Shown: positions 1 through 64,000 of the stretch, in pieces
Numbering within the stretch: position 1 is the stretch's first letter
Layout: the number at the start of each line of letters is the position of its first letter
From: Octopus sinensis
Taxonomy: Eukaryota
Direction: 5' to 3'
NCBI RefSeq assembly: GCF_006345805.1
Contig: NC_042998.1
Span: forward strand, 41,602,001-41,666,000
Length of the DNA: 64,000 nucleotides
Notes under the pieces: model-generated
What the model saw: only the letters and a program-made list of their open reading frames with translations
What the model was told of the DNA's origin: nothing
Database searches by the model: none
Translations under genes and position numbers: made by a program

Positions 1-320
1 ATGATCTCAATCTTCCTGGCTGCCACTGAGTATGTTCGGTAAATTATTGTTCTTTCTGCTGCTTCCATTAAAACTTCTTTAGTGGGGAACAACTTCACTT
101 CATTACCCTCCTTTTTAAGCATTCCCTTGAACTTGCTCACATCCTCGCTTTTTTCTTTTGTCACTGCAGCATAATTCCTTGCTTCCATTGCTTTGTCTAT
201 CTTCTTTATACATTCCACCATTTCTTCCTCAGATAACACAAAGTCCAAAGAAGGGCGGTTTACAACGTCTGAAACAGAACAATTCAAACTTTCATAACTC
301 CTCACTCGACACTCATCCAT
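1..320 (-). mobile_element. Open reading frame running off the window edge (MDECRVRSYESL...AARKIEI, 106 codons seen); probable ORF1/gag-like 5' part of a non-LTR retroelement
   Basis: Manual translation of the minus strand from ATG at 320 shows no stop to base 1. It is charged and helical-looking, and abuts a truncated SINE head (about 413-450). The family assignment is inference. Confidence 0.4.
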
Positions 321-554
321 TAAACAAGAGGACAAACGTTGCACTGCCAAGACAGCAAAAAAACCACGTGTGTAACAAACAAAACCAACAATCCAACTGA
401 CAAACGCTATACTGGAAGCAAGCTTCTTTCCACACAGCCATACCTGTGCCTGTTAATTGTAATGATGTCCACATGATTCCCAAGAATGAATTTTAGATAA
501 TATTGATTACTTACTTAGGTTCAAATTCAAAAGGTTACAGGAAATACTTTTCTT

Positions 555-720
555 CTCTAGGCACAAGGCCTGAAATTTTGGGGGAAGGGGCGGTCGTTTA
601 GATTGACCCCAGTACATAACTGGTATTTAATTTATCAAGGCAAAGTCAACCTTGGCGGAATTTGAACCCAGAATGTAAAGATAGACAAAATACTGCTAAT
701 GATTCTGCCAGCTCACCACC
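555..720 (-). mobile_element. tRNA-headed SINE, family B (GAGCTGGCAGAA... head), degraded
   Basis: Reverse complement of the family seen at 51994-52206 (gagctggcagaa...ggttcaaattccgccaaggttgactttgcc). Confidence 0.75.
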
Positions 721-1096
721 AAAGGTTACAGGAAATAGAAATGATATTATGTCATCTACTATGAACACTAGTTATGTAAGAAAATTGGAACAGGGTTGCA
801 GTTAGGAATCAAAACCATATTATGAACATGGTGTGTTGGGGACTTAGTGTCTCTCTACAGAATTAACTGTTAATAATACAGCAGGCCAATCATTTGAACT
901 AGCATCTACTAATATAATTGACAGTATGTCTCCTCTGTCTCTGTTTGTCCATCCCAATTAACTGCCATGATACTTTCACTATTCCTGTATATTATTAAAA
1001 CACAAGTTGTTTTAGCTGAATGCAAAGTAGAAATGTATGTTGTAAGTTTAACTGTCCATGTTTAAATTCTATAGAGTTATGTACATATAATTCATT

Positions 1097-1455
1097 CATC
1101 ATCATCATCATCGTTTAGCGTCCGTTTTCCATGCTAGCATGGGTTGGACGGTTCTACTGGGGTCTGTGAAGCCAGAAGGCTTCATCAGGCCCAGTCAAAT
1201 CTGGCAGTGTTTCTACGGCTGGATGCCCTTCCTAACGCCAACCACTCCGTGAGTGTAGTGGGTGCTTTTTACGTGCCACCCGCACTGGTGCCAGACAGAG
1301 CTGGCAAACGGCCACGAACGGATGGTGCTTTTTATGTGCCACCGGCACGAGGGCCAGGCGAGGCTGGCAACGGACACGAAACGGGGCGGTGCTGGCAACG
1401 GTCGCGAAACGGAAAGTTCTCTTACATGCCACCGGCACTGGTAACACATCTGCAA
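1097..1455 (-). mobile_element. 3' UTR/tail fragment of RTE-clade LINE with (CAT)n tail and internal ~60 bp tandem units
   Basis: catcatcatcgtttagcgtccgttttccatgctagcatgggttggacgg is shared with the RT-bearing copy at 11988-14108. Confidence 0.75.
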
Positions 1456-1974
1456 TTTCCATTGATCGATTTCCATTGATCGATTTCCATATTTTATAAC
1501 TTATGCCTATGAAGTTTCTAAAAGTACCCCACTAGTCTTAAAATAATAAACAACTACATTTCCCTTCAAAACTTATCAGATTTTCTCTTAATTCTCAACA
1601 AGATTGGTTTCTTAACTTTAAATTAAATTGATAAAATTTTATTTTTTGATTGCTGCAAGTTCTCAAATTTATATAGATATGTAGTTGTCAGTTATACCTT
1701 TCTTAACTACCAAAATAATTTCAAATTAATTCCTTTTGACTCTACACAAATCTTGATTTGTTTATTTTCTCATTTATTTTATGTAGAAAAGTATAATTAA
1801 TCAAATTAATTTCAATATGTTATAGATATCAATTTTATTGATCTGTAAGCTATTTGAATTCAGAATAATTGAACCAATTATAATAATTCATCTGACACGA
1901 CCTTATATTTTCTTTGTCATTTTGGCAACCCTAAGATTATTTCAAATTGAATGATATGTAATAATGGTTTCAAA

Positions 1975-2163
1975 TTTTAGCACACGGCCAGCAGTTTTAG
2001 GGAAGGGTGTTAAGATGATTACATCAATCCCAGTGCTCAACTGGTACTTATTTTACCAACATTAAAATGATGAAAGGCAAAATCAACCTCAGCAGAATTT
2101 GAACTTAGAATGTAATGTTCAGCAGCATTTTGTGTGCTCATAATTCTGCCAGTTTGCCACCTT
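1975..2163 (-). mobile_element. SINE family B copy, degraded
   Basis: Similarity to 555-720 and to the reverse complement of 51994-52206. Confidence 0.7.
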
Positions 2164-2269
2164 AGAATGGTATGCAATAATATAACATAATGAGGCCTAG
2201 GTTTGAATACTTTAGAGCAATGTTTTCCAAAGTGTGCTCTGCATTAAAAAGAAGGAAAAAGAACAGTCC

Positions 2270-2610
2270 CAGGTAGGTGCCTGTGTGACACCTTGAGCAA
2301 GTGTCTTCTACTATAGCCTTGGATTGACCAAAGCCTTGTGACTGGATTTGGTAGACGGAAACTAAAAGAAGCCTGTCATTTATATATATATATATATATG
2401 AATGCATTTGTGTGTCAGTGTTTGTCCCCCCAGCATCACTTGGCAACCGATGTTGCTGTGTTTACAACCCTGTAACTTAGCAGTTCAGCAAAAGACACTG
2501 ATAGAATAAGTACTAGGCTTACAAAGAATAAGTCCTGGGGTCAATTTGTTTGACTAAAGGCGGTGCTCCAGCATGGCTGGAGTCAAATGACTGAAACAAG
2601 TATAAGAATA
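2270..2610 (+). mobile_element. tRNA-headed CORE-type SINE, family A (5'-truncated)
   Basis: caccttgagcaagtgtcttctactatagcc...ggcggtgctccagcatggc is shared with the full copy at 29485-29847. Confidence 0.8.
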
Positions 2611-3390
2611 AGAATAAAAAAGTTATGAATTAGCCATTTTTTAATAAAATTTCAGAATTTTTTTCTAAAACAAAAACAGAATATGCAATTTTCAAAATAG
2701 TAAGTTATTTTTTACATTTTGTTTTGTTTTTTTTCCTGTTAATAAATTCTTTTTCTGAAATAATTTTGGTTTCATTAAGGTGGCAGAGGTGTTTTGTAAA
2801 ATTTAGGCATAGGCTTCTTGAATTTTGGAAAATTATATCAGTTTCTGCAACAAAATTACATTTGAGAACCATTGCCTTGGAATACTACTGTCACTTTCTG
2901 GGTTCACAGTTTTAAATGTTGTTGCAGATCTTTTACTATTATGTTAAATACATAAAATTTATATTTCTCAACTTGTTTCCATGTATCACACTGAAAAACA
3001 ATTACCCCTGATTAGAGCTAGCAAACTAGAACACTTTATCCAAGATATAAATGTACAAATGTGAATGCTATCTTCAGTCTCTGCAACCTGGATGCAAGAG
3101 TACAATGGCTTTACCAAAATTATAAACATGAAGACCAAGTACTGAAGTTTAGCATCGTAGGGATCTTACTGTTTGCTTAACAAATAAACTCCATACGTTT
3201 TCAAATCAAAGGATTCAGTACATTTCGTCCCCTAAAGCATTATTGAGTCAATCAATGAGGGAGTCCAAACTTATAACCCAGTTTCGCAAGCATTCCACAA
3301 GACATTAAAGGAATTGTAATATCAAAGAGGAATAATCAAAACCAGCCCTTGTTCTCTTTACATTCTCACCTCTTATTCTAAGTTCGCTGA

Positions 3391-3402
3391 TGCATTATGG
3401 GA
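3391..3402 (-). promoter_or_regulatory. Candidate Staf/ZNF143 binding site (TCCCATAATGCA) upstream of the THAP start codon
   Basis: The reverse complement of tgcattatggga matches the core Staf element. It lies about 130 bp upstream of ATG 3530 in a locally CpG-containing region. Confidence 0.4.
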
Positions 3403-3529
3403 TTCAATCGGGGAAGGTGACCGCCATAACTGTTTACACCTAAGTTCCACCAGTCCCCATGAAAACGTTTCAACACATGAAAATTAAAAAAAAAGGTGGG
3501 AGACGTTTAAAAATCAATTAATAGCAATA

Positions 3530-4024
3530 ATGCCACATGTTAATTGTTGCATCCCTTTCTGTTCTGCCGACTCTAAAAGACATGCAAGAATCCGTTTCTA
3601 TAGTCTCCCTAAGGAAGAAACCCGTCGTGCTACTTGGGTTGCACTCATAAGAAACAGTAACTTACGTATTGATTCTAAGTACACAAGTGTTTGTAGTCTA
3701 CATTTTCCCAATGGCAAAAAAACCCACGACAAAAAAGACCCTTCTTTTTTCCCTTGGTCACAGGAATGGCCTGCAATTATCAACAACTACAACATGATGC
3801 GAACCCAGTTGGGACTGGATAACATGTCGCCAGAACAACAACGTAAGAACCGGCCGATGACGCTAAGAATTCCTCCCATTTGTCCGTGGGCTAATAAATA
3901 TATTAATGTGACATCGCAAAAAAGTTTGAATGAGTTGTTTTCTCCGAAGATTTTGCAATGTGACATCGACTTCGAAGACATAACTAAGGTCTCGAGTAAT
4001 CGGGATTTTCTCAATCAAATCGAA
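3530..4024 (+). CDS. Coding exon 1 of the THAP-domain module (165 codons)
   Basis: C2CH THAP signature C6-x4-C11...C55-x2-H58, with P27, W36, F59 and a C-terminal DPSFF box. Donor GAA|GTGAGT at 4025, phase 0. Confidence 0.9.
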
Positions 4025-4747
4025 GTGAGTTCATCCAATTATTTTCTCATTTAATTTTCATCAGGCTATTATTTATACACTACGGTCACTTGACACACGT
4101 GTATGTATGAGTGTCGTTTATATTCTATTTATTTTCATATATAAAAATCTTTGTTTCGCGTGTCTTGTTTCCCCAAATGAAACAAGAAGTGATTCCTTTA
4201 GTAAACTTCCACATGCATCAGTTTTGGGAAAATCTGCGAATTTATTAATTCATTTATTTTTCCATAATTAAAAACTTACGTATCGTTTTCTTTCTTTCTT
4301 TTTCTTGAATGTTTATTCTTGAGGAAATATTCAACTTGTGGACAGACTGTATACAGTATATTTTAATTAACACTTGCTAAATGTTGACAATTTAACCACC
4401 AGCTTTTTAGTCCTTCGAACTGTTAGTAGCCAACGCAATCATAATTTTATTATTTGTTTTGTTAATATTGCACTCAATATTTTAGAAATATCTCTTTTAT
4501 TAAAATATGACAGTTAATCAATACAAACGCAAAATTTACAACACTGAAATATATACAATATCGCCTCCACCCTTCTCTACCTTTCTCTCTCCTTTTCTTT
4601 GACATTCTTTCAGCTGGTTTTATTTATTGAATGTTAGTATAAAACTAGCAAAAGATTTCATAATAAAATGTTATTTGATTGCATTTTCTTATTTCGGTTT
4701 CATAAACTAAACCAAGTAGATTGTAGTAGATACATTACCATTATCGA

Positions 4748-5106
4748 TATGGCTGTGTCATTAAGTTCGCTTCGCAACCACATAGTTTTGAGTTCAATTC
4801 CACGGTGCGTCACCTTGGACATGTTTCTTCTCCGATAGTCCCGAACCGACTAATTCCTTTTGAGTAAATTTGGTGAACGGAAATTGTGTGGGAGCTTGTC
4901 ATACACACACATATATGTATCTGTCTTCACCGCTTGACAACCGGTGCTGGTTTGTTTATGTCCCGTAAGTTGCCTATTCGGCATAAGCGATTGACCAAAT
5001 AAGTTTCTGACTTTAAAAAAAAAAAGTGAGTATTAGGGTTGATTTTTATCAACTAAAACCCTTCAAAGCAGTGCTCCAGCATGGCTGCAGTCACATGGCA
5101 AACAAG
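4748..5106 (+). mobile_element. SINE family A copy
   Basis: atggctgtgtcattaag...gagttcaattcc head (A/B boxes), caccttggac core, gcagtgctccagcatggc tail. Confidence 0.75.
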
Positions 5107-5111
5107 TAAAC

Positions 5112-5142
<31 letters not shown>

Positions 5143-5529
5143 GGCATAACTACAAGTTTCGCCCCCTCCCCATAATGTAATTATAATAAAAATGGGTCCT
5201 TACAGAAATTAACAACATTGTGGTTCAATTTCCATGAGGGTTAATACAGTTATTGATTAGACAAGAAAGTTATATATCGTCATCAGAAAATATCTAGATT
5301 GTTTTATTTATTTATTTATTTGATAATGAATCACTGAAAGTAGTAATGTATTTCAAGTAATACTCCTCAGCAGAAAGGATGCTGTCTGAAACATTAGATG
5401 TTTCTTCTTCCTAGGTAATTTATTACACTTTTGAACTGAGTAATTGCTAACACAGATCATCCCTATTTTCCTGGGATACAAGCTCTTTATTGTAGTTGAA
5501 ACAATCCTGTTTTAAAATATTGGGCAAGA

Positions 5530-6465
5530 AAATTTGGAACTGTTCAGTTTCACAGATTAAAATTTTTTTTTTTTTAAACTAAAGAGTTTGATACTTTGTA
5601 TGTTGGTGTAATTTCTCACACTGAACACGGTTTACTTTCAACATTTTTGACAATATTTGATATTTTAGAAGTTATTTCGTGTTAAAGTTGTCGTATTTGG
5701 GTAGTTTTAACCAATCAATGATGTATATTCAGCTGTAGAAAGTTACTGCTGTTAGCGATAGTAATTGAAGAGAAACAACTTCTGGATCATCTCTACTAAA
5801 TGTCACCACTGTGTTCTATTTTATGTTTGTTTACTCCCTGTGTTGCATATTACATGCTTTTTGGGGGGTGGGGGTGTCTTGCGTCAGAGTAACCAGTAAA
5901 CATCAAAGAATCAACACCAAGAAGGAAGAAATATTATTTACATATATTTATTCATTTGCCTGAATGTAGTTAGAGATACAGCAGTAATTGTAGTGGTAGT
6001 GACAAGTTCGCTCACTGGTTGGTAGTTGATAGTGTAGAAGTGGCTGTCTGCCAGTAGAGCGGGAAAGAGTAAGGAATGCATGGTGCTGAATAGAAAGGAA
6101 GAAAGCTTCTCTTTTGTGTCAGCTGTGGCCAAGGAGCAACACTTTTCCTTCACCCTTTGCTTGACATATGAATAGAACAGAGTTGACATTTAGTAGAGAT
6201 GACCCGGAAGTTGATCCTCTTCGATTACTATTGCAAACAGCAGTAGCTTTCTTCAACTGAATACATGTTGTTGATTGGTTAAAATTACCCATGTATGATA
6301 ACTTTAACACAAAATAACTTTTAAAATACGAAATTTTGTCAAAAATATTGAAAGTGAACCATGTTCAACATTAGAAATTACACCAGTATACAAAGTTTCA
6401 AACTATTTAGTTAAAATATAATAATTTTTAAGTCTGTGAGCGAAACTGTACAAATCTGAAAATTC
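5530..6465. mobile_element. Fold-back/MITE-like element with ~250-300 bp inverted arms around a ~340 bp spacer
   Basis: 5572-5826 aligns to the reverse complement of 6164-6416 (about 80% by eye), with weaker extension outward. Confidence 0.8.
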
Positions 6466-6741
6466 CAGCATAGTTCAAGAGTGAAATGCCTGCATGGATA
6501 TAATACAAAAGACTGGATGTAATGCAGTTGATTAGTTTGAAAGAATACAATTTATAATGGAGGAATGAGCATACTCAGGTCAGCATCTGAGTGAAAGAAT
6601 TTAGAGATTGTTGGAAAGAGGACTACAAATTCATTCAAAGTTCTTTTTTTTTTTTAATTTTTAATAAATGAAGGGGGACACATGTTAAAGAAAAGGTAGT
6701 GTGGTGAATTTTAACTTTTATAAAATATACAATTTGTTAAG

Positions 6742-6960
6742 TAATATTTGTAGCCACTTTAACATGGCTGTCCATTCAAGCAGACTCTACTGCGAGTTTT
6801 TAACCCCAAGAGGACATCTCTAGCTAGTTAATGATGCACTGCTGCATCTGATATAATTGCAAGCAGGGGAGCAAACCCCTACCATCTCCTAACAACAGGA
6901 CAAGTAGACCAGTCCTGGTTTGAGCTATTTCTGCCACTCCTCAGTACTGGACACCTCATC
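6742..6960. repeat. Partial copy (one arm plus core) of the palindromic element at 7023-7520
   Basis: ctttaacatggctgtc...gcaaacccctaccatctcct is repeated at about 7085-7240; the core is present in the opposite orientation. Confidence 0.75.
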
Positions 6961-7022
6961 TGCCAGAGATGATAGTAGCTCACTTCTGCTCGCAATATAT
7001 ATATATCAAGTGAACACCAATT

Positions 7023-7520
7023 TTGTAACAAGCAAAAATGCTAGTTCTAAAATCTCTAAGAGAACAACACAGTAGTTGTACTGACAAATAATATTCGTAG
7101 CTACTTTAACATGGCTGTCTGTTTGAGGGGACTCTACTGCAATTTTTTAACTCCAAGGGGACATCTCCTTTTGCTCATTAATGATGCATAGCTGCATTTG
7201 ATATAATTGCAAGCAGAGGAGCAAACCCCTACCATCTCCTAGAAATGATAGACAAGGTGTCCAGTACTGAGGAGTGGCAGAATTGGCTCGAGACCAGGAC
7301 TGGTCTACTGATCCCATTGCCAGGAGATGGTAGGGGTTTGCTTTCCTGCTCACAATTATATTGGATGCAGCTAGAGATGTCCTCTTGGGGTTAAAAAATC
7401 CCAGTAGAGTCTGCTCGAACGGACAGCCATGTTAAGGTGGTTATGAATATTACTTGTCAGTACAACTACTGCTTTGATCTCTTAGAGAGATTTTAGAACT
7501 AGCATTTTTGCTTGTTACAA
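7023..7520. mobile_element. Palindromic MITE-like element, ~215 bp arms and ~80 bp core
   Basis: ttgtaacaagcaaaaatgctagttctaaaatctctaagaga at the left end mirrors tctcttagagagattttagaactagcatttttgcttgttacaa at the right end. Confidence 0.8.
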
Positions 7521-8715
7521 TTTGCAAATTTTGCTCAGAAAAGAATCCAAAAGTTTCTTGCATTAATTTCAGTAAGATTGAGTTCTTGGATTTCAGTGAG
7601 GTTTTTTTATGTGATTATCTTCATTTTCTAAAATATATGAGGGAATAGCAATTTCTTCTTTAAGGAAAGCTGAATTTACATTTTGATGGTAACTGCTCTT
7701 TGGTTCTTTAATTCCTATTAGAGAATACCATTGTTTTGTTGCTCTAGTCACTCCTAATGAAGCAGAGCTTATAGTATATAGATAATCGATCAAATGACTT
7801 GTTACAATCCACTGTACCAGTCCCCTTGATGTAATATGATTCTGCCTCATAGAGGACCACACAATATACTTGAATATATGGGATGTAGTCCTGAATTTAA
7901 GACTGTTAACTGCAAATAGACTAGCATTTTTCTGGAGGGAATTTTTCTCTCAAATGTTACAATCTGAATCTAAACATCTGCTTTAAAGTAGAAGTAAAAT
8001 GAAATACTATTAAATAACTAGCTTGTTAATGGATCTAGAGTTCACATTTACTACAAGCATATTGTTGTACCAGCAAACTTAGTACTGCATACCTTGGAGC
8101 AATGGGTTCGACAAGAAATAATCAAAAACTAAGTTTGCAGTACCATATAACTTTTTACAGTATTATAGCATTGATAACATTGACTGAACACTTATAACAA
8201 CAGTATTCATAACATTCCTTGATCGAGCAACTTTTCTTCCAACTTTTCAGGAACAAATATTTTAAACAAAATTAAGAGGTTATCAGATTGCTGTTAACAT
8301 TTTAGAAATATATTTCAAATTCAAACAATTGTCTACTGAATCTTGTTGGCACATGAATTGCATGTTAATATTTGTGTTTTCTTAATTGCAATATTGTGTT
8401 TCTTCAAAAAATTCTTTAACTTTTCTATTATTTTTCTGTACCGGTCAATTTACTTCCAGTCACCTCCCTGTCTGTCATCAAGATTGTATGATCTTTATTC
8501 ATCTAATTTGTACACATAAAAACCCGTAACATTTCTTTTTAGCGCCTTTTATCATATGCTCTTAAATATTTTTCTTAAATATTAATCTAAATATTGATTA
8601 TGAGATCTCTAAAAAGAACTGCATTTTTTTTTTCATTTTACCGAGCAGAAGTTGCAGAGTGGCTCAAAGGCCAAGAGTTTTGCCCATTTGCACTTATGAA
8701 ACTTATTGGTTTATC

Positions 8716-9110
8716 ATCATCATCTTTGTTTAACGTCCGTTTTCCTTGCTGGCATGGGTTGGACAGTTTGACTGAGGTCTGGAGAGCCAGCTGCTGCACC
8801 AAGCTTCAATCTGATCTGGCAATGTTTCTACAGCTGGATGCCATTCCTAATGCCAGCCACTCCAAGAGTGTAGTGGGTGCTTTTTACGTGCCACCAGCAC
8901 AGGAGCCAGTCAGGCAGGCCTGGCATCGATCATGTTCAGATAGTGCTTTTTATGTGTCACTGGCACAGGGGCCAGTCAGTAGGTACTGGCATCAGCCACA
9001 TTTGGATGGTGCTTTTTAAGTGCCACTGGCATGGGAGCCAATCAGGGGGCATTGGTCACAGCTGCGAAATTGGTTTTATTTGACTCAACAGGTCTTCTCA
9101 AGCGTATCAT
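8716..9110 (-). mobile_element. RTE LINE 3' tail fragment
   Basis: Same (CAT)n-tailed sequence as 1097-1455 and 47437-47745. Confidence 0.75.
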
Positions 9111-10609
9111 ATTTCAAGATGCATCAGGGATACTCTTAACTGGGCTGGACATGCATAGCTGCAACTCACTTTAGTTGCTGGGTCCTCTCAATCAGAAGAA
9201 TTGCATAAAGTTTTACCCTGCATGTCCCTTATATGGAATAATATATTCATTACATCATTTAGATTTTACTTCTTGTTAAACCTTTTTTTTTTTTGGTGAA
9301 GATTCCATTTTACATATAATGATATTTATGAAATTTAAGGGTAACAACTTGCAGACAGTAGTGAGTAAATAACTACCTTAGCTGGAGTAGTGGTCCATGC
9401 AAAAGCCAGTATAATACATACAAAGGCAATAAATAGTGGGGCTCATTCAGTAATGAGAAAATCTATTCATTATTGTCAGCATCATCATCATTGTTCTACA
9501 TTTACGTTTTATGTTTGAATGGTTTGGATGATTCTTGATCATATGGTATTTTATCTGGAAAGTCTAATATTCTTAGATTGACCCAACTACTTTCCATGTC
9601 TTTTTTGCTCTACATCTACTGCTAATACTTTCTGTCCTCAGTGCATGGCATTTTTTCATTTAAATATGTATCATCCATAGAAATATTAATATTTCTAAGT
9701 CTCTCTAAAGGAGACTACGGCAGCGGTACTGGATATTAATAGTTATCGCCAAGCTAACATGGCAGTCCAGGAAAATATATTACATCTATTTATCAGTAGC
9801 ATCCACTTTTTGCAGATATTATTTAGTGTCTGGTTGATTTTTCAATTTATTTGCACACTTTCCTAAATTAATATTGCAGACTCAGTGGCTTTTTAATCAT
9901 TCCTTGTCAATTATTGCAAAATTATTTTGTTTAGTGCTCTCATTTCACTACCATCCAGCATCACGTGCTCCAGCTAGAGACACGATATGCAATTAGTTTT
10001 ATACAGAATGAGACACTGCACATGAATATTTAGAAGTTGTAGGTTTATATTTTCAGTTTGAGGAGATCTAATAATACCAAAACATGTCCAGAGTTGTCAC
10101 TGTACTATTACGATCCACTCACTCTCCACTTCATTGCGTGCATTCTATTTTTAAATATTCAACATTTTAGGGTTGTTTCCCCTATATTTCTTGTATAGAA
10201 TTGATCATTGAGCTAATGATTCTTTCATCTAACTATGGATGTAATTTTAATTAAAATTTCTGAGCTTGCTGCATTAAGTTATCACCGATATTATCATTGC
10301 TCAAACTGCATCTCACTCCTTGTTCAGCTCCAGAGAACTTTTTCTATTTTTAATATTCTTTGATTTCTATTTTCTGAGTACTATTTCCATCAGTTTCAAA
10401 ACAGTTACTTGTTGAATAAAACATTGAGAATTAGCTGAATTAATCTGCGATAAATTAGACAAAAATCAATAATTAAAAGAATTTACCTCTTTAGTAATTT
10501 GGATATTTTATTTACAATGTTTTGGGTAGTGTTGCATTAAATTATAATTAAGTTGGACACGTACAGGATATACTATTAATTCTTTTCTATATCTTTATTC
10601 ACATTTTGC

Positions 10610-11010
10610 ATCATTATCATCATCAACATTTACCATCCATTTTCCTTACTGACATAGGTTGGAATGCTTGACAGGAACTTGCAAGGCCAGGGCTGCACCA
10701 GGTTCCATACTCTGTTTTGGTTTGGTTTCTATGACTGGATGCTCTTTCTAACACCAAATCACTTTACATAGTGTACTGGGTGCTTATTGTGTGGCATCAG
10801 CACCACACCAATGCTTTTTATGTTGCACCTTGGTTTTAGGATCTCAATTTTGTTGTGGTGGGTGGGTATACCTGAGTACAGGTAATGCACCACATATCTT
10901 GATCCTCTGTCATCCCCTTTGTAAGGTTCAGCATTTTGAAATTGGCCTTCAATATTTTGTCCTATGTCTTTCTGGGTCTCCTTCTTTCACAACTTCCCTC
11001 CCCTTCAAGT
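10610..11010 (-). mobile_element. Older RTE LINE 3' fragment
   Basis: catcatcatcaacatttaccatccattttcc... followed by RT C-terminal remnant similar to 12560-12720. Confidence 0.6.
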
Positions 11011-11987
11011 GATTTATTCCTAAAATTAGTCATTTATATGTTAGTAAACCTTTTTGTTTTTTAACATTGCAGTAAATTATTAACCATCTGTTGTGTTGTA
11101 TTCTCTTTGTCTTTTTATGATCACTGTAAGTGTCTTTACTCTTTATAAGTTGGTAATCATTTCTCCTTTGTCAAAACCCACTTCTTCAGACTTGTAAACA
11201 AGCTTAATTCTACTTTCTCTGTATTATTATCCTCTGGAACCCATTCTTTGAACATGTTTTCTTTCAAAATATTAGCTAGAAGTGCAAACTGAAATTCAGC
11301 AGCATAATCTCATCAGTCTGAGAAAGTTGGCAAAGAGTATGGGCGATATTGCTGGTTTTCAAATGAACTGAAAGAAAAATTGTAAAACTTCAGCAGAATT
11401 CGTCAGCATAGCATATAATACACCCCAATTATTTAAGAAAATTCACATTGATTTTAAAGTTAGGGAAAACATGGTAATTGAGAGTAAAATGCTTTGTCCA
11501 TGAACCCATGCAATGCTGATAGTAGACTCTTTAACAGGTAGTCTGGTACCTTCTCAAGTTAATCACCAATTTGCTCACACCTATTGTAAGATTTATCATA
11601 CTCCTAAAATTTTTTCTGTTTTTAATATTTTTTGAAATATTTTATTGTTATGTATATATATACATATACATGTATATATACACGTATACAGGTGTAGGGT
11701 TTTTCATTTAGTGCTGTTCAGTATCCAAAATGTCAAGGAAGTTGACTACTGAGACTCAATGTATGATACATAACACCTTTCACATCAGCTTCTATTTCTG
11801 TTAGATCTTTTACAGCCTCTGTGAATTAATTATAAGCTTATGGAAAAGTCATTGCTGTGTAACTGTTTTCAAATTTGTCAGTGATGTGCTTCCATAAAGG
11901 TTTTCTCATCTCTTTAGTGCTTTTAGCATTAACATTGTTCATACATATTAAGCATCTGTCATGAGTAACTGCTCAGCATTGGCAGTA

Positions 11988-14108
11988 TCATCATCATCAT
12001 TGTTGTCGTTTAACGCCTGCTTTCTATGCTGATATGGGGTGGACGGTTTGACTGAGGACTGGCGAGCCAGAAGGCTGCACCAGGCTCCAATCTGATCTGG
12101 CAAAGTTTCTGCAGCTGGATGCTCTTCCTAATGCCTACCACACTGAAAGTGTAGTGGGTGCTTTTACGTGCTACCAGGGCCAGTCAGGTGGTACTGGCAA
12201 TGATCATGCTCAAAAGGTGTTTTACATGTGCTATTTGCACGGGAGCCAGTCCGGCAGCACTGGCAACAACCATGCTCAAATATTATTTTTCATGTGCCAG
12301 GAAGGCAATGATCATGCTTGGATGGTGCTTTTAACGTTCCACTGGCACGAGTTGCCAATCAGGTGGTACTGTTATCGGTCACGTCAGCGATTTTGATTTC
12401 ACTTGCCTCAACAGATCTTCGCAAGCAAAGTTTATTGTTCAGTGAATGAAGGGTACTCATAAGTGGGCTGGTTATACACCACTGGTATAGGCCACGGGTT
12501 ATGGTCTCACTTGGCTTGCTGGATCTTCTCAAGCACAGCATATCTCCAAAGGTCTCAGTCACTAGTCATTGCCTCGGTGAGGCCCAATGTTCAAAAGTCA
12601 TGCTTCACCACCTCATCCCAAGTCTTCCTGTGTCTACCTCTTCCACAGGTTCCCTCAACTGCTAGGGTATGGCACTTTTTCACACAGTTGTCCTCATCCA
12701 TTCACAACACGTGACCATACCAGCGCAGTCATTTCTCTTGTACATCACATCTGATGCTTCTTAAGTCCAACTTTTCTCTCAGGGCACTTACACTCTGTTG
12801 TGTATGCACACTGACATTACACATCCAGCGAGTATACTGGCTTCATTCCTTGCAAGCTTACGTATGTCCTCAGCAGTCACGGCCCATGTTTCACTGCCAT
12901 GTAGCATGGCTGTTTGTACACATGCGTCATACAGCCTACCTTTTACTCTGAGCAAGAGACCTTTTGTCACCAGCAGAGGTAGGAGCTCTCTGAACTTTGC
13001 CCAGGCTATTCTTATTCTAGCAGCTACACTTTCAAAGCATCTACCCCTGCTACTGACTCAGTCACCTAGGTAACAGAAGCTATCAACTACTTGTAGTTTT
13101 TCTCTCTGGAATGTAACAGAAGCTGTTCTTTGCACATTTTCAGTGTTTATTGCTCCTGAGCATTTGCCACATACAATAACTATCTTCACAGTTAGCCTTC
13201 CTTTAATATTGCTGCACCTCTTATGTGTCCATAGCTTACACTGGGTACATCTTATGGAGTTTCTACCTACGCCTTTTCTACAGACTGAGCAGGGTCATCT
13301 ACCTGAAGGGATTTGTGGTTTGTCTGCCTTCCTACTTATTAAGACTTTGGTTTTAGCTAGGTTGATTGTAAGGCCCTTTGATTCTAATCCTCACTTCCAC
13401 ACCTGAAACTTCTCCTCTAGTTCTGATAGTGATTCAGCAATTAGAGCAAGGTCATCAGCATAGAGGAGCTCCCAGGGGCATCCTGTCTTGAATTCCTCTG
13501 TTATTGCCTGGAGGACTATGATGAATAAGAGAGGGCTGAGGACTGATCCTTGGTGGACCCTACCCCTACCTGAAATTCTTCACTGTACTCATTGCCAACC
13601 TTCACCTTACTGACAGCATCCCTGTACATGGCTTGCACAGCTCTCAATAACCATTCATCTATCCCTAGTTTCCTCATTGACCACTGGATAAGCGATCAGG
13701 GGACCTTGTCAAAGGCTTTCTTCATGTCAACGAAAGCCAGGTACAGAGGTTTATCTTTGGCTAGGTATTTCTCTTACAGCTGTCTTACCAAAATATAGCA
13801 TTAGTGGTGCTTTCTCCTGGCACAAACCCCAACTGCATCTCATCTAGGCTGACACTCTCTTTCTAATTAGTTGGGTTATGACCCTCTCTAATTATTCGTA
13901 TATAATGCATCACCTTTACCTTTGTAACAGTTGACTATGGTGCTGCTACACCAGTCATTGGGTATGACTCCGTCACATATCACCTGGTTGACTATATGGG
14001 TGACTAAGCTATAGCTGACACTGCCAGATATTTTGAGCATCTCAGCGGTGATTCCTGATGGGCCGGGGGCTTTCCCTGTCTTCATACCCTTAATTGCTTT
14101 AACTACCA
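11988..14108 (-). mobile_element. 5'-truncated RTE (BovB-like) LINE with decayed reverse transcriptase
   Basis: Minus-strand peptides MKTGKAPGPSGITAEMLK, YLAFVDMKKAFDKVP, GVHQGSVLSPLLF, ELLYADDLAL and AMLHGSETW; frameshifts and stops; (CAT)n tail at 11988. Confidence 0.9.
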
Positions 14109-15399
14109 AGGTAGTATGTATTAATAAAGTAAATCATCAATAAAAGACCTTATTGAGACTGTTGGTAAATATATTTTGACATTAAAAATATTTACTTAGA
14201 AATTATACACATGCACACATATATGAATATACATCAGTAAGAAAGAAAAAAAAACTTGAGTTGGTGTACTTGTGTATGCATGTAACCAAACATAAACACT
14301 ATTATAAATACAAGGTAGATGCATATATTTGTGTTTTTTATACACTTGTATTTACACTCTCACACATATTTATTATTACTATTTTATGTGTCCACATGCA
14401 GTATAATGTTTCATGTTTCTATAAATTTTCAATAATTACAAGCAAATACACTGTTACACAGACATGCATACTTCCCACTCTGTATGCAGAATAATTTCTG
14501 CTTTTATGACTCTTTAATTCATTCTGCAGCTGAACTCACATCACATGAGTTTAAAAGCTTTTAAGTACTTGTATATATAATGATATTGAAAAGCAGTGAA
14601 AATTGTACCTCACATCAAAATAGTAGTCATTTATTGAATTTATACTGAATTTTACCCATTAGTAGTTATATAGGGAAATATACATTTTATATTTAATAAC
14701 TTATGTTTGTAGTGTTTATTTGGGTAGGTACTGTCCACTTTGCTTACCCAGCAACACATTTCTAATATTCTTATAGTTATTACAAATATATTACAACTCC
14801 CAGTTTCCAGAACATTCTATTTCATAAACTTCTGGTCCTAGCTCACTCGAAATATAGTTTCTGTCCTCAAACATACCAAGGATATAGTGTTTTTGGACAT
14901 ACACACATACATATGTATTTATGTGTGTGTGTATATATAATGGCCAAGTGGTTAAGAAGTTCACTTCACAATCATGAGGTCTTAGTTTCAATCCCACTGC
15001 ATGACATGTTGGGTAATTGTCTTTGACCATATCCTTAGGTCACCTCAAGCTTTGTGAATGAAATTGAATAGATAAAATCTGAGTGTATGGAAGCTTGTCA
15101 GATGGACTGTACCTGTAATTCAAAAGGCCATCCTGTCTGAGTATTATGTTAAGGTACATATGTGCATGGAATACTCTGCCACTTACTTGCTATACCAATG
15201 AGTAGGCAGTTCACTTGATTGAACAAAAAGAATATTCATTGTCAAAATCAATAGATACATTTACTTCTTAATTTACTTTTATTTACCTACCTATCTCCCC
15301 AAACCTTCTTAACTACCTACTACTTCTTTCCTTTGTGGGTTATTTAGGTACACCCACATATATAGAGGAAACTGTTTATTGTGACTACTGTGGGATGGA

Positions 15400-15580
15400 G
15401 TCTTTTGAAGCATGGAATAAACTGCCTGCGTCAGTTGTTGACTGCCATGACACTGCATCCTTTAAGGCCCTCATGCTTTCCGAAATCCGCTGAAACTACA
15501 CCTGATTATATATACACTTTAGATGAGTTGTAGTGCACCTGAGCACTGTACACAATGTTTTATTATTATTATTATTATTA
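15400..15580 (+). mobile_element. 3' end of a CR1-like LINE with (TTA)n tail
   Basis: gaagcatggaataaactgcctgcgtcagttg (EAWNKLPASV) matches the copy at 61600-62470. Confidence 0.7.
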
Positions 15581-15822
15581 AATAACAACCAGTTAATAAC
15601 ATTAACTAGAAGATATAAGAATGTTCTGAGCATGTTTGGAACCCCACTCTAATTTTGATAACAATAACCCTGAGTATGAAATGTGACTCAGCTCTACGTT
15701 CCCTAGCAGATCAAGAAAATTGTATCACACTTTTATTTCATAGTTGAGAGTTAATAATATGAAAGCCATCTAAACATAAAAATAATTATCCCAACAAGAA
15801 TATAAAAAATACATATACATGT

Positions 15823-16080
15823 GCAGGAGTGGTTATGTGGTAAGTAGCTTGCTTACCAACCACATGGTCATAGGTTCAGTCCGACAGCGTGGAATCTTGG
15901 GCAAGTGTCTTCTACTATAGCCTTGCTGGTGTGTTTATGTCCCCGTAACTTAGCGGTTCAGCAAAAGAGACAGATAGAATAAGTACTAGGCTTACAAAGA
16001 ATAATTCCGTGGTCGATTTGCTCGACTAGAGGCGGTGCTCCAGCATGGCCGCAGTCAAACGACTGAAACCAGTAAAATAA
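15823..16080 (+). mobile_element. SINE family A copy with internal deletion
   Basis: gcaggagtggttatgtggtaagtagcttgc head joined directly to the gctggtgtgtttatgtcccc tail. Confidence 0.8.
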
Positions 16081-17454
16081 TAAAAGAAAGAAATACAAAC
16101 CAAGGGTAAAAATGGATATAAATGCAAAAAGAAATGGATATAAAACTGTGTTTATGAAAGTAGGGTATAATTTGAGTGAGATTTGTCTGTAAATCATATT
16201 AAAGTCAATTAAAAAATGTGATAAATATACATGTATATATTATTGTTTTACTGCTTCTAGGTATTCAAATTATTCATATGTAAGAAAACAAAAAACATTT
16301 ATGTGATTAAATATCTGGAGCAAAATGTTGATGTGTTTAACGCATTTGATAGAGATTTCTCTTAAGTCATTCTGTTGTTAGTTTGGTAGCTAAGCAGAAG
16401 AAGTTGTGGATACTGTCTTTCCTACCTGATTAAACAGTAAAAAAAAAAATCTATAACAAAGAAGTCAATTTTCAAGGAAACTGAGAATGGGCTCCTTGAA
16501 TATACAAGATAGAAAAATAAAATGTGTGATGGTGTCTGCAAAAAGTTCTGAAAACCCATGAAAGATAGCATGAGAGGCCATAAAACTTTAGTGCTTGTTA
16601 AAGTTATTCTGATAAACTTCTGGAACAACCTACTAAGGGCAAAAGACCAAATTTATGATTAGTACAAAGTCCTGGCCAGACTGAGGTGATGTAGTGGAGA
16701 ATTAGTCGAGATGAGATGCAGTTTGGTTTTGTGCCAGGGAGAAGCACTATAGATGCCATTTTTCTTGTAAGACAGCTACAGAAGTATTGTACTTGGCATT
16801 TGTTGGCCTGGTGAACTGATGGCCTCTGAAGAAGCTAGGAGTAAATGAAAGGCTGTGAGAAACATACAAGCCGTGTATAGGAATGCTGTTAGTAACATGT
16901 AGAACAACAAATTTAGTGTACAGTTTGGAGTTTTCATAAGCACATAGAAGATGCAGTGGAATTGCAGGAAGGTTAATTGGAAAGTAAACTTTGTATGTGG
17001 CAGTAAACATTAAGAACACACAATAGATTCTTTCAAATGCCCAGGAAGTTTCCTAGAAGTAGTACATAATTTCCGTTACTTAAAGGGTCCTGATTAGCAG
17101 TGGGGGAAGAAATTCTGAAAGTATGGTTACTAGAATAAGAAGAGGATAGAGAAAATTCAAGGAGTTATTACCTCTTTAGGTAACAAAAGGTCTCTCCCTC
17201 AGAGTGAAAGGCATATTGCACAATGCTTGTGTACAATTAACAATGTCACATGATAGTGAGATGTGTGATCTGAAACCAGAGGATATGTGAAGATGAGAAA
17301 AGAATGAACATAGTATATTCTGATGGGTGTGCAGGTACAACAAAGTATAAATGTGTTGAGGTCGAGATTTTGGATATAAGAAGAAACATGTTGTGAGAGA
17401 AGACTGCACTCATTGGTATGGATGATGACAATTGTATAAAGAAATGCTGATTAC

Positions 17455-18077
17455 TTAACCCTTTAGCATTCAGATTACCATCAAATTTTTAATACTTTTA
17501 AAATCACTTAGTTGCAGGAGTGGCTGTGTGGTTAGATACTTGCTTCCCAACCACATAGTTCCAGGTTCAGTTCCACTGTGTAGCACCTTGGGCAAGTGTC
17601 TTCTACTATAACCTCAGACTGACCAAAGCCTTGTGGATTTGATAGATGGAAACTGAAAGAAGCCTATCATTATATATATATATATGTGTGTGTGTCTGTG
17701 TCTGTGTTTGTCCCCCCACATTCACTTGACAACCGATGTTGGTGTGTTTACGTTCCCATAACTTAGCAGTTTGGCAAAAGAGACTGATAGAGTAAGTACT
17801 AGGCTTACAAAGAATAAGTCCTGAGGTTGATTTGTTTGACTAAAGGCAGTGCTCCAGTATGGCCGCCATCAAATGACTAAAACAAGTAAAAGAGTAAAGA
17901 GTATAGTTTTGAATTAATCATGCAGTATCTTGTAACTTCGAGATTTCACTGAGTTGATTTTATATTTTTAGAATGACATTCTAGGGTAGATACAAGAGGC
18001 CAAATTTTGACAGTTTGAAGTTAAAACTAGTAGAATATTCAGGTTGGATAGGGCTAGTTTAAATGCTAAAGGGTTAA
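17455..18077. mobile_element. TTAA-flanked (piggyBac-like) MITE containing a SINE family A insertion (17514-17903)
   Basis: TTAA-CCCTTTAGCATT ... AATGCTAAAGGG-TTAA terminal inverted repeats; the internal sequence matches 19142-19360 and 28049-28220. Confidence 0.8.
17514..17903 (+). mobile_element. Full-length SINE family A nested in a MITE
   Basis: gcaggagtggctgtgtgg head to aaacaagtaaaagagtaaagag tail; possible short TSD tagtt. Confidence 0.85.
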
Positions 18078-18239
18078 AGTGGATAGTACTTGTAAAAGAG
18101 GGAGACTCAGGAAGACATGGGATGAAGTAGTGAAGGCTGATCTCAAGATGTTGAGTCTTATGGAAGAGGTAACAAAAGACTGAGATCATTGATGTTTTGC
18201 TGTGCTCAAGGAGACCTGTCCATCATAGAAATAACTACC

Positions 18240-18990
18240 ATAATTTGATAGTTATTTCTATCTAAAGCATCACCTTTACCCTTGTAGTAGTTGACTATAG
18301 TGCTGCCACACCGGTCATTGGGTATAACTCCTTCATGAACTATCTCATTGGTGATTCCTGATGGGTAAGGTGTTTTCCCTGTCTTCATATCCTTAATTGC
18401 TTTATCTACCCGGTTACTGTTGATTCTGGTAGCTGGTCCCTCAATTGGGTCAACCTCTGGCAGACCCACCTCCTCCCATTCATTCTCCACATTCAGCAGT
18501 CTTTCATAAAGGTATTTCCAAGCCTCTTTCTTTGCTGAATCATTAAACGCAAGGGCACCATCATCAATGCAGACACATTTCTTTCCTATGACATCACGGT
18601 TTTCTCTTACACACTGTCTTGCGATCTGAAATACTTCAGTTCTTTGGTCCTCACATCGCTGAACATTGGCAAACTTCTTTTCTGCTACTGCCTTGGCTAT
18701 GTATATACCTGTCTCCTAGCTTCCCTTTTGGCTATCTGATACATTCTCCTGCTACCCCAACTCTTCCAGGCCTTCCAAGCCTGTTTTTGGCTCTAATGGC
18801 CCTGTCTACAGTATTGTTCCACCACCATTTTACCCTAGGTCTGGAAGGGACTTTGCACCAGCCACAGATTTGGTCTGTAGCACTCAACAAGCTGTCTCAC
18901 AGGAATTCCCAGCTGTCTTCTATGCTGCAGGACTGTAGCTCCTCCTCCCTATCACCAAATTTCTCAGTAAGGATATCCCTAAACCTCTGA
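18240..18990 (-). mobile_element. RTE LINE fragment (endonuclease/RT linker region), decayed
   Basis: ENEWEEVGLPEVDPIEGPATRINSNRVDKAIKDMKTGKTPYPSGI parallels the 13888-14109 peptide. Confidence 0.75.
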
Positions 18991-19034
18991 CCATATATGT
19001 GTATGTGTGCATATATTTATGCATATTTGTCTTA

Positions 19035-19455
19035 ATGTCTGTGTGTGTTCCCCCACTGTCACTTGACAACCTATGTTGGTGTGTTTATGACCCTGTAGCT
19101 TAGCAGTTCAGCAAAAGAGACCGATAGAATAAGTACTAGGCTTAACCCTTTAACATTCAGATTACTCTGTCAAAGGTAATGCTTATTTATTCATATCGCA
19201 TTTTAATTATTCATGCATCATCTTGTAGCTTTAAGATTTAAATGACATGATTGTATATTTTCAAAATGACATTGTAGGGTAGATATGAGAAGCCTGATCT
19301 GGCTAGTTTGAACATAAATAAAGTAAAATATTTGGGCTGGTTTAAATACTAAAGGATTAAATAAAATAAGTACTAGGGTTGATTTGTTCGACTAAAATCC
19401 TTCAAGGCGGTGCCCCAGCATGGCTGCAGTCAATTGACTAAAACAAGATAAAAGA
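19035..19455 (+). mobile_element. SINE family A 3' half interrupted by a TTAA MITE
   Basis: SINE sequence gaataagtactaggc|ttaa resumes after 19360 as ataaaataagtactagggttgatttgttcgac. Confidence 0.8.
19142..19360. mobile_element. TTAA-flanked (piggyBac-like) MITE
   Basis: ttaaccctttaacattcag ... tttaaatactaaaggattaa. Confidence 0.8.
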
Positions 19456-19989
19456 TACTTCAAATTGAAAAAAATAAAAAGTGAGGGAACTGAGAGGCTT
19501 GCTTTTTACCAGATCAAAATATTTTGTTTGAGAAATGGTAGCATCTTATTAATATAGACCATTGAAAATTATTCTGAAACCGTACATAAACTTGTAAATG
19601 AAGCTTCATTTACAAGTTGTCTATCTCCATTTTCTTTTGCTTTGTTATCTTATGTGCATAGATATATATTTTTAATACCCAGTACTCAGTATTTATTTAC
19701 AACAGCTATCCTTACCAATTGTCTTTGCTATATATGTTGGCTAGTACACTTTCAGCCCATATGGACTCTGCTTTTTGTGCAATTGTATGTCTAACAAATC
19801 ATACCTATTTCTGCTTCATCCTGTTCTCAAGTTTCGACACTTACGCTTTACAAAGTCTGTTTTTTACATAGAGCGAAAAACCCTTTGTTACCAATAGAAA
19901 TAATAACTACCTATATTTTTTTATACTTCTTACTTTGTCTTATAATTTTCACTACTTTTACCTCCAGTATAGACTACATCACCTAAGTA

Positions 19990-21129
19990 TTAGGTCGTCA
20001 AGTATGAAATTTGTAGTAAGGTATATAGTAAACTTTGACAGCTGCTCATTTTGCACCATTATTATATTTTGAATCTTTATTTTTTGTTAGAAAGCTGACA
20101 CGTCTATTTCTTTATTCTAACTCATTCATACAGTTTTGAAATATGAGTTCTTTCTTGGAAATGCATCACAAACAGCTCAGAATATTACTGGAGTATTTCA
20201 GACAGTATCAAATTGGTTTGCAAAATTTCGTTCTGGTAACTTTGACCTCACAAATGAGCAACACGGTCAACCAGAAACAAAGGTGGATAGTGACAAACTG
20301 AAAGCCACCATCGAGTCAGATCCATCTGAAAGTGCCTGTGAATTATCGTTGTTGTTTGGTGTTAGCAAGCAAATAATATTGACTCACCTAGTTCAAGTTG
20401 GTAAAGAGAAAAAGTTGGATAAGTGGGTTCTACATGAACACAATGAAAATCAGAAACAGCAATGCTACTTTCTTGTCACAAAAATGAATCATTTTTTTTA
20501 ATCGAATTGTAACGTGATGAGAAATGGATCCAGTACAACAACTGTAAACATTCAGCGCAATGGTTGGACAAAGACGAGCCACCAAAACACAGTCCAAAAA
20601 GCTAAATTCATCAAAAGAAGCTGATAGTGTGTGTTTGGTGGTCTGGTGCAGGTATGATCCATTATGATTTCTTAAACCTGGCTCATCAATCATGGCCGAA
20701 GTATACTGCAGCCAACTGGACCAATTGATGCAGAAACTTACCAAAGAACAGCCTAGATTAGTCAATAGATCCACTCCTATTTTATTGCAAGACAAAAATG
20801 ACATTGGTAAAACTACAGGAGCAGGAGTTGGAATTTCTCCATCATCCACCATACTCACATGATCTTGCCCCCACTGACTACCACTTCTTCCAGAATGTGG
20901 ATAACTTTTTGATAGGAAAAAAATTAATTTCAATGGTACTATAAAACAGGCCTTCCAAGATTTTATTGACTCTAGATTCCCAGGCTTTTACAGTTCTGGG
21001 CTGGACAAGCTACCACTGAAATGGCAAAAGTGTATTGACAATATATTTTGATGAGTAAAACTATTCCTTGTATTTATAAAAGATAAGAAAACTTTTTTTT
21101 TTCTACAAATTTCATACTTGACGACCTAA
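19990..21129 (+). mobile_element. Mariner (Tc1/mariner) transposon, full length by TIRs, transposase pseudogenised
   Basis: Perfect 27 bp TIRs TTAGGTCGTCAAGTATGAAATTTGTAG / CTACAAATTTCATACTTGACGACCTAA; TA on the left, CA on the right; peptides WFAKFRSGNFDL, KKLDKWVLHE, EKWIQYNN, KLIVCVWW; frameshifts. Confidence 0.92.
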
Positions 21130-22578
21130 CAGAAATTATTGATTACCTTAAGTCAATCAATGCACTTCATTCATGGCTATTTCTACAACTAGACCCACAT
21201 TGCCACATTGTGTATAGACTCACATTGCCAAATATACTGCCAGAAAAATTAGCTTCTATTCCAAAAAAAAAAAAAAAATTATGTACCCTAAATCAATTCC
21301 TATTCCTTATATTTTCCCCAAATCATTCAATATATGGTGTTATATTGAGATTTTTAATCAGTAGTTCTCTGAAGCTTTTTGCCATAAAAAATTTAGATTC
21401 CATTCTAAAACTAATCTACAAAACCCCTTTTATGTTTTCCTTACTTTTTTCCTGCTACTTGTAAAATTCTGTTTTGTCAGTGTGAACAGTTTGTGCTCAT
21501 TCCATCATAAAAAGACTATATAAGCTCCTGTATTTACACATAATGAATTCTTATATTTTGTTCCATGCTAGCATGGAGAACGGACGTTAAACGATGATGA
21601 TGATGATTTTATGTCTGTTTTTTCCAAGCTACCATGAGTTACATAAGTAAAATTATTGAGGCAATTTGTATGGTAACATTTTATAATACTTAAAGCTCGT
21701 TGCTTAGTTTATTGTAATGTCTAACAAAGTTGTAATTTATTTGAAAGCATCTCAAACATAATGTTGGGAGAGATTATAATGATGGAAAAATAACATCATT
21801 TTCAGTAATATTTTCTTTATCTTGTTTCAATATTTGGTTATTGAGCTAGAAACCAGCATTGTTTACTTTCCAAATTTCTAATACAATCAAAGACTAATTA
21901 AGTATTTTGTATTTATTTTAAACCAAAAAGAAATAAATATTGTGTGTTAATCTTTGTGTCAATATATGCAAAATTGCACTGTTTATACCTTTTGTATCCT
22001 TAGTAATTGTGTGTGTGTGCATCTAAAACTAATTACTCTGTTGTTTACAGTTCACACTATACTTTATTGACTATTAATGATTTTTAATTATACTGAATTA
22101 GAATTTCTAAAATCATTGATTGAAATAGCCTATCAATTTTCTGAATCTAATTTTTCATCTAATATAGTTTGATATATTGTAATAATTTTCTGCATGAATT
22201 AGGTTTCTAAATGAATCTTAATATTTTAAAAATATAATATGAAGAAATAATTTAAGTATTAATTAAAAATTGTGTTTGTGTTTTTCTCTTGCATCAATTT
22301 AGCCGGAAAGTAGCTATGAATAATAATATAATTTATAATAGAATTGTTGTTGCTAAAATGAGTGTTTTATTAAATAGTAGTATATACAAAACTTTTTTTA
22401 ATGTTAAATACAAAAGTGTAATTCTTTCATTAACTAGTGTTTTTAATTAAGTGTTTATTTATAATAATATATGAAGATTGCTATGTTCTTCACATCCTCA
22501 ATATATAATAAATGTTATTAATGTTCCAAGAAACTTGACCTCTACTGTTCAATTGCTAACACAGCTTTTCCTTTCCAG

Positions 22579-22979
22579 GTTGATTGTCAGGTAATCAAAC
22601 AAGAACCACTCTCTGAAAGAAATCTTCCATTATTTGGGACTAAAACTGATATATCATCGAATTTAATTGATAAATTACCCTCAGATGTTATTGACAACTC
22701 TGGCCAGCTAATCATTCCTGCAGATTTGCAATCTCACATTAACTCTGAGAATTTAACCACTCACTTTAATCTACCTGATATTACAAACTATTTTAGTCAA
22801 ACTTCTTCATTAAATGATTGCATCCTAGCACAACCCACTGTTTACAACCAATCTACCATGCCTAATAATGCTCAGATTCCAAGAATACAGTCTAGGCTTT
22901 CACACATGACTGTAGATGCCCAACAAAATATGGAACTTCAAAACCAAATACAAAGACAGAACAAAAGATCCTTATATGG
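22579..22979 (+). CDS. Coding exon 2 of the THAP module (VDCQVIKQEP...NKRSLY, 133 codons + 2 nt)
   Basis: Branch-like gctaac, pyrimidine tract and CAG acceptor at 22578. Only phase 0 is open, matching the THAP exon 1 donor. Ends GG|GTAAGT at 22980 (phase 2). Confidence 0.8.
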
Positions 22980-25900
22980 GTAAGTTAACTCTTCTAGCTC
23001 TTAGTTTATGTTCTTTCAAAGTAGAAGAAAGGCTTTGGAAAAATACTCAACTCAAACTTTCATCAAATTCTAATAAAGACTTGTCGTTTGACTGTATGTC
23101 TATCCTGTTGACATCTAAGAGCCTCTCTTCAAACACTTTTTGAAGTGGTGGATGAATAACATAGGGGATATTTTTCAAGTCTGGATTCATTAATACAGAA
23201 AACTTTCATGATTACAGATCTCCTTGGACTGGGGCTCATTTTAAGCAAGGAGTCTACTGCATATTGACTTTATCAACTATTTTACATTGTTATCACCTTA
23301 TTAATGGACATAAAACATATCAGTGAAATCTGGATTGAAATCTAGAATTGAAACCACTGCTTCTACTGTGAAGTTTGCTGTCTTACTGACTAGCTTGTAC
23401 AACTGCCATTTAAGAGTTTCTAAACTGGAAATTATTTTATACCCTATAAATAAGGTTTGTTTTTATGAATTTCTAATTTTATATTGGATTATTTTATGTC
23501 AATAAATAAATTTCTCATAAAATTGCTGAACAACCAAAGGACAATTCATTTATCATCTTGAATAATATATAATTATTTAATAATCATTGATAGATCACCA
23601 TACATTTTCATGGTCTACTGCTACACTACTAACATTTTTTATACACTGGACAAGACTAATTGTTACTTTGTTGTTTGTGTTTAGCTAATTTCTGTGCATC
23701 TTCTTTCAATTGTATCAAGTGTACATTAAAAAAAAATCATTTAAATTATTGTAATCACTTCAGAGTGATCAATAAAAGTATGTTTTTTATTTATATTTTC
23801 ACCTGGAAATAGAAACAAATGTCACTTATCTCTTAATTCTTGTAGATATTTATTTGATTCAGATACTTAACAGCTGGTCCTCTTGATGTTAAACACTCAC
23901 CATTTGATTATACAATCAGAATGGTAACTAATTCTTCAAATACCTTCAGTGAAACAAAGTGAATTAAAGTTCAGCAATGTTTCTCTCCTAAAAGAAGATT
24001 AAAATACTTATGATAGGTTTTGAACCCATAATTTGTAGGTTTGTAGAATATTATGTATGACAAAACTGAAATATTTTGTTCATATATTTTACTAAGTAAA
24101 AATTTCTGCAAGTACAGTCATCTTGCTGATTAACTCCATTGTCAGGTCTAATCAAGCAAACCTATTTTGACAAAAAGGATTCCAGCCTTGAATGTCTAGT
24201 CCCTTTTTTTTTTGTCTTTTCAGTGCAGCCTTTCTTTTTCTTTTCTTTTTTTTTTTTGTCGTTTTTTTTTCAGGCAGTAGGATGAGATTTGACTACTGTT
24301 TTTGATTACATTGATTGATCATATAGAGGTTCCTTTGTTGGTTTGTTGGTCAGCTTGTTTATATATGTGATGATTAAATCTGCTGAATATCTGAGTTTAC
24401 CCAAAACTATTTCACTTATTTGGAACTGAAATGAATATTTTTTAAGTCAATATAAAATATTGAAACAAAGTAAAAAAAAAAAAAAAATGATTCACATCAA
24501 GAAGAACTATTTCAATATCAATCTAATATTTTAGTGATAAAGCATTTGTTATATTTTAGAAGTTTGAGTTATGCTATGGGGAAAAGGGCATGTTGCTTGT
24601 ATATGTGATGAGAATAATTGTTTCAAATTAATGTGATGAAAATAATAAGAGTAGTAAATTGGATAAAAATGTTTTTGTTAACATAGTGTAGCTGATGTAG
24701 AATTAATTGTAAAAAACATTTAAGAATGTAATAGCTACAGTTTACAAAACTGAACAAAAATAGGAAATAAATTATTAAGTGATGTATAGTATTTAAATAA
24801 TGTAAAAATAAACACATTTTGATTGTCAATGATGAGATTTTTCAACATCCCACAGATAACTGAACTGGAAGAGTAAACTGCAACAATCCAGATTAGTCCT
24901 CATTATAATTATAGTTGTCATAATGCTCATTTCAGTATTGGATTCCTGACTAATTGGTTCATCATTAATGTCTAATTTCCATATTTGCTTTTACTACCTT
25001 AATGTTCTGCTTCATACATTATCTTCATGCCATGCAATGCATTTGGAAATGTTGAGATTACAAATGTATCCTCTTTATGTTTATCTAGTTAGAAAGGATG
25101 TAGCCACAAAACAATTGCAATTAGAACCTTGAAAAATGTTCAAATTTAATCCATTGCACAACTGGTAAAAGATTGAAAATAGGTATAAAAAAAAAATAGT
25201 AATAATAAAAAGTGTGGAAAAAGTGAAATATATGTTATTTATTGTTGTTAACTCTAATTAAATGGATTGTACATTTTAAAGGCATTTAAAATAGAAGAAT
25301 TATGTATAGTTTTGCTTTATATTCTAATGTATGAATACGTATGAATATATTTACCTTGTTGAAACATGTTCCATAGAATATGTTATTTAAGCTAAATGTA
25401 ATATAATTATATAAAATTTAGATAATGCATTTCTTGGCTTGTTATGAATTCATCTGATAAATTTAGAACACTTCTGATATTGATTGCTTCTATTGATCTT
25501 TTAAAAGCTACTCGAGGTTTGGTGCTAGTTATTCATTAATTATTTTATATGCATTTTTTTCTTCATCTCTTTGAATTCCCAAACAGAAGCTATTATAAAA
25601 CTCCAGATATGCTTAGTCAACTGCTAGTTAATTATATTGTATATTTAGCTCTAGTCCAGTGTACAGTTAATTAGATTAGAAGACAAATCTAGCTACTTAC
25701 AAGCTTTCTTCTTTCTGTTCTTTGCCCCTTCTTCCTCCATTACCAATTACTTCAAATATTCCAACTCATTTTCAGAAGATTATTTCATTCTGTAGTTAAA
25801 ATTTAACATTTAAAATTATTTCTGTTCTGTGTTTCTTTATTTGCACATATATTTATCTAAAACCTACATCTACCATACTGTTACAATCCAACAATACTAA

Positions 25901-28048
25901 TATAGAACAACAAAACCAGAAATTTATTAAAATACTCTTTTTCTTTATTATAATTGTTTTCATTTAGTTTAATATTTTCTTGTGTGGGAGAGGTGAGGGC
26001 AGGTCTAGGTTTCAACTCAATATTTCAAGTTTCTAAACAAGTATTTAATTTTGTTTATTACATTCAACATTTTTTGTATACAATAAATATTTATTATTCA
26101 CTTGCTTCAATGCTAAAAGGAATGAAAGAAATTTAACTAAAAAGTGCTATCAATAGAATATTTCATTATTTTTTTCAAAATATTTGACAGCTATTCTAAT
26201 ATTTGATATTAATTTCAGTTATGTTATCTTTGTTGCAAAAATATTTAATGTTATTGTGTTATCTTTATTATAAATGAATATTTCCAACCTCAAATTGGAT
26301 TATTTTGCACAAACTTAATTGACAATAAACACAGTAACATGCAGGCACAGTATTGACAACATACATGCATTAACCCAGAAACACATATATTCCCTGAGTC
26401 CTTAAGTATCTCAAGCTGCAATTATCTGTAGATGTTGGATGTATTAAACAGTAACTAGAATAACTAAAGTAGTACATAAGAGCTGTTTGTAACATTGTGG
26501 GACATCCATACTTTGTGGAACTAACTTGGAACTTTGATTTCCTTTCTTGCTTGATTGTTTAGTAATCTGTTGACATAGCCACTCTTGTTGAAGTGGCTAT
26601 GTGCACTTAGGTTATTTTGGGTTATTTTGGTATTAGGTTACCTGTGAACTTAGGTTATTTTGGATAAGCAGATTTTGTTGGTATCAGTCACCCTTCTAGT
26701 ATCAGCTTTGCCATAAAGAGCAATATCATAAGGAGTTCTGCATGCTGTGAGTACATGCCAATGATAATACCCAATGAGACTGAAATGCATTTGGCATTCT
26801 CACTAGCCACTGCTGAGACAATTATATATTATAAACACAGCATGTCCATAAGAAATGTTATTTCAGGATGGATACCAGGTAAAGTGCCTTTCAACAATAT
26901 ATTTACATTAAGTATGATGCATAAATAGTATGTTTTTTTTTAAATTTATATTGCACTTTGTGAGTCATAGCTTCATTGGTTAGAGGATTCCAATGGGCTA
27001 ATTATTGGTTTTACTGTATGTCTGATAGCAAGAATGACAAATGAGAATCTGTAAATTTGTTGATTCTTTTGAAGAGCATTGGCTTTACACTGGTATTGAC
27101 ATCCTTTATGTGTGTGTGTGTGTTTGTTCAAAAATATAAACATGCACACATATATATGCATTATGTGAATGTGTGTGTATACAATAAATATTTATCATTC
27201 ATTGCTGTATATAAAGTCCAACACACACACGGAGTGGACTTCTGCAGAGTTTCTGTCTGCTACATTTTCTACTCAAAAGATATTGGTCAAACTGAAGCTA
27301 TGGTAATAGATATTTTCCCAAGGTACCATAAAGTAGGCTCAAACCAAAGAACCATGGGGCTGTGAAATGAACTTCTTAACTATACAGTCATGCTTGTACT
27401 TGCAAATCATCCCCAATGCCTCATTGTATTCATACTGGTAAAAACTCACGTAACTTGTTTATGAGTTCTTAGGAACTCATGACAGCCAATAATACAAGAG
27501 GTATACCAACTTTTTGTATGATTGCTCACAAAAAGTATATTGTTTTGTTAAGTTGACTTTAATGTTGGAATTAGTTGTTCCTTTGTGTGTTAACAGTCTT
27601 GAATGTACATGAAGTTGTGAAGAGGAACATCAATGATCTATATTAGGGTCAGACATACTATACCATTTCCAGCAGAAAAATATACATAAAACATCTGGGA
27701 AAAAAATCTATGGTCAAAACAGCAACAGATTATGTCATAGTTTGAAGCAAGGGCTATAGAAATGAGAAGCATACATACACACACAACTAAATGTTGGTCT
27801 AACCTCTGGCTAGTGTGCATTAGTCAAGGACTTTTACCAAAAGAAGATGTCTAAGAAGCTAAATACTAGAGCACTGTATGGATGAAGCTTAGAGACTATA
27901 TTTACTAAAGAGTACAAGGATCAAATTTCATATATCCAATTCAGTAGTTGCTGATGAATTTGATTGTATAGCACTCCCATCGGTAATGTACAGTCAATAA
28001 ACTAGTTGCTTTAGTTTCTAGATAGTGTCCAAAAGAAGATTAAATTGC

Positions 28049-28220
28049 TTAACCCCTTAGCACTCGGATTACTTTGTCAAATGTAATGCTTATTTTTTCA
28101 CATTGCTTTGAATTAATCACAGCTTTGAGATTTTGATGATGTGATTGTTTATCTTTAGAATGAAATTGTTGGGTAGGTGTGAGAAGCTAGATCTGGCCAG
28201 CTTAAATGCTAAAGGGTTAA
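28049..28220. mobile_element. TTAA-flanked MITE, internally deleted
   Basis: ttaaccccttagcactc ... aaatgctaaagggttaa. Confidence 0.75.
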
Positions 28221-29484
28221 AAATAGATGGAAACAAAACCTTTGCCTATTATGAATACTCATGAATCAGCATTAAACACCACCACTGCCATCAACATAAT
28301 CAAATTCATATACACAAATATATGCATGCCATCATCAACATTATCAAATGTCTTTTAGAATCGGCAATTATAACCTTAATGTCATTGGTTGGTGTGCTTA
28401 TCTTATCTACCACATTAGTTTGTCAATGCCTTTAGCCTGTATTTCTCTTCCTCCATCTAATTATCTCCGTAGCAACTAACTATCCAGTTGATATTGCCTT
28501 CATATATGTTTATTGGATGCTGCTGACATATGTTATGGTTGTCTTTTTCAATCACTGATTTTCTTTCATTTTGTTTACTCTCCAAAGAATTTTCTGCATT
28601 CAATTCAGTACAAAACCTGTTTCCATAGTTTTTATGTAGGTTTGGAGTATCTTCTTTCTTTATTTGCATGATACATTATCAGGAAAGATAGAGAAACCTC
28701 ATCTCAGCTCTTTTATTTCATCTTTGAAGTTGTTGCTTGCAGTGACTTTAAAGCCCACAGTTCCATTTAAATTTCTCATTTTACCTTTATCAATGAAGGT
28801 GGCAGTGTGAGTTTCTCCACATTATCTTTCACTTGCAAAAATATCAGCCAAATCTCCCTCAAATTTTTCCAATTTTTCAAAGACTAATTGAATAATGTTG
28901 TCTCCAGATTCTGTACTTCTAAATAAGCGACCAAATAGTTACAACTGAAATGTCTTTGATCATAAACATATCTTATCACCCAATGACCTGAGGCTAAACA
29001 ATAACTGATTGGCTTGCTAGCTTAATTACATTCTTAGAACAAAAAATTTGACTGTTCTCCACTCATGTTAAACTAATTCAGGATCTAATCTATGCCTCTC
29101 TCATTTAAGATTAATGGACACACTAGAATGGTTAACAGTTCAAAATTACCTTTTAAAAAACTCAAAGAACCTAATAAGGGAGAGCTGTTTCTCTAGCTTG
29201 ATGCTCACCCCTCAATGTTCATTTTTGAAGCAGTGTATACCACCGTCAGTAATTCTCCTCATTGATCATGTGGTTTTAATAATGAAAAGATTGTAAGAAA
29301 ATCTCCAGAAAATTTCATGGAATTAGGGCTTTATTTCAGGAATAGGATCCTCTTTGCAGAGATGTTTTTAATTTTGAAAAGAGTTTCCTAAAAAGAAATA
29401 GGTTTGATGTCTTTGTGAAAATAAATATTAAATGTCTTTAACTTTTTCTCTTTTAATAGTAATAATAATAATAATAATATATGC

Positions 29485-29847
29485 GCAGGCGTGGCTGTGT
29501 GGTAAGTAGTTTGCTTAGCAACCACATGGATACGGGTTCAGTCCCACTGGGTGGTACCTTGGGCAAGTGTCTCCTACTATAGCCTCGGGCTGACCAAAGC
29601 CTCGTGAGTGGATTTGGTGGACGGAAACTGAAAGAAGCCCGTCATATATACACACACACACACGTGTGTGTCTCTGTCCCCTCACCGTCGCTTGACAACC
29701 GATGATGTTGGTGTGTTTACATAACTTAGCGGTTCGGCAAAAAAAAGTACCGATAGGATAAGTACTAGGTTTACAAAGAATAAGTCCTGGGGTCGATTTG
29801 TTCGACTAAAGGCGGTGCTCCAGCATGGCCGCAGTCAAATGAAACAA
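29485..29847 (+). mobile_element. Full-length young SINE family A
   Basis: tRNA-like A box (tggctgtgtgg) and B box (gggttcagtccc), cttgggcaagtgtc core, CA microsatellite, many CpGs retained. Confidence 0.9.
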
Positions 29848-30089
29848 ACGTATATATATATATATTATTATTTCATTAAGATCACAGTCATTGTAATTAC
29901 TGAAATTGATATTTATTACATCAGATAATTTTAAGTTTATTTTTTTAATGTTTCACTTGATACCCTTTCCCACCCTTCTACTACTTTCTTATATATATAA
30001 AGAAAAGAACTAGACAAAAATAATTGATAATTTCTTTTAAATAATGAGATAATCTTTCATGTATAATGATTTATTTCTATTCAGCTTTT

Positions 30090-30713
30090 CTGTAGTTTAC
30101 CGAAGAGATAGATTGAGAGAGAAAGAGAGAGAGAGAGAGGGTGACTGCAGATATTGCCAGAATTAATATATTGGCATATGCACAACGTGTATGTGTGTGT
30201 TTATATATAGAGAGAGATACACACATATACAACATGCGCACATACACTATCAGATTTGTTATCCTCCATTAAGTTGTTTTGTTTTAAGAGGAACAACAGT
30301 TACAAGTCGAGCGAACTGCTTTCTATTGCTGTATTATTGCTTGTTTTGCAGGACCGATAGCCAGCTAGCAAGCTAACTGACAGCAGCGGGTCTGGTTTAT
30401 AATCAGCTATTATTAGATTGGCTGGTCGACTTCTACCACGTACTACTACCCAGTCTTAAACAATTTATGTAACTTCTGTCGAAAATCTATCTATCCAAAT
30501 TATCCTCAACTGTAACAGATCTATGTAGATTATATTTTGAAAACGAATCAGCGTTTGTGTATCTTTGTAATTCTTTCGCTGGAAAAAAATATATAAAAAA
30601 AAAAGATACCTCTGAACCTGTACTATGGGAAATTTTCTGCACTATGAGAAAAAATCTATTTTATTGAATATGTATTAACTGTCGTTAAGCCAACCTGACA
30701 AAGCCTCAACAAG
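30090..30713 (+). promoter_or_regulatory. Probable alternative promoter and 5' leader of the Crypton-derived module (GA tract, CpG-containing, possible small intron 30189-30351)
   Basis: GTATGT donor-like at 30189, ttgttttgcag acceptor at 30351, and caagATGGcg start context. No transcript evidence. Confidence 0.4.
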
Positions 30714-32254
30714 ATGGCGACTGAGTGGCATAAGGTGGTCCAACCTAGTAGTAATCTGACTGTTGTCGATAATTCAAGTAAACAAACTACTGAAGATAAA
30801 CACTGTCAGAAAACGAAAGATAGTACGCAATGGGGGGTGCGAGTTTTCACCGATTTTTGCAATGAAGTTGGTTATAATGTGGAGTCTGCGACCCAAGATG
30901 TGTCATTATTATGTCAGGTATTGAAGCGATTATATGCTGGAGCGCGAACAAAAAAATGTGAACTTTATCAGCTCACAGCTTTCCGTTCTCTTCGTTATGC
31001 ACTCAAACGACACTTTGAGGAAACTCTCAATCTGGATATTATTAAAGGAGATGCTTTCGTCGAAGCGAACGAATCCTTTGTTTTTATGGAGAAGCGTATT
31101 AAAGCCGAGGGCAAAGGCCTGATACGACATTACCCTCCTGTCGAAGAGCAAGACATGGCTCGTTTAAAAGAATATTTTAAAGCAAACATGCAGAATCCAA
31201 CTCCACGGGAACTTTTGGAGTATGTTTGGTTTATTTTGCAATATTACATGTGCAGACTGGGAAGAGATGGACAGACAGAATTGAAGATAACTTCATTTGT
31301 TATTCGGACTGATGCTCAGGGAGAGCGGAGCATTGTTCAAAACGAATCTGAACCTCTGGATGGAAACGGGGAAAATGATGAGGAATTAGCTGGAGGGCTG
31401 ATACCATCGTTGAAAGGAGATGTGCTCTGTCCAGTGAGGGCATACGAGTTGTATATTTCTAAACTGCATCAGGATTTTGATAGACTTTTCCAAAAACCTA
31501 AAAAACTGGTTGATTCTAGTCAACCGTATTGGTTCGATCGCATTCCGTATGGTAAAACTCCTCTGGGTGGTATGATGCCTACGCTAAGCCACAAGGCAGG
31601 ACTGTCCAAACGTTACACTAACCACAGTCTGAGAGCTACGGCCATAGAGAAACTACTGTGGGGTGGCATAAACAGAAAAGATGTTCGTGCTATCAGTCAG
31701 TTATTCGGACAGCCAACATCTGTTTCACAGAGAAAGAAGATGGCATCTATTCTTAGTAACATTGCTGGAGAGCAAAGTACATCAGCAGTAGCAACACCCT
31801 TCTTGGAAGAGGCTCGATTAAATTCTAAGATCACCTCCAACAAAAGGGTAAATAATTTCAGAAATGAATTTCAACATCTCTCAAATAATTCTACTGCCTT
31901 ATCGCAGAAAAAGAATATTAATCTCCTCACTTCATCACCAATATCATCCCTAAATACTTCGTGTTTACCAAAATCTAACGCTACAAGGCCGCATCTTTCA
32001 ACAACCGGAGATTCCAGCGAAAAATCTGTCAATTGGAGAGAACAAGTTACAAACAGAAGACAACAGATAAGTTCCAGTGAGGCAAAAAACAACTTACGGT
32101 GTTTACAAAGTTTACATTTTGGAAGAGGGAGAGAATCGAAAGAAAAAAGTTCTAGCAGAATTGAAACTCAGGAAGAGAATCGTGTTGCCGACCAAAGTTC
32201 AGAGACATCCTCCTTTATGATTACAGATGTGCATTCTTGCGCCAACTCTTTCAC
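30714..32254 (+). CDS. Crypton-derived DUF3504 / tyrosine-recombinase-fold coding exon (513 codons + 2 nt; 514 aa if unspliced, stop at 32258)
   Basis: Crypton-type motifs KTKDSTQWGVRVF, LRYALKRH, YVWF..QYYMCRLGRD, CPVRAYELYISKL, W....P.GK..LG.MM and KRYTNHSLRAT. The ORF is intact and ends at AC|GTAAGC, a phase-2 donor. Confidence 0.88.
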
Positions 32255-34449
32255 GTAAGCATAACTTTTACACGATCGTCCCCAGTCTCAAGATTTTTTT
32301 TATATAGAACAATTCTTATATTTAAAAACAAGCTTTTTAATTTTCACACACGCATACACCATACATGCAATAAACACACACACACATATATATAATGTTT
32401 GTATGTCAAACCAAAATTATCGCACGTGTTTTCTGCGATGCATTCGGGTTCACCAATGTCATGGAGTGGAGGTTGGTAGTCGGAAACTGCAGAGGTCCGT
32501 CCTGTGTGTAATGTAGTGTTTGTGTTTATGTAATAATAATTCAGCTTTGTCACACGCTTATTTCGCTTGAGAAATACTTTAAAGATACATGTGTGTGTCT
32601 AATGTTTAGTGACTTTCACTTTAACAGTTGAATACATTTTATTGCAACTGACATTTATATATGTACGTGCGTGGTTGTGCTTTCCTTGAAGGGGTTCAAT
32701 GTTAACTTCTCGCTTGTATGTTTCACTTTGGGCCGGAGGGGTGGGGTACCTGCCCTTCTTATTACCAACCACTTTACAGAATGCATTGTGTGCATTTTTC
32801 GGGGCATCACAACTAAAGAGATTGGCATGTCCTCTCGACCCTGCGTTGTTTTGACTGGATGCATTTTATGATGGTACAGTTAGTTTGCTTCGTACCCCAT
32901 TAGTACTTACTACTTTATGGTGTGTTCATTCACTCACGATGTAATGAAGGTGCATTACAAAGGGTAAATTTTGACAAACTTGTCCAAATTTACCTTTAAA
33001 AAGTGAAAGAGAAGGGGTACTGATTGTCTGATCAGTTGTCAATGTGTTCTTTATTTTTCTGTGTATAAAGAGAATAATCATCATCATCATCGTGTTCATC
33101 AATATCTGTTTAAAAGTCCTACAACAACAAAAAAAAAGCCCTCAAAAACAATGGTTAAACTACTTTAAGTTTATCTGTTACTTCAACGTACGGCTGACAA
33201 TACAGTTAGTCTAGCCTTTACATATAAATTCTATTTGTGTTTAATTTAAATAGCAATTTACTGTAAGTTCTTTTTGTGGGCAGAAGAATAATGGGGTACT
33301 TGCCCATCAAATGAGTGGTTAACAAACTGTGGAACATGTCAGGACAATCTCCTTTATTATTCTGTGTACTTGAAGAATAAAAAAATATATTCACCACAGC
33401 AAAAAGCTTAAAAACTGAAGTTTGTCTACTTTAAATTTATCATAGGTTTTCTAATCATACACTGCTTAAATATTTATATCTACACCAGCGATGCTGGTAT
33501 GGATTGGTGGTCAGTATGGTTCAAGTTAGCACATTTGAGGGTGCTGCTAATGTAGTTGGGCTGGAAGACTATATGTCACTTGTGGGTTTCATTCTCAGCT
33601 TGGTTTCTATGGCCAGATGCCCTTCCTTGTTCCAGCTACTTTGCAGTATTGCAAGTTCCAAGTAATTTGCAGAAAAAAGTATTGAGTATTTTTTTCAAAG
33701 CATCAGTGCTTCAGAGGTAGCTATGTCTATGACATGACTGAAGAAACCTCTTGACTCCATGACTTCTTGCTCATGAACCTGTTTATAGAGTGGGAAGCAT
33801 TAAGGATAAGATAAACAGAGGTATGGATGATAGTCATAAGAATGGTACTCAGTATTCTGAAGCAAGTATGTACAATCAGTGAATTGTGAGCAAGAGAATA
33901 GAGCAGTAACAGTGGCAAGATGATCCATGTGCTTGAGAGAGAGAGAGCGATAGCAAGGATATGTGGGTGAAAATAAGTAAGAGTATAATGGCAGGTAGAG
34001 TGAACAAGAAGAGGGAAAGATGAAGATTAGAGTAAAGTGTACTGGACACAACAGGTCCAATGTTGTGTGGTCTCCTAAAGATGGGTTAACAAATGGTGAG
34101 TATGGTAGTTAGTGGGGGCCCATACAAATAGGCAGATAAGGATGATGGGAGAGGTCCCATTCATATGAATGGCTAGGGATGTCAGAGAAGTGAAATAATG
34201 TCACAGTACAGAAAAAAAACAGTGATAGTCAACTAGGCTGTAAATATACCTACATACCCATGCAAACGGATACACATAAAATGTATACCTCTCAGTCTAC
34301 ATCATTACCATTATCCTTGTGAATTTCAATTTGTCATGCTTACATTGCTGAATAGAGGTTTTCTCCAACACTGCATATCACCAATCAACACTGTCCTTTG
34401 TCATCTCTTGCATAAGGTTTCACACAATTTCCATCTACAAAATATCACT

Positions 34450-34813
34450 CAGTGGCACTCCGTTGGTTATGACGAGAATTCCAGTTGATCTGATCAATGG
34501 AACAGTCTGCTCATGAAATTAACATGTAAGTGGTTGAGTACTCCACAGGCACGTGTACCCATAACATAGTTCTTGGGGAGATTCAGCGTGACAAGGCTGG
34601 CCCTTTGAAATATAGGTACAACAGAAACAGGTTGAAAGAGCAAGAGAAAGTTGTGGTGAAAGAGTACAGCAGGATTTGCCACCACCCCCTGCTGGAGCCT
34701 CGTGGAGATTTAGGTGCTTTTGCTCAATAAATACAACACCCAGTCTGGGAATCAAATCCTCAATCCTACGACCGCGAGTCTGCTACCCTAACCACTGGGC
34801 CATTGTGCCTCCA
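34450..34813 (-). mobile_element. tRNA-headed SINE, family C
   Basis: Minus-strand head gtggaggcacaatggcccagtggttagggtagcagactcgcggtcgtaggattgaggatttgattcccagac. Confidence 0.75.
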
Positions 34814-35514
34814 CATCATTCAATAGACATTCAGTAAACCAAGACTGAAGTAAAAGACACCAACTTAAAAGTGTTGAACTCAAAATCACATGATTAAAAA
34901 GCAAATTTCATAACCTAAAGGTTATATATATAATTTTATACATGAATATTTTTATATATCTTTTTTTAAGTTTATTTGTGTGCATATGTATAAGTGTGCT
35001 GAAAACATTTTGCTGGGACTCTAGACTAGTAACATCAAAGTTCTTGTAAGTTAGTGGCCATGGAGAGGATGTGGGCAGGACATCACACATTTCTATGACA
35101 ATGAAATACTGTCACTTGTGTAGTTTCCTCACTTACCAAAGCATATGGAAAGTATAGTTTATATATGTGACTATACTTCTATTTTTGTTTGTGTATGTGT
35201 ACTATTATTCTCAACCTTTATTACAATTTTTTCATCCTCTTGTGTTCTACACAATTCTATTTTTACCCTATTTGAATTATTCTTTCCGAAGCAAGTAGTA
35301 GTTACTGGTTAGACATTTTATGTCCTTTAATAACTATTCATTAGCTAACCCTAATTCTAAAATATGTCTATCTTTGATCTCTGTTAAACTCTGTTACACT
35401 TCCAGTATTACCGATACTGTTTCTCTCTCTAAGTCATGTACACTTTCACCCAGGTATATATATATACACACATATATAAATAATGTGGATTTTTTATACT
35501 TCCTTTATTTTTCA

Positions 35515-36388
35515 AAATTAAGATAAAGTTCTTTTTTAATCTAAAATATATACTCTCCTTCATTTTTTACAATGCTCTTCCATCTATCTGGTAGACTTGC
35601 AAGGCCCTTCTTCCAAAATTCACTTGTCTGTGACAAAAATACTCCTCCAGTACTGTTCTGACCTCGTCTACAGAGTTCATGTTTTTTCAGTCCAAATGAT
35701 TTTGGAAACTGTGGAATAAATGATAATCAGATGGGACAATGTCTGGCAAATATGGTTGGTGGGGCATCGTTTCCCATTCAAACTGCTCCATCCTTTAGAA
35801 TGTCGTCCTTTTTGTATGTAGCCGAGCATTATCCTGATGGAAGAACACCTTTCATCTTGAAACCAAAGATGGTTGCTTTTCTTCTAGCGCTGACTTGAAT
35901 GACTGGTTGAATGACCAAATCCAAGCTTCTCTGCTAGTTCAACAACAGTTATGATGGAATTCTGTTCCACCAGAGTTTGCAGGAAGTCCTTGTTGAGCTC
36001 TACAGATCTTCCAGGACAAGGGTCATCTTCGAGGCTATAGTTTCCAGCTTGGATTTTCTGGAACCATCATTGAAACTGGCTTATGCTTATTGTCTAATCC
36101 CCATATACTGCATTAATAATTCCTTGCACTTTCCATTGCATTGTTGCCTTTATTGAACTCATAAAGCAAAATATGCTGAATATGCTCCTTTGCCACTTCC
36201 AGTATAGCTTTGAAAAAATAACTGTTAAAATTGAACAGCACTCTTCAAAAGTTGAACTAAGAATAAGGTCAAGTTAAATTTACTACCTGCTTTTATAGCA
36301 AGTTGATGCAGGTAGTTTATCCTGTCTCCCTCTGACTTTTAGTTCATGCAACTGAGAAAACCGCTATTCTTTATGGGATGACCCAATA
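35515..36388 (-). mobile_element. Mariner transposon (second family), decayed
   Basis: TIR-like ttgggtcatcccataaag; minus-strand MEVAKEHIQHILLYEFNKGNNAMESAR; 3' part matches the reverse complement of 57150-57470. Confidence 0.8.
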
Positions 36389-37944
36389 TATATATATTTC
36401 TTGCACCTGTAGACAGCTCTTCAATGATTTCAGTGAATCCCTACACTCTTAGTAATCTTGCAAATTTGCAATCAACAATTGAGCTGCTACAAAGACAACT
36501 CACCTAGTAGTTTTGTTCACTCGGAATTGTATGTAACTGCTGCATAATTAAAGGCTTTGACTACAGTAAGTCAGCTTCTGTAATAGAACAAACAGACCTG
36601 TGCTGAAACATTTTTGGGGTCATAGGCTTAATAAAAGGGTACACTAGTTCCTGAGTGCATTAAGTGTAGTTGTTTTCGTTGCAAAGTCCAGATATTCAGG
36701 TTTGTGGATGGTACCAATATCTTGATGCGCAACTTCCAACTGCATCTTCCATTGTGTAGTGCTACTTCATTACTGCATGTGTACATGTTGAAAAGGTTTT
36801 CCAGTGGGCTGTCACTAGATACCATAGGAAGCTGAAAATTTGATTATTATATAGGGAAGCTGCCCTATCATATGGCACATAGTCATATATTTTCTTCACA
36901 ATTTGGAACCTGTGCTCAACTAGTTAAGTAGTTTTGAGTGACTTTCTTCATTGACCACTAAATCAGTTCTTCTTCAATCTTGCCAGTTGAGAAACCTCTG
37001 CAAATGTCCTAGGCAATGCTAATACTCCTATGATTAGCTTATAGAAAAGTAACTGCAATATTACATCATACAATATACATGCTCAACAGATTTTCACAAA
37101 ATTAGCTTTTACAAACCACACAAAAAACAAACTTGCAGAATGTCAGGTATGTCTTCTGTCTGAAACATGACTCTGTTGCATTCCTTTTAAAAGACATACA
37201 AAGTATCTTGTTTGTCTCTCATTTTTCAAGATGATTTATACTTCACCTCTTAGACACTATAATCTCTACATCATTGATAACCCTTTGTACTTCTTTTGCT
37301 TTTAATCACGTAGCCATGGATTTTATGCATATACCTAGCATTTCACTATCTTTTAAAAATTTAGAAGGACACTTAAATAATGCAGCCCTAAATACACTAT
37401 GTCTGGAAAAGATGTGATGGTCACAATGGAGTGCTTTTAATCATAGATATGCTGGATCAGAACTGACCCAGATAAACAACAACAATTATATAATGAAAGC
37501 AAATCCTGTCCTGTCTGTTTAAGCTTATCCTTCACCTGTTAACATTTTTAGTCCTTAATAACGCATTAGTGACTAAAAACTTTCCAAAATCTACTGTCTT
37601 GGCCACTTTAGACATATCTTTAGGACTAAACTAAATGGGTTGCAAAGGGATTACAACTCTCTCACACTGATCAAGGCTACTTCACTCATAGAATTCTCAA
37701 CAAAATCTCTATACGTATATAATTGGCATACTAGTTATAACATGGGAAATTTTCTCAGAGTTGTCTTCTGTATGCAAAAAAGCATAACTAGGGATTAACA
37801 TAATGTAGTGAACCTAAAAAGAAATGTTAAATCAATTAAAATTAAAAATTACGCTGAAGAAAATCATTAGTGTGAAGAATAATAATTATTGTGAAAGGCA
37901 AGGAAGACAACTCTGGAGTCCAAATTTGTTGAAAATTGTATCAT

Positions 37945-38320
37945 CTTGTACTTGTTTCAGTCTTTGAACTGTGGCCATGCTGGGCTACTCCTTTGAAGGG
38001 TTTAGTCAAGCAAATCGACCCCAGTACTTATTTTAAGCCTGTTACTTATTCTGTTGAACCCTTTTTGCCAAACAGCTAAGTTATGGTGACATAAACAAAC
38101 CAACACCAGTTGTCAAGCAGTGGTGGGGAACAAACAAAAACACAAAAGCACACACATGCGCAACAGGCTTCTTTCAGTTTCCATCTATGAAATCCACTCA
38201 CAAGGTTTTGGTTGTTCTGGAGTTATTGTGGAAAATACTTGCATAAGGTGCCACACAATGGGATTGAACCCAAGACCATATGATTAAGAAACAAGCCTCT
38301 TCTCACACTGTTACACTGCA
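37945..38320 (-). mobile_element. SINE family A copy
   Basis: Reverse complement of family A (ttcagtttccatctatgaaatccactcacaagg; aaggtgccacacaatgggattgaaccc). Confidence 0.75.
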
Positions 38321-38589
38321 CCTATAGTTTGATCTTAGGTACATACAGTGACAACTCCAGAAATGTTTTGATCTTAACAGGTTTCCTTAGCTGACCATAG
38401 TCTTACAGGCCTTAAAACGAATGTGAAAATATATAGAAACAAACACGCTATAATGTAGTTCTGCATCATGCTCAAACATTTGAACAGATATCTGTTATAA
38501 TGCAGTTACTAGTGCTTCATAGAAATCTGCAATTACTATCCAATATTAACACCAACTTACAAATACTTAGGCTAATGTTTAAAGCACTT

Positions 38590-40960
38590 CACTTGGTTAA
38601 CCCTTTTCAAGCAGGTTGTTGAGTGTAGTTTGTTGTTCAACAGACCTTTAATCAAAGACATTGCAACTAATGCATTTTCAGACAGGAGAATATAATCTGA
38701 CAGGAATTTGCCTACTATATCTAGCAGGCTTAATTACTGTGTAGCTGCTCAGTTAGATTATTGGTTATTGGTTAAACAACAAAGTGCAATATAAAGATCT
38801 ATTGCTCTAGATATCCTCACCTCTGCCTAAAAGATGACCGCAGAGTGATCTCGGCCATATTTGATTGTTGATGTTGTTTAACCTCAGGTCAGCCTTGACC
38901 ATGCATACTCATGTATGACTGAAAGTATTGCAGCCATGATTCATTATCATTATTTAACACCCGTATTCCATGCTGGATGGTTTGACAGGATCTGACTAGC
39001 CTGAGAGTTGCATTGGTCTCCAATGTCATCTGTGACAAGGTTTTTGTGATTAGATGCCCTTCTTAATACCAACCACTTTACAGAGTGCAATGCCTCATCT
39101 TTTGCATATCTAAGACTGCATTATCCAGTGTATCTGGAAGAGTGTAATCTGAGCTACTTTTGTAGCAGGTTGAAACAACCAAGTAGTCACCCTTTAATTG
39201 TATAGGATGTTCTGTGGGAGTCTTGGTTCAGTCTGTTATTTGTATACCTGTTATTGTTGTTTAACCCTAGGTCTACTTTGACCAGATAGATGTATAGCTG
39301 AATGCATTCCAACTATGACGATCCCACCTTTTTTCATACATATTATAGCTAAGACTCTATTATCCAAATGTGTCCCGTTTGTTAAGCTGATAAAGTATTT
39401 GTTGGATATGTGGCTACTATTTCTAGTAGGTCAATAAATTGTGTAGAGGTTTCCTATTAATCCAATGTTTCTTGTTTCATGTTAGAGCCAACATTTTAAA
39501 AATTTCTTTTCTCATATGGAATTGAATTGTTTGTTAATATGTGAATATAAAGAAATAAGTCAAATGCTTTGCTTCTATTGATAATAGTTATATAGTGTCT
39601 GAAAGGACTCTTTCATTGCAGAAGCCATCATGTATTCCTTGAATAAGATTTGTGAATTATTGTGGTTGAGTGAAGTTATCTGAATTCTTTTTGCAAGTTT
39701 CAAAGAGGAATATGTGAGTTGGTGATATCAAACATAAGTCCTCTTCAGGGATTTTGAAGGCGTGTATGTGAGTGTTGAGTCCCTGTAATGCTGGGGGGGG
39801 GGGGGGGGGTTCAGTTGAATTTTTAATATAAATTTGCTTTTTTTGTGATTTATCATAGGTACATATTTTTAACAGCTTTCTTTTCTCTGGTTCATTTTCT
39901 ATTTAATTTCTCAATGAAATTTAATTCTGTTATGTATGGTATTAGTGTTTTGTTTAAGGTGGTTGTTCCTGGTTTTTTATCAAGCTGACTATGTCACTTG
40001 GGTAATTTGGATTTTATGTTTTTACGCATTTTTGTGGGATGAATGCATGGAATGAATTATCTATGTTTATGTATCATTGTGTCTTGCAATGTGATTGCCA
40101 TTCTGTTTTAAGGAATTTTCTGTCAGGTATAGGCAACCTATTTTGAGAAGCAGACTACATGAGATGTTCATCATCAGGTGGGTCACACTACTAAAAAGAC
40201 TGAAGGTAATTTTTCATTTAGGTGTGCCATTCAGAAAGCCCTATAGGCTGTAGTTTGCCCATGACTACTCTATGATTACTTGACCTGGTAAAAATAACAG
40301 CCTAATTTCTTCCAAACTACATCCTGTTGTCTTTAGAAGTGGGTTACCCTGGATAATACAATCATGGATTGTATTATCTACTGGAAAAAGAGATGGGTTG
40401 GTTTCAGCTGAAATACCTTCAGAATGATGGTCATGAAAGTAAAACTTAGTTGTGCCCTTAAAAGTCTCTGTATGTTCTAAAACTGTTATTTGGAATGGGT
40501 GCAATCTCTTCAATTGTTACTATAACTAAATTAGGATGTGGCTAGTTTATTCTTTGCAAGCATTAGTTACATTATCATCTCATTTAGGCAATTATACAGC
40601 TACTGGATAGTCTAAAGAAAACTAATTAAATGCCAGGTCCTGGTATTTGTAAGCCTTAATTATTTGAATTAATAAATCTAGATTTAGGGTAATGTTAAGT
40701 GTCTGAAGTTGTTTTGCTGGGTTAAATAACTTTTTGTTTATTGAATTTGTGATACGATTATTACAGACAGATGCAGGGTCCATTCAGAAAGGTGAATAAG
40801 TGTTGTTTTAACCCCAGATTATCCCTGAATGAGTAGACCTCTATTCAAAGCTGTTCCATCTATGATCAACCTATTTTTATTCAGACATAATGTATCTAAA
40901 ACTACATTGACTTGTGTCTTTCCTCTTTTTAAGAAGTGAGAGATTTCACTGCCATTTCTT
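38590..40960. repeat. Cluster of old unclassified short repeats (gttgtttaaccc(c/t)aggtc... family) around a decayed retroelement-like segment (about 39580-40700, possibly Penelope-like)
   Basis: Related motifs at about 38590, 38870, 39255 and 40800. The minus-strand remnant peptides are only weakly suggestive. Confidence 0.35.
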
Positions 40961-42310
40961 GTAGGCTCGACAACAAATGGTAGTGAACAATTTTAAAGCT
41001 GATCTAAGTTATTGAGACAGGTTTGACAGTATGTTTATTAGATTATTCAATGATTTTCTTCTGTAATTTACTAATATAACATTTGTTATCATATTTTTTT
41101 TTCTTCACTTGCAAGATCTTTCATGTCCATGTACTTCTCATTTTGAAAATTGGAACAGTTGAATAAGGTTACTTAAGTAATCAGTTACTGTTACATAGCA
41201 TTTGCAGAAATATGCAACCATGTTTTACTTCTGTTGGCATAACATTTAAAAGTGAAATCAAAACATTTTATTTCATACATCATGAGCGGTATGGTCACTG
41301 CGAATCTATACATATTTCTATCTATAAAAGTGAATGCAGTGTTTCTGTCTGGAGTCCTAAGCTCTTACTTTACCTATTTCCCCCTATTTTTGCTTGCTAT
41401 TGGAGCAAGCTTTTTGATTTATGGTAGCATTATGTTGTAAAATATTGTTGACAGAATTTTATATTAAATGCTATTAAATGTAAATTTCACTATTCATATA
41501 TATTATGTGCTTATATATGTGCATGCACATATACACACAACAGTTATGCATGTGTGTGTGTGTGTGTGTGTGTGTGTTTGTGTGTATATATAAATAAAAG
41601 AAAACATAGAAGTGATAGTTTCTTTATATAAAAGTCTTTGAATTTTCTTAAAGAAATGAAATATTACTTAAATTCTTTTAGAATGTTTGTTTTGTCTAGC
41701 AATGTAGAGTCAGTTTCTGTTTTCATAACACACACATATGAGAGAGGGAGAGATTTCTGTGAATACATTTCATTAATGTTCTGTAACTTTAACATTTGTT
41801 TTTTAACATGGTATTGCTTTACACATTATATTATATGTTTATTTATTTCTCTGTGACATACACACCAGAAAAAGGTATAAAAGATGTTGTTCTGCTCTGG
41901 GATGATAAAATTTGGTAGAATGTAGCAGAATAATGTATGATATAATTGTCTTTAGTGTGATGATTTTCAAATAAGTGACGTAGCACTCATCTCATCTGAA
42001 TTGTTTCTAAAGCTGGATTGATGAATAATGTTGCAATTGAGTTTTACTTCATGTTATAAGCCTCTTCATTTTTATTTTGAGCATTTTGTGGTGGCAGTTA
42101 TTGTAAAAATGAGACCTGACTACAAAATAAGCTAGGTGAGGGTATCAGTGGAGGTATCAGTTACTACCCTTCAGCTATGTTTGGTGCAAATATTTGTGAC
42201 TACTAAAATGTTGACAATTGAATTGCAATATTTTAATTTATTTTTAATGTTTTTGTCAATTTATATCCAACATCCATCATGTATTATATTTCATTTCTCT
42301 TTATGTACAG

Positions 42311-42473
42311 TGAGCAGAATACACCAACAACGTTTATGAAAACAGTTGAAAACCCTACTCATTCATATGTTGTGCACAAACATCAAGGCCACATGCTCTC
42401 CAATATGACCAATCTTTGGAAAAAAGGTAAACTCTGTGATGCTTCCATTGGAAATGGAACAATGAAAATTATG
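42311..42473 (+). CDS. Shared BTB exon A (EQNTPTTFMKTVENP...LCDASIGNGTMKIM); internal ATG at 42336
   Basis: Pyrimidine tract and CAG acceptor at 42310. Only a phase-2 entry is open; phases 0 and 1 hit TGA. Donor ATG|GTAAGT at 42474. Encodes the N-terminal BTB motif H...L.NL...G.LCD. Confidence 0.88.
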
Positions 42474-42989
42474 GTAAGTATTAAATATCAAATCATGATT
42501 ATCTAACTCTGTATCTATTCATGTACACTTGTTTTTCTTTATTATTTAAGTATTTTCCTTTAGTATGTTAATATCAGCTGCTAATCCAAATCATGAGCAC
42601 AGACATTATAGCACATAAGTATTTTAAAGCCAATTTTCCCTGCTAAAATAGGGGTTAACTTAATGGTTCCACTGACAGTCTACATTATTAATATGAGATA
42701 ACAAATATGGGACAAATGACAGATCTCTTCAAGGTGAAGGCCCTGCTTGACATGTAGAAATGCTGTTGGGAGAAACTCCAAATGGTGTACTCAGTGCAAG
42801 TTTTGGACACATAAGAGCTGCAGTAACATCGCTGGAAAATTAACAGAGACAGTAGTCTTTACACGTGGCTAATGTGCAAGTACATTAAACACTAGGAATG
42901 TTAAAAAAAATAGACTCCCTCAAATGTCGGGGTGATCCTTAGAAGTAGTTAACAGTTTCTGTTACTTAGGTGAGGTTGTTCTGAAAACA

Positions 42990-43770
42990 TAGCTGCTAGA
43001 ATAAGAATGCACTGGGTAAAGTTCAGAGATCTGCTACTCTGTTAGTAATGAAGGGTCTCTCTCTCAGAGTAAAAGGCAGATTGTATGATGCCTGTGCATG
43101 AACATTTATGCTACATAGCAGTGAGACATGAGCTGTGACTATTGAGGACATGTGAAGGCATGAAAAAAATGAAGCCAGATGGGTAATGTCAGTGTGCATA
43201 TACGACTGAGTATAAGTGATTTGAGAGAAAAACTGGGTATACAAGGCATCACGTGTAGTGTACAAGAGAGAAGACTGCAATGGTACGTTCATGTAATGCT
43301 TATAAATGCAGGTAGATGCATCAAGAAATGCTGATCTCTTATTGTGAAGGGGTAGACCCAAGAAGACATGGGATGAAGTGGTAAAAAAGGATCTTCAAAC
43401 GTTGTATCTTACAGAGGAGACAACAGGGAACTGAAACTTCTAGTGATTTGCTTTGCTTGAGAAGACACATGAAGCTAAGTAAAATTGTGTTTGTCCTTGC
43501 ATACAGGCATGACCTCTGGATCCCTTTTCAGCTGAGTGATCCTAATCTTGCTGGCTCATGGGTGCTGGTGCCACATAAAAAGCACCTATGCCAGTACCAT
43601 GTAAAAGCACCCAGTACACTCTGTGAAATGGTTGGCATTAGAAAGGGCATCCAGCTGTAGAAACCATACAACAACAGACATGGAGCTCGGGCAACTCTTC
43701 AGCTGGCTAGCACCTGTTAAACCATCCAACCCATGCCAGCAAGGAAAACAGATGTTAAAAGATAATGATA
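42990..43770 (+). mobile_element. RTE LINE 3' fragment including 3' UTR
   Basis: ggtctctctctcagagtaaaaggcagattgtatgatgcc (GLSLRVKGRLYDA), gggtagacccaagaagacatggg, tail ccaacccatgccagca. Confidence 0.8.
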
Positions 43771-44743
43771 TATCATATTGGTACTTTGTAACATTGGAGT
43801 CCACAATGTGAAGTGGGTAAAAGAAAAATTAAATGTAATGAAAACAATCAAAATTGGAAAATTGAAATTGATAATAATGTATTTTAAATCACTTGCATTT
43901 GCCAAACAAGCCAATGAATTGTTTTCAGTGTAATCAACAACAGATTTGTTTGAAATTATGAATATTGTTTATGATACCTGAAATCTCATGGGCTCTTTGA
44001 CTGGTTAAGAAAAAAAGTAAAAGAAAGATAACTAAAACTAAACCATGCAAACAAAGAGACAACTATGTATGTGTATATATCATCATTGTTTCAATGTCTA
44101 CTTTTCCGTGCTTTCATGGGTCAGACAGAGTTTATTGAGGTAGATTTTCTATGGCCAGATGTCCTTCCTGCTGCCAACCCTTACTTGTTTCTAAGCTTGG
44201 TAATATTTCAATATAGCCAGACGTGTTTCCACAGAATATTGAAAATAAAGGACATTCATTTACAGCAATCACGCAATGTCATGACATGAAGACACAAGTT
44301 TACAGACATATACGTGTGTATGTATGCATGTATGCACATACATTAATACATAATTTTTATTATTTTTTTTGTGAGGCAGATTCTCAACATACCTTGTGTT
44401 AGAAGTATATAGAGTCCTGTGTTTCTAGCCTATGTAAGTTAAGAGCAAATATATGAAGAAATGTAATATTGTGATTATTCATGATCATGTACTATTTATT
44501 GGAATACAAAGGATTATTCATCTCCTCTTTTCTTCCTAAATTATAAAATAGTTTCCTAATTTCCTAAGTCAATAATGTGTTAATGTTTCCAATCAAAGAA
44601 ATGTGTTATGTCTCTGTACACAAAATATATTTTTAAATAATATATTTTTGCAGGGTTTGGGGTTCAGTTAGGCTTTTAATGTGATTCTTTGAAATATTCT
44701 GCTTTTATTGTTTTTCTATAAATATGTGTTCTTTCTTTTCTAG

Positions 44744-45724
44744 GTTCACAAAGTTGTGTTGATTGCTCTTAGTCCACAACTTTTAACATTGCCAAATGCC
44801 ACTGTAACATCAGGTTGTTTCCAGTTGACATTTTCTCAGGATATTGGTGGTGATGCTTTATGGGCATTTGCTAAATATATGTATGAAGGTGTTGTCTCCC
44901 TTAATGAGGAGGTATTGGAGGATATGGAGCATATTGCAAAAATCCTTGGTTTAAGTGATCTATTAGATATGTGTAAACTTTATCGGAAACAGGTTTTGAG
45001 TTCTATTGACAATCCTGTCACAACTAAGGCCTTAATCTCTCAACCAACTGAATCTCCAGGCATTATTAGGGATGCCATTTCAACAGAGATTGTTAATACA
45101 ATGGATACAATGCCTAAAACTGATGGCCCATCTTTATCAACTGGTGTATCTTTCATGGGTTTACCCAATAGTGATATTACTCCATCAATCTCGAAACCAG
45201 TGCAACAGTTACAGAACTTAGCTACAGAATCAATGACAAATCAAATACAGTTCCAAACAAAACAATCAGTTCCTCCGGTGATCCTTTATTCAGCTGATAA
45301 AGACTCTTCAGTTTCAGGCTATGCCAATGATTCTGTAGGATTAAAACAAGAACCATCAAGTCCTTTGAAAAAAAGGTGCAGTAAAAAAGATTTCTTATCT
45401 TCTTTCCCTTCAAGACACTCAGACACACATATTGTTGTCCACGATGATTTATCAGAACCTTGGCAACCACATTCTTACTGTGATAATGAAGACCCAAAAA
45501 GTCCTCCACCTCCAAAGCGTCTAAAATCTTCAGAACTACCTGAAGATTCTTTATCTAATTTATCTCACTCAAATACTGAAGATTTCAGTCCTCACACTAA
45601 AAGTGCCAAAGACTCTTATCCTATCAAAATTGAACTTGAACGAGACAGTAACAGTGATTTAGAAACTTCTGGGATTCCTTATGTTGTGTCGTTAATTCAA
45701 GCCAAAGGCCTGGACACTACTTGA
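44744..45724 (+). CDS. Shared BTB exon B, terminal coding exon (VHKVVLIALSP...GLDTT*, 326 aa)
   Basis: ttctttcttttctag acceptor, phase 0. BTB core VHKVVL..SP...YMYEG...IAKILGL..L..MC, followed by a Ser/Pro-rich tail. No zinc fingers. Confidence 0.9.
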   Translation, partial: VHKVVLIALSPQLLTLPNATVTSGCFQLTFSQDIGGDALWAFAKYMYEGVVSLNEEVLEDMEHIAKILGLSDLLDMCKLYRKQVLSSIDNPVTTKALISQPTESPGIIRDAISTEIVNTMDTMPKTDGPSLSTGVSFMGLPNSDITPSISKPVQQLQNLATESMTNQIQFQTKQSVPPVILYSADKDSSVSGYANDSVGLKQEPSSPLKKRCSKKDFLSSFPSRHSDTHIVVHDDLSEPWQPHSYCDNEDPKSPPPPKRLKSSELPEDSLSNLSHSNTEDFSPHTKSAKDSYPIKIELERDSNSDLETSGIPYVVSLIQAKGLDTT

Positions 45725-47436
45725 ACTTGTTTAATTGGCAAAGGATTTAGAAAAGAATGATATAAAGTCATATCATATCAAATAGTTATCAATGATCTCA
45801 ATTCATCTCATTTTAAAAATTGGAAGTTCCAAGTAATATCCAGTTTTGTTTTTTTTTTTTTTCTCTTCCAAATGAGTTCAGTTAAGAAACCTTTTTCTGC
45901 TAATAAACTAATGATCTGAGAAAAATATAATATCAAGAAAATGCAACTTTTCTTTACAATTAGAGATTAAAATGATGAAAGATTTTTTTTCATCATCCTA
46001 ACACGGTTTCTTTCAAAACATTTAAACTGTTTGAATACCTCTTTTAAGGAGAAACGAGAGCTATATATTTTCCTTCTACTCAATTAGGTCACTTTAGCAT
46101 TTGTGTCACCAGATGACAGACATGTCAAACAGATAATGATCAGCGTTAAAAATTGAACAATAATATTTTCAAGGTGGTAAAAGCTAGATAATGTATGTGG
46201 CTACGCAATGGAGTGCTGTTATTTTATTTATAATTTCAGCTTTATCAACAATTCTTCATTTAAATTCATTGGAAGGTTGGTCTTAAATAGTATAAAGAGT
46301 TATGAAATATTTCAGTCTAAAGCCTCTGAATTCTTTTAACTTTCAATTTACTCTGCTTTAATCTTTTATTTTCTAAGCATTGTTCCCAATGATTGTAATT
46401 TAAGATTTTTAAAAGTGAATAACAAATATATTACTTATGTGATCAACCTTTGGTTTGGAATTATATCTGGATATTTAATTTCACAACATACAAAAGTTAG
46501 CTCTCATATTGAAATTTAAATATTTTAATTTATTAAAGATTTTTAATTGTGTGCTGTTATTGTTAACAATGGCTTTGTCTGGATTTTTTTTCAGCAATCC
46601 ACTGGTGCCTAGCAACTGATAAATAGATTAATATATAGTGTATTCCATAGTTTGTATGTTGAACTGTGGACAAGAAAATATAATTTGTTTTTAATTTATA
46701 TCGAAACCAGTGATGATATGCATGTAAACATTGTCATGGTTAATTTAGCAAACATTCTGTAACTGGATCATTTCATTGAAGGAAACATGGCATAAATATA
46801 TTACATTTTTTACATTATTGAAAAGTTTACTTTGGTAAAATAAACAAAATAATCCATTATCTGAATTTGCTTATATTTTATTGAAATGTTTGCAACATCT
46901 TGCAATTTAATTTGTCAAATAAAACCTGAAACATTTTTACTGATGAAAATTATAACCAACTTTATAACTAAATGGTTGCATGAAGATTAAGGACAAAATG
47001 TCTTTTGTTGCTGTTTTTGTTGGATTAATAATTCATACTTGTTACCTAAGGGTTATTGTACCAATCTATATTTTTTTCCCCTTATAAATTCTGATATGCT
47101 ATCTTTAAAGTAACAAACCATCAAATTTGTTATTGAAACCAGTTCAATTAATTGCTTCATATCTGCAACAAATACATTTGAAGTCATACCAGAAGAGATT
47201 ATTAAACTGAAGTTTGTACAGTGAGACAAAAAGTCAGACAACACAATATAGTTTTGTGCATGGAAATGTCGTTATGAAAAGTATAATCCTTTCTATTATA
47301 AACACAAGGCCTGAAAAGTATGAGTAGTATAATGAAAGCCAGTCCTGTTAAGTCTGAGTGGAACTGAAAGAAAGATCAGCTATATGTATTAGTTTCAGCA
47401 TAATTGTTGCATGACTGCTGAAACTAACCTGAGATT

Positions 47437-47745
47437 TCATCATCATCATCATTTAACATCCGTTTTCCATGCTGGCATGGGTTGGCCGGTTTGACTGAAG
47501 TCTAGAGAGCCAGCAGCTGCACCAGGTTCCAATCTGATCTGGCAATGTTTCTACAGCTGGATGCCCTTCCTAACGCCAACCACTCTGAAAGTGTAGTGGC
47601 TGCTTTTTACATGCCAACAGCACAGGAGCCTGTCAGGCAGGCCTGGCATCAATCATGTTCAGATAGTGCCTTTTATGTGCCACTGGCATAGGAGCCAGTC
47701 AGGACGCACTGGCATCAGCCACGTTCAGATGGTGCTTTTTCATGA
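47437..47745 (-). mobile_element. RTE LINE 3' tail fragment
   Basis: catcatcatcatcatttaacatccgttttccatgctggcatggg, close to the 8716-9110 copy. Confidence 0.78.
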
Positions 47746-48179
47746 TTTGAAATTACTGTTCACTATGTAAAATATTTTAACTGTTTGCTTGTTTTGTTTT
47801 GCCTGTGGGTTTATAATGGAGCTGCAACCCTTTTGAATTCATTAGAATAAGTTTTGTATAAATGTGAGTGTTGACTTGTGTTAATATGTTAAAAGTTATT
47901 TATGCTAGTGAACTATTGTTATGATGTATGTGTAGAAACACATGCAGTAACCCAGAAAAACTCAATTTTTCAACTTTTTGCAACTATATACTTAAACTCT
48001 GTGCAAAACATGTCTCTTTTCCTCTACCTGTCACTCTAAGCTTTAGCAATTAGAATTAATATCACTGAATAATAGGATGCCTTCATAGCTTTTCCTGTAA
48101 AAAAATGCAATTTTTAAAAAAGATCATTTAAATTGGTAATATGAAAAAAAAAAAAGCTGATAGGATGCACAAGCACTTA

Positions 48180-48340
48180 CACACATGATTATAACTTCCG
48201 CCTACCAAATTCAATAGCAAGGCTCTGGTTGACCTGAGGCTATAGCAGAAGACACTTGCCCAAAGTGTCAAGTAGTGGGACTGAAGCCGAAACCATATAG
48301 CTAGAAAGCAAGCTTCCTAACCACACAGCCATGCCTGCAG
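48180..48340 (-). mobile_element. SINE family A 5' part
   Basis: aagacacttgcccaaagtgtcaagtagtgggactgaagcc...ccacacagccatgcctgc. Confidence 0.75.
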
Positions 48341-49223
48341 CTATTAAAAATAAATTGATTAATCAAATATTTCTTACATTGTCTGCAATAATTTGGATTA
48401 CACAGAGCTTCAGACATAACAATGGGATGATCCATACAATTTTCAGTATCAATACCCAAAATGATTAAAATTATAGTCAGACGAAAACTGCATGACTATC
48501 AGGAACAGTTGTTGAGATACCAAAGGCACAGGATATGAAGGTGTTTTCTTGTTTGTTAATGAGATTACTTACTTATTCAGTTAATGGTGCAGAAAGAAAA
48601 AAATGCATTTCAGAATTCTCAGGCTGATGGAACATTTTTTTGAGAATTATAGTTGTTTTAGTGCAAGAGAGTTGAGATGAGATGAATGGATGCTGTTTTC
48701 TTGCTGTGACAACTGTAAAAGTTCTTTAAAAAAACAACAACCTCCTACTGTCATCAATATTTGACTTAGAAAAGACCCTTGACAAGGTATCTTAATAATC
48801 TAAAGGAAGTCGTTCACCAGAGGTCTGTTTACAGACCTCTATTTTGAGGTAACACAGGAGTCAGAAATTTTTATTGTGTATGAGGTTATAAAATCATTGC
48901 AGAATCTATCAGAGATTCATAAAAATGTTCAAACCTGCAAGAATGGTTTGAAGTCTAGAGCACATCATAGCAAAAGTCAAAGTGCTAATTAATAAATGAG
49001 AAATAAACAGACATTAATGTTTTGTTGAAATACAAAATGATACCAATGTTGATTCTAGTTAAGCTGTCTGCCTTTAGATTGGAGGCTTCTTGTCAGATGA
49101 TACCATATATAACCAACACTCTATCAACTACTGTGTGCACTCATGGTTTGGTTGTGGCTCATAGACTCTCTTAAGTTATGTACAGTAAAAAAACTTACTA
49201 TCAATGCCTACTTCTGTATAGAT

Positions 49224-49400
49224 CAGTGGTTCTCAAACAGGGTCCACAACAAAAGAGTAAATTGGGGATCCACAATAGTTTTTTAAGGGCCCTGAAAAAA
49301 TTTTGATTTAGCTGTATATATTGGTATGTATTGCAAGAAACAGCCAGGTTTCTTTCTCTAACATTTTACATATTTCAACAAGTTAATGTGTGAAAAACAA
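49224..49400 (+). mobile_element. Possible hAT-type MITE end
   Basis: CAGTGGTTCTCAAAC terminus typical of hAT (Charlie-like) TIRs; the other end was not located. Confidence 0.4.
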
Positions 49401-51360
49401 AATAGGAATTTTGAAAGATGTTTCTATAAAACTAGTTTTTAAACAATGAATGGTTATAGGTATCCACCAAAATAAAATAGTAATCAAACTGATCCATAAG
49501 TAAAAAATGGTTGAGATTCTCCAGTGTAGATTATACCATTCTTCACCCGCTTCCTTTAATACAACACAATTGCATCCAAAAGAAGGCCACTTGGCTGATT
49601 GGCAAAGATTTACTCCCAACACATAACAATCTCTAGCCTCTGTTGCTCCCTTCATGGTCTCAGCTTCTCTGAACCAGCTAATTGCATACCACTGCCACCT
49701 GACACATTGGCCCCACTGTTTCTCAATTCCCTCTGGAATTCCCTTTTCATGTGGACATCAGCTTACATATTGTCAATTTGAATATCAGTTGAATCAATCT
49801 CTGAGGACCTGTGTAGTTTATGAGCATTGTCCCTTCCTCCTGGCTACAAGGAAGAGGCAATGCACAAAAAAAAAGGTAGACAGAAAAAAACTATATAGGA
49901 GAGGGGAAAGGAAACTGTGTGCCTCTATTACAAAAGGTCTTTCAGTAATATTGTATACATATTATTATATGGTCCTTTGAGAAAGGAAATTGTTTTCAGT
50001 TTAGAATTTGTCACATTTCACTCCACAGTTAGCTGTCAACTTATAATGTAAGAAGAGGCAAAAAAATAACTTGGTAGCAGAGTACCCAATGAACTGCAAG
50101 CTACCAGCTCAGTTGTGTGATGCCAAAATAAAAAATCTCTCTCAGAAAAGTCAAGTAAAAGATAGCATTTTAAACTCTTAAGAGTAGCCTCCCTTGTCCT
50201 ATGCTTAAAAAACGGGGGAAAAAAAAAACTGACGCGTTTACATAGACTATATTTACATGATTTTGTGACATTCAATGTTAACGAACAATTGCAATGGATT
50301 ATTTTGAATCGAAATTCAAAATAGATGGATGGGTTTACATTACGTAAAAAATACTATAAAGTAACAATGTGTAACAATTACTAATAGTAGAAGTATCAGA
50401 GCTGATAACCTTGTATTTCATATAAATTCTCTTTATATTCATGGTTTTCAATACTTGTACCGGTGTTGAAACAATTTCCTTTTTAAAAGGGTCATATATC
50501 CAAGTATCTAATCTGAAGCATCCGCTTTCATTTTAATCTTATTAGTGTTGATTAAAACACTCACACATATCAGGAACGTTTTATACATTGTAATTTTGAA
50601 TATCAAAATTAAATGAATTCCACTTTATAAAAATGACAATGAATAATTCAGTTAATGGCTAATATTTTAATGCTAGACATCATAATTTTCTTTGTACCTT
50701 CCAACCTCAGTATTTATTCCTTTTTTAAACTGACTGGTCTGAAGAAGTGAAGGTGCACAGCTTTTGCAGGCTTTCCTAAGTTGGCTTGACCAATGTCATT
50801 AATATTCCTCCCTAACATTTGTAAATCAACATCTGTATGAAAGGTATGAACAGAGAAGGCAGTGGTGGATTCCGGATGGTGAGACACTCTTGAAAGGAAG
50901 GACTGGATGTACTGATTATTGCAAGACCAAATGGGGACTCACTCACTAAAAGACAGGAATGCCTGGGTGGAGGCAGCATGAGTCTAGCTAGGTCTAAGGA
51001 GCAGTTAACAAAACGTATACCTACGTATAGTGTATCAATGCCTGTTGACCAGAGACTGAATCGTGTCCCTTAGTGACTTTGTCAATTTGTTGTGTGGCTT
51101 TTAACTGTATGTAGTCGAGGATGTCTTGTGTCTAAATATGCTTTAAAGCAGAATGCGTCAAGTGAAGTATGAAACTTTAAAGAATATCTTAACAAAAAGA
51201 AAAACTTAAAGCAACATTATTTAAACTCAGAAAACAACTGCTTGATTTTTTATTTAAAGAATTTCCACTATATATTTAAAAAAAAAACGCTGAATACTGG
51301 CAGAGGAAAAGTATGACTGCTCATCAAAATGACAATAGAAGTCATTCCTTCTTAAACAAA

Positions 51361-51515
51361 GGTTTTTAGTGATGTAGTTAGAGGTGTAATAGCAATGCCA
51401 TCCACCCAAATCAATGTTGAAAGACTGTTTTCTGCATTATAAATAATCAAACTACATTTGTGGGCTTACATGAAGGATGATATGGAAGAAATAATTTGGT
51501 TTCCGAGAGCAAGAT
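51361..51515 (+). pseudogene. Decayed hAT transposase C-terminal dimerisation domain
   Basis: DVVRGVIAMPSTQINVERLFSAL*IIK...MKDDMEEII resembles the hAT P.T..SVERLFS motif, with an in-frame stop. Confidence 0.6.
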
Positions 51516-51993
51516 ATTACATTTTCAATGTGGATTCTTGATTCTATAGAAATTTCAAATTCCATATTCTATAGAGATATGGTTTCTTTATAAAGGTTGT
51601 AAGGATAAAATGTTCAAACCAATCCTTTATGGTCATTGTTACGTCTACTTTTCCATAGATTGAACAAGATTTTTTGAGATATGGCTAGATGCCCTGCCTT
51701 GTTTTTTAGGTAAGGTGTTTCACTGGTCTTTGTATGTTGAACTACTGAGTTGCTGAATATAAACAAACGTAACTATTACCCAAGTGGTGTCAGTGGGAAG
51801 ACATATGAAGACAAACACATTCACATATGCAAGATTGTAAGGTAATATTTTAAAAATATATTAGGGTGCTATGTTAGCAGGTTGAGTGACAAAGTAGGAA
51901 CTCCGTGAAGAGGATGAGCGATAAATTTTTAATAGGATAAGGTGTTTGTTGATGACAGGTAATATTCTGGGATGAACTGTTACCTATTTCTGA

Positions 51994-52206
51994 GCTGGCA
52001 GAAACGTTAGCACGCCGGGCGCAATGCGTAGCCGTATTTCGTCTGCTGTTACGTTCCGAGTTCAAATTCCGCCGAGGTCGACTTTGCCTTTCATCCTTTC
52101 GGGGTCGATAAATTAAGTACCAGTTACGCACTGAGGTCGATGTAATCGACTTAATCCGTTTGTTTGTCCCCTCTGTGTTTAGCCCCTTGTGAGTAGTAAA
52201 GAAATA
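51994..52206 (+). mobile_element. Young SINE family B with 9 bp target-site duplication
   Basis: TATTTCTGA at 51985-51993 and 52207-52215; CpGs intact; B box gagttcaaattcc. Confidence 0.9.
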
Positions 52207-55200
52207 TATTTCTGACAAGCGGGCTGAATCATTGTCAATTAGAGTGTTCTAGTAAACAACAGGGAAAGACCCCCCCCCCTTCCATTTTCTCCCAAATTTG
52301 TTTATTTAAAAACATTTTTTGGCTAAAACCCCTCGTTTTCGAATACGGAGGTTCCGGAAAATTGCCAAAAATCGGCATTGCAAAAAAATTGCCCCTATGT
52401 GTGAAGAATACTGACTAAAGTGAATTTTCCGAAACTTTTCACTCTACTCTCGGGAAAAAATAATTCCACCACAAATTGTAATATAATCGGAATCTACACC
52501 ATTTGAGGCATATTTGTAGAAATTTTCATTCCTGGAAGTTATGAGGCAACAAATTCGTGAGCGAGTATACGTGTAGGAAAGCCGATTTTTCATAGAAAGA
52601 ATTTAAAATCAGGTTTGAAAAACCAAAACAGACAGACGCCTACACCGCCCAAATTGTTGAAATTTTGTTTTCATAGGTATGAAGTCCGAAAAACAAAACG
52701 ACACTTTCATCACATTTGACCATCTTAACATCTGCTCAATCAGAAATTGTAACCTAAAGCTGAGTCTTGTTCCGAGTGCTCAGCAATTAAGATGGAAATG
52801 CTTTCTTCTCAAAGTAATAATAAAGACTTCATTTACAAAGACACACTTGTCACCATTTCTCTAATCTCTAAAATGTAATTAAATAGACTTTTTTTTTTAC
52901 TTACTAAACCACAACTCCTTGATATTCACTTATACTGAGAATCACGACTCTTTCTACACTTAATGTATTCATGAATATATCACGATGCATGATTTAAGAT
53001 TCTTTTCTAATTTTGGCATAAGGTTAGTAATTTTAAGGAGAGGGTGAAACCTATGGGACTCCCCGCACTAAAGTCATCAGTTGAAGTCTACTGCTAATAT
53101 TCTGTTGCTGGAAAGACTTCCGCCCCCCCCCCCACGCCATTTTCACCCAATTTTGTTTATTGAAAAAAATTTTTTTTTGATAAAACCCTAACCCTAACAC
53201 CCTGACCCTATCTACAGAAATGTTTTGAAATTTTTGTCCGAATCATAATGTCCGTATTTTCCCGCATATTTAGAAAAAAAACAAGTTCTTAAAAAAAAAT
53301 TTTACAAAAAGTTTTGGAAATTTTTTTCAGAATCATAATCTCCGCATTTTCCCGCATATTTTGAAAAAAGAAAATCTGGAAAAAGTGAAAAAATGAAGGA
53401 AATGGATGTGGGAGGTTGTATATTTAAAATGCCGATTTTGGCCAATTTTTTTGCAGATTCGTATTTCCCGTAGTCGAAAAAGGGGTGGGTTGTGTCGACC
53501 CCCCCCCTTTTTTTAAGGGTGGTTTTCGGGGGTGGGGTACGGGCGGAAGTATTGCCAAAAATTTGGAATCGACCTCGGCGGAATTTGAACTCAGAATGTA
53601 AAGATGGATGAAATGCTGCCGAGAATTTTGCCCAGCGTGCTAACAATTCCCGCCGACTTACTCCACCCAAATAGTGTTACATCCAACTTGAGTTAGGCCC
53701 CAACTTGAGCAACACTGAGTAGAGGCTCTAGTTGGCTAGAATTCTTTGCAAAGGTGAGTTGCAAAATTACCAAATTCAGGATATTGCTGGCATTTTTTGT
53801 TGACTTGAAATAACTTGAGAAAAGATTTGAAACTGTCTAGATAAAAAGGATATTTATTTCGACTATATAAAAGTTGTGGATAAAATTTACTATAGTAATA
53901 TAAATAAACAGGCACCGTTTTGATGGAAATGTTTTGGTAATTGTAAATAATTGCTTTTAAACATTGCCCCAATGTTTGTTAGAGAGCAGACTTTAGCAAG
54001 AATGCTTTAAATGTTACCTCGATACATTAAACAACTAAGTAGCATAATAATATCAACAATTATAAATTTAAAACCTTCTAACACTTCTACCATCAATAGA
54101 ACTCTCTTATGTGGAGGTATAAATTGTATAGTGTCATGTCTGTCTATCGCTTTTTCTGAGTTGCAGCGGAAGGTAAAAATAGTTTTTTTGTATAGTTAAA
54201 TTTTTCTGAAATATTGTTTACTTAAATTTTTTAGTTAAATATACGTTTTATTAGCGTTCTTATTTTTAATGCATGGATTAGATAATTTGAATAACTCTAA
54301 CGTTCATCTGAGATCTAGTTATCTTTCCTGTATACAAAATTTAGTCACTATACACATTTAAATCGAATTTGTCAATTTTGGTATGTTAAAATTGTTATAT
54401 AAAAACTTATATTCACATTTATACACAACAACTTTATCTCCCATTTCTGGTAGATTATTCATTAATAAAAATGCATTAGTTTTACTCAAGTACAGTACCT
54501 CGCTTAATACTAAGCCGGTTTCATTTAAGCCGTTATTATCCTTGGAAAGTCATTATCCCATTTCTTTTCAATTATACATTGTGCTTTTAAAAGAATTATT
54601 TATTACACCAAATCCCCTCTTTTGTTTATTAATGGAAGGTATTCAGGTGGTAAATAAGTCGTTATTGTAAAATAAAATAAAAAAAGTAGACTCAAAACGA
54701 TATTCTTGTATTTTCAGATTTCGTATTTTAGACAGCCATGCAATTTGTATTACTGTGCAGAGCTGCATGCAAAACAAAAGCGATAACATGAATTTTCCCT
54801 TTATATGAGCAGCGAAGGAGCCTCTATGAAAACCCGCTAGAAGTAGCAAACAAATCTTTTTCTACTGTCATAAAGAAGGACCTAATAGATGATGTAGTTA
54901 ACAATAAAAAGATGAGCGGGTACATTTAGAATACCTTTCAACATTAGTTTGTCCAGAGTTGACCTAGAGGGTGTCTGCCGTTAAAAATAAATAATAAATA
55001 ACGAACTGCAGAAAACGTAGTTCTATTAGTGGTAGTTATAGTTGTTTACTGGTCTGTCTAATAATGAGTTATTTAATATATATGTCTATTAAAAGAGCCT
55101 TCTACTCTCAGTGAGTTTTGTAACACCTGATGATACAGCAATAGTTTTAAATATATCACTAGGAGGCCTAACTTCACTATCCATAGGACTAAGCAATAAT

Positions 55201-56616
55201 GATATATATATATATATATATACATACACATATATGAGAGAGAGAGGGAGAGAATAGATAGGTATATATCCTGGCAGGTACTGTTCAAACACTGAGTTAT
55301 AATCTAAGTTATGGCTTACCATAACAAGTGGTAAGAAACACCTAAGATTATTTAAAGTAAGTGATCCAAATGTTATTCACCCATTGGATTATGATAGTTA
55401 AGAGAAGTACAATGAATATGAAGATTAATACATTTGTACATTTTCTATTTTTACAGATAATTACACAGCATATTCAATTTAAGTCTGTCTGAAATATGAT
55501 TCCGCTGCATAGATGTCTAGCAATTGCATTTGCCCCCAGTTTCATTCATCTGGTTAATAGTCTATGCAGCTTTATTCTAGGTTCAGCCACTGTCTTGGTT
55601 TGAAGTGAATGTTTTAGTTGAAGTTTGATGTTTTAGCTGGTATTGTATTTATTTCGACTAATAAATATCCTATAGTGTTTGAGTGCAAAGAATGTGAGAG
55701 AAACGTTTGGGAATCTGATACACCTATAAAAACATTTATTGGGTTGACCCTATAATGACCCAGGTTTGAATTTTGAATCATGGGTACTAGATCCTAAATT
55801 AGGTCAGAGTATATTTCAATTACTAGCCTTAGATAAATTACAAATTAATGAGTTTCAGAGAGATATGTGTACAATTATGGGTCACTAAGTCAGATATATT
55901 TAGAGATATGAAATAGGTAGAACTTACTTGTAAGATCAATCCAAATCTTTATTTTATAAATCAAGTTTAAATCTACATGTAGATTTTGTCATCCTAGATA
56001 AGTAGTAAGTTATTTCATATTTGGAGTTTTACATCTGGAGAATACTAATTACTACTAGGATATAGGCAAACTAGATATTTGCTATGTAACTCTAGTATCT
56101 CCTATGTGCAAGGTGCTTACCTAATTAAAAACCCTTTCTCTGAAAGTTTTTTAATGCCTTTTTGTAAAGGTGCTGACACCTTAGGACTAGTTCTTGCTTA
56201 TTATTTAGTAACTGGTGTGTTGATGTGAAAATACAGAATATCTCTTCTAGGCAAAAATTGCATTTTTCCCCCTCTGATTACATAAGGCTCTGCCCTGCCT
56301 ATTATTTCCAATTCTATATTAAAGTTAGTGATTCTATCCTTTAGAGACCAGATAAACCCACTTAAGCTTATGTTCTATATTATGCTCTCTATCCTTAAAT
56401 GAAGCTAAATGATTTGCTAGTCTCACCTTAAAATTCTATGCAGTAGAAACATATGTAGGACAGATTAAAATATGTTGTATAATTGACTGTAAAAATAAAA
56501 ACGTGCTGATGTATTAATCTCCTTATTGTAATTCTCTTATAAACACACCCACACACATATTTATACACATATATTCATACATATATATACATGTATGTAT
56601 ATAAATGCACACACAC

Positions 56617-57502
56617 CATAAATAATGTGGGGGTTTTTTCAATTGCATGAATTAAAAATCGTAACAGTTTATTTACTAGCAGAGAAGCTTGAATTTGGTC
56701 ATTCAACCATTCATGGACACCTACATACCATTGGAAAAGTCAGCAAATTGGGTCAATGGGTTCCTCACAAACTTTCCGAGTCTAATCACATGCAGAGAGT
56801 GAACATGTGCTCTTCTTTGCTATCATGTCTCACAAATGAACCTTTTTTTGACCGAATAGTGACTGGTGACAAGAAATTGGTTCTCTATAAAACTGTCAAG
56901 TGCCGAAGACAGTGGGTAGGGAAAGGAGAAACACTGGCACCCTAGGCTAAAGAAGGTCTTCACCCATGTAAGGTGCTGTTATCTGTTGAGTGGGATGTGA
57001 ACGGTTTAGTCCACTTTGAATTTTTAAACCCAAACCAAACAATAACAAAGGAGATCGACTACAAGCAGCTTAAGTCAGCACTAGAAGAAAAACAACCATC
57101 TTTGGTTTCAAGATGAAAAGTGTTCTTCCATCAAGATACAGCGAGAATGACATACAGCGAGAATGACATTCCAAAGGCTGGAATAGTTTGAATGGGAAAC
57201 AATGCCCCACCCACCATATTTGCTGGACATTGCCCCATCTGATTATCATTTATTCTATAGTCTTCAAAATCATTTGGACAGAAAAAGTATAAATTCTGTA
57301 AATGAGGTCAGAACAGTACTGGAGGAGTATATTTTGTCACGAACAAGTAAATTTTGGAAGAAGTGATTTGCAAGTCTACCAGATAGCTGGAAGAGCATTG
57401 TAAAAAAAATGATAGTATATTTTAGATTAAAATAGAAATTTATCTTAATTTTGAAAAATAAAGGAAGTATAAAAAATCTGCATTATTTATGAGATGACCC
57501 AA
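56617..57502 (+). mobile_element. Mariner transposon (second family), internally deleted
   Basis: LEFGHSTIHGHLHTIGKVSKLGQWVPHKLSE, FFDRIVTGDKKLVLY; right TIR cattatttatgagatgacccaa followed by TA. Confidence 0.85.
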
Positions 57503-57748
57503 TATATATTTGAATACTAGAATATCTAAGAACATTGTGAAGAACATTCTGCAGCATAGTTATATATATTAAGAATATCTCACATTTCTCATGATAAAAG
57601 AAATCTCATTTACTTCTGTACTGTAAAACTTGTTATTACATATACTACTTTAATTGTATATTTTTAATTCATTTTTTTGTTTTATAAGTTTGTAAAAATT
57701 TATGCCCTGTTGATTAGTTCAAATATCTTTTTAAGCTTATAACTGAGA

Positions 57749-57878
57749 ATGTCTGCTGATGAAGAGGAGGAGGAAGAGAATGTTTTTTCATTTAAAGATG
57801 ATCGCCCAGTACCAGACTCTGTTTACACATATCCTTCAGGATTGAGAGAAAGTGCTATTCCATTGGTTATTGATAATG
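57749..57878 (+). CDS. ACTR5: Actin-related protein 5, coding exon 1 (MSADEEEEEENVFSFKDDRP...IPLVIDN)
   Basis: NVFSFKD...PLVIDNG matches the Arp5 N-terminus; donor G|GTAAGG at 57879. Confidence 0.9.
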
Positions 57879-59027
57879 GTAAGGTTTCAATTTAATTTTA
57901 TAAACATTTCCTTTTATCTGGTTTGATATAAACTGAATTTTTCGAGTCAACCAATCCATTACATACTAGATGACTTGGTGTTTCTATGAATATTATCTCT
58001 CTGACAGTCCTTCAGTTAAACTTGTAAATGTTTATTCACTGTACACTCTTCCAGTTTTCCTTTTTGCAAAACCATAAATATACTGGAAGAAAAATAGGTC
58101 TCCATTGAAATGATATGAACTCTAGATCTTTGAGGAATTGTTTAATGAATAAAGCAGGCAGCTAATCTCATTCAAAATAAGTTATATGAATTGCATCATT
58201 CTGTGTTTTTCTTTTCACCATTATCTTCATTGTCAGTTTTTGTATATGTTTAACCATGCTTACACAGGTCACAATGGCTTATTGTACACATATTTATAAC
58301 ACTGAATTTTGTAATCTCTGATCTAACATTGCTACTATACTTTCAATACTCTATATCTAACTACTCTTTCTTTAAAATAAATGAGCAATAAGGAAGGATT
58401 GAACAGTGAAATATATTTGTAGTAGTTGGAATCTACTCACTTAATGCTATTCCTGCTATGTTGAGATTTAATATAATGTATACTTTCTTTAATTTAATGA
58501 TTTATTATAGAAATGACTTTTGTTTAGCAGTATTTAAAAAAAAAACTTGTGAGTGAACTGGTTGGTTTTATAATTGAAAAGTTATTTTTACAAAATGAAA
58601 TATGTTTAAGTATGTTTTTTTTTGCTGATTGTCTAGATTGAGGCATTTATTTCAATAAACAATATAAATTTCCTGAGCAGCTGCATACTTACCAGGAAAT
58701 CACAACTTTTTAGAGAAATTTTCTATTGCTTGAACTGTCACACTGTTTTGCTAAAATAGTTCCCTAAGTGGCAAGAATTATTCCTTAACTTCATGAATAG
58801 CTGTTTTGATTCATAAACTTTCAATTTACTGTATTTTGAGTCAATAAAGTAGATACCTCAGATTTAGAAAAAGACTAATGTTTAGTTGACACTTTTCCTA
58901 TCAGAGTGAAATAAATAATTATTGATTGATTTATTCATTATACAAAATTAGCTAAATGAAATTGTTTTGAAATTTAAAGAACAATCTAAAAGAGAATTGC
59001 ATTTTTTTTTTTTCATGTATATTTCAG

Positions 59028-59116
59028 GTTCTTATCAATGCCGTGCTGGCTGGGCCTCAATGGATAAACCTCAGTTAATATTCAAAAACGTGACTGCTAA
59101 ACAAAGAGGGAAAAAG
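59028..59116 (+). CDS. ACTR5: ACTR5 coding exon 2 ([30 protein letters not shown])
   Basis: tttcag acceptor, phase 1 in and phase 0 out; the GSYQCRAGW motif continues DNG; donor GTGTTT. Confidence 0.9.
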
Positions 59117-59596
59117 GTGTTTTTTATATAAACTATAATTTTTTTTTTTTAACTTCATTAAATTTCAAAAACTAAGATTTTATAAAAGACAAAATATCTT
59201 AGTATCTGTTCAAAACAATAGTTTTTATCTCTATAACAATCACATCTAAATATATGTTGTGCTCTAACCATAATATATTGTTGGCAGTTGTGAAATAGAT
59301 TCAATATTATTAGTTGGTATCATTATGTCCCTTAAGTATATCTAAATAGAGAATATTACTTACATAATCTGTTTTGGCACCTTATATATTTTGAATTCAA
59401 AATCTCCAGTGACAAATTGACAAAAAGTATAAATAAACATCGATAATATATTCTTGCTGATGAAAAATGATTTGAGTTTTCCTACACACACACACACGTC
59501 TATCTACATATACACACACACGCACACATTTTTGACTTATGTGTTTTATTTTATAGAAATACATTTTCAAAAAATTTTATTTTCAATTGTACATAG

Positions 59597-59701
59597 GAAT
59601 CTGAACTGCAAGTAGGAAATGATATCAGTAATCTAGAAGTTGTGCGTTGGATTCTTCGGACTCAGTTTGACAGAAATGTGGTTACACAGTATGATGTCCA
59701 G
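59597..59701 (+). CDS. ACTR5: ACTR5 coding exon 3 ([35 protein letters not shown])
   Basis: TAG acceptor and GTAAAT donor; VGND...RW.LR..FDRNV is Arp5-specific. Confidence 0.92.
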
Positions 59702-61599
59702 GTAAATTGAGTCGTATGTGTATACATACACAAATACTTGTGTTTTTTATTCTATGTTGTTTCATTTCTAAAATCAATTCTGGTAAGTGAACTTGTGTTA
59801 AAAAGTTTTTTGATTTAATGTTTAGAAGTAGTACACACAGCCAGTATCTGTAGCCACTCAACTTTCTTGGGTACCAGATAAAGCTTCAGTGTCTTTTTGG
59901 AGTTGTATGTTGAATGAAGATGCATCATTTTTAGAAATTACATAAAATTTTGTGTTCTTGGTATGTTTTAATCATATATTTTTCTTTGTTAGCCAGAGAA
60001 ATAAAATCAAAGAGGAGAAAATTAAAATTACAGTTTTTTAAATATATCATATTCAATCAAAAGTATCAATACATTTAATAATCCACTCGATAATTTGATT
60101 ATTTACTTTTCTACAAATTTTTTAGAGAATCCAGAGCCAAAAAAGTTTGTAAAAATCTGTAGAAATAAACTTTGAAATGGGAACATTGCACTGCTAATGC
60201 AAAAGTAAGACACAGTATTGACTTATAAACCTTTAATATACTTGGTAGTATATTATGGTTGCAGAATGAAATACTATGTCCTTGCTGCAATTAATATTTT
60301 AGTTATTGGAAGAAACATCTCCTTAACCTGAGATGTTCTTTTGAAGCCAATGCTTAGCTCTGGTTTCATTGCATGAAGCAAATGAGAAATCTACTGTTGG
60401 ATGATATGCCTCTCTTCTGAAAACAAAATTTCCAGATAAAATATCTCAGGCAGATAGCTAGGTTAATAAAAAATGGAATAAAGTGTTCTGTGCCAAAACA
60501 TGATTTGTTAGATGCAGATTTGAATTTATGGAACTTGAGGAGGGACATTACTTTATTCATTGTGATTTGTATATATCCTGTATTATTCTTTCACAAGGAT
60601 GGTGTTAGGAAGGGCGTGTAGCTATAGAAACCATGCCAAAGCAGACATAGGAGTTCAGTGTGGCCCTGTGGCTTGCCTGATATCCTATGAAACCATCCAG
60701 TCCATGTTAGCTTGTTAAATGATGAAACAATTTAAAACAGGCATGGCTTTATGGATTTGGTTTTACAACCACATCATGTATTCTATTATAGCCTTGTTGA
60801 CCAATGCTTTGTGAGTGTTCAAAAGGCCATCATATTTATATACGTGTGTTTATCTGTTTCCATTTTCATCTGTTGATACTGCTTGGAAGATGGCGCTCTG
60901 TGTTTATACTCTATAATCTAGCAAATATCAATTCATTAGTACCAGACTTAAAAATAAGTCCTGGTTCAATGTGTTCAATTAATACCTTTGAAGGTGGTAA
61001 TCCAGTATGTCAATGACTTAAAGTCGAGTAAACTGTATGAAAAAATATAGTTGTGATTTCTGAGTCCTAAACATTTTGACAATTTATGTAAAAATTAAGA
61101 TATTTTTTGTCTCAAATTAGGAGTATTGTTTGATGTGGCATTACCAAGTTATTCTGATGGTAAATGAACCAAGATGAAATAAAAGTAGTTAAAATGACAT
61201 TTTCAAACCAATAAACATAAAATTACATGATGAATAAATGGTTTGCATAAAGGATGATGATAACTGGTTGAGAGGAGTGAAGGAAATGAATGTAGAAGGA
61301 AGCAGAAGAAGGGGGAAGCTGAGAAAGATAATAGAGGAGGATGTGAAGGCAATGGGCGTTTGTCAAGTGGTGTATAGGATGAGTCAAAATGTTAAAAAAA
61401 CATTATGGGGTTCACAAAGCTAAACATTGCTCAAGAAAGGAAAAAAACCATTTAAAAAAGTATATTGTTGAATAAAGAGTTAACGTGAAATGATTTGATA
61501 ACAAAGGGAAACGACTCTGGCAAAAGTTGTGTAAAATGTTTACACAAATAATAATGACATTATTGTGTTCAGTGCTCAGGTGCAAAATGTCAGGAAAGT

Positions 61600-62470
61600 G
61601 AACCGTGTATGAGTCATGATATATACATGTGTACATGCGTATGGAGGTAGGGGATATCATGTGTAGTGTTGGCGAATTTCAAGAAGCCTGGAGGTTTTAA
61701 AGGATGCAATATCTCGGCAGCTAACAATTGATGCAGGTAATTTGTTCCATGCTTCAGCAACACTGCGTGTGAAAAAATGTTTCCGAAAGTCATGGGAGCT
61801 GTGCTGTTTTCTGACTTTGTAGGCTTGCCCACGTGTGTCAGACACTTGGAATTCAAAGAGATGCTCAAGATTGTTGTTGGAACAATGGTTAATAATTTTG
61901 TGGGTGTTTACCAAGTCAGTTGCCAGATGATGGAGCTTCAATGTATCCATGCCAGGGAAGCAAGGCATTCGGAGTATGGTAGATGCCTGATGGAGGGTAT
62001 TCACTTGGTTGCATATCTCGGAACAGTTTCCAGGAGGTCAATGTTCTCAGCAAGATAGGGGTTCCAAACTGGTGAAGCAAGTTCCAAGTGTGGCCACACC
62101 ATAGTCATATACAACCTTAAATAGATAGCTAGAGAGTGGCTGACAAATGTTTTGTTGAGTGATGCCTAGACACCCCTGGCCTTCTTGACAATTTTAGAGA
62201 TGTGCTTTGTTCAGTGCAAATTGCTGCTGACAGTAATGTCCAGGTTATGTTCACAAGAAGACTTCTTGGTATTAGTGTTGTGGAGGGAGTATGTGGACGC
62301 TGGGTTTTTCCTCCTAAAATGCATGGTGGTACATTTGTCCACACCATCATCCATTGCTGCACTGTGTCTAGGTCCGATTCGAGAGAGATCTATAGTGTTC
62401 AGGATCTATCCTTTTGATCTACAACTGTGACTACTTCCTTTCGGTTGAGAATGAAGGACTTCAACCAAAC
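61600..62470 (-). mobile_element. CR1-like LINE 3' fragment, decayed RT
   Basis: Minus-strand WPHLELASPVWNPY, RGQAYKVRKQHSSHDFRKHFFTRSVAEAWNKLP. Confidence 0.8.
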
Positions 62471-63348
62471 TCAAGATTATTAAAAACAAAATGAACAAAA
62501 CCTGTTTTTCATCTTTCAAATCAGTCAGATTTAATGGTTACACACACATACATAAGGATAATGTCAAAGAGAAACATTCATTCCTCTTTAAATCATATCT
62601 TTGAAACTATTAAATGATAAATGACCATTATTCTCAAACAGTGGTTATTTTTGTTTTTTCAATCTTGATTGTACAAGATCCAGTAGCTACAGTAAAGTTA
62701 GCAACCTCACAAATATATTCATCTGAATATATAGCCTTGCAATTTGTTTCATTGTCATTAACTAATTCAGCAAACATTTTACAAATATTAGTTTAAAACT
62801 TCTTATAAAAAGAAAATTACAAAAATAGATTGTTTTATGTAAAGGAGAAAAAGGAAATATTTGATAGAGATAAGACAGAAGTAGAAGCAGTTGTAATAAT
62901 TTTACTTTTATAATGTCTACATTTATCTAAATTTCTGTTGTGTCTGATAAGTCACAAAGGAGATCATCAATCAACATTTCAGTGTTGTCTACAATGACTG
63001 CTTTATAGTAACAAGATTACTCTGATAAAGCAGAATCATCTTGTCTTTTGTATGTTTAGGATTAAATGTCTGTTTTTGCCTTCAAGACATGTTATATAGC
63101 AGGGAAACATGGCTGTTTTCTAGCAAGTTGAGCAACTATGTAGATGTTGTCCTCAGTAAATGAAAGCATAGTTCTGTTTGTTCTTTTATATGTTATATCA
63201 TACTGGCCTTGAAATGTAACATGATGAAAGGTTTATTTTAAATGTGCACATTTTAAAATAGACAGTCTTGTATCATAGAAACAAGTGTCTCAGACAGATT
63301 GGTTGTGTAAGGGTTAAAGTAATTTTCTTTTCTTTATTCCTTTTTCAG

Positions 63349-63460
63349 GAGCAAGTGTTTGACTATATTTTTAACCATTTGGGTATTGATACTGAAAGTT
63401 GTGTGGATCATCCCATTGTCATGTCTGAAGCTCTGAGTAATCCAAATTATTGCAGACAAC
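63349..63460 (+). CDS. ACTR5: ACTR5 coding exon 4 (EQVFDYIFNHLGIDTESCVDHPIVMSEALSNPNYCRQ); the gene continues beyond the window
   Basis: tttttcag acceptor and C|GTAAGA donor; FDY.F.HLG....CVDHPIV..EA..NP.Y.RQ matches Arp5. Confidence 0.92.
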
Positions 63461-63504
63461 GTAAGAAATATTTGATTAATCAATTTATTATTTTAATATC
63501 TGTG

Positions 63505-63612
63505 GTTAGGAAGCTTGCTTCCTAGCCATATGGTTTCAGGTTCAGTCCCATGCTTGGCACCTTGGGCAAGTGTCTTCTGCTATAGCCTCGTAATTGAATT
63601 TGGTAGGCAGAA
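63505..63612 (+). mobile_element. SINE family A 5' fragment
   Basis: gtggttaggaagcttgcttcc...ggttcagtccc...caccttgggcaagtgtcttc. Confidence 0.7.
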
Positions 63613-64000
63613 GTTATCATCGGCTTTTTTTTTCATATTACCAATTTAAATTATGTTTTTTAAAAATTGTATTTTATTTAGAGGAAAAGCTATGAAGGCA
63701 GCCTATTATTCAGTAATATTAATTCTAATTGCTAAAGCTTAGAGTGACAGAGGAAAAGAGACAGGTTTTGCACAGAATTTAAGTAAATAGTTGCATTAAG
63801 TTTTTCTGGGTTACTGCATGTGTTTCTACACATACATCATAACAATAGTTCACTAACATAAATAACTTTTAACATATTAACACAAGTCAACACCCATAAA
63901 ACTTATTCTAATGAATCCAAAAGAGTTGCAGTTCATTCATTATAAACCTCTTGGCAAAAAAAAACTGGCATGTAAAAAGCACTATTCAAACATGATCGAT

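What the first reader, a model, noticed from the sequence alone, without database searches (positions are those of the whole stretch)
3530..45724. Variable-head / constant-body locus: alternative THAP or Crypton DNA-binding modules spliced in frame to one shared BTB region
Seen in the sequence: the THAP module's last exon ends TAT GG|GTAAGT (22979/22980), and the Crypton ORF ends TTC AC|GTAAGC (32254/32255). In both, the apparent TAA stop lies inside a consensus donor and the junction is phase 2. The acceptor at 42310 (CAG|T GAG CAG AAT ACA CCA ACA ACG TTT ATG) is open only for a phase-2 entry; the other two frames hit TGA. Both joins therefore give continuous ORFs: ...SLYG-EQNTPTTFMK... (THAP-BTB, 679 aa) and ...NSFT-EQNTPTTFMK... 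(DUF3504-BTB, 894 aa). Known background: Drosophila mod(mdg4) and lola use a constant N-terminal BTB with variable C-terminal DNA-binding exons, and clustered protocadherins use variable 5' exons on constant 3' exons. Inference: this locus has the inverse of the mod(mdg4)/lola layout, with alternative promoters choosing a transposon-related DNA-binding head for a common dimerising BTB body. An ORF-based annotation would call three separate genes.
Basis: partly seen in the sequence, partly recalled or inferred. Interest (0 to 1): 0.92.

Follow-up and report, generated by a model that had tools for sequence, protein, structure and literature searches.

The report
Two transposon-derived heads, one BTB body
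An octopus gene can put either a THAP zinc finger or a tamed, inactive Crypton transposon recombinase in front of the same BTB protein body; the layout is real and conserved across cephalopods, but it is already in public gene annotation and resembles vertebrate KCTD1.

Summary
Both predicted fusion proteins already exist in public annotation with identical sequence. They are Octopus sinensis LOC115230799 isoform X1 (DUF3504-BTB, 894 aa) and isoform X2 (THAP-BTB, 679 aa, also in the O. vulgaris annotation).

The Crypton/DUF3504-to-BTB splice is directly seen in seven cuttlefish RNA contigs. Their 5' ends lie in the DUF3504 exon's own leader, with no THAP exon. The DUF3504 exon sits at the same place in octopus and in three decapod sequences. 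It ends in the same TTCAC|GTAAGCA, is under purifying selection (dN/dS about 0.15) and has lost catalytic residues.

The THAP-to-BTB splice rests on gene models from three pipelines, not on an RNA contig I could retrieve. THAP-only isoforms using the same donor also exist.

Cephalopods carry at least three further DUF3504-BTB proteins from paralogous genes. The closest precedent is vertebrate KCTD1 isoform b, a Crypton exon used as an alternative first coding exon of a BTB gene (Kojima and Jurka 2011). The BTB here is POZ type, so the case looks independent.

Interest is moderate.

The parts
3530..4024 (+). THAP head, coding exon 1. It runs from ATG 3530 to the donor GAA|GTGAGT (phase 0). The THAP zinc finger covers aa 6-68, with the C2CH pattern C6/7..C11..C55-x2-H58.
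   Evidence: Pfam THAP E 1.7e-11. The exon end was read. It is 55% aa identical to Sepia L001 9680-10171.
22579..22979 (+). THAP head, coding exon 2. It is a low-complexity linker. The acceptor is ttccag|GTT and the donor is GG|GTAAGT (phase 2).
   Evidence: The same exon and the same GG|GTAAGT donor occur in Sepia L001 15972-16420. The donor is used in RNA contig L003.
30352..30375 (+). Alternative acceptor (ttttgcag|G at 30351/30352) inside the DUF3504 exon leader. When THAP exon 2 splices here, the frame ends after TDSQLAS-stop, giving a 306-aa THAP-only product.
   Evidence: XP_014776314.1 of O. bimaculoides ends ...SLYGTDSQLAS. There is an exact DNA match at 30352-30376.
30397..30431 (+). 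Conserved 35-nt element in the 5' leader of the DUF3504 exon. Its function is unknown.
   Evidence: 91% identical to Sepia L001 47892-47926. It lies inside five of the seven Sepia RNA contigs.
30622..30680 (+). About 60-nt leader element that is almost invariant between octopus and decapods. It contains a conserved 7-codon upstream ORF at 30644-30667 (MRKN[L/P]FY-stop).
   Evidence: Alignment A2. No Rfam match and no stable fold.
30714..32254 (+). DUF3504 head. This is a complete domesticated Crypton tyrosine-recombinase ORF in one exon (513 codons plus 2 nt). The donor is AC|GTAAGC in phase 2, and the apparent TAA stop lies inside the donor.
   Evidence: Pfam DUF3504. The AlphaFold model has a Cre-like two-domain fold. 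A syntenic orthologue lies in Sepia at 59% aa identity by tblastn (65% over the 501 codons aligned) and in a third decapod sequence (L011). The splice is used in seven RNA contigs. dN/dS is 0.15-0.17.
42311..42473 (+). Shared body exon A, carrying the N-terminal half of the BTB/POZ domain. The acceptor is cag|T (phase 2 entry) and the donor is ATG|GTAAGT (phase 0).
   Evidence: The phase-2 acceptor is conserved in Sepia (cttcag|G) and in L011 (tccag|G).
44744..45724 (+). Shared body exon B. It holds the C-terminal half of the BTB/POZ domain and a roughly 250-aa tail with conserved motifs (LSEPWQPxSYC, PPPKRLK, terminal PYxVSL). The stop is TAA at 45722-45724.

Best explanation
The region 3530-45724 is one gene, RefSeq LOC115230799 of Octopus sinensis. 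It has a shared two-exon body: a BTB/POZ domain plus a conserved tail with a basic PPPKRLK stretch that looks like a nuclear localisation signal. It has two alternative N-terminal heads.

Head 1 is a two-exon THAP zinc-finger module, transcribed from the upstream promoter.

Head 2 is a single 1.9-kb exon that lies in the intron between THAP exon 2 and the body. It carries a whole Crypton transposon tyrosine-recombinase ORF that has been domesticated. It is catalytically dead in octopus: the box-I Arg is Leu and the Tyr is deleted. It is syntenic and under purifying selection across coleoid cephalopods. It has its own conserved 5' leader and, by inference, its own promoter.

The natural end of the Crypton ORF has become a splice donor whose GTAAG overlaps the old stop. 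Both heads leave in phase 2 and enter the same acceptor. The products are THAP-BTB (679 aa) and DUF3504-BTB (894 aa).

Inferred mechanism: the BTB body dimerises and recruits partners, and the head decides where or with whom it acts. The THAP head would act through sequence-specific DNA binding. The DUF3504 head would act through a Cre-like DNA clamp or, as in QRICH1/Zincore, by gripping another DNA-bound factor. Because the body is common, homo- and heterodimers of the two isoforms are possible.

Short THAP-only products arise when THAP exon 2 splices to other acceptors.

Shown: the exon structure, the conservation, DUF3504-BTB mRNA in cuttlefish, and the loss of catalytic residues. Inferred: the separate promoter in octopus, the abundance of THAP-BTB, and all biochemical functions.
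For: Match to annotation. The predicted proteins are identical to XP_029656788.1 (X1) and XP_036368416.1 (X2, = O. vulgaris CAI9718551.1).

RNA evidence for DUF3504-BTB. Seven Logan RNA contigs from seven runs map to the Sepia pharaonis genome as DUF3504 exon | exon A | exon B. All carry the junction ...GATACATTCAC|GGATCGAAATG. Their 5' ends are colinear with the genome 250-540 nt upstream of the ATG, and none holds a THAP exon.

Gene models for THAP-BTB. Sepia gene models P0002 (THAP exon 1 tail + exon 2 + A + B) and P0024 (DUF3504 tail + A + B) both exist. The O. vulgaris model is THAP+BTB.

Splice-site conservation. The donor TTCAC|GTAAGCA is identical in octopus, two Sepia and a third decapod sequence. 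The phase-2 acceptor is conserved. Sepia and the third decapod have no ATG in exon A ahead of the BTB, so the body needs an upstream coding exon.

DNA conservation. Octopus-Sepia DNA similarity is confined to the exons, and at the DUF3504 and exon A donors it ends 7 nt beyond the splice site.

Selection. dN/dS is 0.15-0.17 for DUF3504, 0.125 for the THAP head and 0.19 for the body.

Head structure. The fold is Cre-like (E 2.7e-7), and the second-best match is QRICH1 in Zincore, PDB 9hjt. Catalytic boxes were read.

Body type. The BTB is POZ type; the best PDB matches are ZBTB17/BCL6 and KLHL3.
Against: No RNA contig with the THAP exon 2 to exon A junction was retrieved. The only spliced THAP RNA contig (L003, a decapod) uses the same donor but goes to a different small exon and stops.

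O. bimaculoides RefSeq keeps THAP as a separate gene, with products of 306 aa and later 299 aa.

The older O. bimaculoides model splices THAP exon 2 into the DUF3504 exon leader. So some DUF3504-exon transcripts may start at the THAP promoter rather than at a promoter of their own.

Octopus exon A contains an ATG (42335) that could in principle start a BTB-only product.

No functional data exist for any isoform.
Confidence: 0.75

Rival explanations
1. Only DUF3504-BTB is a genuine fusion gene. THAP is an independent upstream gene whose normal products are short THAP-only proteins. The THAP-BTB models would then be rare read-through splices or annotation chimeras that happen to be in frame.
For: RNA contig L003 joins THAP exons 1 and 2 to a private terminal exon. 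O. bimaculoides RefSeq annotates THAP alone.
Against: Three annotation pipelines give THAP-BTB: RefSeq O. sinensis X2, O. vulgaris, and S. pharaonis P0002. P0002 starts at an internal Met of the THAP exon, which suggests a 5'-truncated transcript assembly rather than an ab initio call; this is my inference. The phase-2 donor and frame compatibility are kept in both octopus and Sepia. Absence from the protein searches is weak evidence, because one search also missed proteins known to contain the body.
Confidence: 0.2
2. There are three unrelated genes: a THAP gene ending at TAA 22981-22983, a nested intronic Crypton-derived gene ending at TAA 32256-32258, and a BTB gene starting at ATG 42335. 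The GTAAG donors would then be coincidences.
For: Each ORF reads to a stop in the genome, which is why ORF-level reading gives three units. Octopus exon A has an in-frame ATG.
Against: Seven spliced RNA contigs carry the DUF3504-BTB join. Sepia and the third decapod lack any ATG in exon A ahead of the BTB. The Sepia contigs that read through the donor are genomic, not mRNA. The stop-in-GTAAG context is rare, at 4 of 190 open frames.
Confidence: 0.02
3. The DUF3504 ORF is simply a Crypton transposon copy, active or decaying, that sits in an intron.
For: It is similar to Crypton-type tyrosine recombinases at 27-36% identity. The ORF spans the whole length of such proteins, including their C-terminal F..C..F motif.
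Against: It holds the same position between the same exons in octopus and decapods. dN/dS is about 0.15. The box-I Arg is lost in all orthologues and the Tyr is deleted in octopus. There is a single copy in the window. It is spliced to host exons.
Confidence: 0.01

Closest known systems
Vertebrate KCTD1 isoforms a and b (Kojima and Jurka 2011, Mob DNA 2:12, PMC3212892)
   Same: A Crypton-derived DUF3504 domain is confined to a single upstream exon. It serves as an alternative N-terminal coding exon and is spliced onto the shared BTB-encoding exons of a host gene. A second isoform lacks the DUF3504 domain. The domain has lost catalytic residues and is highly conserved.
   Different: The BTB here is POZ type (PF00651; nearest solved structures ZBTB17/BCL6 and KLHL3), not the KCTD/T1 type, so it is not a KCTD1 orthologue. 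The other isoform is not BTB-only but carries a second transposon-related head (THAP). The Crypton exon lies inside an intron of the THAP-BTB unit rather than upstream of the whole gene. The distribution seen here is coleoid cephalopods.
Drosophila lola and mod(mdg4)
   Same: One BTB-encoding constant part is combined with alternative DNA-binding modules from the same locus. This gives a set of dimerising factors with different targets (background knowledge).
   Different: The polarity is inverted: here the variable part is N-terminal and chosen by promoter or first exon, and the BTB is C-terminal to it. Only two heads were found, against tens of variable 3' exons. There is no sign of trans-splicing. 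The heads are THAP and a recombinase relic, not C2H2 or FLYWCH.
Other domesticated Crypton (DUF3504) genes: QRICH1, ZMYM2/3/4, WOC, KIAA1958
   Same: The head is a recombinase-derived two-domain fold with a broken catalytic tetrad. QRICH1 in the Zincore complex on DNA (PDB 9hjt) is the second-best structural match. Zincore is described by Bianchi et al. 2025, Science 389:eadv2861, as cited in PMC13538652. These genes are nuclear regulators.
   Different: There is no MYM zinc finger, CARD or glutamine-rich region. The partner domain is BTB/POZ. This is a separate, lineage-restricted domestication; the nearest non-cephalopod relatives are 27-36% identical and lack BTB.
Cephalopod paralogues: O. 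sinensis LOC115220336 (XP_029646297.1), O. bimaculoides LOC106879774, and Sepia P0037/CAE1321133.1. P0038 is a similar protein from a Logan run whose species was not identified.
   Same: The architecture is the same: DUF3504 head, BTB/POZ, then a tail ending in PYPVSLV. The BTB is 37% identical (P0037). In the one paralogous locus examined (Sepia L021, encoding P0037) the intron inside the BTB is at the same place (..IM|VHK..).
   Different: The heads are only 27-31% identical to this one and did not group with it in a neighbour-joining bootstrap (0 of 200). The Sepia paralogue has extra linker exons. Whether the paralogues have a THAP alternative is unknown.
Variable-first-exon loci (clustered protocadherins, UGT1A)
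   Same: Promoter choice selects a 5' coding exon that is spliced to constant 3' exons (background knowledge).
   Different: Here there are two unrelated heads rather than an array of paralogous exons, and one head is itself made of two exons.

Membership tests
Domesticated Crypton / DUF3504 genes | Sequence and fold similarity to Crypton tyrosine recombinase (DUF3504, PF12012) | tested here: met
   PF12012 scores E 2.6e-7 at 31.3 bits against a cut-off of 29.7 for the ORF alone. It scores 29.5 bits within the 894-aa fusion, just below the cut-off. In the AlphaFold model, residues 30-350 (pLDDT about 90) match Cre recombinase at E 2.7e-7 over about 337 columns, and also QRICH1.
Domesticated Crypton / DUF3504 genes | Incomplete catalytic tetrad R-H-R-Y | tested here: met
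   The box-I Arg (R-G-x-E) is Leu in all four cephalopod orthologues. His and Arg of YTNHSLRAT are kept. The Tyr is kept in decapods but removed by an 8-aa deletion in Octopus. Which Arg is the catalytic one is assigned by alignment and background knowledge.
Domesticated Crypton / DUF3504 genes | Orthologous single-copy position in distant species, with purifying selection | tested here: met
   The exon lies in the same intron of the same gene in Octopus, two Sepia and a third decapod sequence. dN/dS is 0.15-0.17.
Domesticated Crypton / DUF3504 genes | Expressed as part of a host mRNA | tested here: met
   Seven spliced RNA contigs in cuttlefish. For octopus, only RefSeq models are available.
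KCTD1 (isoform b) orthologue | DUF3504 in one exon spliced to shared BTB exons, plus a DUF3504-less isoform | tested here: met
   The description of KCTD1 comes from PMC3212892.
KCTD1 (isoform b) orthologue | BTB of the KCTD/T1 tetramerisation type, orthologous to KCTD1/KCTD15 | tested here: not met
   Pfam reports PF00651 (BTB/POZ) and no other BTB family for either isoform. All 23 PDB sequence matches are ZBTB-, KLHL- or KBTBD-type BTB proteins (plus gigaxonin, IVNS1ABP and PATZ1), and none is a KCTD.
lola / mod(mdg4)-type BTB loci | Constant N-terminal BTB exons joined to many alternative C-terminal DNA-binding exons | tested here: not met
   The BTB lies C-terminal to the variable part. 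Only two heads exist. No other conserved exon was found between octopus and Sepia in the locus, and no other ORF in the window has a domain hit apart from mariner debris.
lola / mod(mdg4)-type BTB loci | Trans-splicing of variable exons | not testable with these tools
   This needs strand- and allele-resolved RNA data.
THAP domain proteins | N-terminal C2CH zinc-finger signature (C-x2-4-C-x35-53-C-x2-H) | tested here: met
   PF05485 scores E 1.7e-11. Read directly from the translation: C6/C7-x-C11, then 43 residues, then C55-x2-H58.
Active Crypton transposon | Intact recombinase, multiple mobile copies, no fixed orthologous position | tested here: not met

The most novel reading that the evidence does not exclude
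Coleoid cephalopods may own a lineage-specific family of recombinase-relic-plus-BTB/POZ regulators. These could have arisen by repeated capture of different Crypton ORFs as first exons of paralogous BTB genes. In support, the heads of this locus and of three other DUF3504-BTB proteins never group together in the tree, while their bodies clearly do. This would be convergent with vertebrate KCTD1b. At this locus the THAP-BTB and DUF3504-BTB isoforms might heterodimerise through the common BTB, coupling two transposon-derived modes of target recognition. The near-invariant 60-nt leader with its upstream ORF might then set the ratio of the two.
Probability: 0.15. Interest if true: 0.7.

Novelty: new member of a known kind. 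Interest (0 to 1): 0.45.

Why it matters
It adds an independent invertebrate example of a whole Crypton recombinase ORF turned into an alternative first coding exon of a BTB gene. That is the same solution vertebrates reached in KCTD1b, and it suggests the recombinase-relic plus BTB combination is functionally favoured.

It shows in sequence how such an exon can be born: the transposon's own stop codon sits inside the new splice donor.

It gives cephalopod biology a small, conserved and so far uncharacterised family of candidate nuclear regulators built from transposon parts. It also gives a clean locus for testing how one BTB scaffold is redirected by swapping heads.

Practically, it flags that the O. 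bimaculoides and Sepia annotations split or truncate this gene.

Tried and rejected
Search for further heads. No other + strand ORF in the window has a relevant domain; the only hit is a mariner HTH fragment. Octopus-Sepia DNA similarity marks no extra exon.

Stand-alone DUF3504 mRNA. The Sepia contigs whose ORF stops at FT-stop (P0004, L013-L020) turned out to be genomic. The one examined (L013) is colinear with the genome through the intron and far upstream of the leader, and the others have near-identical lengths and gene positions and come from a separate set of runs.

RNA element in the conserved leader. There was no Rfam hit at E up to 1 and no fold better than shuffles (z = 0.4).

Tandem repeats. 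None at score 200 or above.

Orthology to KCTD1. Rejected on BTB type.

Common origin of the paralogues' heads. Neighbour-joining with 200 bootstraps gave no grouping. The tree is star-like, so this is inconclusive rather than evidence of independent capture.

Genomic look-up of the octopus paralogue. P0060 and P0197 were not on record. Only the Sepia paralogue locus L021 was obtained, and its DUF3504 exon lies beyond the 10-kb flank.

Caveat on searches. The first protein search with the body alone returned only 2 hits and missed proteins later shown to contain it. Absence from these searches is therefore weak evidence.

Full report
**What the sequence shows.**

- TATGG|GTAAGT at 22979/22980.
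- TTCAC|GTAAGC at 32254/32255.
- tgtacag|TGAGCAGAAT at 42310/42311.

The exon that starts at 42311 ends at 42473 (ATG|GTAAGT). The next exon starts at 44744 (ttctag|GTTCAC) and runs to a TAA at 45722-45724. Only the frame entered in phase 2 is open through 42311-42473.

The THAP head has two exons: 3530-4024 (donor GAA|GTGAGT, phase 0) and 22579-22979 (acceptor ttccag|GTT). Joining the exons gives 679 aa (THAP-BTB) and 894 aa (DUF3504-BTB).

Pfam finds THAP (E 1.7e-11), DUF3504 (E 2.6e-7, 31.3 bits, just above the cut-off) and, once the two body exons are joined, BTB/POZ (E about 2e-9).

A stop codon buried in GTAAG is uncommon here. It occurs in 4 of 190 open frames of at least 60 codons, and two of those four are the two heads.

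**The predicted proteins already exist in public annotation.**

An exact-sequence look-up shows that the 679-aa protein is XP_036368416.1, 'uncharacterized protein LOC115230799 isoform X2' of Octopus sinensis. It is also CAI9718551.1 of O. vulgaris. The 894-aa protein is XP_029656788.1, isoform X1 of the same gene.

The window is about 98% identical in DNA to the O. vulgaris locus OX597815.1, where a single THAP+BTB gene is called. The window is therefore most likely O. sinensis.

O. bimaculoides has the 894-aa protein with 15 differences, as LOC106873459. It annotates THAP as a separate gene, LOC106873460.

From my background knowledge of NCBI's pipeline, alternative isoforms are normally issued only when alignments support their introns. 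I could not inspect that evidence.

**Comparative evidence.**

The Sepia (Acanthosepion) pharaonis locus L001 has the same parts in the same order and on the same strand:
- THAP exon 1 (9680-10168).
- THAP exon 2 (15972-16420, donor GG|GTAAGT).
- A DUF3504 ORF (about 48233-49833).
- Exon A (from 51676, acceptor cttcag|G).
- Exon B (from 52965).

The DUF3504 ORF is 59% identical in protein to the octopus ORF over its whole length by tblastn (65% over the 501 codons aligned), up to the last residues (FMITDVHSCA..FT). It ends in the same TTCAC|GTAAGCA.

A second Sepia (genomic contigs L013-L020) and a third decapod sequence (L011) show the same donor. L011 also shows the same phase-2 acceptor.

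In Sepia pharaonis and the third decapod, exon A has no ATG ahead of the BTB. The body therefore cannot be a free-standing gene that starts there.

DNA similarity between octopus and Sepia across the locus is confined to five places: THAP exon 1, the DUF3504 exon with its leader, the last 41 nt of that exon plus 7 nt of the donor, exon A plus 7 nt of its donor, and exon B with its polypyrimidine tract.

dN/dS is 0.15-0.17 for the DUF3504 ORF among decapods, 0.125 for the THAP head and 0.19 for the body.

**Transcript evidence.**

A cluster member of the Sepia DUF3504 protein is a 903-aa product carried by seven Logan contigs of 3.0-3.8 kb from seven sequencing runs.

Each contig maps to the Sepia genome in three blocks: DUF3504 exon, exon A and exon B. 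Each has the precise junction ...GATACATTCAC|GGATCGAAATG and the exon A/B junction. These are spliced mRNAs.

Their 5' ends lie at L001 47695-47984, colinear with the genome and 250-540 nt upstream of the ATG. None contains THAP sequence. This is what a separate start site for this head predicts, although assembled contigs do not define a cap site.

For the THAP head I retrieved one spliced RNA contig (L003, a different decapod). It joins exons 1 and 2 and uses the conserved GG| donor. It then continues into a small exon that maps to L001 32282 and stops (..WDYWSDLEYNFSNY-stop).

The older O. bimaculoides model XP_014776314.1 ends ..SLYG-TDSQLAS. That corresponds to splicing from 22979 to a good acceptor at 30351/30352 inside the leader of the DUF3504 exon.

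So the THAP donor is certainly functional and THAP-only products exist. The THAP-to-exon A junction is supported only by gene models from three pipelines: RefSeq X2, the O. vulgaris annotation and Sepia P0002.

P0002 starts at an internal Met of the THAP exon. P0024, its DUF3504 counterpart, starts at an internal Met of the DUF3504 exon. This looks like ORF calling on 5'-truncated transcript assemblies. That is an inference.

**What the Crypton-derived head is.**

The ORF aligns end to end with Crypton-type tyrosine recombinases at 27-36% identity. The alignment includes a C-terminal F..C..F motif that lies at the natural C-terminus of those proteins. So the whole transposon ORF was taken over, and the splice donor sits where its stop codon is.

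An AlphaFold model is confident for residues 30-350 and disordered for 351-514. Its best structural matches are Cre recombinase (E 2.7e-7, both domains) and QRICH1 in the Zincore complex on DNA.

In the catalytic boxes, the Arg of the R-G-x-E box is Leu in all four cephalopod orthologues. YTNHSLRAT keeps its His and Arg. The G-H before the tyrosine is S-Q. The tyrosine is kept in decapods (RRSDSGLENY) but removed by an 8-residue deletion in Octopus. Whatever function is conserved therefore does not need recombination.

Kojima and Jurka proposed DNA binding or protein-protein contact for such domains. The Zincore structure shows a DUF3504 protein gripping a zinc-finger factor on DNA (reference).

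'DNA-binding head' is thus a reasonable reading for DUF3504 but unproven. For THAP it is the family's established function (background knowledge).

**The body.**

The BTB is of the POZ type. The nearest solved relatives are ZBTB17/BCL6, KLHL3 and gigaxonin, and no KCTD appears among the matches.

The tail is poorly conserved except for LSEPWQPxSYC, a basic PPPKRLK stretch and the C-terminal PYxVSL. Dimerisation and partner recruitment are inferred from the family.

**A wider family.**

An exhaustive profile-free search found 3367 relatives of the head. It found only three other proteins with DUF3504 plus BTB/POZ:
- O. sinensis LOC115220336 isoform X2, also present in O. vulgaris and O. bimaculoides.
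- A Sepia protein seen in more than 100 RNA contigs.
- A third protein (P0038) from Logan, species not identified.

Their BTB domains and tails are clearly paralogous to this one. P0037 is 37% identical over 189 aa, and P0060 and P0038 align through to the terminal PYPVSLV motif. In the one paralogous locus examined (Sepia L021) the intron inside the BTB is at the same place.

Their heads are no closer to this head than free Crypton-like proteins are, and never grouped with it in 200 neighbour-joining bootstraps. That tree is star-like and decides nothing.

It is therefore open whether THAP-BTB or DUF3504-BTB was the older state of this locus. It is also open whether the family arose by one fusion followed by duplication or by repeated capture.

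An Argonauta hians model keeps the DUF3504-tail|BTB join.

**Comparison with what is known.**

The closest precedent is vertebrate KCTD1. Its isoform b carries a Crypton-derived DUF3504 domain, confined to one exon, in front of the BTB that isoform a has alone. The authors explained it by a Crypton insertion upstream of the gene that created a new transcriptional variant (PMC3212892).

The cephalopod locus works the same way but is not a KCTD1 orthologue, because the BTB type differs. It differs further in that the other isoform carries a second transposon-related head.

The comparison with lola and mod(mdg4) holds only as an inverted analogy. A survey of transposon-derived factors has already noted that Octopus THAP genes often carry BTB/POZ (PMC10027918).

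I found no paper on Crypton or DUF3504 domestication in cephalopods in the searchable library.

**Verdict.**

The DUF3504-BTB arm is close to certain. The THAP-BTB arm is probable, at about 0.7.

The gene structure is already in RefSeq, and the design has a published vertebrate counterpart. I therefore rate it a new member of a known kind with moderate interest.

The evolutionary reading appears undescribed. It comprises a coleoid family of recombinase-relic BTB proteins, a transposon stop codon turned into a donor, and convergence with KCTD1b.

Noticed in passing
window 30622-30680 (L001 48131-48190; L011 about 9900-9960): A stretch of about 60 nt, 35-90 nt upstream of the DUF3504 ATG, is almost invariant between octopus and three decapod sequences. 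This is far better conserved than the coding sequence (74% nt). It contains a conserved 7-codon upstream ORF (ATG AGA AAA AAT CYA TTT TAT TGA, window 30644-30667). It has no Rfam match and no stable fold, so it looks like a sequence-level translational or transcriptional control element.
   Followed up: partly
window 30397-30431 (L001 47892-47926): A second conserved leader element, 91% identical over 35 nt (ATAATCAGCTATTATTAG..GGCTGG..CGAC). It lies about 285-320 nt upstream of the DUF3504 ATG and inside most of the Sepia RNA contigs. Its function is unknown.
   Followed up: no
window 30351/30352: A strong acceptor (ttgcttgttttgcag|G) sits in the DUF3504 exon leader. It is used by the older O. 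bimaculoides THAP model XP_014776314.1. Transcripts from the THAP promoter that use it would carry a 306-aa THAP-only ORF followed by the whole DUF3504-BTB ORF on one mRNA.
   Followed up: partly
L001 32282-32328 and L003 1073-1122: Decapods have a small alternative exon between THAP exon 2 and the DUF3504 exon. It ends the THAP reading frame, with the tail WNYWPDLEYNFSSY-stop in S. pharaonis. No counterpart was detected in the octopus window by DNA similarity.
   Followed up: partly
L001 53582/53583 and about 59943-59955: Both Sepia pharaonis gene models (P0002, P0024) leave exon B at an internal CCA|GTAAGT and end in a distant 3-codon exon (DGI-stop). This drops the conserved C-terminal tail. 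The seven RNA contigs read straight through, and octopus lacks that donor. It may be a minor isoform or a model artefact.
   Followed up: no
proteins P0060, P0037, P0038; locus L021: Cephalopods have at least three further DUF3504-BTB/POZ proteins that are paralogous to this one, for example O. sinensis LOC115220336, which has several isoforms. P0038 comes from a Logan run of unidentified species. The Sepia protein P0037/P0184 is seen in more than 100 RNA contigs. Whether these genes also have alternative heads is unknown.
   Followed up: partly
protein P0035 (Argonauta hians GAB1597306.1): The argonaut model of this gene keeps the DUF3504-tail|BTB join but lacks the recombinase-like core. Instead it starts with an unrelated cysteine-rich segment that looks transposase-like. 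This is either a chimeric prediction or a real loss or replacement of the head.
   Followed up: no
window 20136-20501 (+) and 56625-56945 (+): Mariner/Mos1-type transposase fragments. The first has a weak HTH_48 hit (E 9e-4); the second is judged by eye only. The first lies in intron 1 of the gene.
   Followed up: partly
window 1144-1479, 8594-9019 and 12000-14000: Repeated ORF-like stretches share the motif GAFYVPPA, and a 2-kb block has higher GC (0.46 against about 0.34). These are probably interspersed repeats. They have no Pfam hit.
   Followed up: no
L011 16280-17063: In the third decapod contig, the body exon B matches in two different frames (16280-16561 and 16479-17063). This means either a frameshift or an assembly error in that record.
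   Followed up: no

What the first reader, a model, noticed from the sequence alone, without database searches (positions are those of the whole stretch)
30714..32254. Domesticated, apparently catalytically dead Crypton tyrosine recombinase joined to BTB; possible convergence with vertebrate KCTD1
Seen: an intact 514-codon ORF, whereas the other recognisable transposon ORFs in the window are broken. It keeps the H-x-x-R motif (H304-S-L-R307, 31623-31634). The segment that normally carries the second His and the nucleophilic Tyr is collapsed to ISQLFGQP, and there is no Tyr anywhere after Y301. The Arg expected in the x-R-G-x-[DE] box appears as Leu (C180-R-L-G-R-D); that alignment is from memory. 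Known background: DUF3504 genes domesticated from Cryptons include KCTD1, KIAA1958, QRICH1 and ZMYM2/3/4, and long KCTD1 fuses DUF3504 to a KCTD-type BTB. Inference: a mollusc lineage independently coupled a dead Crypton recombinase fold to a ZBTB/Kelch-type BTB, probably as a DNA- or chromatin-binding regulator.
Basis: partly seen in the sequence, partly recalled or inferred. Interest (0 to 1): 0.75.

Follow-up and report, generated by a model that had tools for sequence, protein, structure and literature searches.

The report
Dead Crypton recombinase fused to BTB
This octopus gene is a former "Crypton" jumping-gene enzyme that lost its DNA-cutting residues, was spliced onto a BTB dimerisation domain, and has been kept under strong selection across octopuses and cuttlefish; it is a new, independent example of a known kind of transposon domestication.

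Summary
Window 30714..32258 (+) is a 514-codon ORF. It is the first coding exon of Octopus sinensis LOC115230799, and the spliced 894-aa product is identical to XP_029656788.1.

The ORF encodes a complete two-lobed tyrosine-recombinase fold of the Crypton/DUF3504 type. Only 2 of the 6 catalytic residues remain (L-D-H-R-gap-F instead of R-K-H-R-H-Y).

The BTB is not inside the stated interval. It lies in two exons 10-13 kb downstream (42311-42473 and 44744-45724), joined through a donor that overlaps the ORF's stop codon.

- **Fusion is real:** intronless contigs from seven runs (two documented as Sepia esculenta larval RNA-seq) carry the uninterrupted fusion ORF.
- **Domestication:** each octopus record shows one copy at a colinear locus. 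The recombinase-like part has 17 synonymous and 0 non-synonymous differences between two octopus species. It is 84% identical between octopus and decapodiforms.
- **Not KCTD1:** the BTB is ZBTB/KLHL-type, the recombinase part is 28% identical to a KCTD1 long-isoform protein, and different catalytic residues were lost.

New here: cephalopods hold further DUF3504-BTB genes whose BTBs are related to this one. At least one of them carries a recombinase part from a different Crypton lineage.

The function, probably a dimeric DNA- or chromatin-bound regulator, is inferred and not shown.

The parts
30714..32254 (+). Coding exon 1. It carries what looks like a whole intronless Crypton-type ORF, residues 1-513 plus two bases of codon 514.
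   Evidence: ORF. tblastn of XP_014776313 residues 1-514 gives 98% identity. The spliced model equals XP_029656788.1 exactly.
30801..31118 (+). N-terminal helical lobe of the recombinase-like fold (residues 30-135). It corresponds to the core-binding domain of tyrosine recombinases.
   Evidence: The AF2 model has helices 32-131 at pLDDT >90. Foldseek aligns both lobes to Cre over about 340 columns.
31146..31766 (+). Catalytic-domain-like lobe (residues 145-351), containing the DUF3504 match.
   Evidence: Pfam PF12012 covers residues 161-291. The profile matches QRICH1 at E=2e-23 and XerA at E=6e-7.
31251..31268 (+). Degenerate box I, C-R-L-G-R-D. The catalytic Arg is replaced by Leu182.
   Evidence: The column is Arg in 126 of 142 relatives and Leu in all orthologues of this gene.
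31623..31634 (+). Retained H-x-x-R (H304-S-L-R307) inside the near-invariant Y-T-N-H-S-L-R motif.
   Evidence: It aligns to H-V-L-R of XerA.
31692..31715 (+). Collapsed His/Tyr segment ISQLFGQP. It has an 8-residue deletion that removes the third His, and the nucleophile Tyr column holds Phe331.
   Evidence: Decapodiform orthologues have SQRRSDSGLENYGH here.
31767..32213 (+). Fast-evolving Ser/Thr/Asn/Gln-rich linker (residues 352-500). It is mostly low-confidence in the model.
   Evidence: AF2 pLDDT is mostly below 50 for residues 352-540, with one moderate-confidence helix at 361-393. It is 17-24% identical between octopus and decapodiforms, with dN/dS of 0.35-0.46.
32214..32254 (+). Conserved exon-end peptide FMITDVHSCANSFT (residues 501-514).
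   Evidence: It is 12 of 14 identical between octopus and decapodiforms and 14 of 14 within each group.
32255..32260 (+). 5' splice site GTAAGC. The in-frame TAA stop of the ORF (32256-32258) lies inside it.
   Evidence: The same TTCAC|GTAAGCA is found in the cuttlefish and in a second decapodiform. The junction is used in the cuttlefish mRNA.
32255..42310 (+). Intron 1 (10,056 bp).
   Evidence: It is colinear with the O. bimaculoides intron at 88-96% identity.
42311..42473 (+). Coding exon 2 (residues 514-568). It holds a short linker and the start of the BTB, which begins at about 42411.
   Evidence: The acceptor is a polypyrimidine tract followed by CAG, and the donor is GTAAGT.
42474..44743 (+). 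Intron 2. It splits the BTB between KIM and VHK, in phase 0.
44744..45724 (+). Coding exon 3. It holds the rest of the BTB (to about 44989), a low-confidence acidic tail with LKQEP/IKIE, PPPPKRLK and the terminal PYVVSLI motif, and the TGA stop.
   Evidence: Pfam BTB PF00651 matches at E=3e-9 for residues 548-650. Tail motifs are shared with paralogues.

Best explanation
This is a host gene, O. sinensis LOC115230799, with orthologues in Octopus, Argonauta, cuttlefish and a second decapodiform. Its first coding exon is a domesticated CryptonA-type tyrosine-recombinase ORF.

How the gene is built:
- The ORF keeps the whole two-lobed DNA-clamp fold but has lost catalysis. The box-I Arg is Leu, the beta-hairpin Lys is gone, and the third His is gone. 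In Octopus the Tyr segment is deleted and the Tyr column holds Phe. Only H-x-x-R remains.
- The 5' splice site sits on the ORF's own stop codon (AC|GTAAGC). Splicing joins the recombinase-like module, through a low-confidence linker, to a ZBTB/KLHL-type BTB/POZ domain and an acidic tail encoded 10-13 kb downstream.

Inferred origin: a Crypton landed upstream of a BTB gene and was exonised before octopodiforms and decapodiforms split. This is the same route proposed for vertebrate KCTD1 isoform b, taken independently.

Inferred mechanism, not shown:
- The basic recombinase-derived clamp (pI 9.0) still binds DNA or a DNA-bound partner without cutting it.
- The BTB dimerises two such clamps, echoing the paired binding of real recombinases, and may recruit co-regulators.
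- The protein would therefore act as a nuclear transcription or chromatin regulator.
For: **Gene model and identity**
- Searches give canonical splice sites, and the product equals XP_029656788.1.

**Fusion is transcribed**
- Seven intronless contigs from seven runs hold one uninterrupted 903-aa DUF3504-BTB ORF.
- One of them is 100% identical to the genomic contig on both sides of a 1,862-bp GT..AG gap, exactly at AC|GT.
- Two of the runs are S. esculenta larval RNA-seq.

**Recombinase origin**
- Pfam DUF3504.
- 3,366 relatives at E<=1e-3, mostly 300-500-aa Crypton-like ORFs.
- 87 of 142 non-redundant relatives keep all six catalytic residues.
- AF2 pLDDT 86.4; Foldseek gives QRICH1 at E=3e-8 and Cre at about 1e-6 with TM 0.5.
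- The profile hits XerA and maps HxxR, His and Tyr.

**Dead site**
-.

**Domestication**
- The locus is colinear between two octopuses.
- There is one contig per genome record.
- The recombinase-like part shows 17 synonymous and 0 non-synonymous changes (p=3.6e-12). The BTB has dN/dS 0.03, and dS is about equal to intron divergence.
- The decapodiform pair gives dN/dS 0.036, and octopus against decapodiform is 84% identical while dS is saturated.

**BTB class**
-.

**Not KCTD1**
-, plus Kojima & Jurka 2011 (PMC3212892).

**Regulator inference**
- The recombinase-like module has pI 9.0.
- The best structural match is QRICH1 in a complex solved bound to ZFP91 on DNA (PDB entry title).
- The QRICH1-SEPHS1 complex is described as a zinc-finger co-regulator (PMC13538652).
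- Other DUF3504 genes are transcriptional regulators (PMC3212892).
Against: - No experiment or binding data exist, so DNA binding, dimerisation and nuclear location are all inferred.
- The BTB in the full-length AF2 model has low confidence (pLDDT 36-84) because the alignment is shallow. The BTB assignment therefore rests on sequence.
- Transcript evidence comes from the cuttlefish orthologue, not from octopus itself.
- Single-copy status rests on database records and this window, not on a whole-genome scan.
- The DUF3504 Pfam score is borderline: 31.3 bits for the ORF, but 28.9 bits for the full O. bimaculoides protein, against a 29.7 cut-off.
- The timing of the insertion is bounded only by the taxa that happened to be in the databases.
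Confidence: 0.8

Rival explanations
1. The ORF is a live or recently dead Crypton transposon copy, and the 894-aa protein is an annotation chimera that wrongly joins it to an unrelated downstream BTB gene.
For: The ORF is intronless and has about the size and layout of free Crypton ORFs. The BTB lies 10 kb away. Chimeric predictions do occur among the relatives, for example P0009 and P0091.
Against: - Four of six catalytic residues are lost.
- Spliced cuttlefish contigs, two from documented RNA-seq runs, use exactly this junction.
- The donor and exon-end peptide are conserved in three lineages.
- dN/dS is about 0.
- The locus is orthologous and colinear, and exons 2 and 3 lie downstream in decapodiform genomic contigs too.
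Confidence: 0.03
2. The gene is the cephalopod orthologue of vertebrate KCTD1 long isoform, meaning one ancient DUF3504-BTB fusion rather than convergence.
For: The domain order is the same, and in both genes the DUF3504 part sits in a single 5' exon. In the NJ tree this gene and the KCTD1b-like P0205 fall in a clade of 15 or fewer taxa, but in only 20% of bootstraps.
Against: - The BTB is PF00651 and is nearest to ZBTB17, KLHL3 and gigaxonin. No KCTD hit appears at E<=0.01.
- Recombinase-part identity to P0205 is 28%, rank 119 of 148.
- The losses differ: here box-I Arg is lost and the second Arg kept, while P0205 keeps box-I Arg and has lost the second Arg.
- KCTD1b is reported to arise after the vertebrate KCTD1/KCTD15 duplication (PMC3212892).
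Confidence: 0.03
3. Same origin, different job: the BTB recruits CUL3, and the dead recombinase fold is a substrate- or DNA-recognition module of a ubiquitin-ligase adaptor, rather than a transcriptional regulator.
For: KLHL3 and gigaxonin, both CUL3 adaptors by established knowledge, are among the best BTB matches at E=5e-7 and 5e-6.
Against: - No BACK or 3-box, Kelch or MATH domain was detected.
- ZBTB17 matches equally well.
- Other DUF3504 host genes are transcription or chromatin regulators.
Confidence: 0.15
4. On the origin of the family: there was one ancestral Crypton-BTB fusion followed by gene duplication. The recombinase parts of the paralogues look unrelated only because this gene's copy evolved fast after losing catalysis (a long-branch effect).
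For: - All four fused proteins share the order DUF3504, linker, BTB, tail.
- Their BTBs are related to each other at 63-97 bits, against 34 bits for the best solved BTB.
- They share the tail motifs IKxEP and PYPVSLV.
- Deep nodes of the NJ tree are weak.
Against: - The recombinase part of the cuttlefish paralogue P0062 is 45-49% identical to intact free Cryptons (P0156, P0137, P0166, P0180) but 27% to this gene. It groups with them, excluding this gene, in 99% of bootstraps.
- It shares their signatures RATG, PAQIM and EKxxMG, whereas this gene carries the signatures of the P0004/P0066 type.
- The four fused proteins are never monophyletic (0 of 200 bootstraps).
- Exon 1 ends at different places: residue 514 here and about residue 402 in P0062.
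Confidence: 0.3
5. The protein is a repressor of Crypton transposons. It would bind Crypton ends through its ancestral specificity and silence them through BTB-recruited co-repressors.
For: Relatives include KRAB-DUF3504 and THAP-KRAB-DUF3504 fusions (P0106, P0113), an architecture typical of repressors.
Against: The recombinase-like part is 84% conserved across the deep octopus-decapodiform split, with dN/dS near 0. That fits a fixed host target better than an arms race. No intact Crypton was seen in this window.
Confidence: 0.1

Closest known systems
KCTD1 long isoform (KCTD1b), jawed vertebrates
   Same: Both have an N-terminal catalytically dead Crypton recombinase (DUF3504) held in a single 5' exon and spliced to downstream BTB exons. 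Both retain the His of HxxR. The proposed origin is a Crypton insertion upstream of a BTB gene (PMC3212892).
   Different: - The BTB class differs: KCTD/T1-type there, PF00651 ZBTB/KLHL-type here.
- The recombinase parts are 28% identical.
- Different catalytic residues were lost.
- The host lineages differ.
QRICH1 (Zincore subunit) and WOC/ZMYM2-4, KIAA1958
   Same: All are domesticated, inactive DUF3504 domains in host regulators. QRICH1 is the best structural match (9hjt_H, E=3e-8) and the best sequence match (E=2e-23).
   Different: Those proteins carry MYM zinc fingers, CARD or Gln-rich regions and no BTB. According to PMC3212892 they lost both the conserved His and the second Arg, whereas this gene keeps HxxR.
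CryptonA transposon tyrosine recombinases
   Same: The fold, length, N-terminal offset and intronless ORF are the same. Identity to free copies such as P0066 and P0004 is 33-36%.
   Different: Free copies keep R-K-H-R-H-Y (87 of 142) and end in an FxNCx[IF] C-terminal motif. This gene has neither, is single-copy and is spliced to a BTB.
ZBTB and KLHL BTB/POZ proteins (ZBTB17/Miz-1, KLHL3, gigaxonin)
   Same: The BTB domain type is the same, and the match includes the N-terminal extension (query residue 9 aligns to chain residue 9 of ZBTB17).
   Different: There are no C2H2 fingers and no BACK or Kelch domains. The partner module is a recombinase-derived fold.
Cre, XerA and other solved tyrosine recombinases
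   Same: The two-lobed clamp is aligned over about 340 columns to Cre at TM 0.5, and the HxxR motif is aligned to XerA.
   Different: Sequence identity is 11-17%, and the nucleophile and three other catalytic residues are missing.

Membership tests
DUF3504 / Crypton-derived recombinase domain (Pfam PF12012) | Match to PF12012 at or above the gathering score | tested here: met
   The window ORF scores 31.3 bits against the 29.7 cut-off. This is borderline: the full O. bimaculoides protein scores 28.9 bits, so databases may not annotate it.
DUF3504 / Crypton-derived recombinase domain (Pfam PF12012) | Two-lobed tyrosine-recombinase fold | tested here: met
   AF2 pLDDT is 86.4 and pTM 0.76. Foldseek gives QRICH1 at E=3e-8 and Cre at E about 1e-6 with TM 0.5 over about 340 columns.
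DUF3504 / Crypton-derived recombinase domain (Pfam PF12012) | Nearest relatives are Crypton-type recombinase ORFs | tested here: met
   153 representatives have E<=1e-30, mostly 300-500-aa ORFs with DUF3504 and Phage_integrase hits.
Active tyrosine recombinase / autonomous Crypton | Complete catalytic set R-K-H-R-H/W-Y | tested here: not met
   The window protein has L-D-H-R-(deleted)-F, and decapodiform orthologues have L-N-H-R-R-Y.
Active tyrosine recombinase / autonomous Crypton | Multiple dispersed near-identical copies | tested here: not met
   There is one hit in the window. The 90% cluster holds one contig per octopus genome record. No other sequence above 50% identity appears among the representatives apart from orthologue fragments. 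A whole-genome scan was not possible.
Domesticated (host) gene | Orthologous position across species | tested here: met
   The window is colinear with O. bimaculoides CM046602.1 over about 35 kb. The same three-exon layout is seen in two decapodiform genomic contigs.
Domesticated (host) gene | Purifying selection on the transposon-derived part | tested here: met
   There are 17 synonymous and 0 non-synonymous differences (Fisher p=3.6e-12), and dN/dS is 0.036 in decapodiforms.
Domesticated (host) gene | Expressed as a spliced host transcript | tested here: met
   This was shown for the Sepia esculenta orthologue. It was not tested for octopus.
KCTD1 long isoform | KCTD/T1-type BTB (PF02214) | tested here: not met
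   Only PF00651 is reported at E<=0.01. No KCTD chain is among the PDB hits at E<=0.01.
KCTD1 long isoform | Recombinase part groups with KCTD1b | tested here: inconclusive
   Identity to P0205 is 28%, rank 119 of 148. A small shared NJ clade appears in 20% of bootstraps. No ML tree was possible.
ZBTB transcription factors / KLHL adaptors | BTB/POZ domain of PF00651 type | tested here: met
   E=3e-9, 37.5 bits against a 20.5 cut-off. Best PDB hits are ZBTB17 and KLHL3.
ZBTB transcription factors / KLHL adaptors | C2H2 zinc fingers (ZBTB) or BACK plus Kelch repeats (KLHL) | tested here: not met
   No such Pfam hit is found in the 894-aa protein.

The most novel reading that the evidence does not exclude
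One cephalopod (and possibly wider) family of BTB genes has captured Crypton recombinase ORFs more than once, from different Crypton lineages, as its first coding exon. If so, a dead recombinase clamp plus a BTB dimeriser is a repeatedly selected design, seen again in vertebrate KCTD1b.

Supporting points:
- The BTBs of this gene, of the cuttlefish paralogue P0062, of the octopus paralogue LOC115220336 (P0076) and of P0063 from an unidentified organism are each other's relatives. They score 63-97 bits against each other, versus 34 bits for any solved BTB.
- The recombinase part of P0062 sits with intact free Cryptons at 99% bootstrap and away from this gene.
Probability: 0.45. Interest if true: 0.65.

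Novelty: new member of a known kind. Interest (0 to 1): 0.5.

Why it matters
Crypton domestication is so far described mainly from vertebrate and bilaterian-wide genes (KCTD1, KIAA1958, WOC/ZMYM, QRICH1). What DUF3504 does is only beginning to be understood through QRICH1/Zincore.

A separate, strongly constrained DUF3504-BTB gene in coleoid cephalopods gives an independent replicate of the KCTD1b architecture. It uses a different BTB class and lost a different set of catalytic residues. That helps show which features of the dead recombinase fold are functionally required: the retained TNHxxR motif, the two-lobed clamp and the helix after the former Tyr.

The decapodiform copies (Tyr kept) and the Octopus copies (Tyr segment deleted) form a natural series of active-site decay under constant purifying selection.

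If the recurrent-capture reading holds, it would be a clear case of convergent domain pairing driven by transposon exonisation.

In practice, public databases label the gene only as an uncharacterised or BTB-domain protein. Its transposon origin sits at the edge of Pfam detection.

Tried and rejected
1. **Crypton C-terminus at the exon end.** I tested whether the conserved exon-1 end FMITDVHSCANSFT is the remnant of the Crypton C-terminal FxNCx[IF]x[IF] motif, which is present in 66 of 138 free copies. The best PSSM hit in the protein does fall at residue 503. However, 417 of 500 shuffles score as well, and the HMM E-value is about 1. Rejected as unsupported.
2. **BTB relatives outside cephalopods.** A search with the BTB and tail alone found only cephalopod orthologues. 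No ancestral BTB-only host gene was identified.
3. **Named vertebrate relatives.** A profile search returned 38 proteins and no named KCTD1, KIAA1958 or ZMYM. A KCTD1b representative (P0205) was recognised later, through its match to solved KCTD1.
4. **Full-length structure.** The full-length AF2 model gave a poor BTB (pLDDT 36-84) and low-confidence linker and tail. I did not use it for a fold search.
5. **Source of P0063.** I could not identify the organism behind P0063 (runs SRR27666064, SRR27666071, SRR27666076). No paper cites these runs. Its GC3 of 0.50, against 0.31-0.32 in cephalopod orthologues, suggests only that it is not a cephalopod.
6. **Paralogue loci.** The genomic locus of the octopus paralogue P0076 is not on record. 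The P0062-type locus L019 shows exon 1, but its BTB exons lie beyond the 10-kb flank.
7. **Other scans.** Rfam and a tandem-repeat scan of 11-18.5 kb found nothing.
8. **PDB sequence search.** The single protein gave no PDB hit. Only the profile and the fold search did.
Full report
**What is in the sequence**

Window 30714..32258 (+) is an ATG-to-TAA ORF of 514 codons. It is the longest ORF in the 64-kb window. The runner-up, 44756..45724 at 322 aa, belongs to the same gene.

- HSLR is residues 304-307, at 31623-31634.
- CRLGRD is residues 180-185.
- ISQLFGQP is residues 327-334.
- The last Tyr is Y301.

Pfam reports DUF3504 (PF12012) at E=2.6e-7, 31.3 bits against a gathering score of 29.7. 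No BTB lies in the ORF itself.

**Gene model**

The ORF is 98% identical to the first 514 residues of O. bimaculoides XP_014776313.1, an 894-aa protein with a BTB. tblastn places the remaining residues at 42306-42476 and 44744-45721.

Reading the junctions gives a CDS of 30714..32254, 42311..42473 and 44744..45724. The donors are GTAAGC and GTAAGT, and the acceptors are polypyrimidine-AG.

The spliced product is identical to O. sinensis XP_029656788.1, LOC115230799 isoform X1. The window is therefore O. sinensis or a near-identical genome.

The first donor overlaps the ORF's stop: the sequence ...TTC AC|G TAA GC. The BTB (PF00651, E=3e-9, residues 548-650) is split by intron 2.

**Is the fusion real?**

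- In a cuttlefish, genomic contigs L002-L009 carry the exon-1 ORF ending in the same TTCAC|GTAAGCA. The exon-2 homologue lies 1.86 kb downstream.
- Seven intronless contigs from seven runs (L010-L016) carry one uninterrupted 903-aa ORF spanning DUF3504 and BTB.
- L010 is 100% identical to genomic L002 up to the donor and resumes at the acceptor. It skips 1,862 bp bounded by GT..AG.
- Two of the runs, SRR25097171 and SRR25097172, are Sepia esculenta larval RNA-seq (PMC10571815).
- A second decapodiform genomic contig (L001, ENA ERZ21867824) has exons 2 and 3 downstream as well.
- An Argonauta hians protein (GAB1597306.1) covers the BTB half at 69% identity.

The fusion is transcribed in the cuttlefish, and the exon layout is shared by octopodiforms and decapodiforms.

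**Recombinase origin and fold**

An exhaustive HMMER scan found 3,366 relatives at E<=1e-3 and 153 at E<=1e-30. Most are 300-500-aa proteins about 30-36% identical over residues 20-340. Those checked carry DUF3504, Phage_integrase or QRICH1-domain Pfam hits.

An AF2 model of residues 1-360 (40-sequence alignment, pLDDT 86.4, pTM 0.76) shows an N-terminal helical lobe and an alpha/beta lobe. Foldseek against the PDB gives these matches:

| Match | E-value | Note |
|---|---|---|
| QRICH1 in the Zincore-ZFP91-DNA complex (9hjt_H) | 3e-8 | best hit |
| Cre-lox structures (about 25) | about 1e-6 | TM about 0.5, about 340 columns |
| XerA, IntI4, XerH, Flp | weaker | |

The family profile hits QRICH1 at E=2e-23 and XerA at E=6e-7. 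It aligns YTNHSLRATA...SGHxS...Y with XerA TPHVLRHTFAT...LGHAS...QIY, which anchors the catalytic columns to a solved enzyme.

**Active site**

In a 142-sequence non-redundant alignment, 87 relatives keep all six of R, K, H, R, H and Y.

| Protein | Six catalytic columns |
|---|---|
| Free relatives (87 of 142) | R, K, H, R, H, Y |
| Window protein | L182, D, H304, R307, deleted, F331 |
| Decapodiform orthologues | L, N, H, R, R, Y |

The decapodiform orthologues keep the segment and the Tyr (SQRRSDSGLENY). The three Octopus sequences examined share an 8-residue deletion plus Phe in the Tyr column.

**Domestication tests**

- **Locus:** the window and the O. bimaculoides locus (L017, CM046602.1) are colinear over about 35 kb. 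Intron identity is 88-96%.
- **Octopus pair:** for residues 1-345 there are 17 synonymous and 0 non-synonymous differences (dS 0.08; Fisher p=3.6e-12). The linker has dN/dS 0.46, the BTB 0.03 and the tail 0.16.
- **Decapodiform pair:** between the two decapodiforms the recombinase-like part has dN/dS 0.036 and 97% identity.
- **Octopus against decapodiform:** the recombinase-like part is 84% identical although dS is saturated. The linker is only 17-24% identical.
- **Copy number:** database clusters show one contig per octopus genome record, and no further sequences above 50% identity apart from orthologue fragments.

This is the signature of a host gene, not of a decaying transposon.

**Relation to KCTD1**

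Kojima & Jurka (PMC3212892) describe KCTD1 isoform b as a Crypton inserted upstream of KCTD1 in early jawed vertebrates. In that gene DUF3504 sits in one exon, Tyr and the second Arg are lost, and His is kept.

One hit, P0205, carries DUF3504 followed by a stretch matching solved KCTD1 (9foi_A) at E=9e-18, so it serves as a KCTD1b representative. Its catalytic columns read R, P, H, G, H, P, as the paper describes.

- The octopus recombinase-like part is 28% identical to it, rank 119 of 148.
- A small shared NJ clade appears in only 20% of bootstraps.
- The octopus BTB matches ZBTB17, KLHL3, gigaxonin and ZBTB18, and no KCTD at E<=0.01.

The architecture is therefore convergent and not orthologous. 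A related source Crypton lineage cannot be excluded with an NJ tree.

**A family, and possibly repeated capture**

The exhaustive scan also found other proteins with DUF3504 plus a PF00651 BTB:
- P0076, which is O. sinensis LOC115220336, O. bimaculoides LOC106879774 and an O. vulgaris entry.
- P0062, a cuttlefish protein seen in many contigs of about 3-4.6 kb.
- P0063, from an unidentified organism with GC3 of 0.50 against 0.31-0.32 in cephalopods.

Their BTBs score 97, 78 and 63 bits against this gene's BTB, compared with 34 bits for the best solved BTB. They share the tail motifs IKxEP and PYPVSLV.

Their recombinase parts do not group together:
- P0062 is 45-49% identical to intact free Cryptons (P0156, P0137, P0166, P0180) and 27% to this gene.
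- It joins those free Cryptons, excluding this gene, in 99% of 200 NJ bootstraps.
- The four fused proteins are never monophyletic.

Either related BTB genes captured Cryptons more than once, or a recombinase exon was replaced. The alternative is a single fusion blurred by long-branch effects. I give that alternative about 0.3.

**Mechanism (inferred)**

- The recombinase-like module is basic (pI 9.0) and keeps both lobes of the DNA clamp.
- It keeps the near-invariant TNHxxR motif and the conserved helix after the former Tyr.
- The linker and tail are mostly low-confidence in the model.
- ZBTB-type BTBs are dimerisation modules (established knowledge).
- Known DUF3504 host proteins are transcription or chromatin regulators (PMC3212892). 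The QRICH1-SEPHS1 complex is described as a zinc-finger co-regulator and was solved bound to ZFP91 on DNA (entry title).

I therefore favour a dimeric, non-catalytic DNA- or chromatin-bound regulator. A CUL3 adaptor and a Crypton repressor are the rival functions.

**Novelty**

I found no paper on a cephalopod DUF3504-BTB gene. Databases call it uncharacterised or "BTB domain-containing". Domesticated Crypton recombinases fused to host domains are a known kind, and other fusions were seen among the hits: KRAB, THAP-KRAB, C2H2 and ATF7IP. This is a new member of that kind, with a possible recurrent-capture twist.

Noticed in passing
window 3530-4054 (+): A 174-aa ORF with a THAP domain (E=1.7e-11). 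In O. bimaculoides a THAP-domain gene is also called upstream of the orthologous locus (L017 1-2472). By colinearity, however, that one maps to about window 20.5-23 kb, so the two may be different THAP genes or copies.
   Followed up: partly
window ~12000-14100 (-): A G+C-rich island (0.41-0.51 against about 0.30-0.34 around it) holds short minus-strand ORFs with peptides that, from my own recognition and with no search run, resemble non-LTR retrotransposon reverse transcriptase (KAPGPSGITAEMLK, LYDACVQTAMLHGSETWAV).
   Followed up: partly
window 20136-20501 (+): A 121-aa ORF has a weak match to the Mos1/mariner transposase HTH (PF17906, E=9e-4, below the cut-off). It is probably a mariner-like remnant.
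   Followed up: no
L001 16513-16515: In the second decapodiform genomic contig, the exon-3 homologue changes reading frame between 16513 and 16515. This is either a one-base assembly indel or a real lesion or extra intron.
   Followed up: no
relatives P0106, P0113, P0095, P0118/P0176, P0069/P0088 (one search hits): Other host-domain fusions of DUF3504 appear among the closest relatives: KRAB-DUF3504, THAP-KRAB-DUF3504, DUF3504-C2H2, ATF7IP-DUF3504, and DUF3504 with a MYM zinc finger in scorpion and spider proteins. Recombinase exonisation seems frequent.
   Followed up: partly
relatives P0009 and P0091: These look like chimeric gene predictions that join a Crypton-like recombinase to unrelated domains: ADAM/reprolysin in a Ruditapes philippinarum protein, and a DDE_Tnp_4 transposase in P0091.
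   Followed up: no
free Crypton-like proteins: About half of the free 330-560-aa relatives (66 of 138) end in a conserved C-terminal motif, roughly F-x-N-C-x-[IVF]-x-[IF]-x-[FY], within the last 15 residues or so. I do not know a described function for it.
   Followed up: partly
L018/L020/L021 (runs SRR27666064, SRR27666076, SRR27666071): Intronless contigs from an unidentified organism (CDS GC3 of 0.50) encode a DUF3504-BTB protein with the same tail motifs. Its recombinase part pairs with the KCTD1b-like P0205 in 70% of NJ bootstraps. The family may extend beyond cephalopods.
   Followed up: partly
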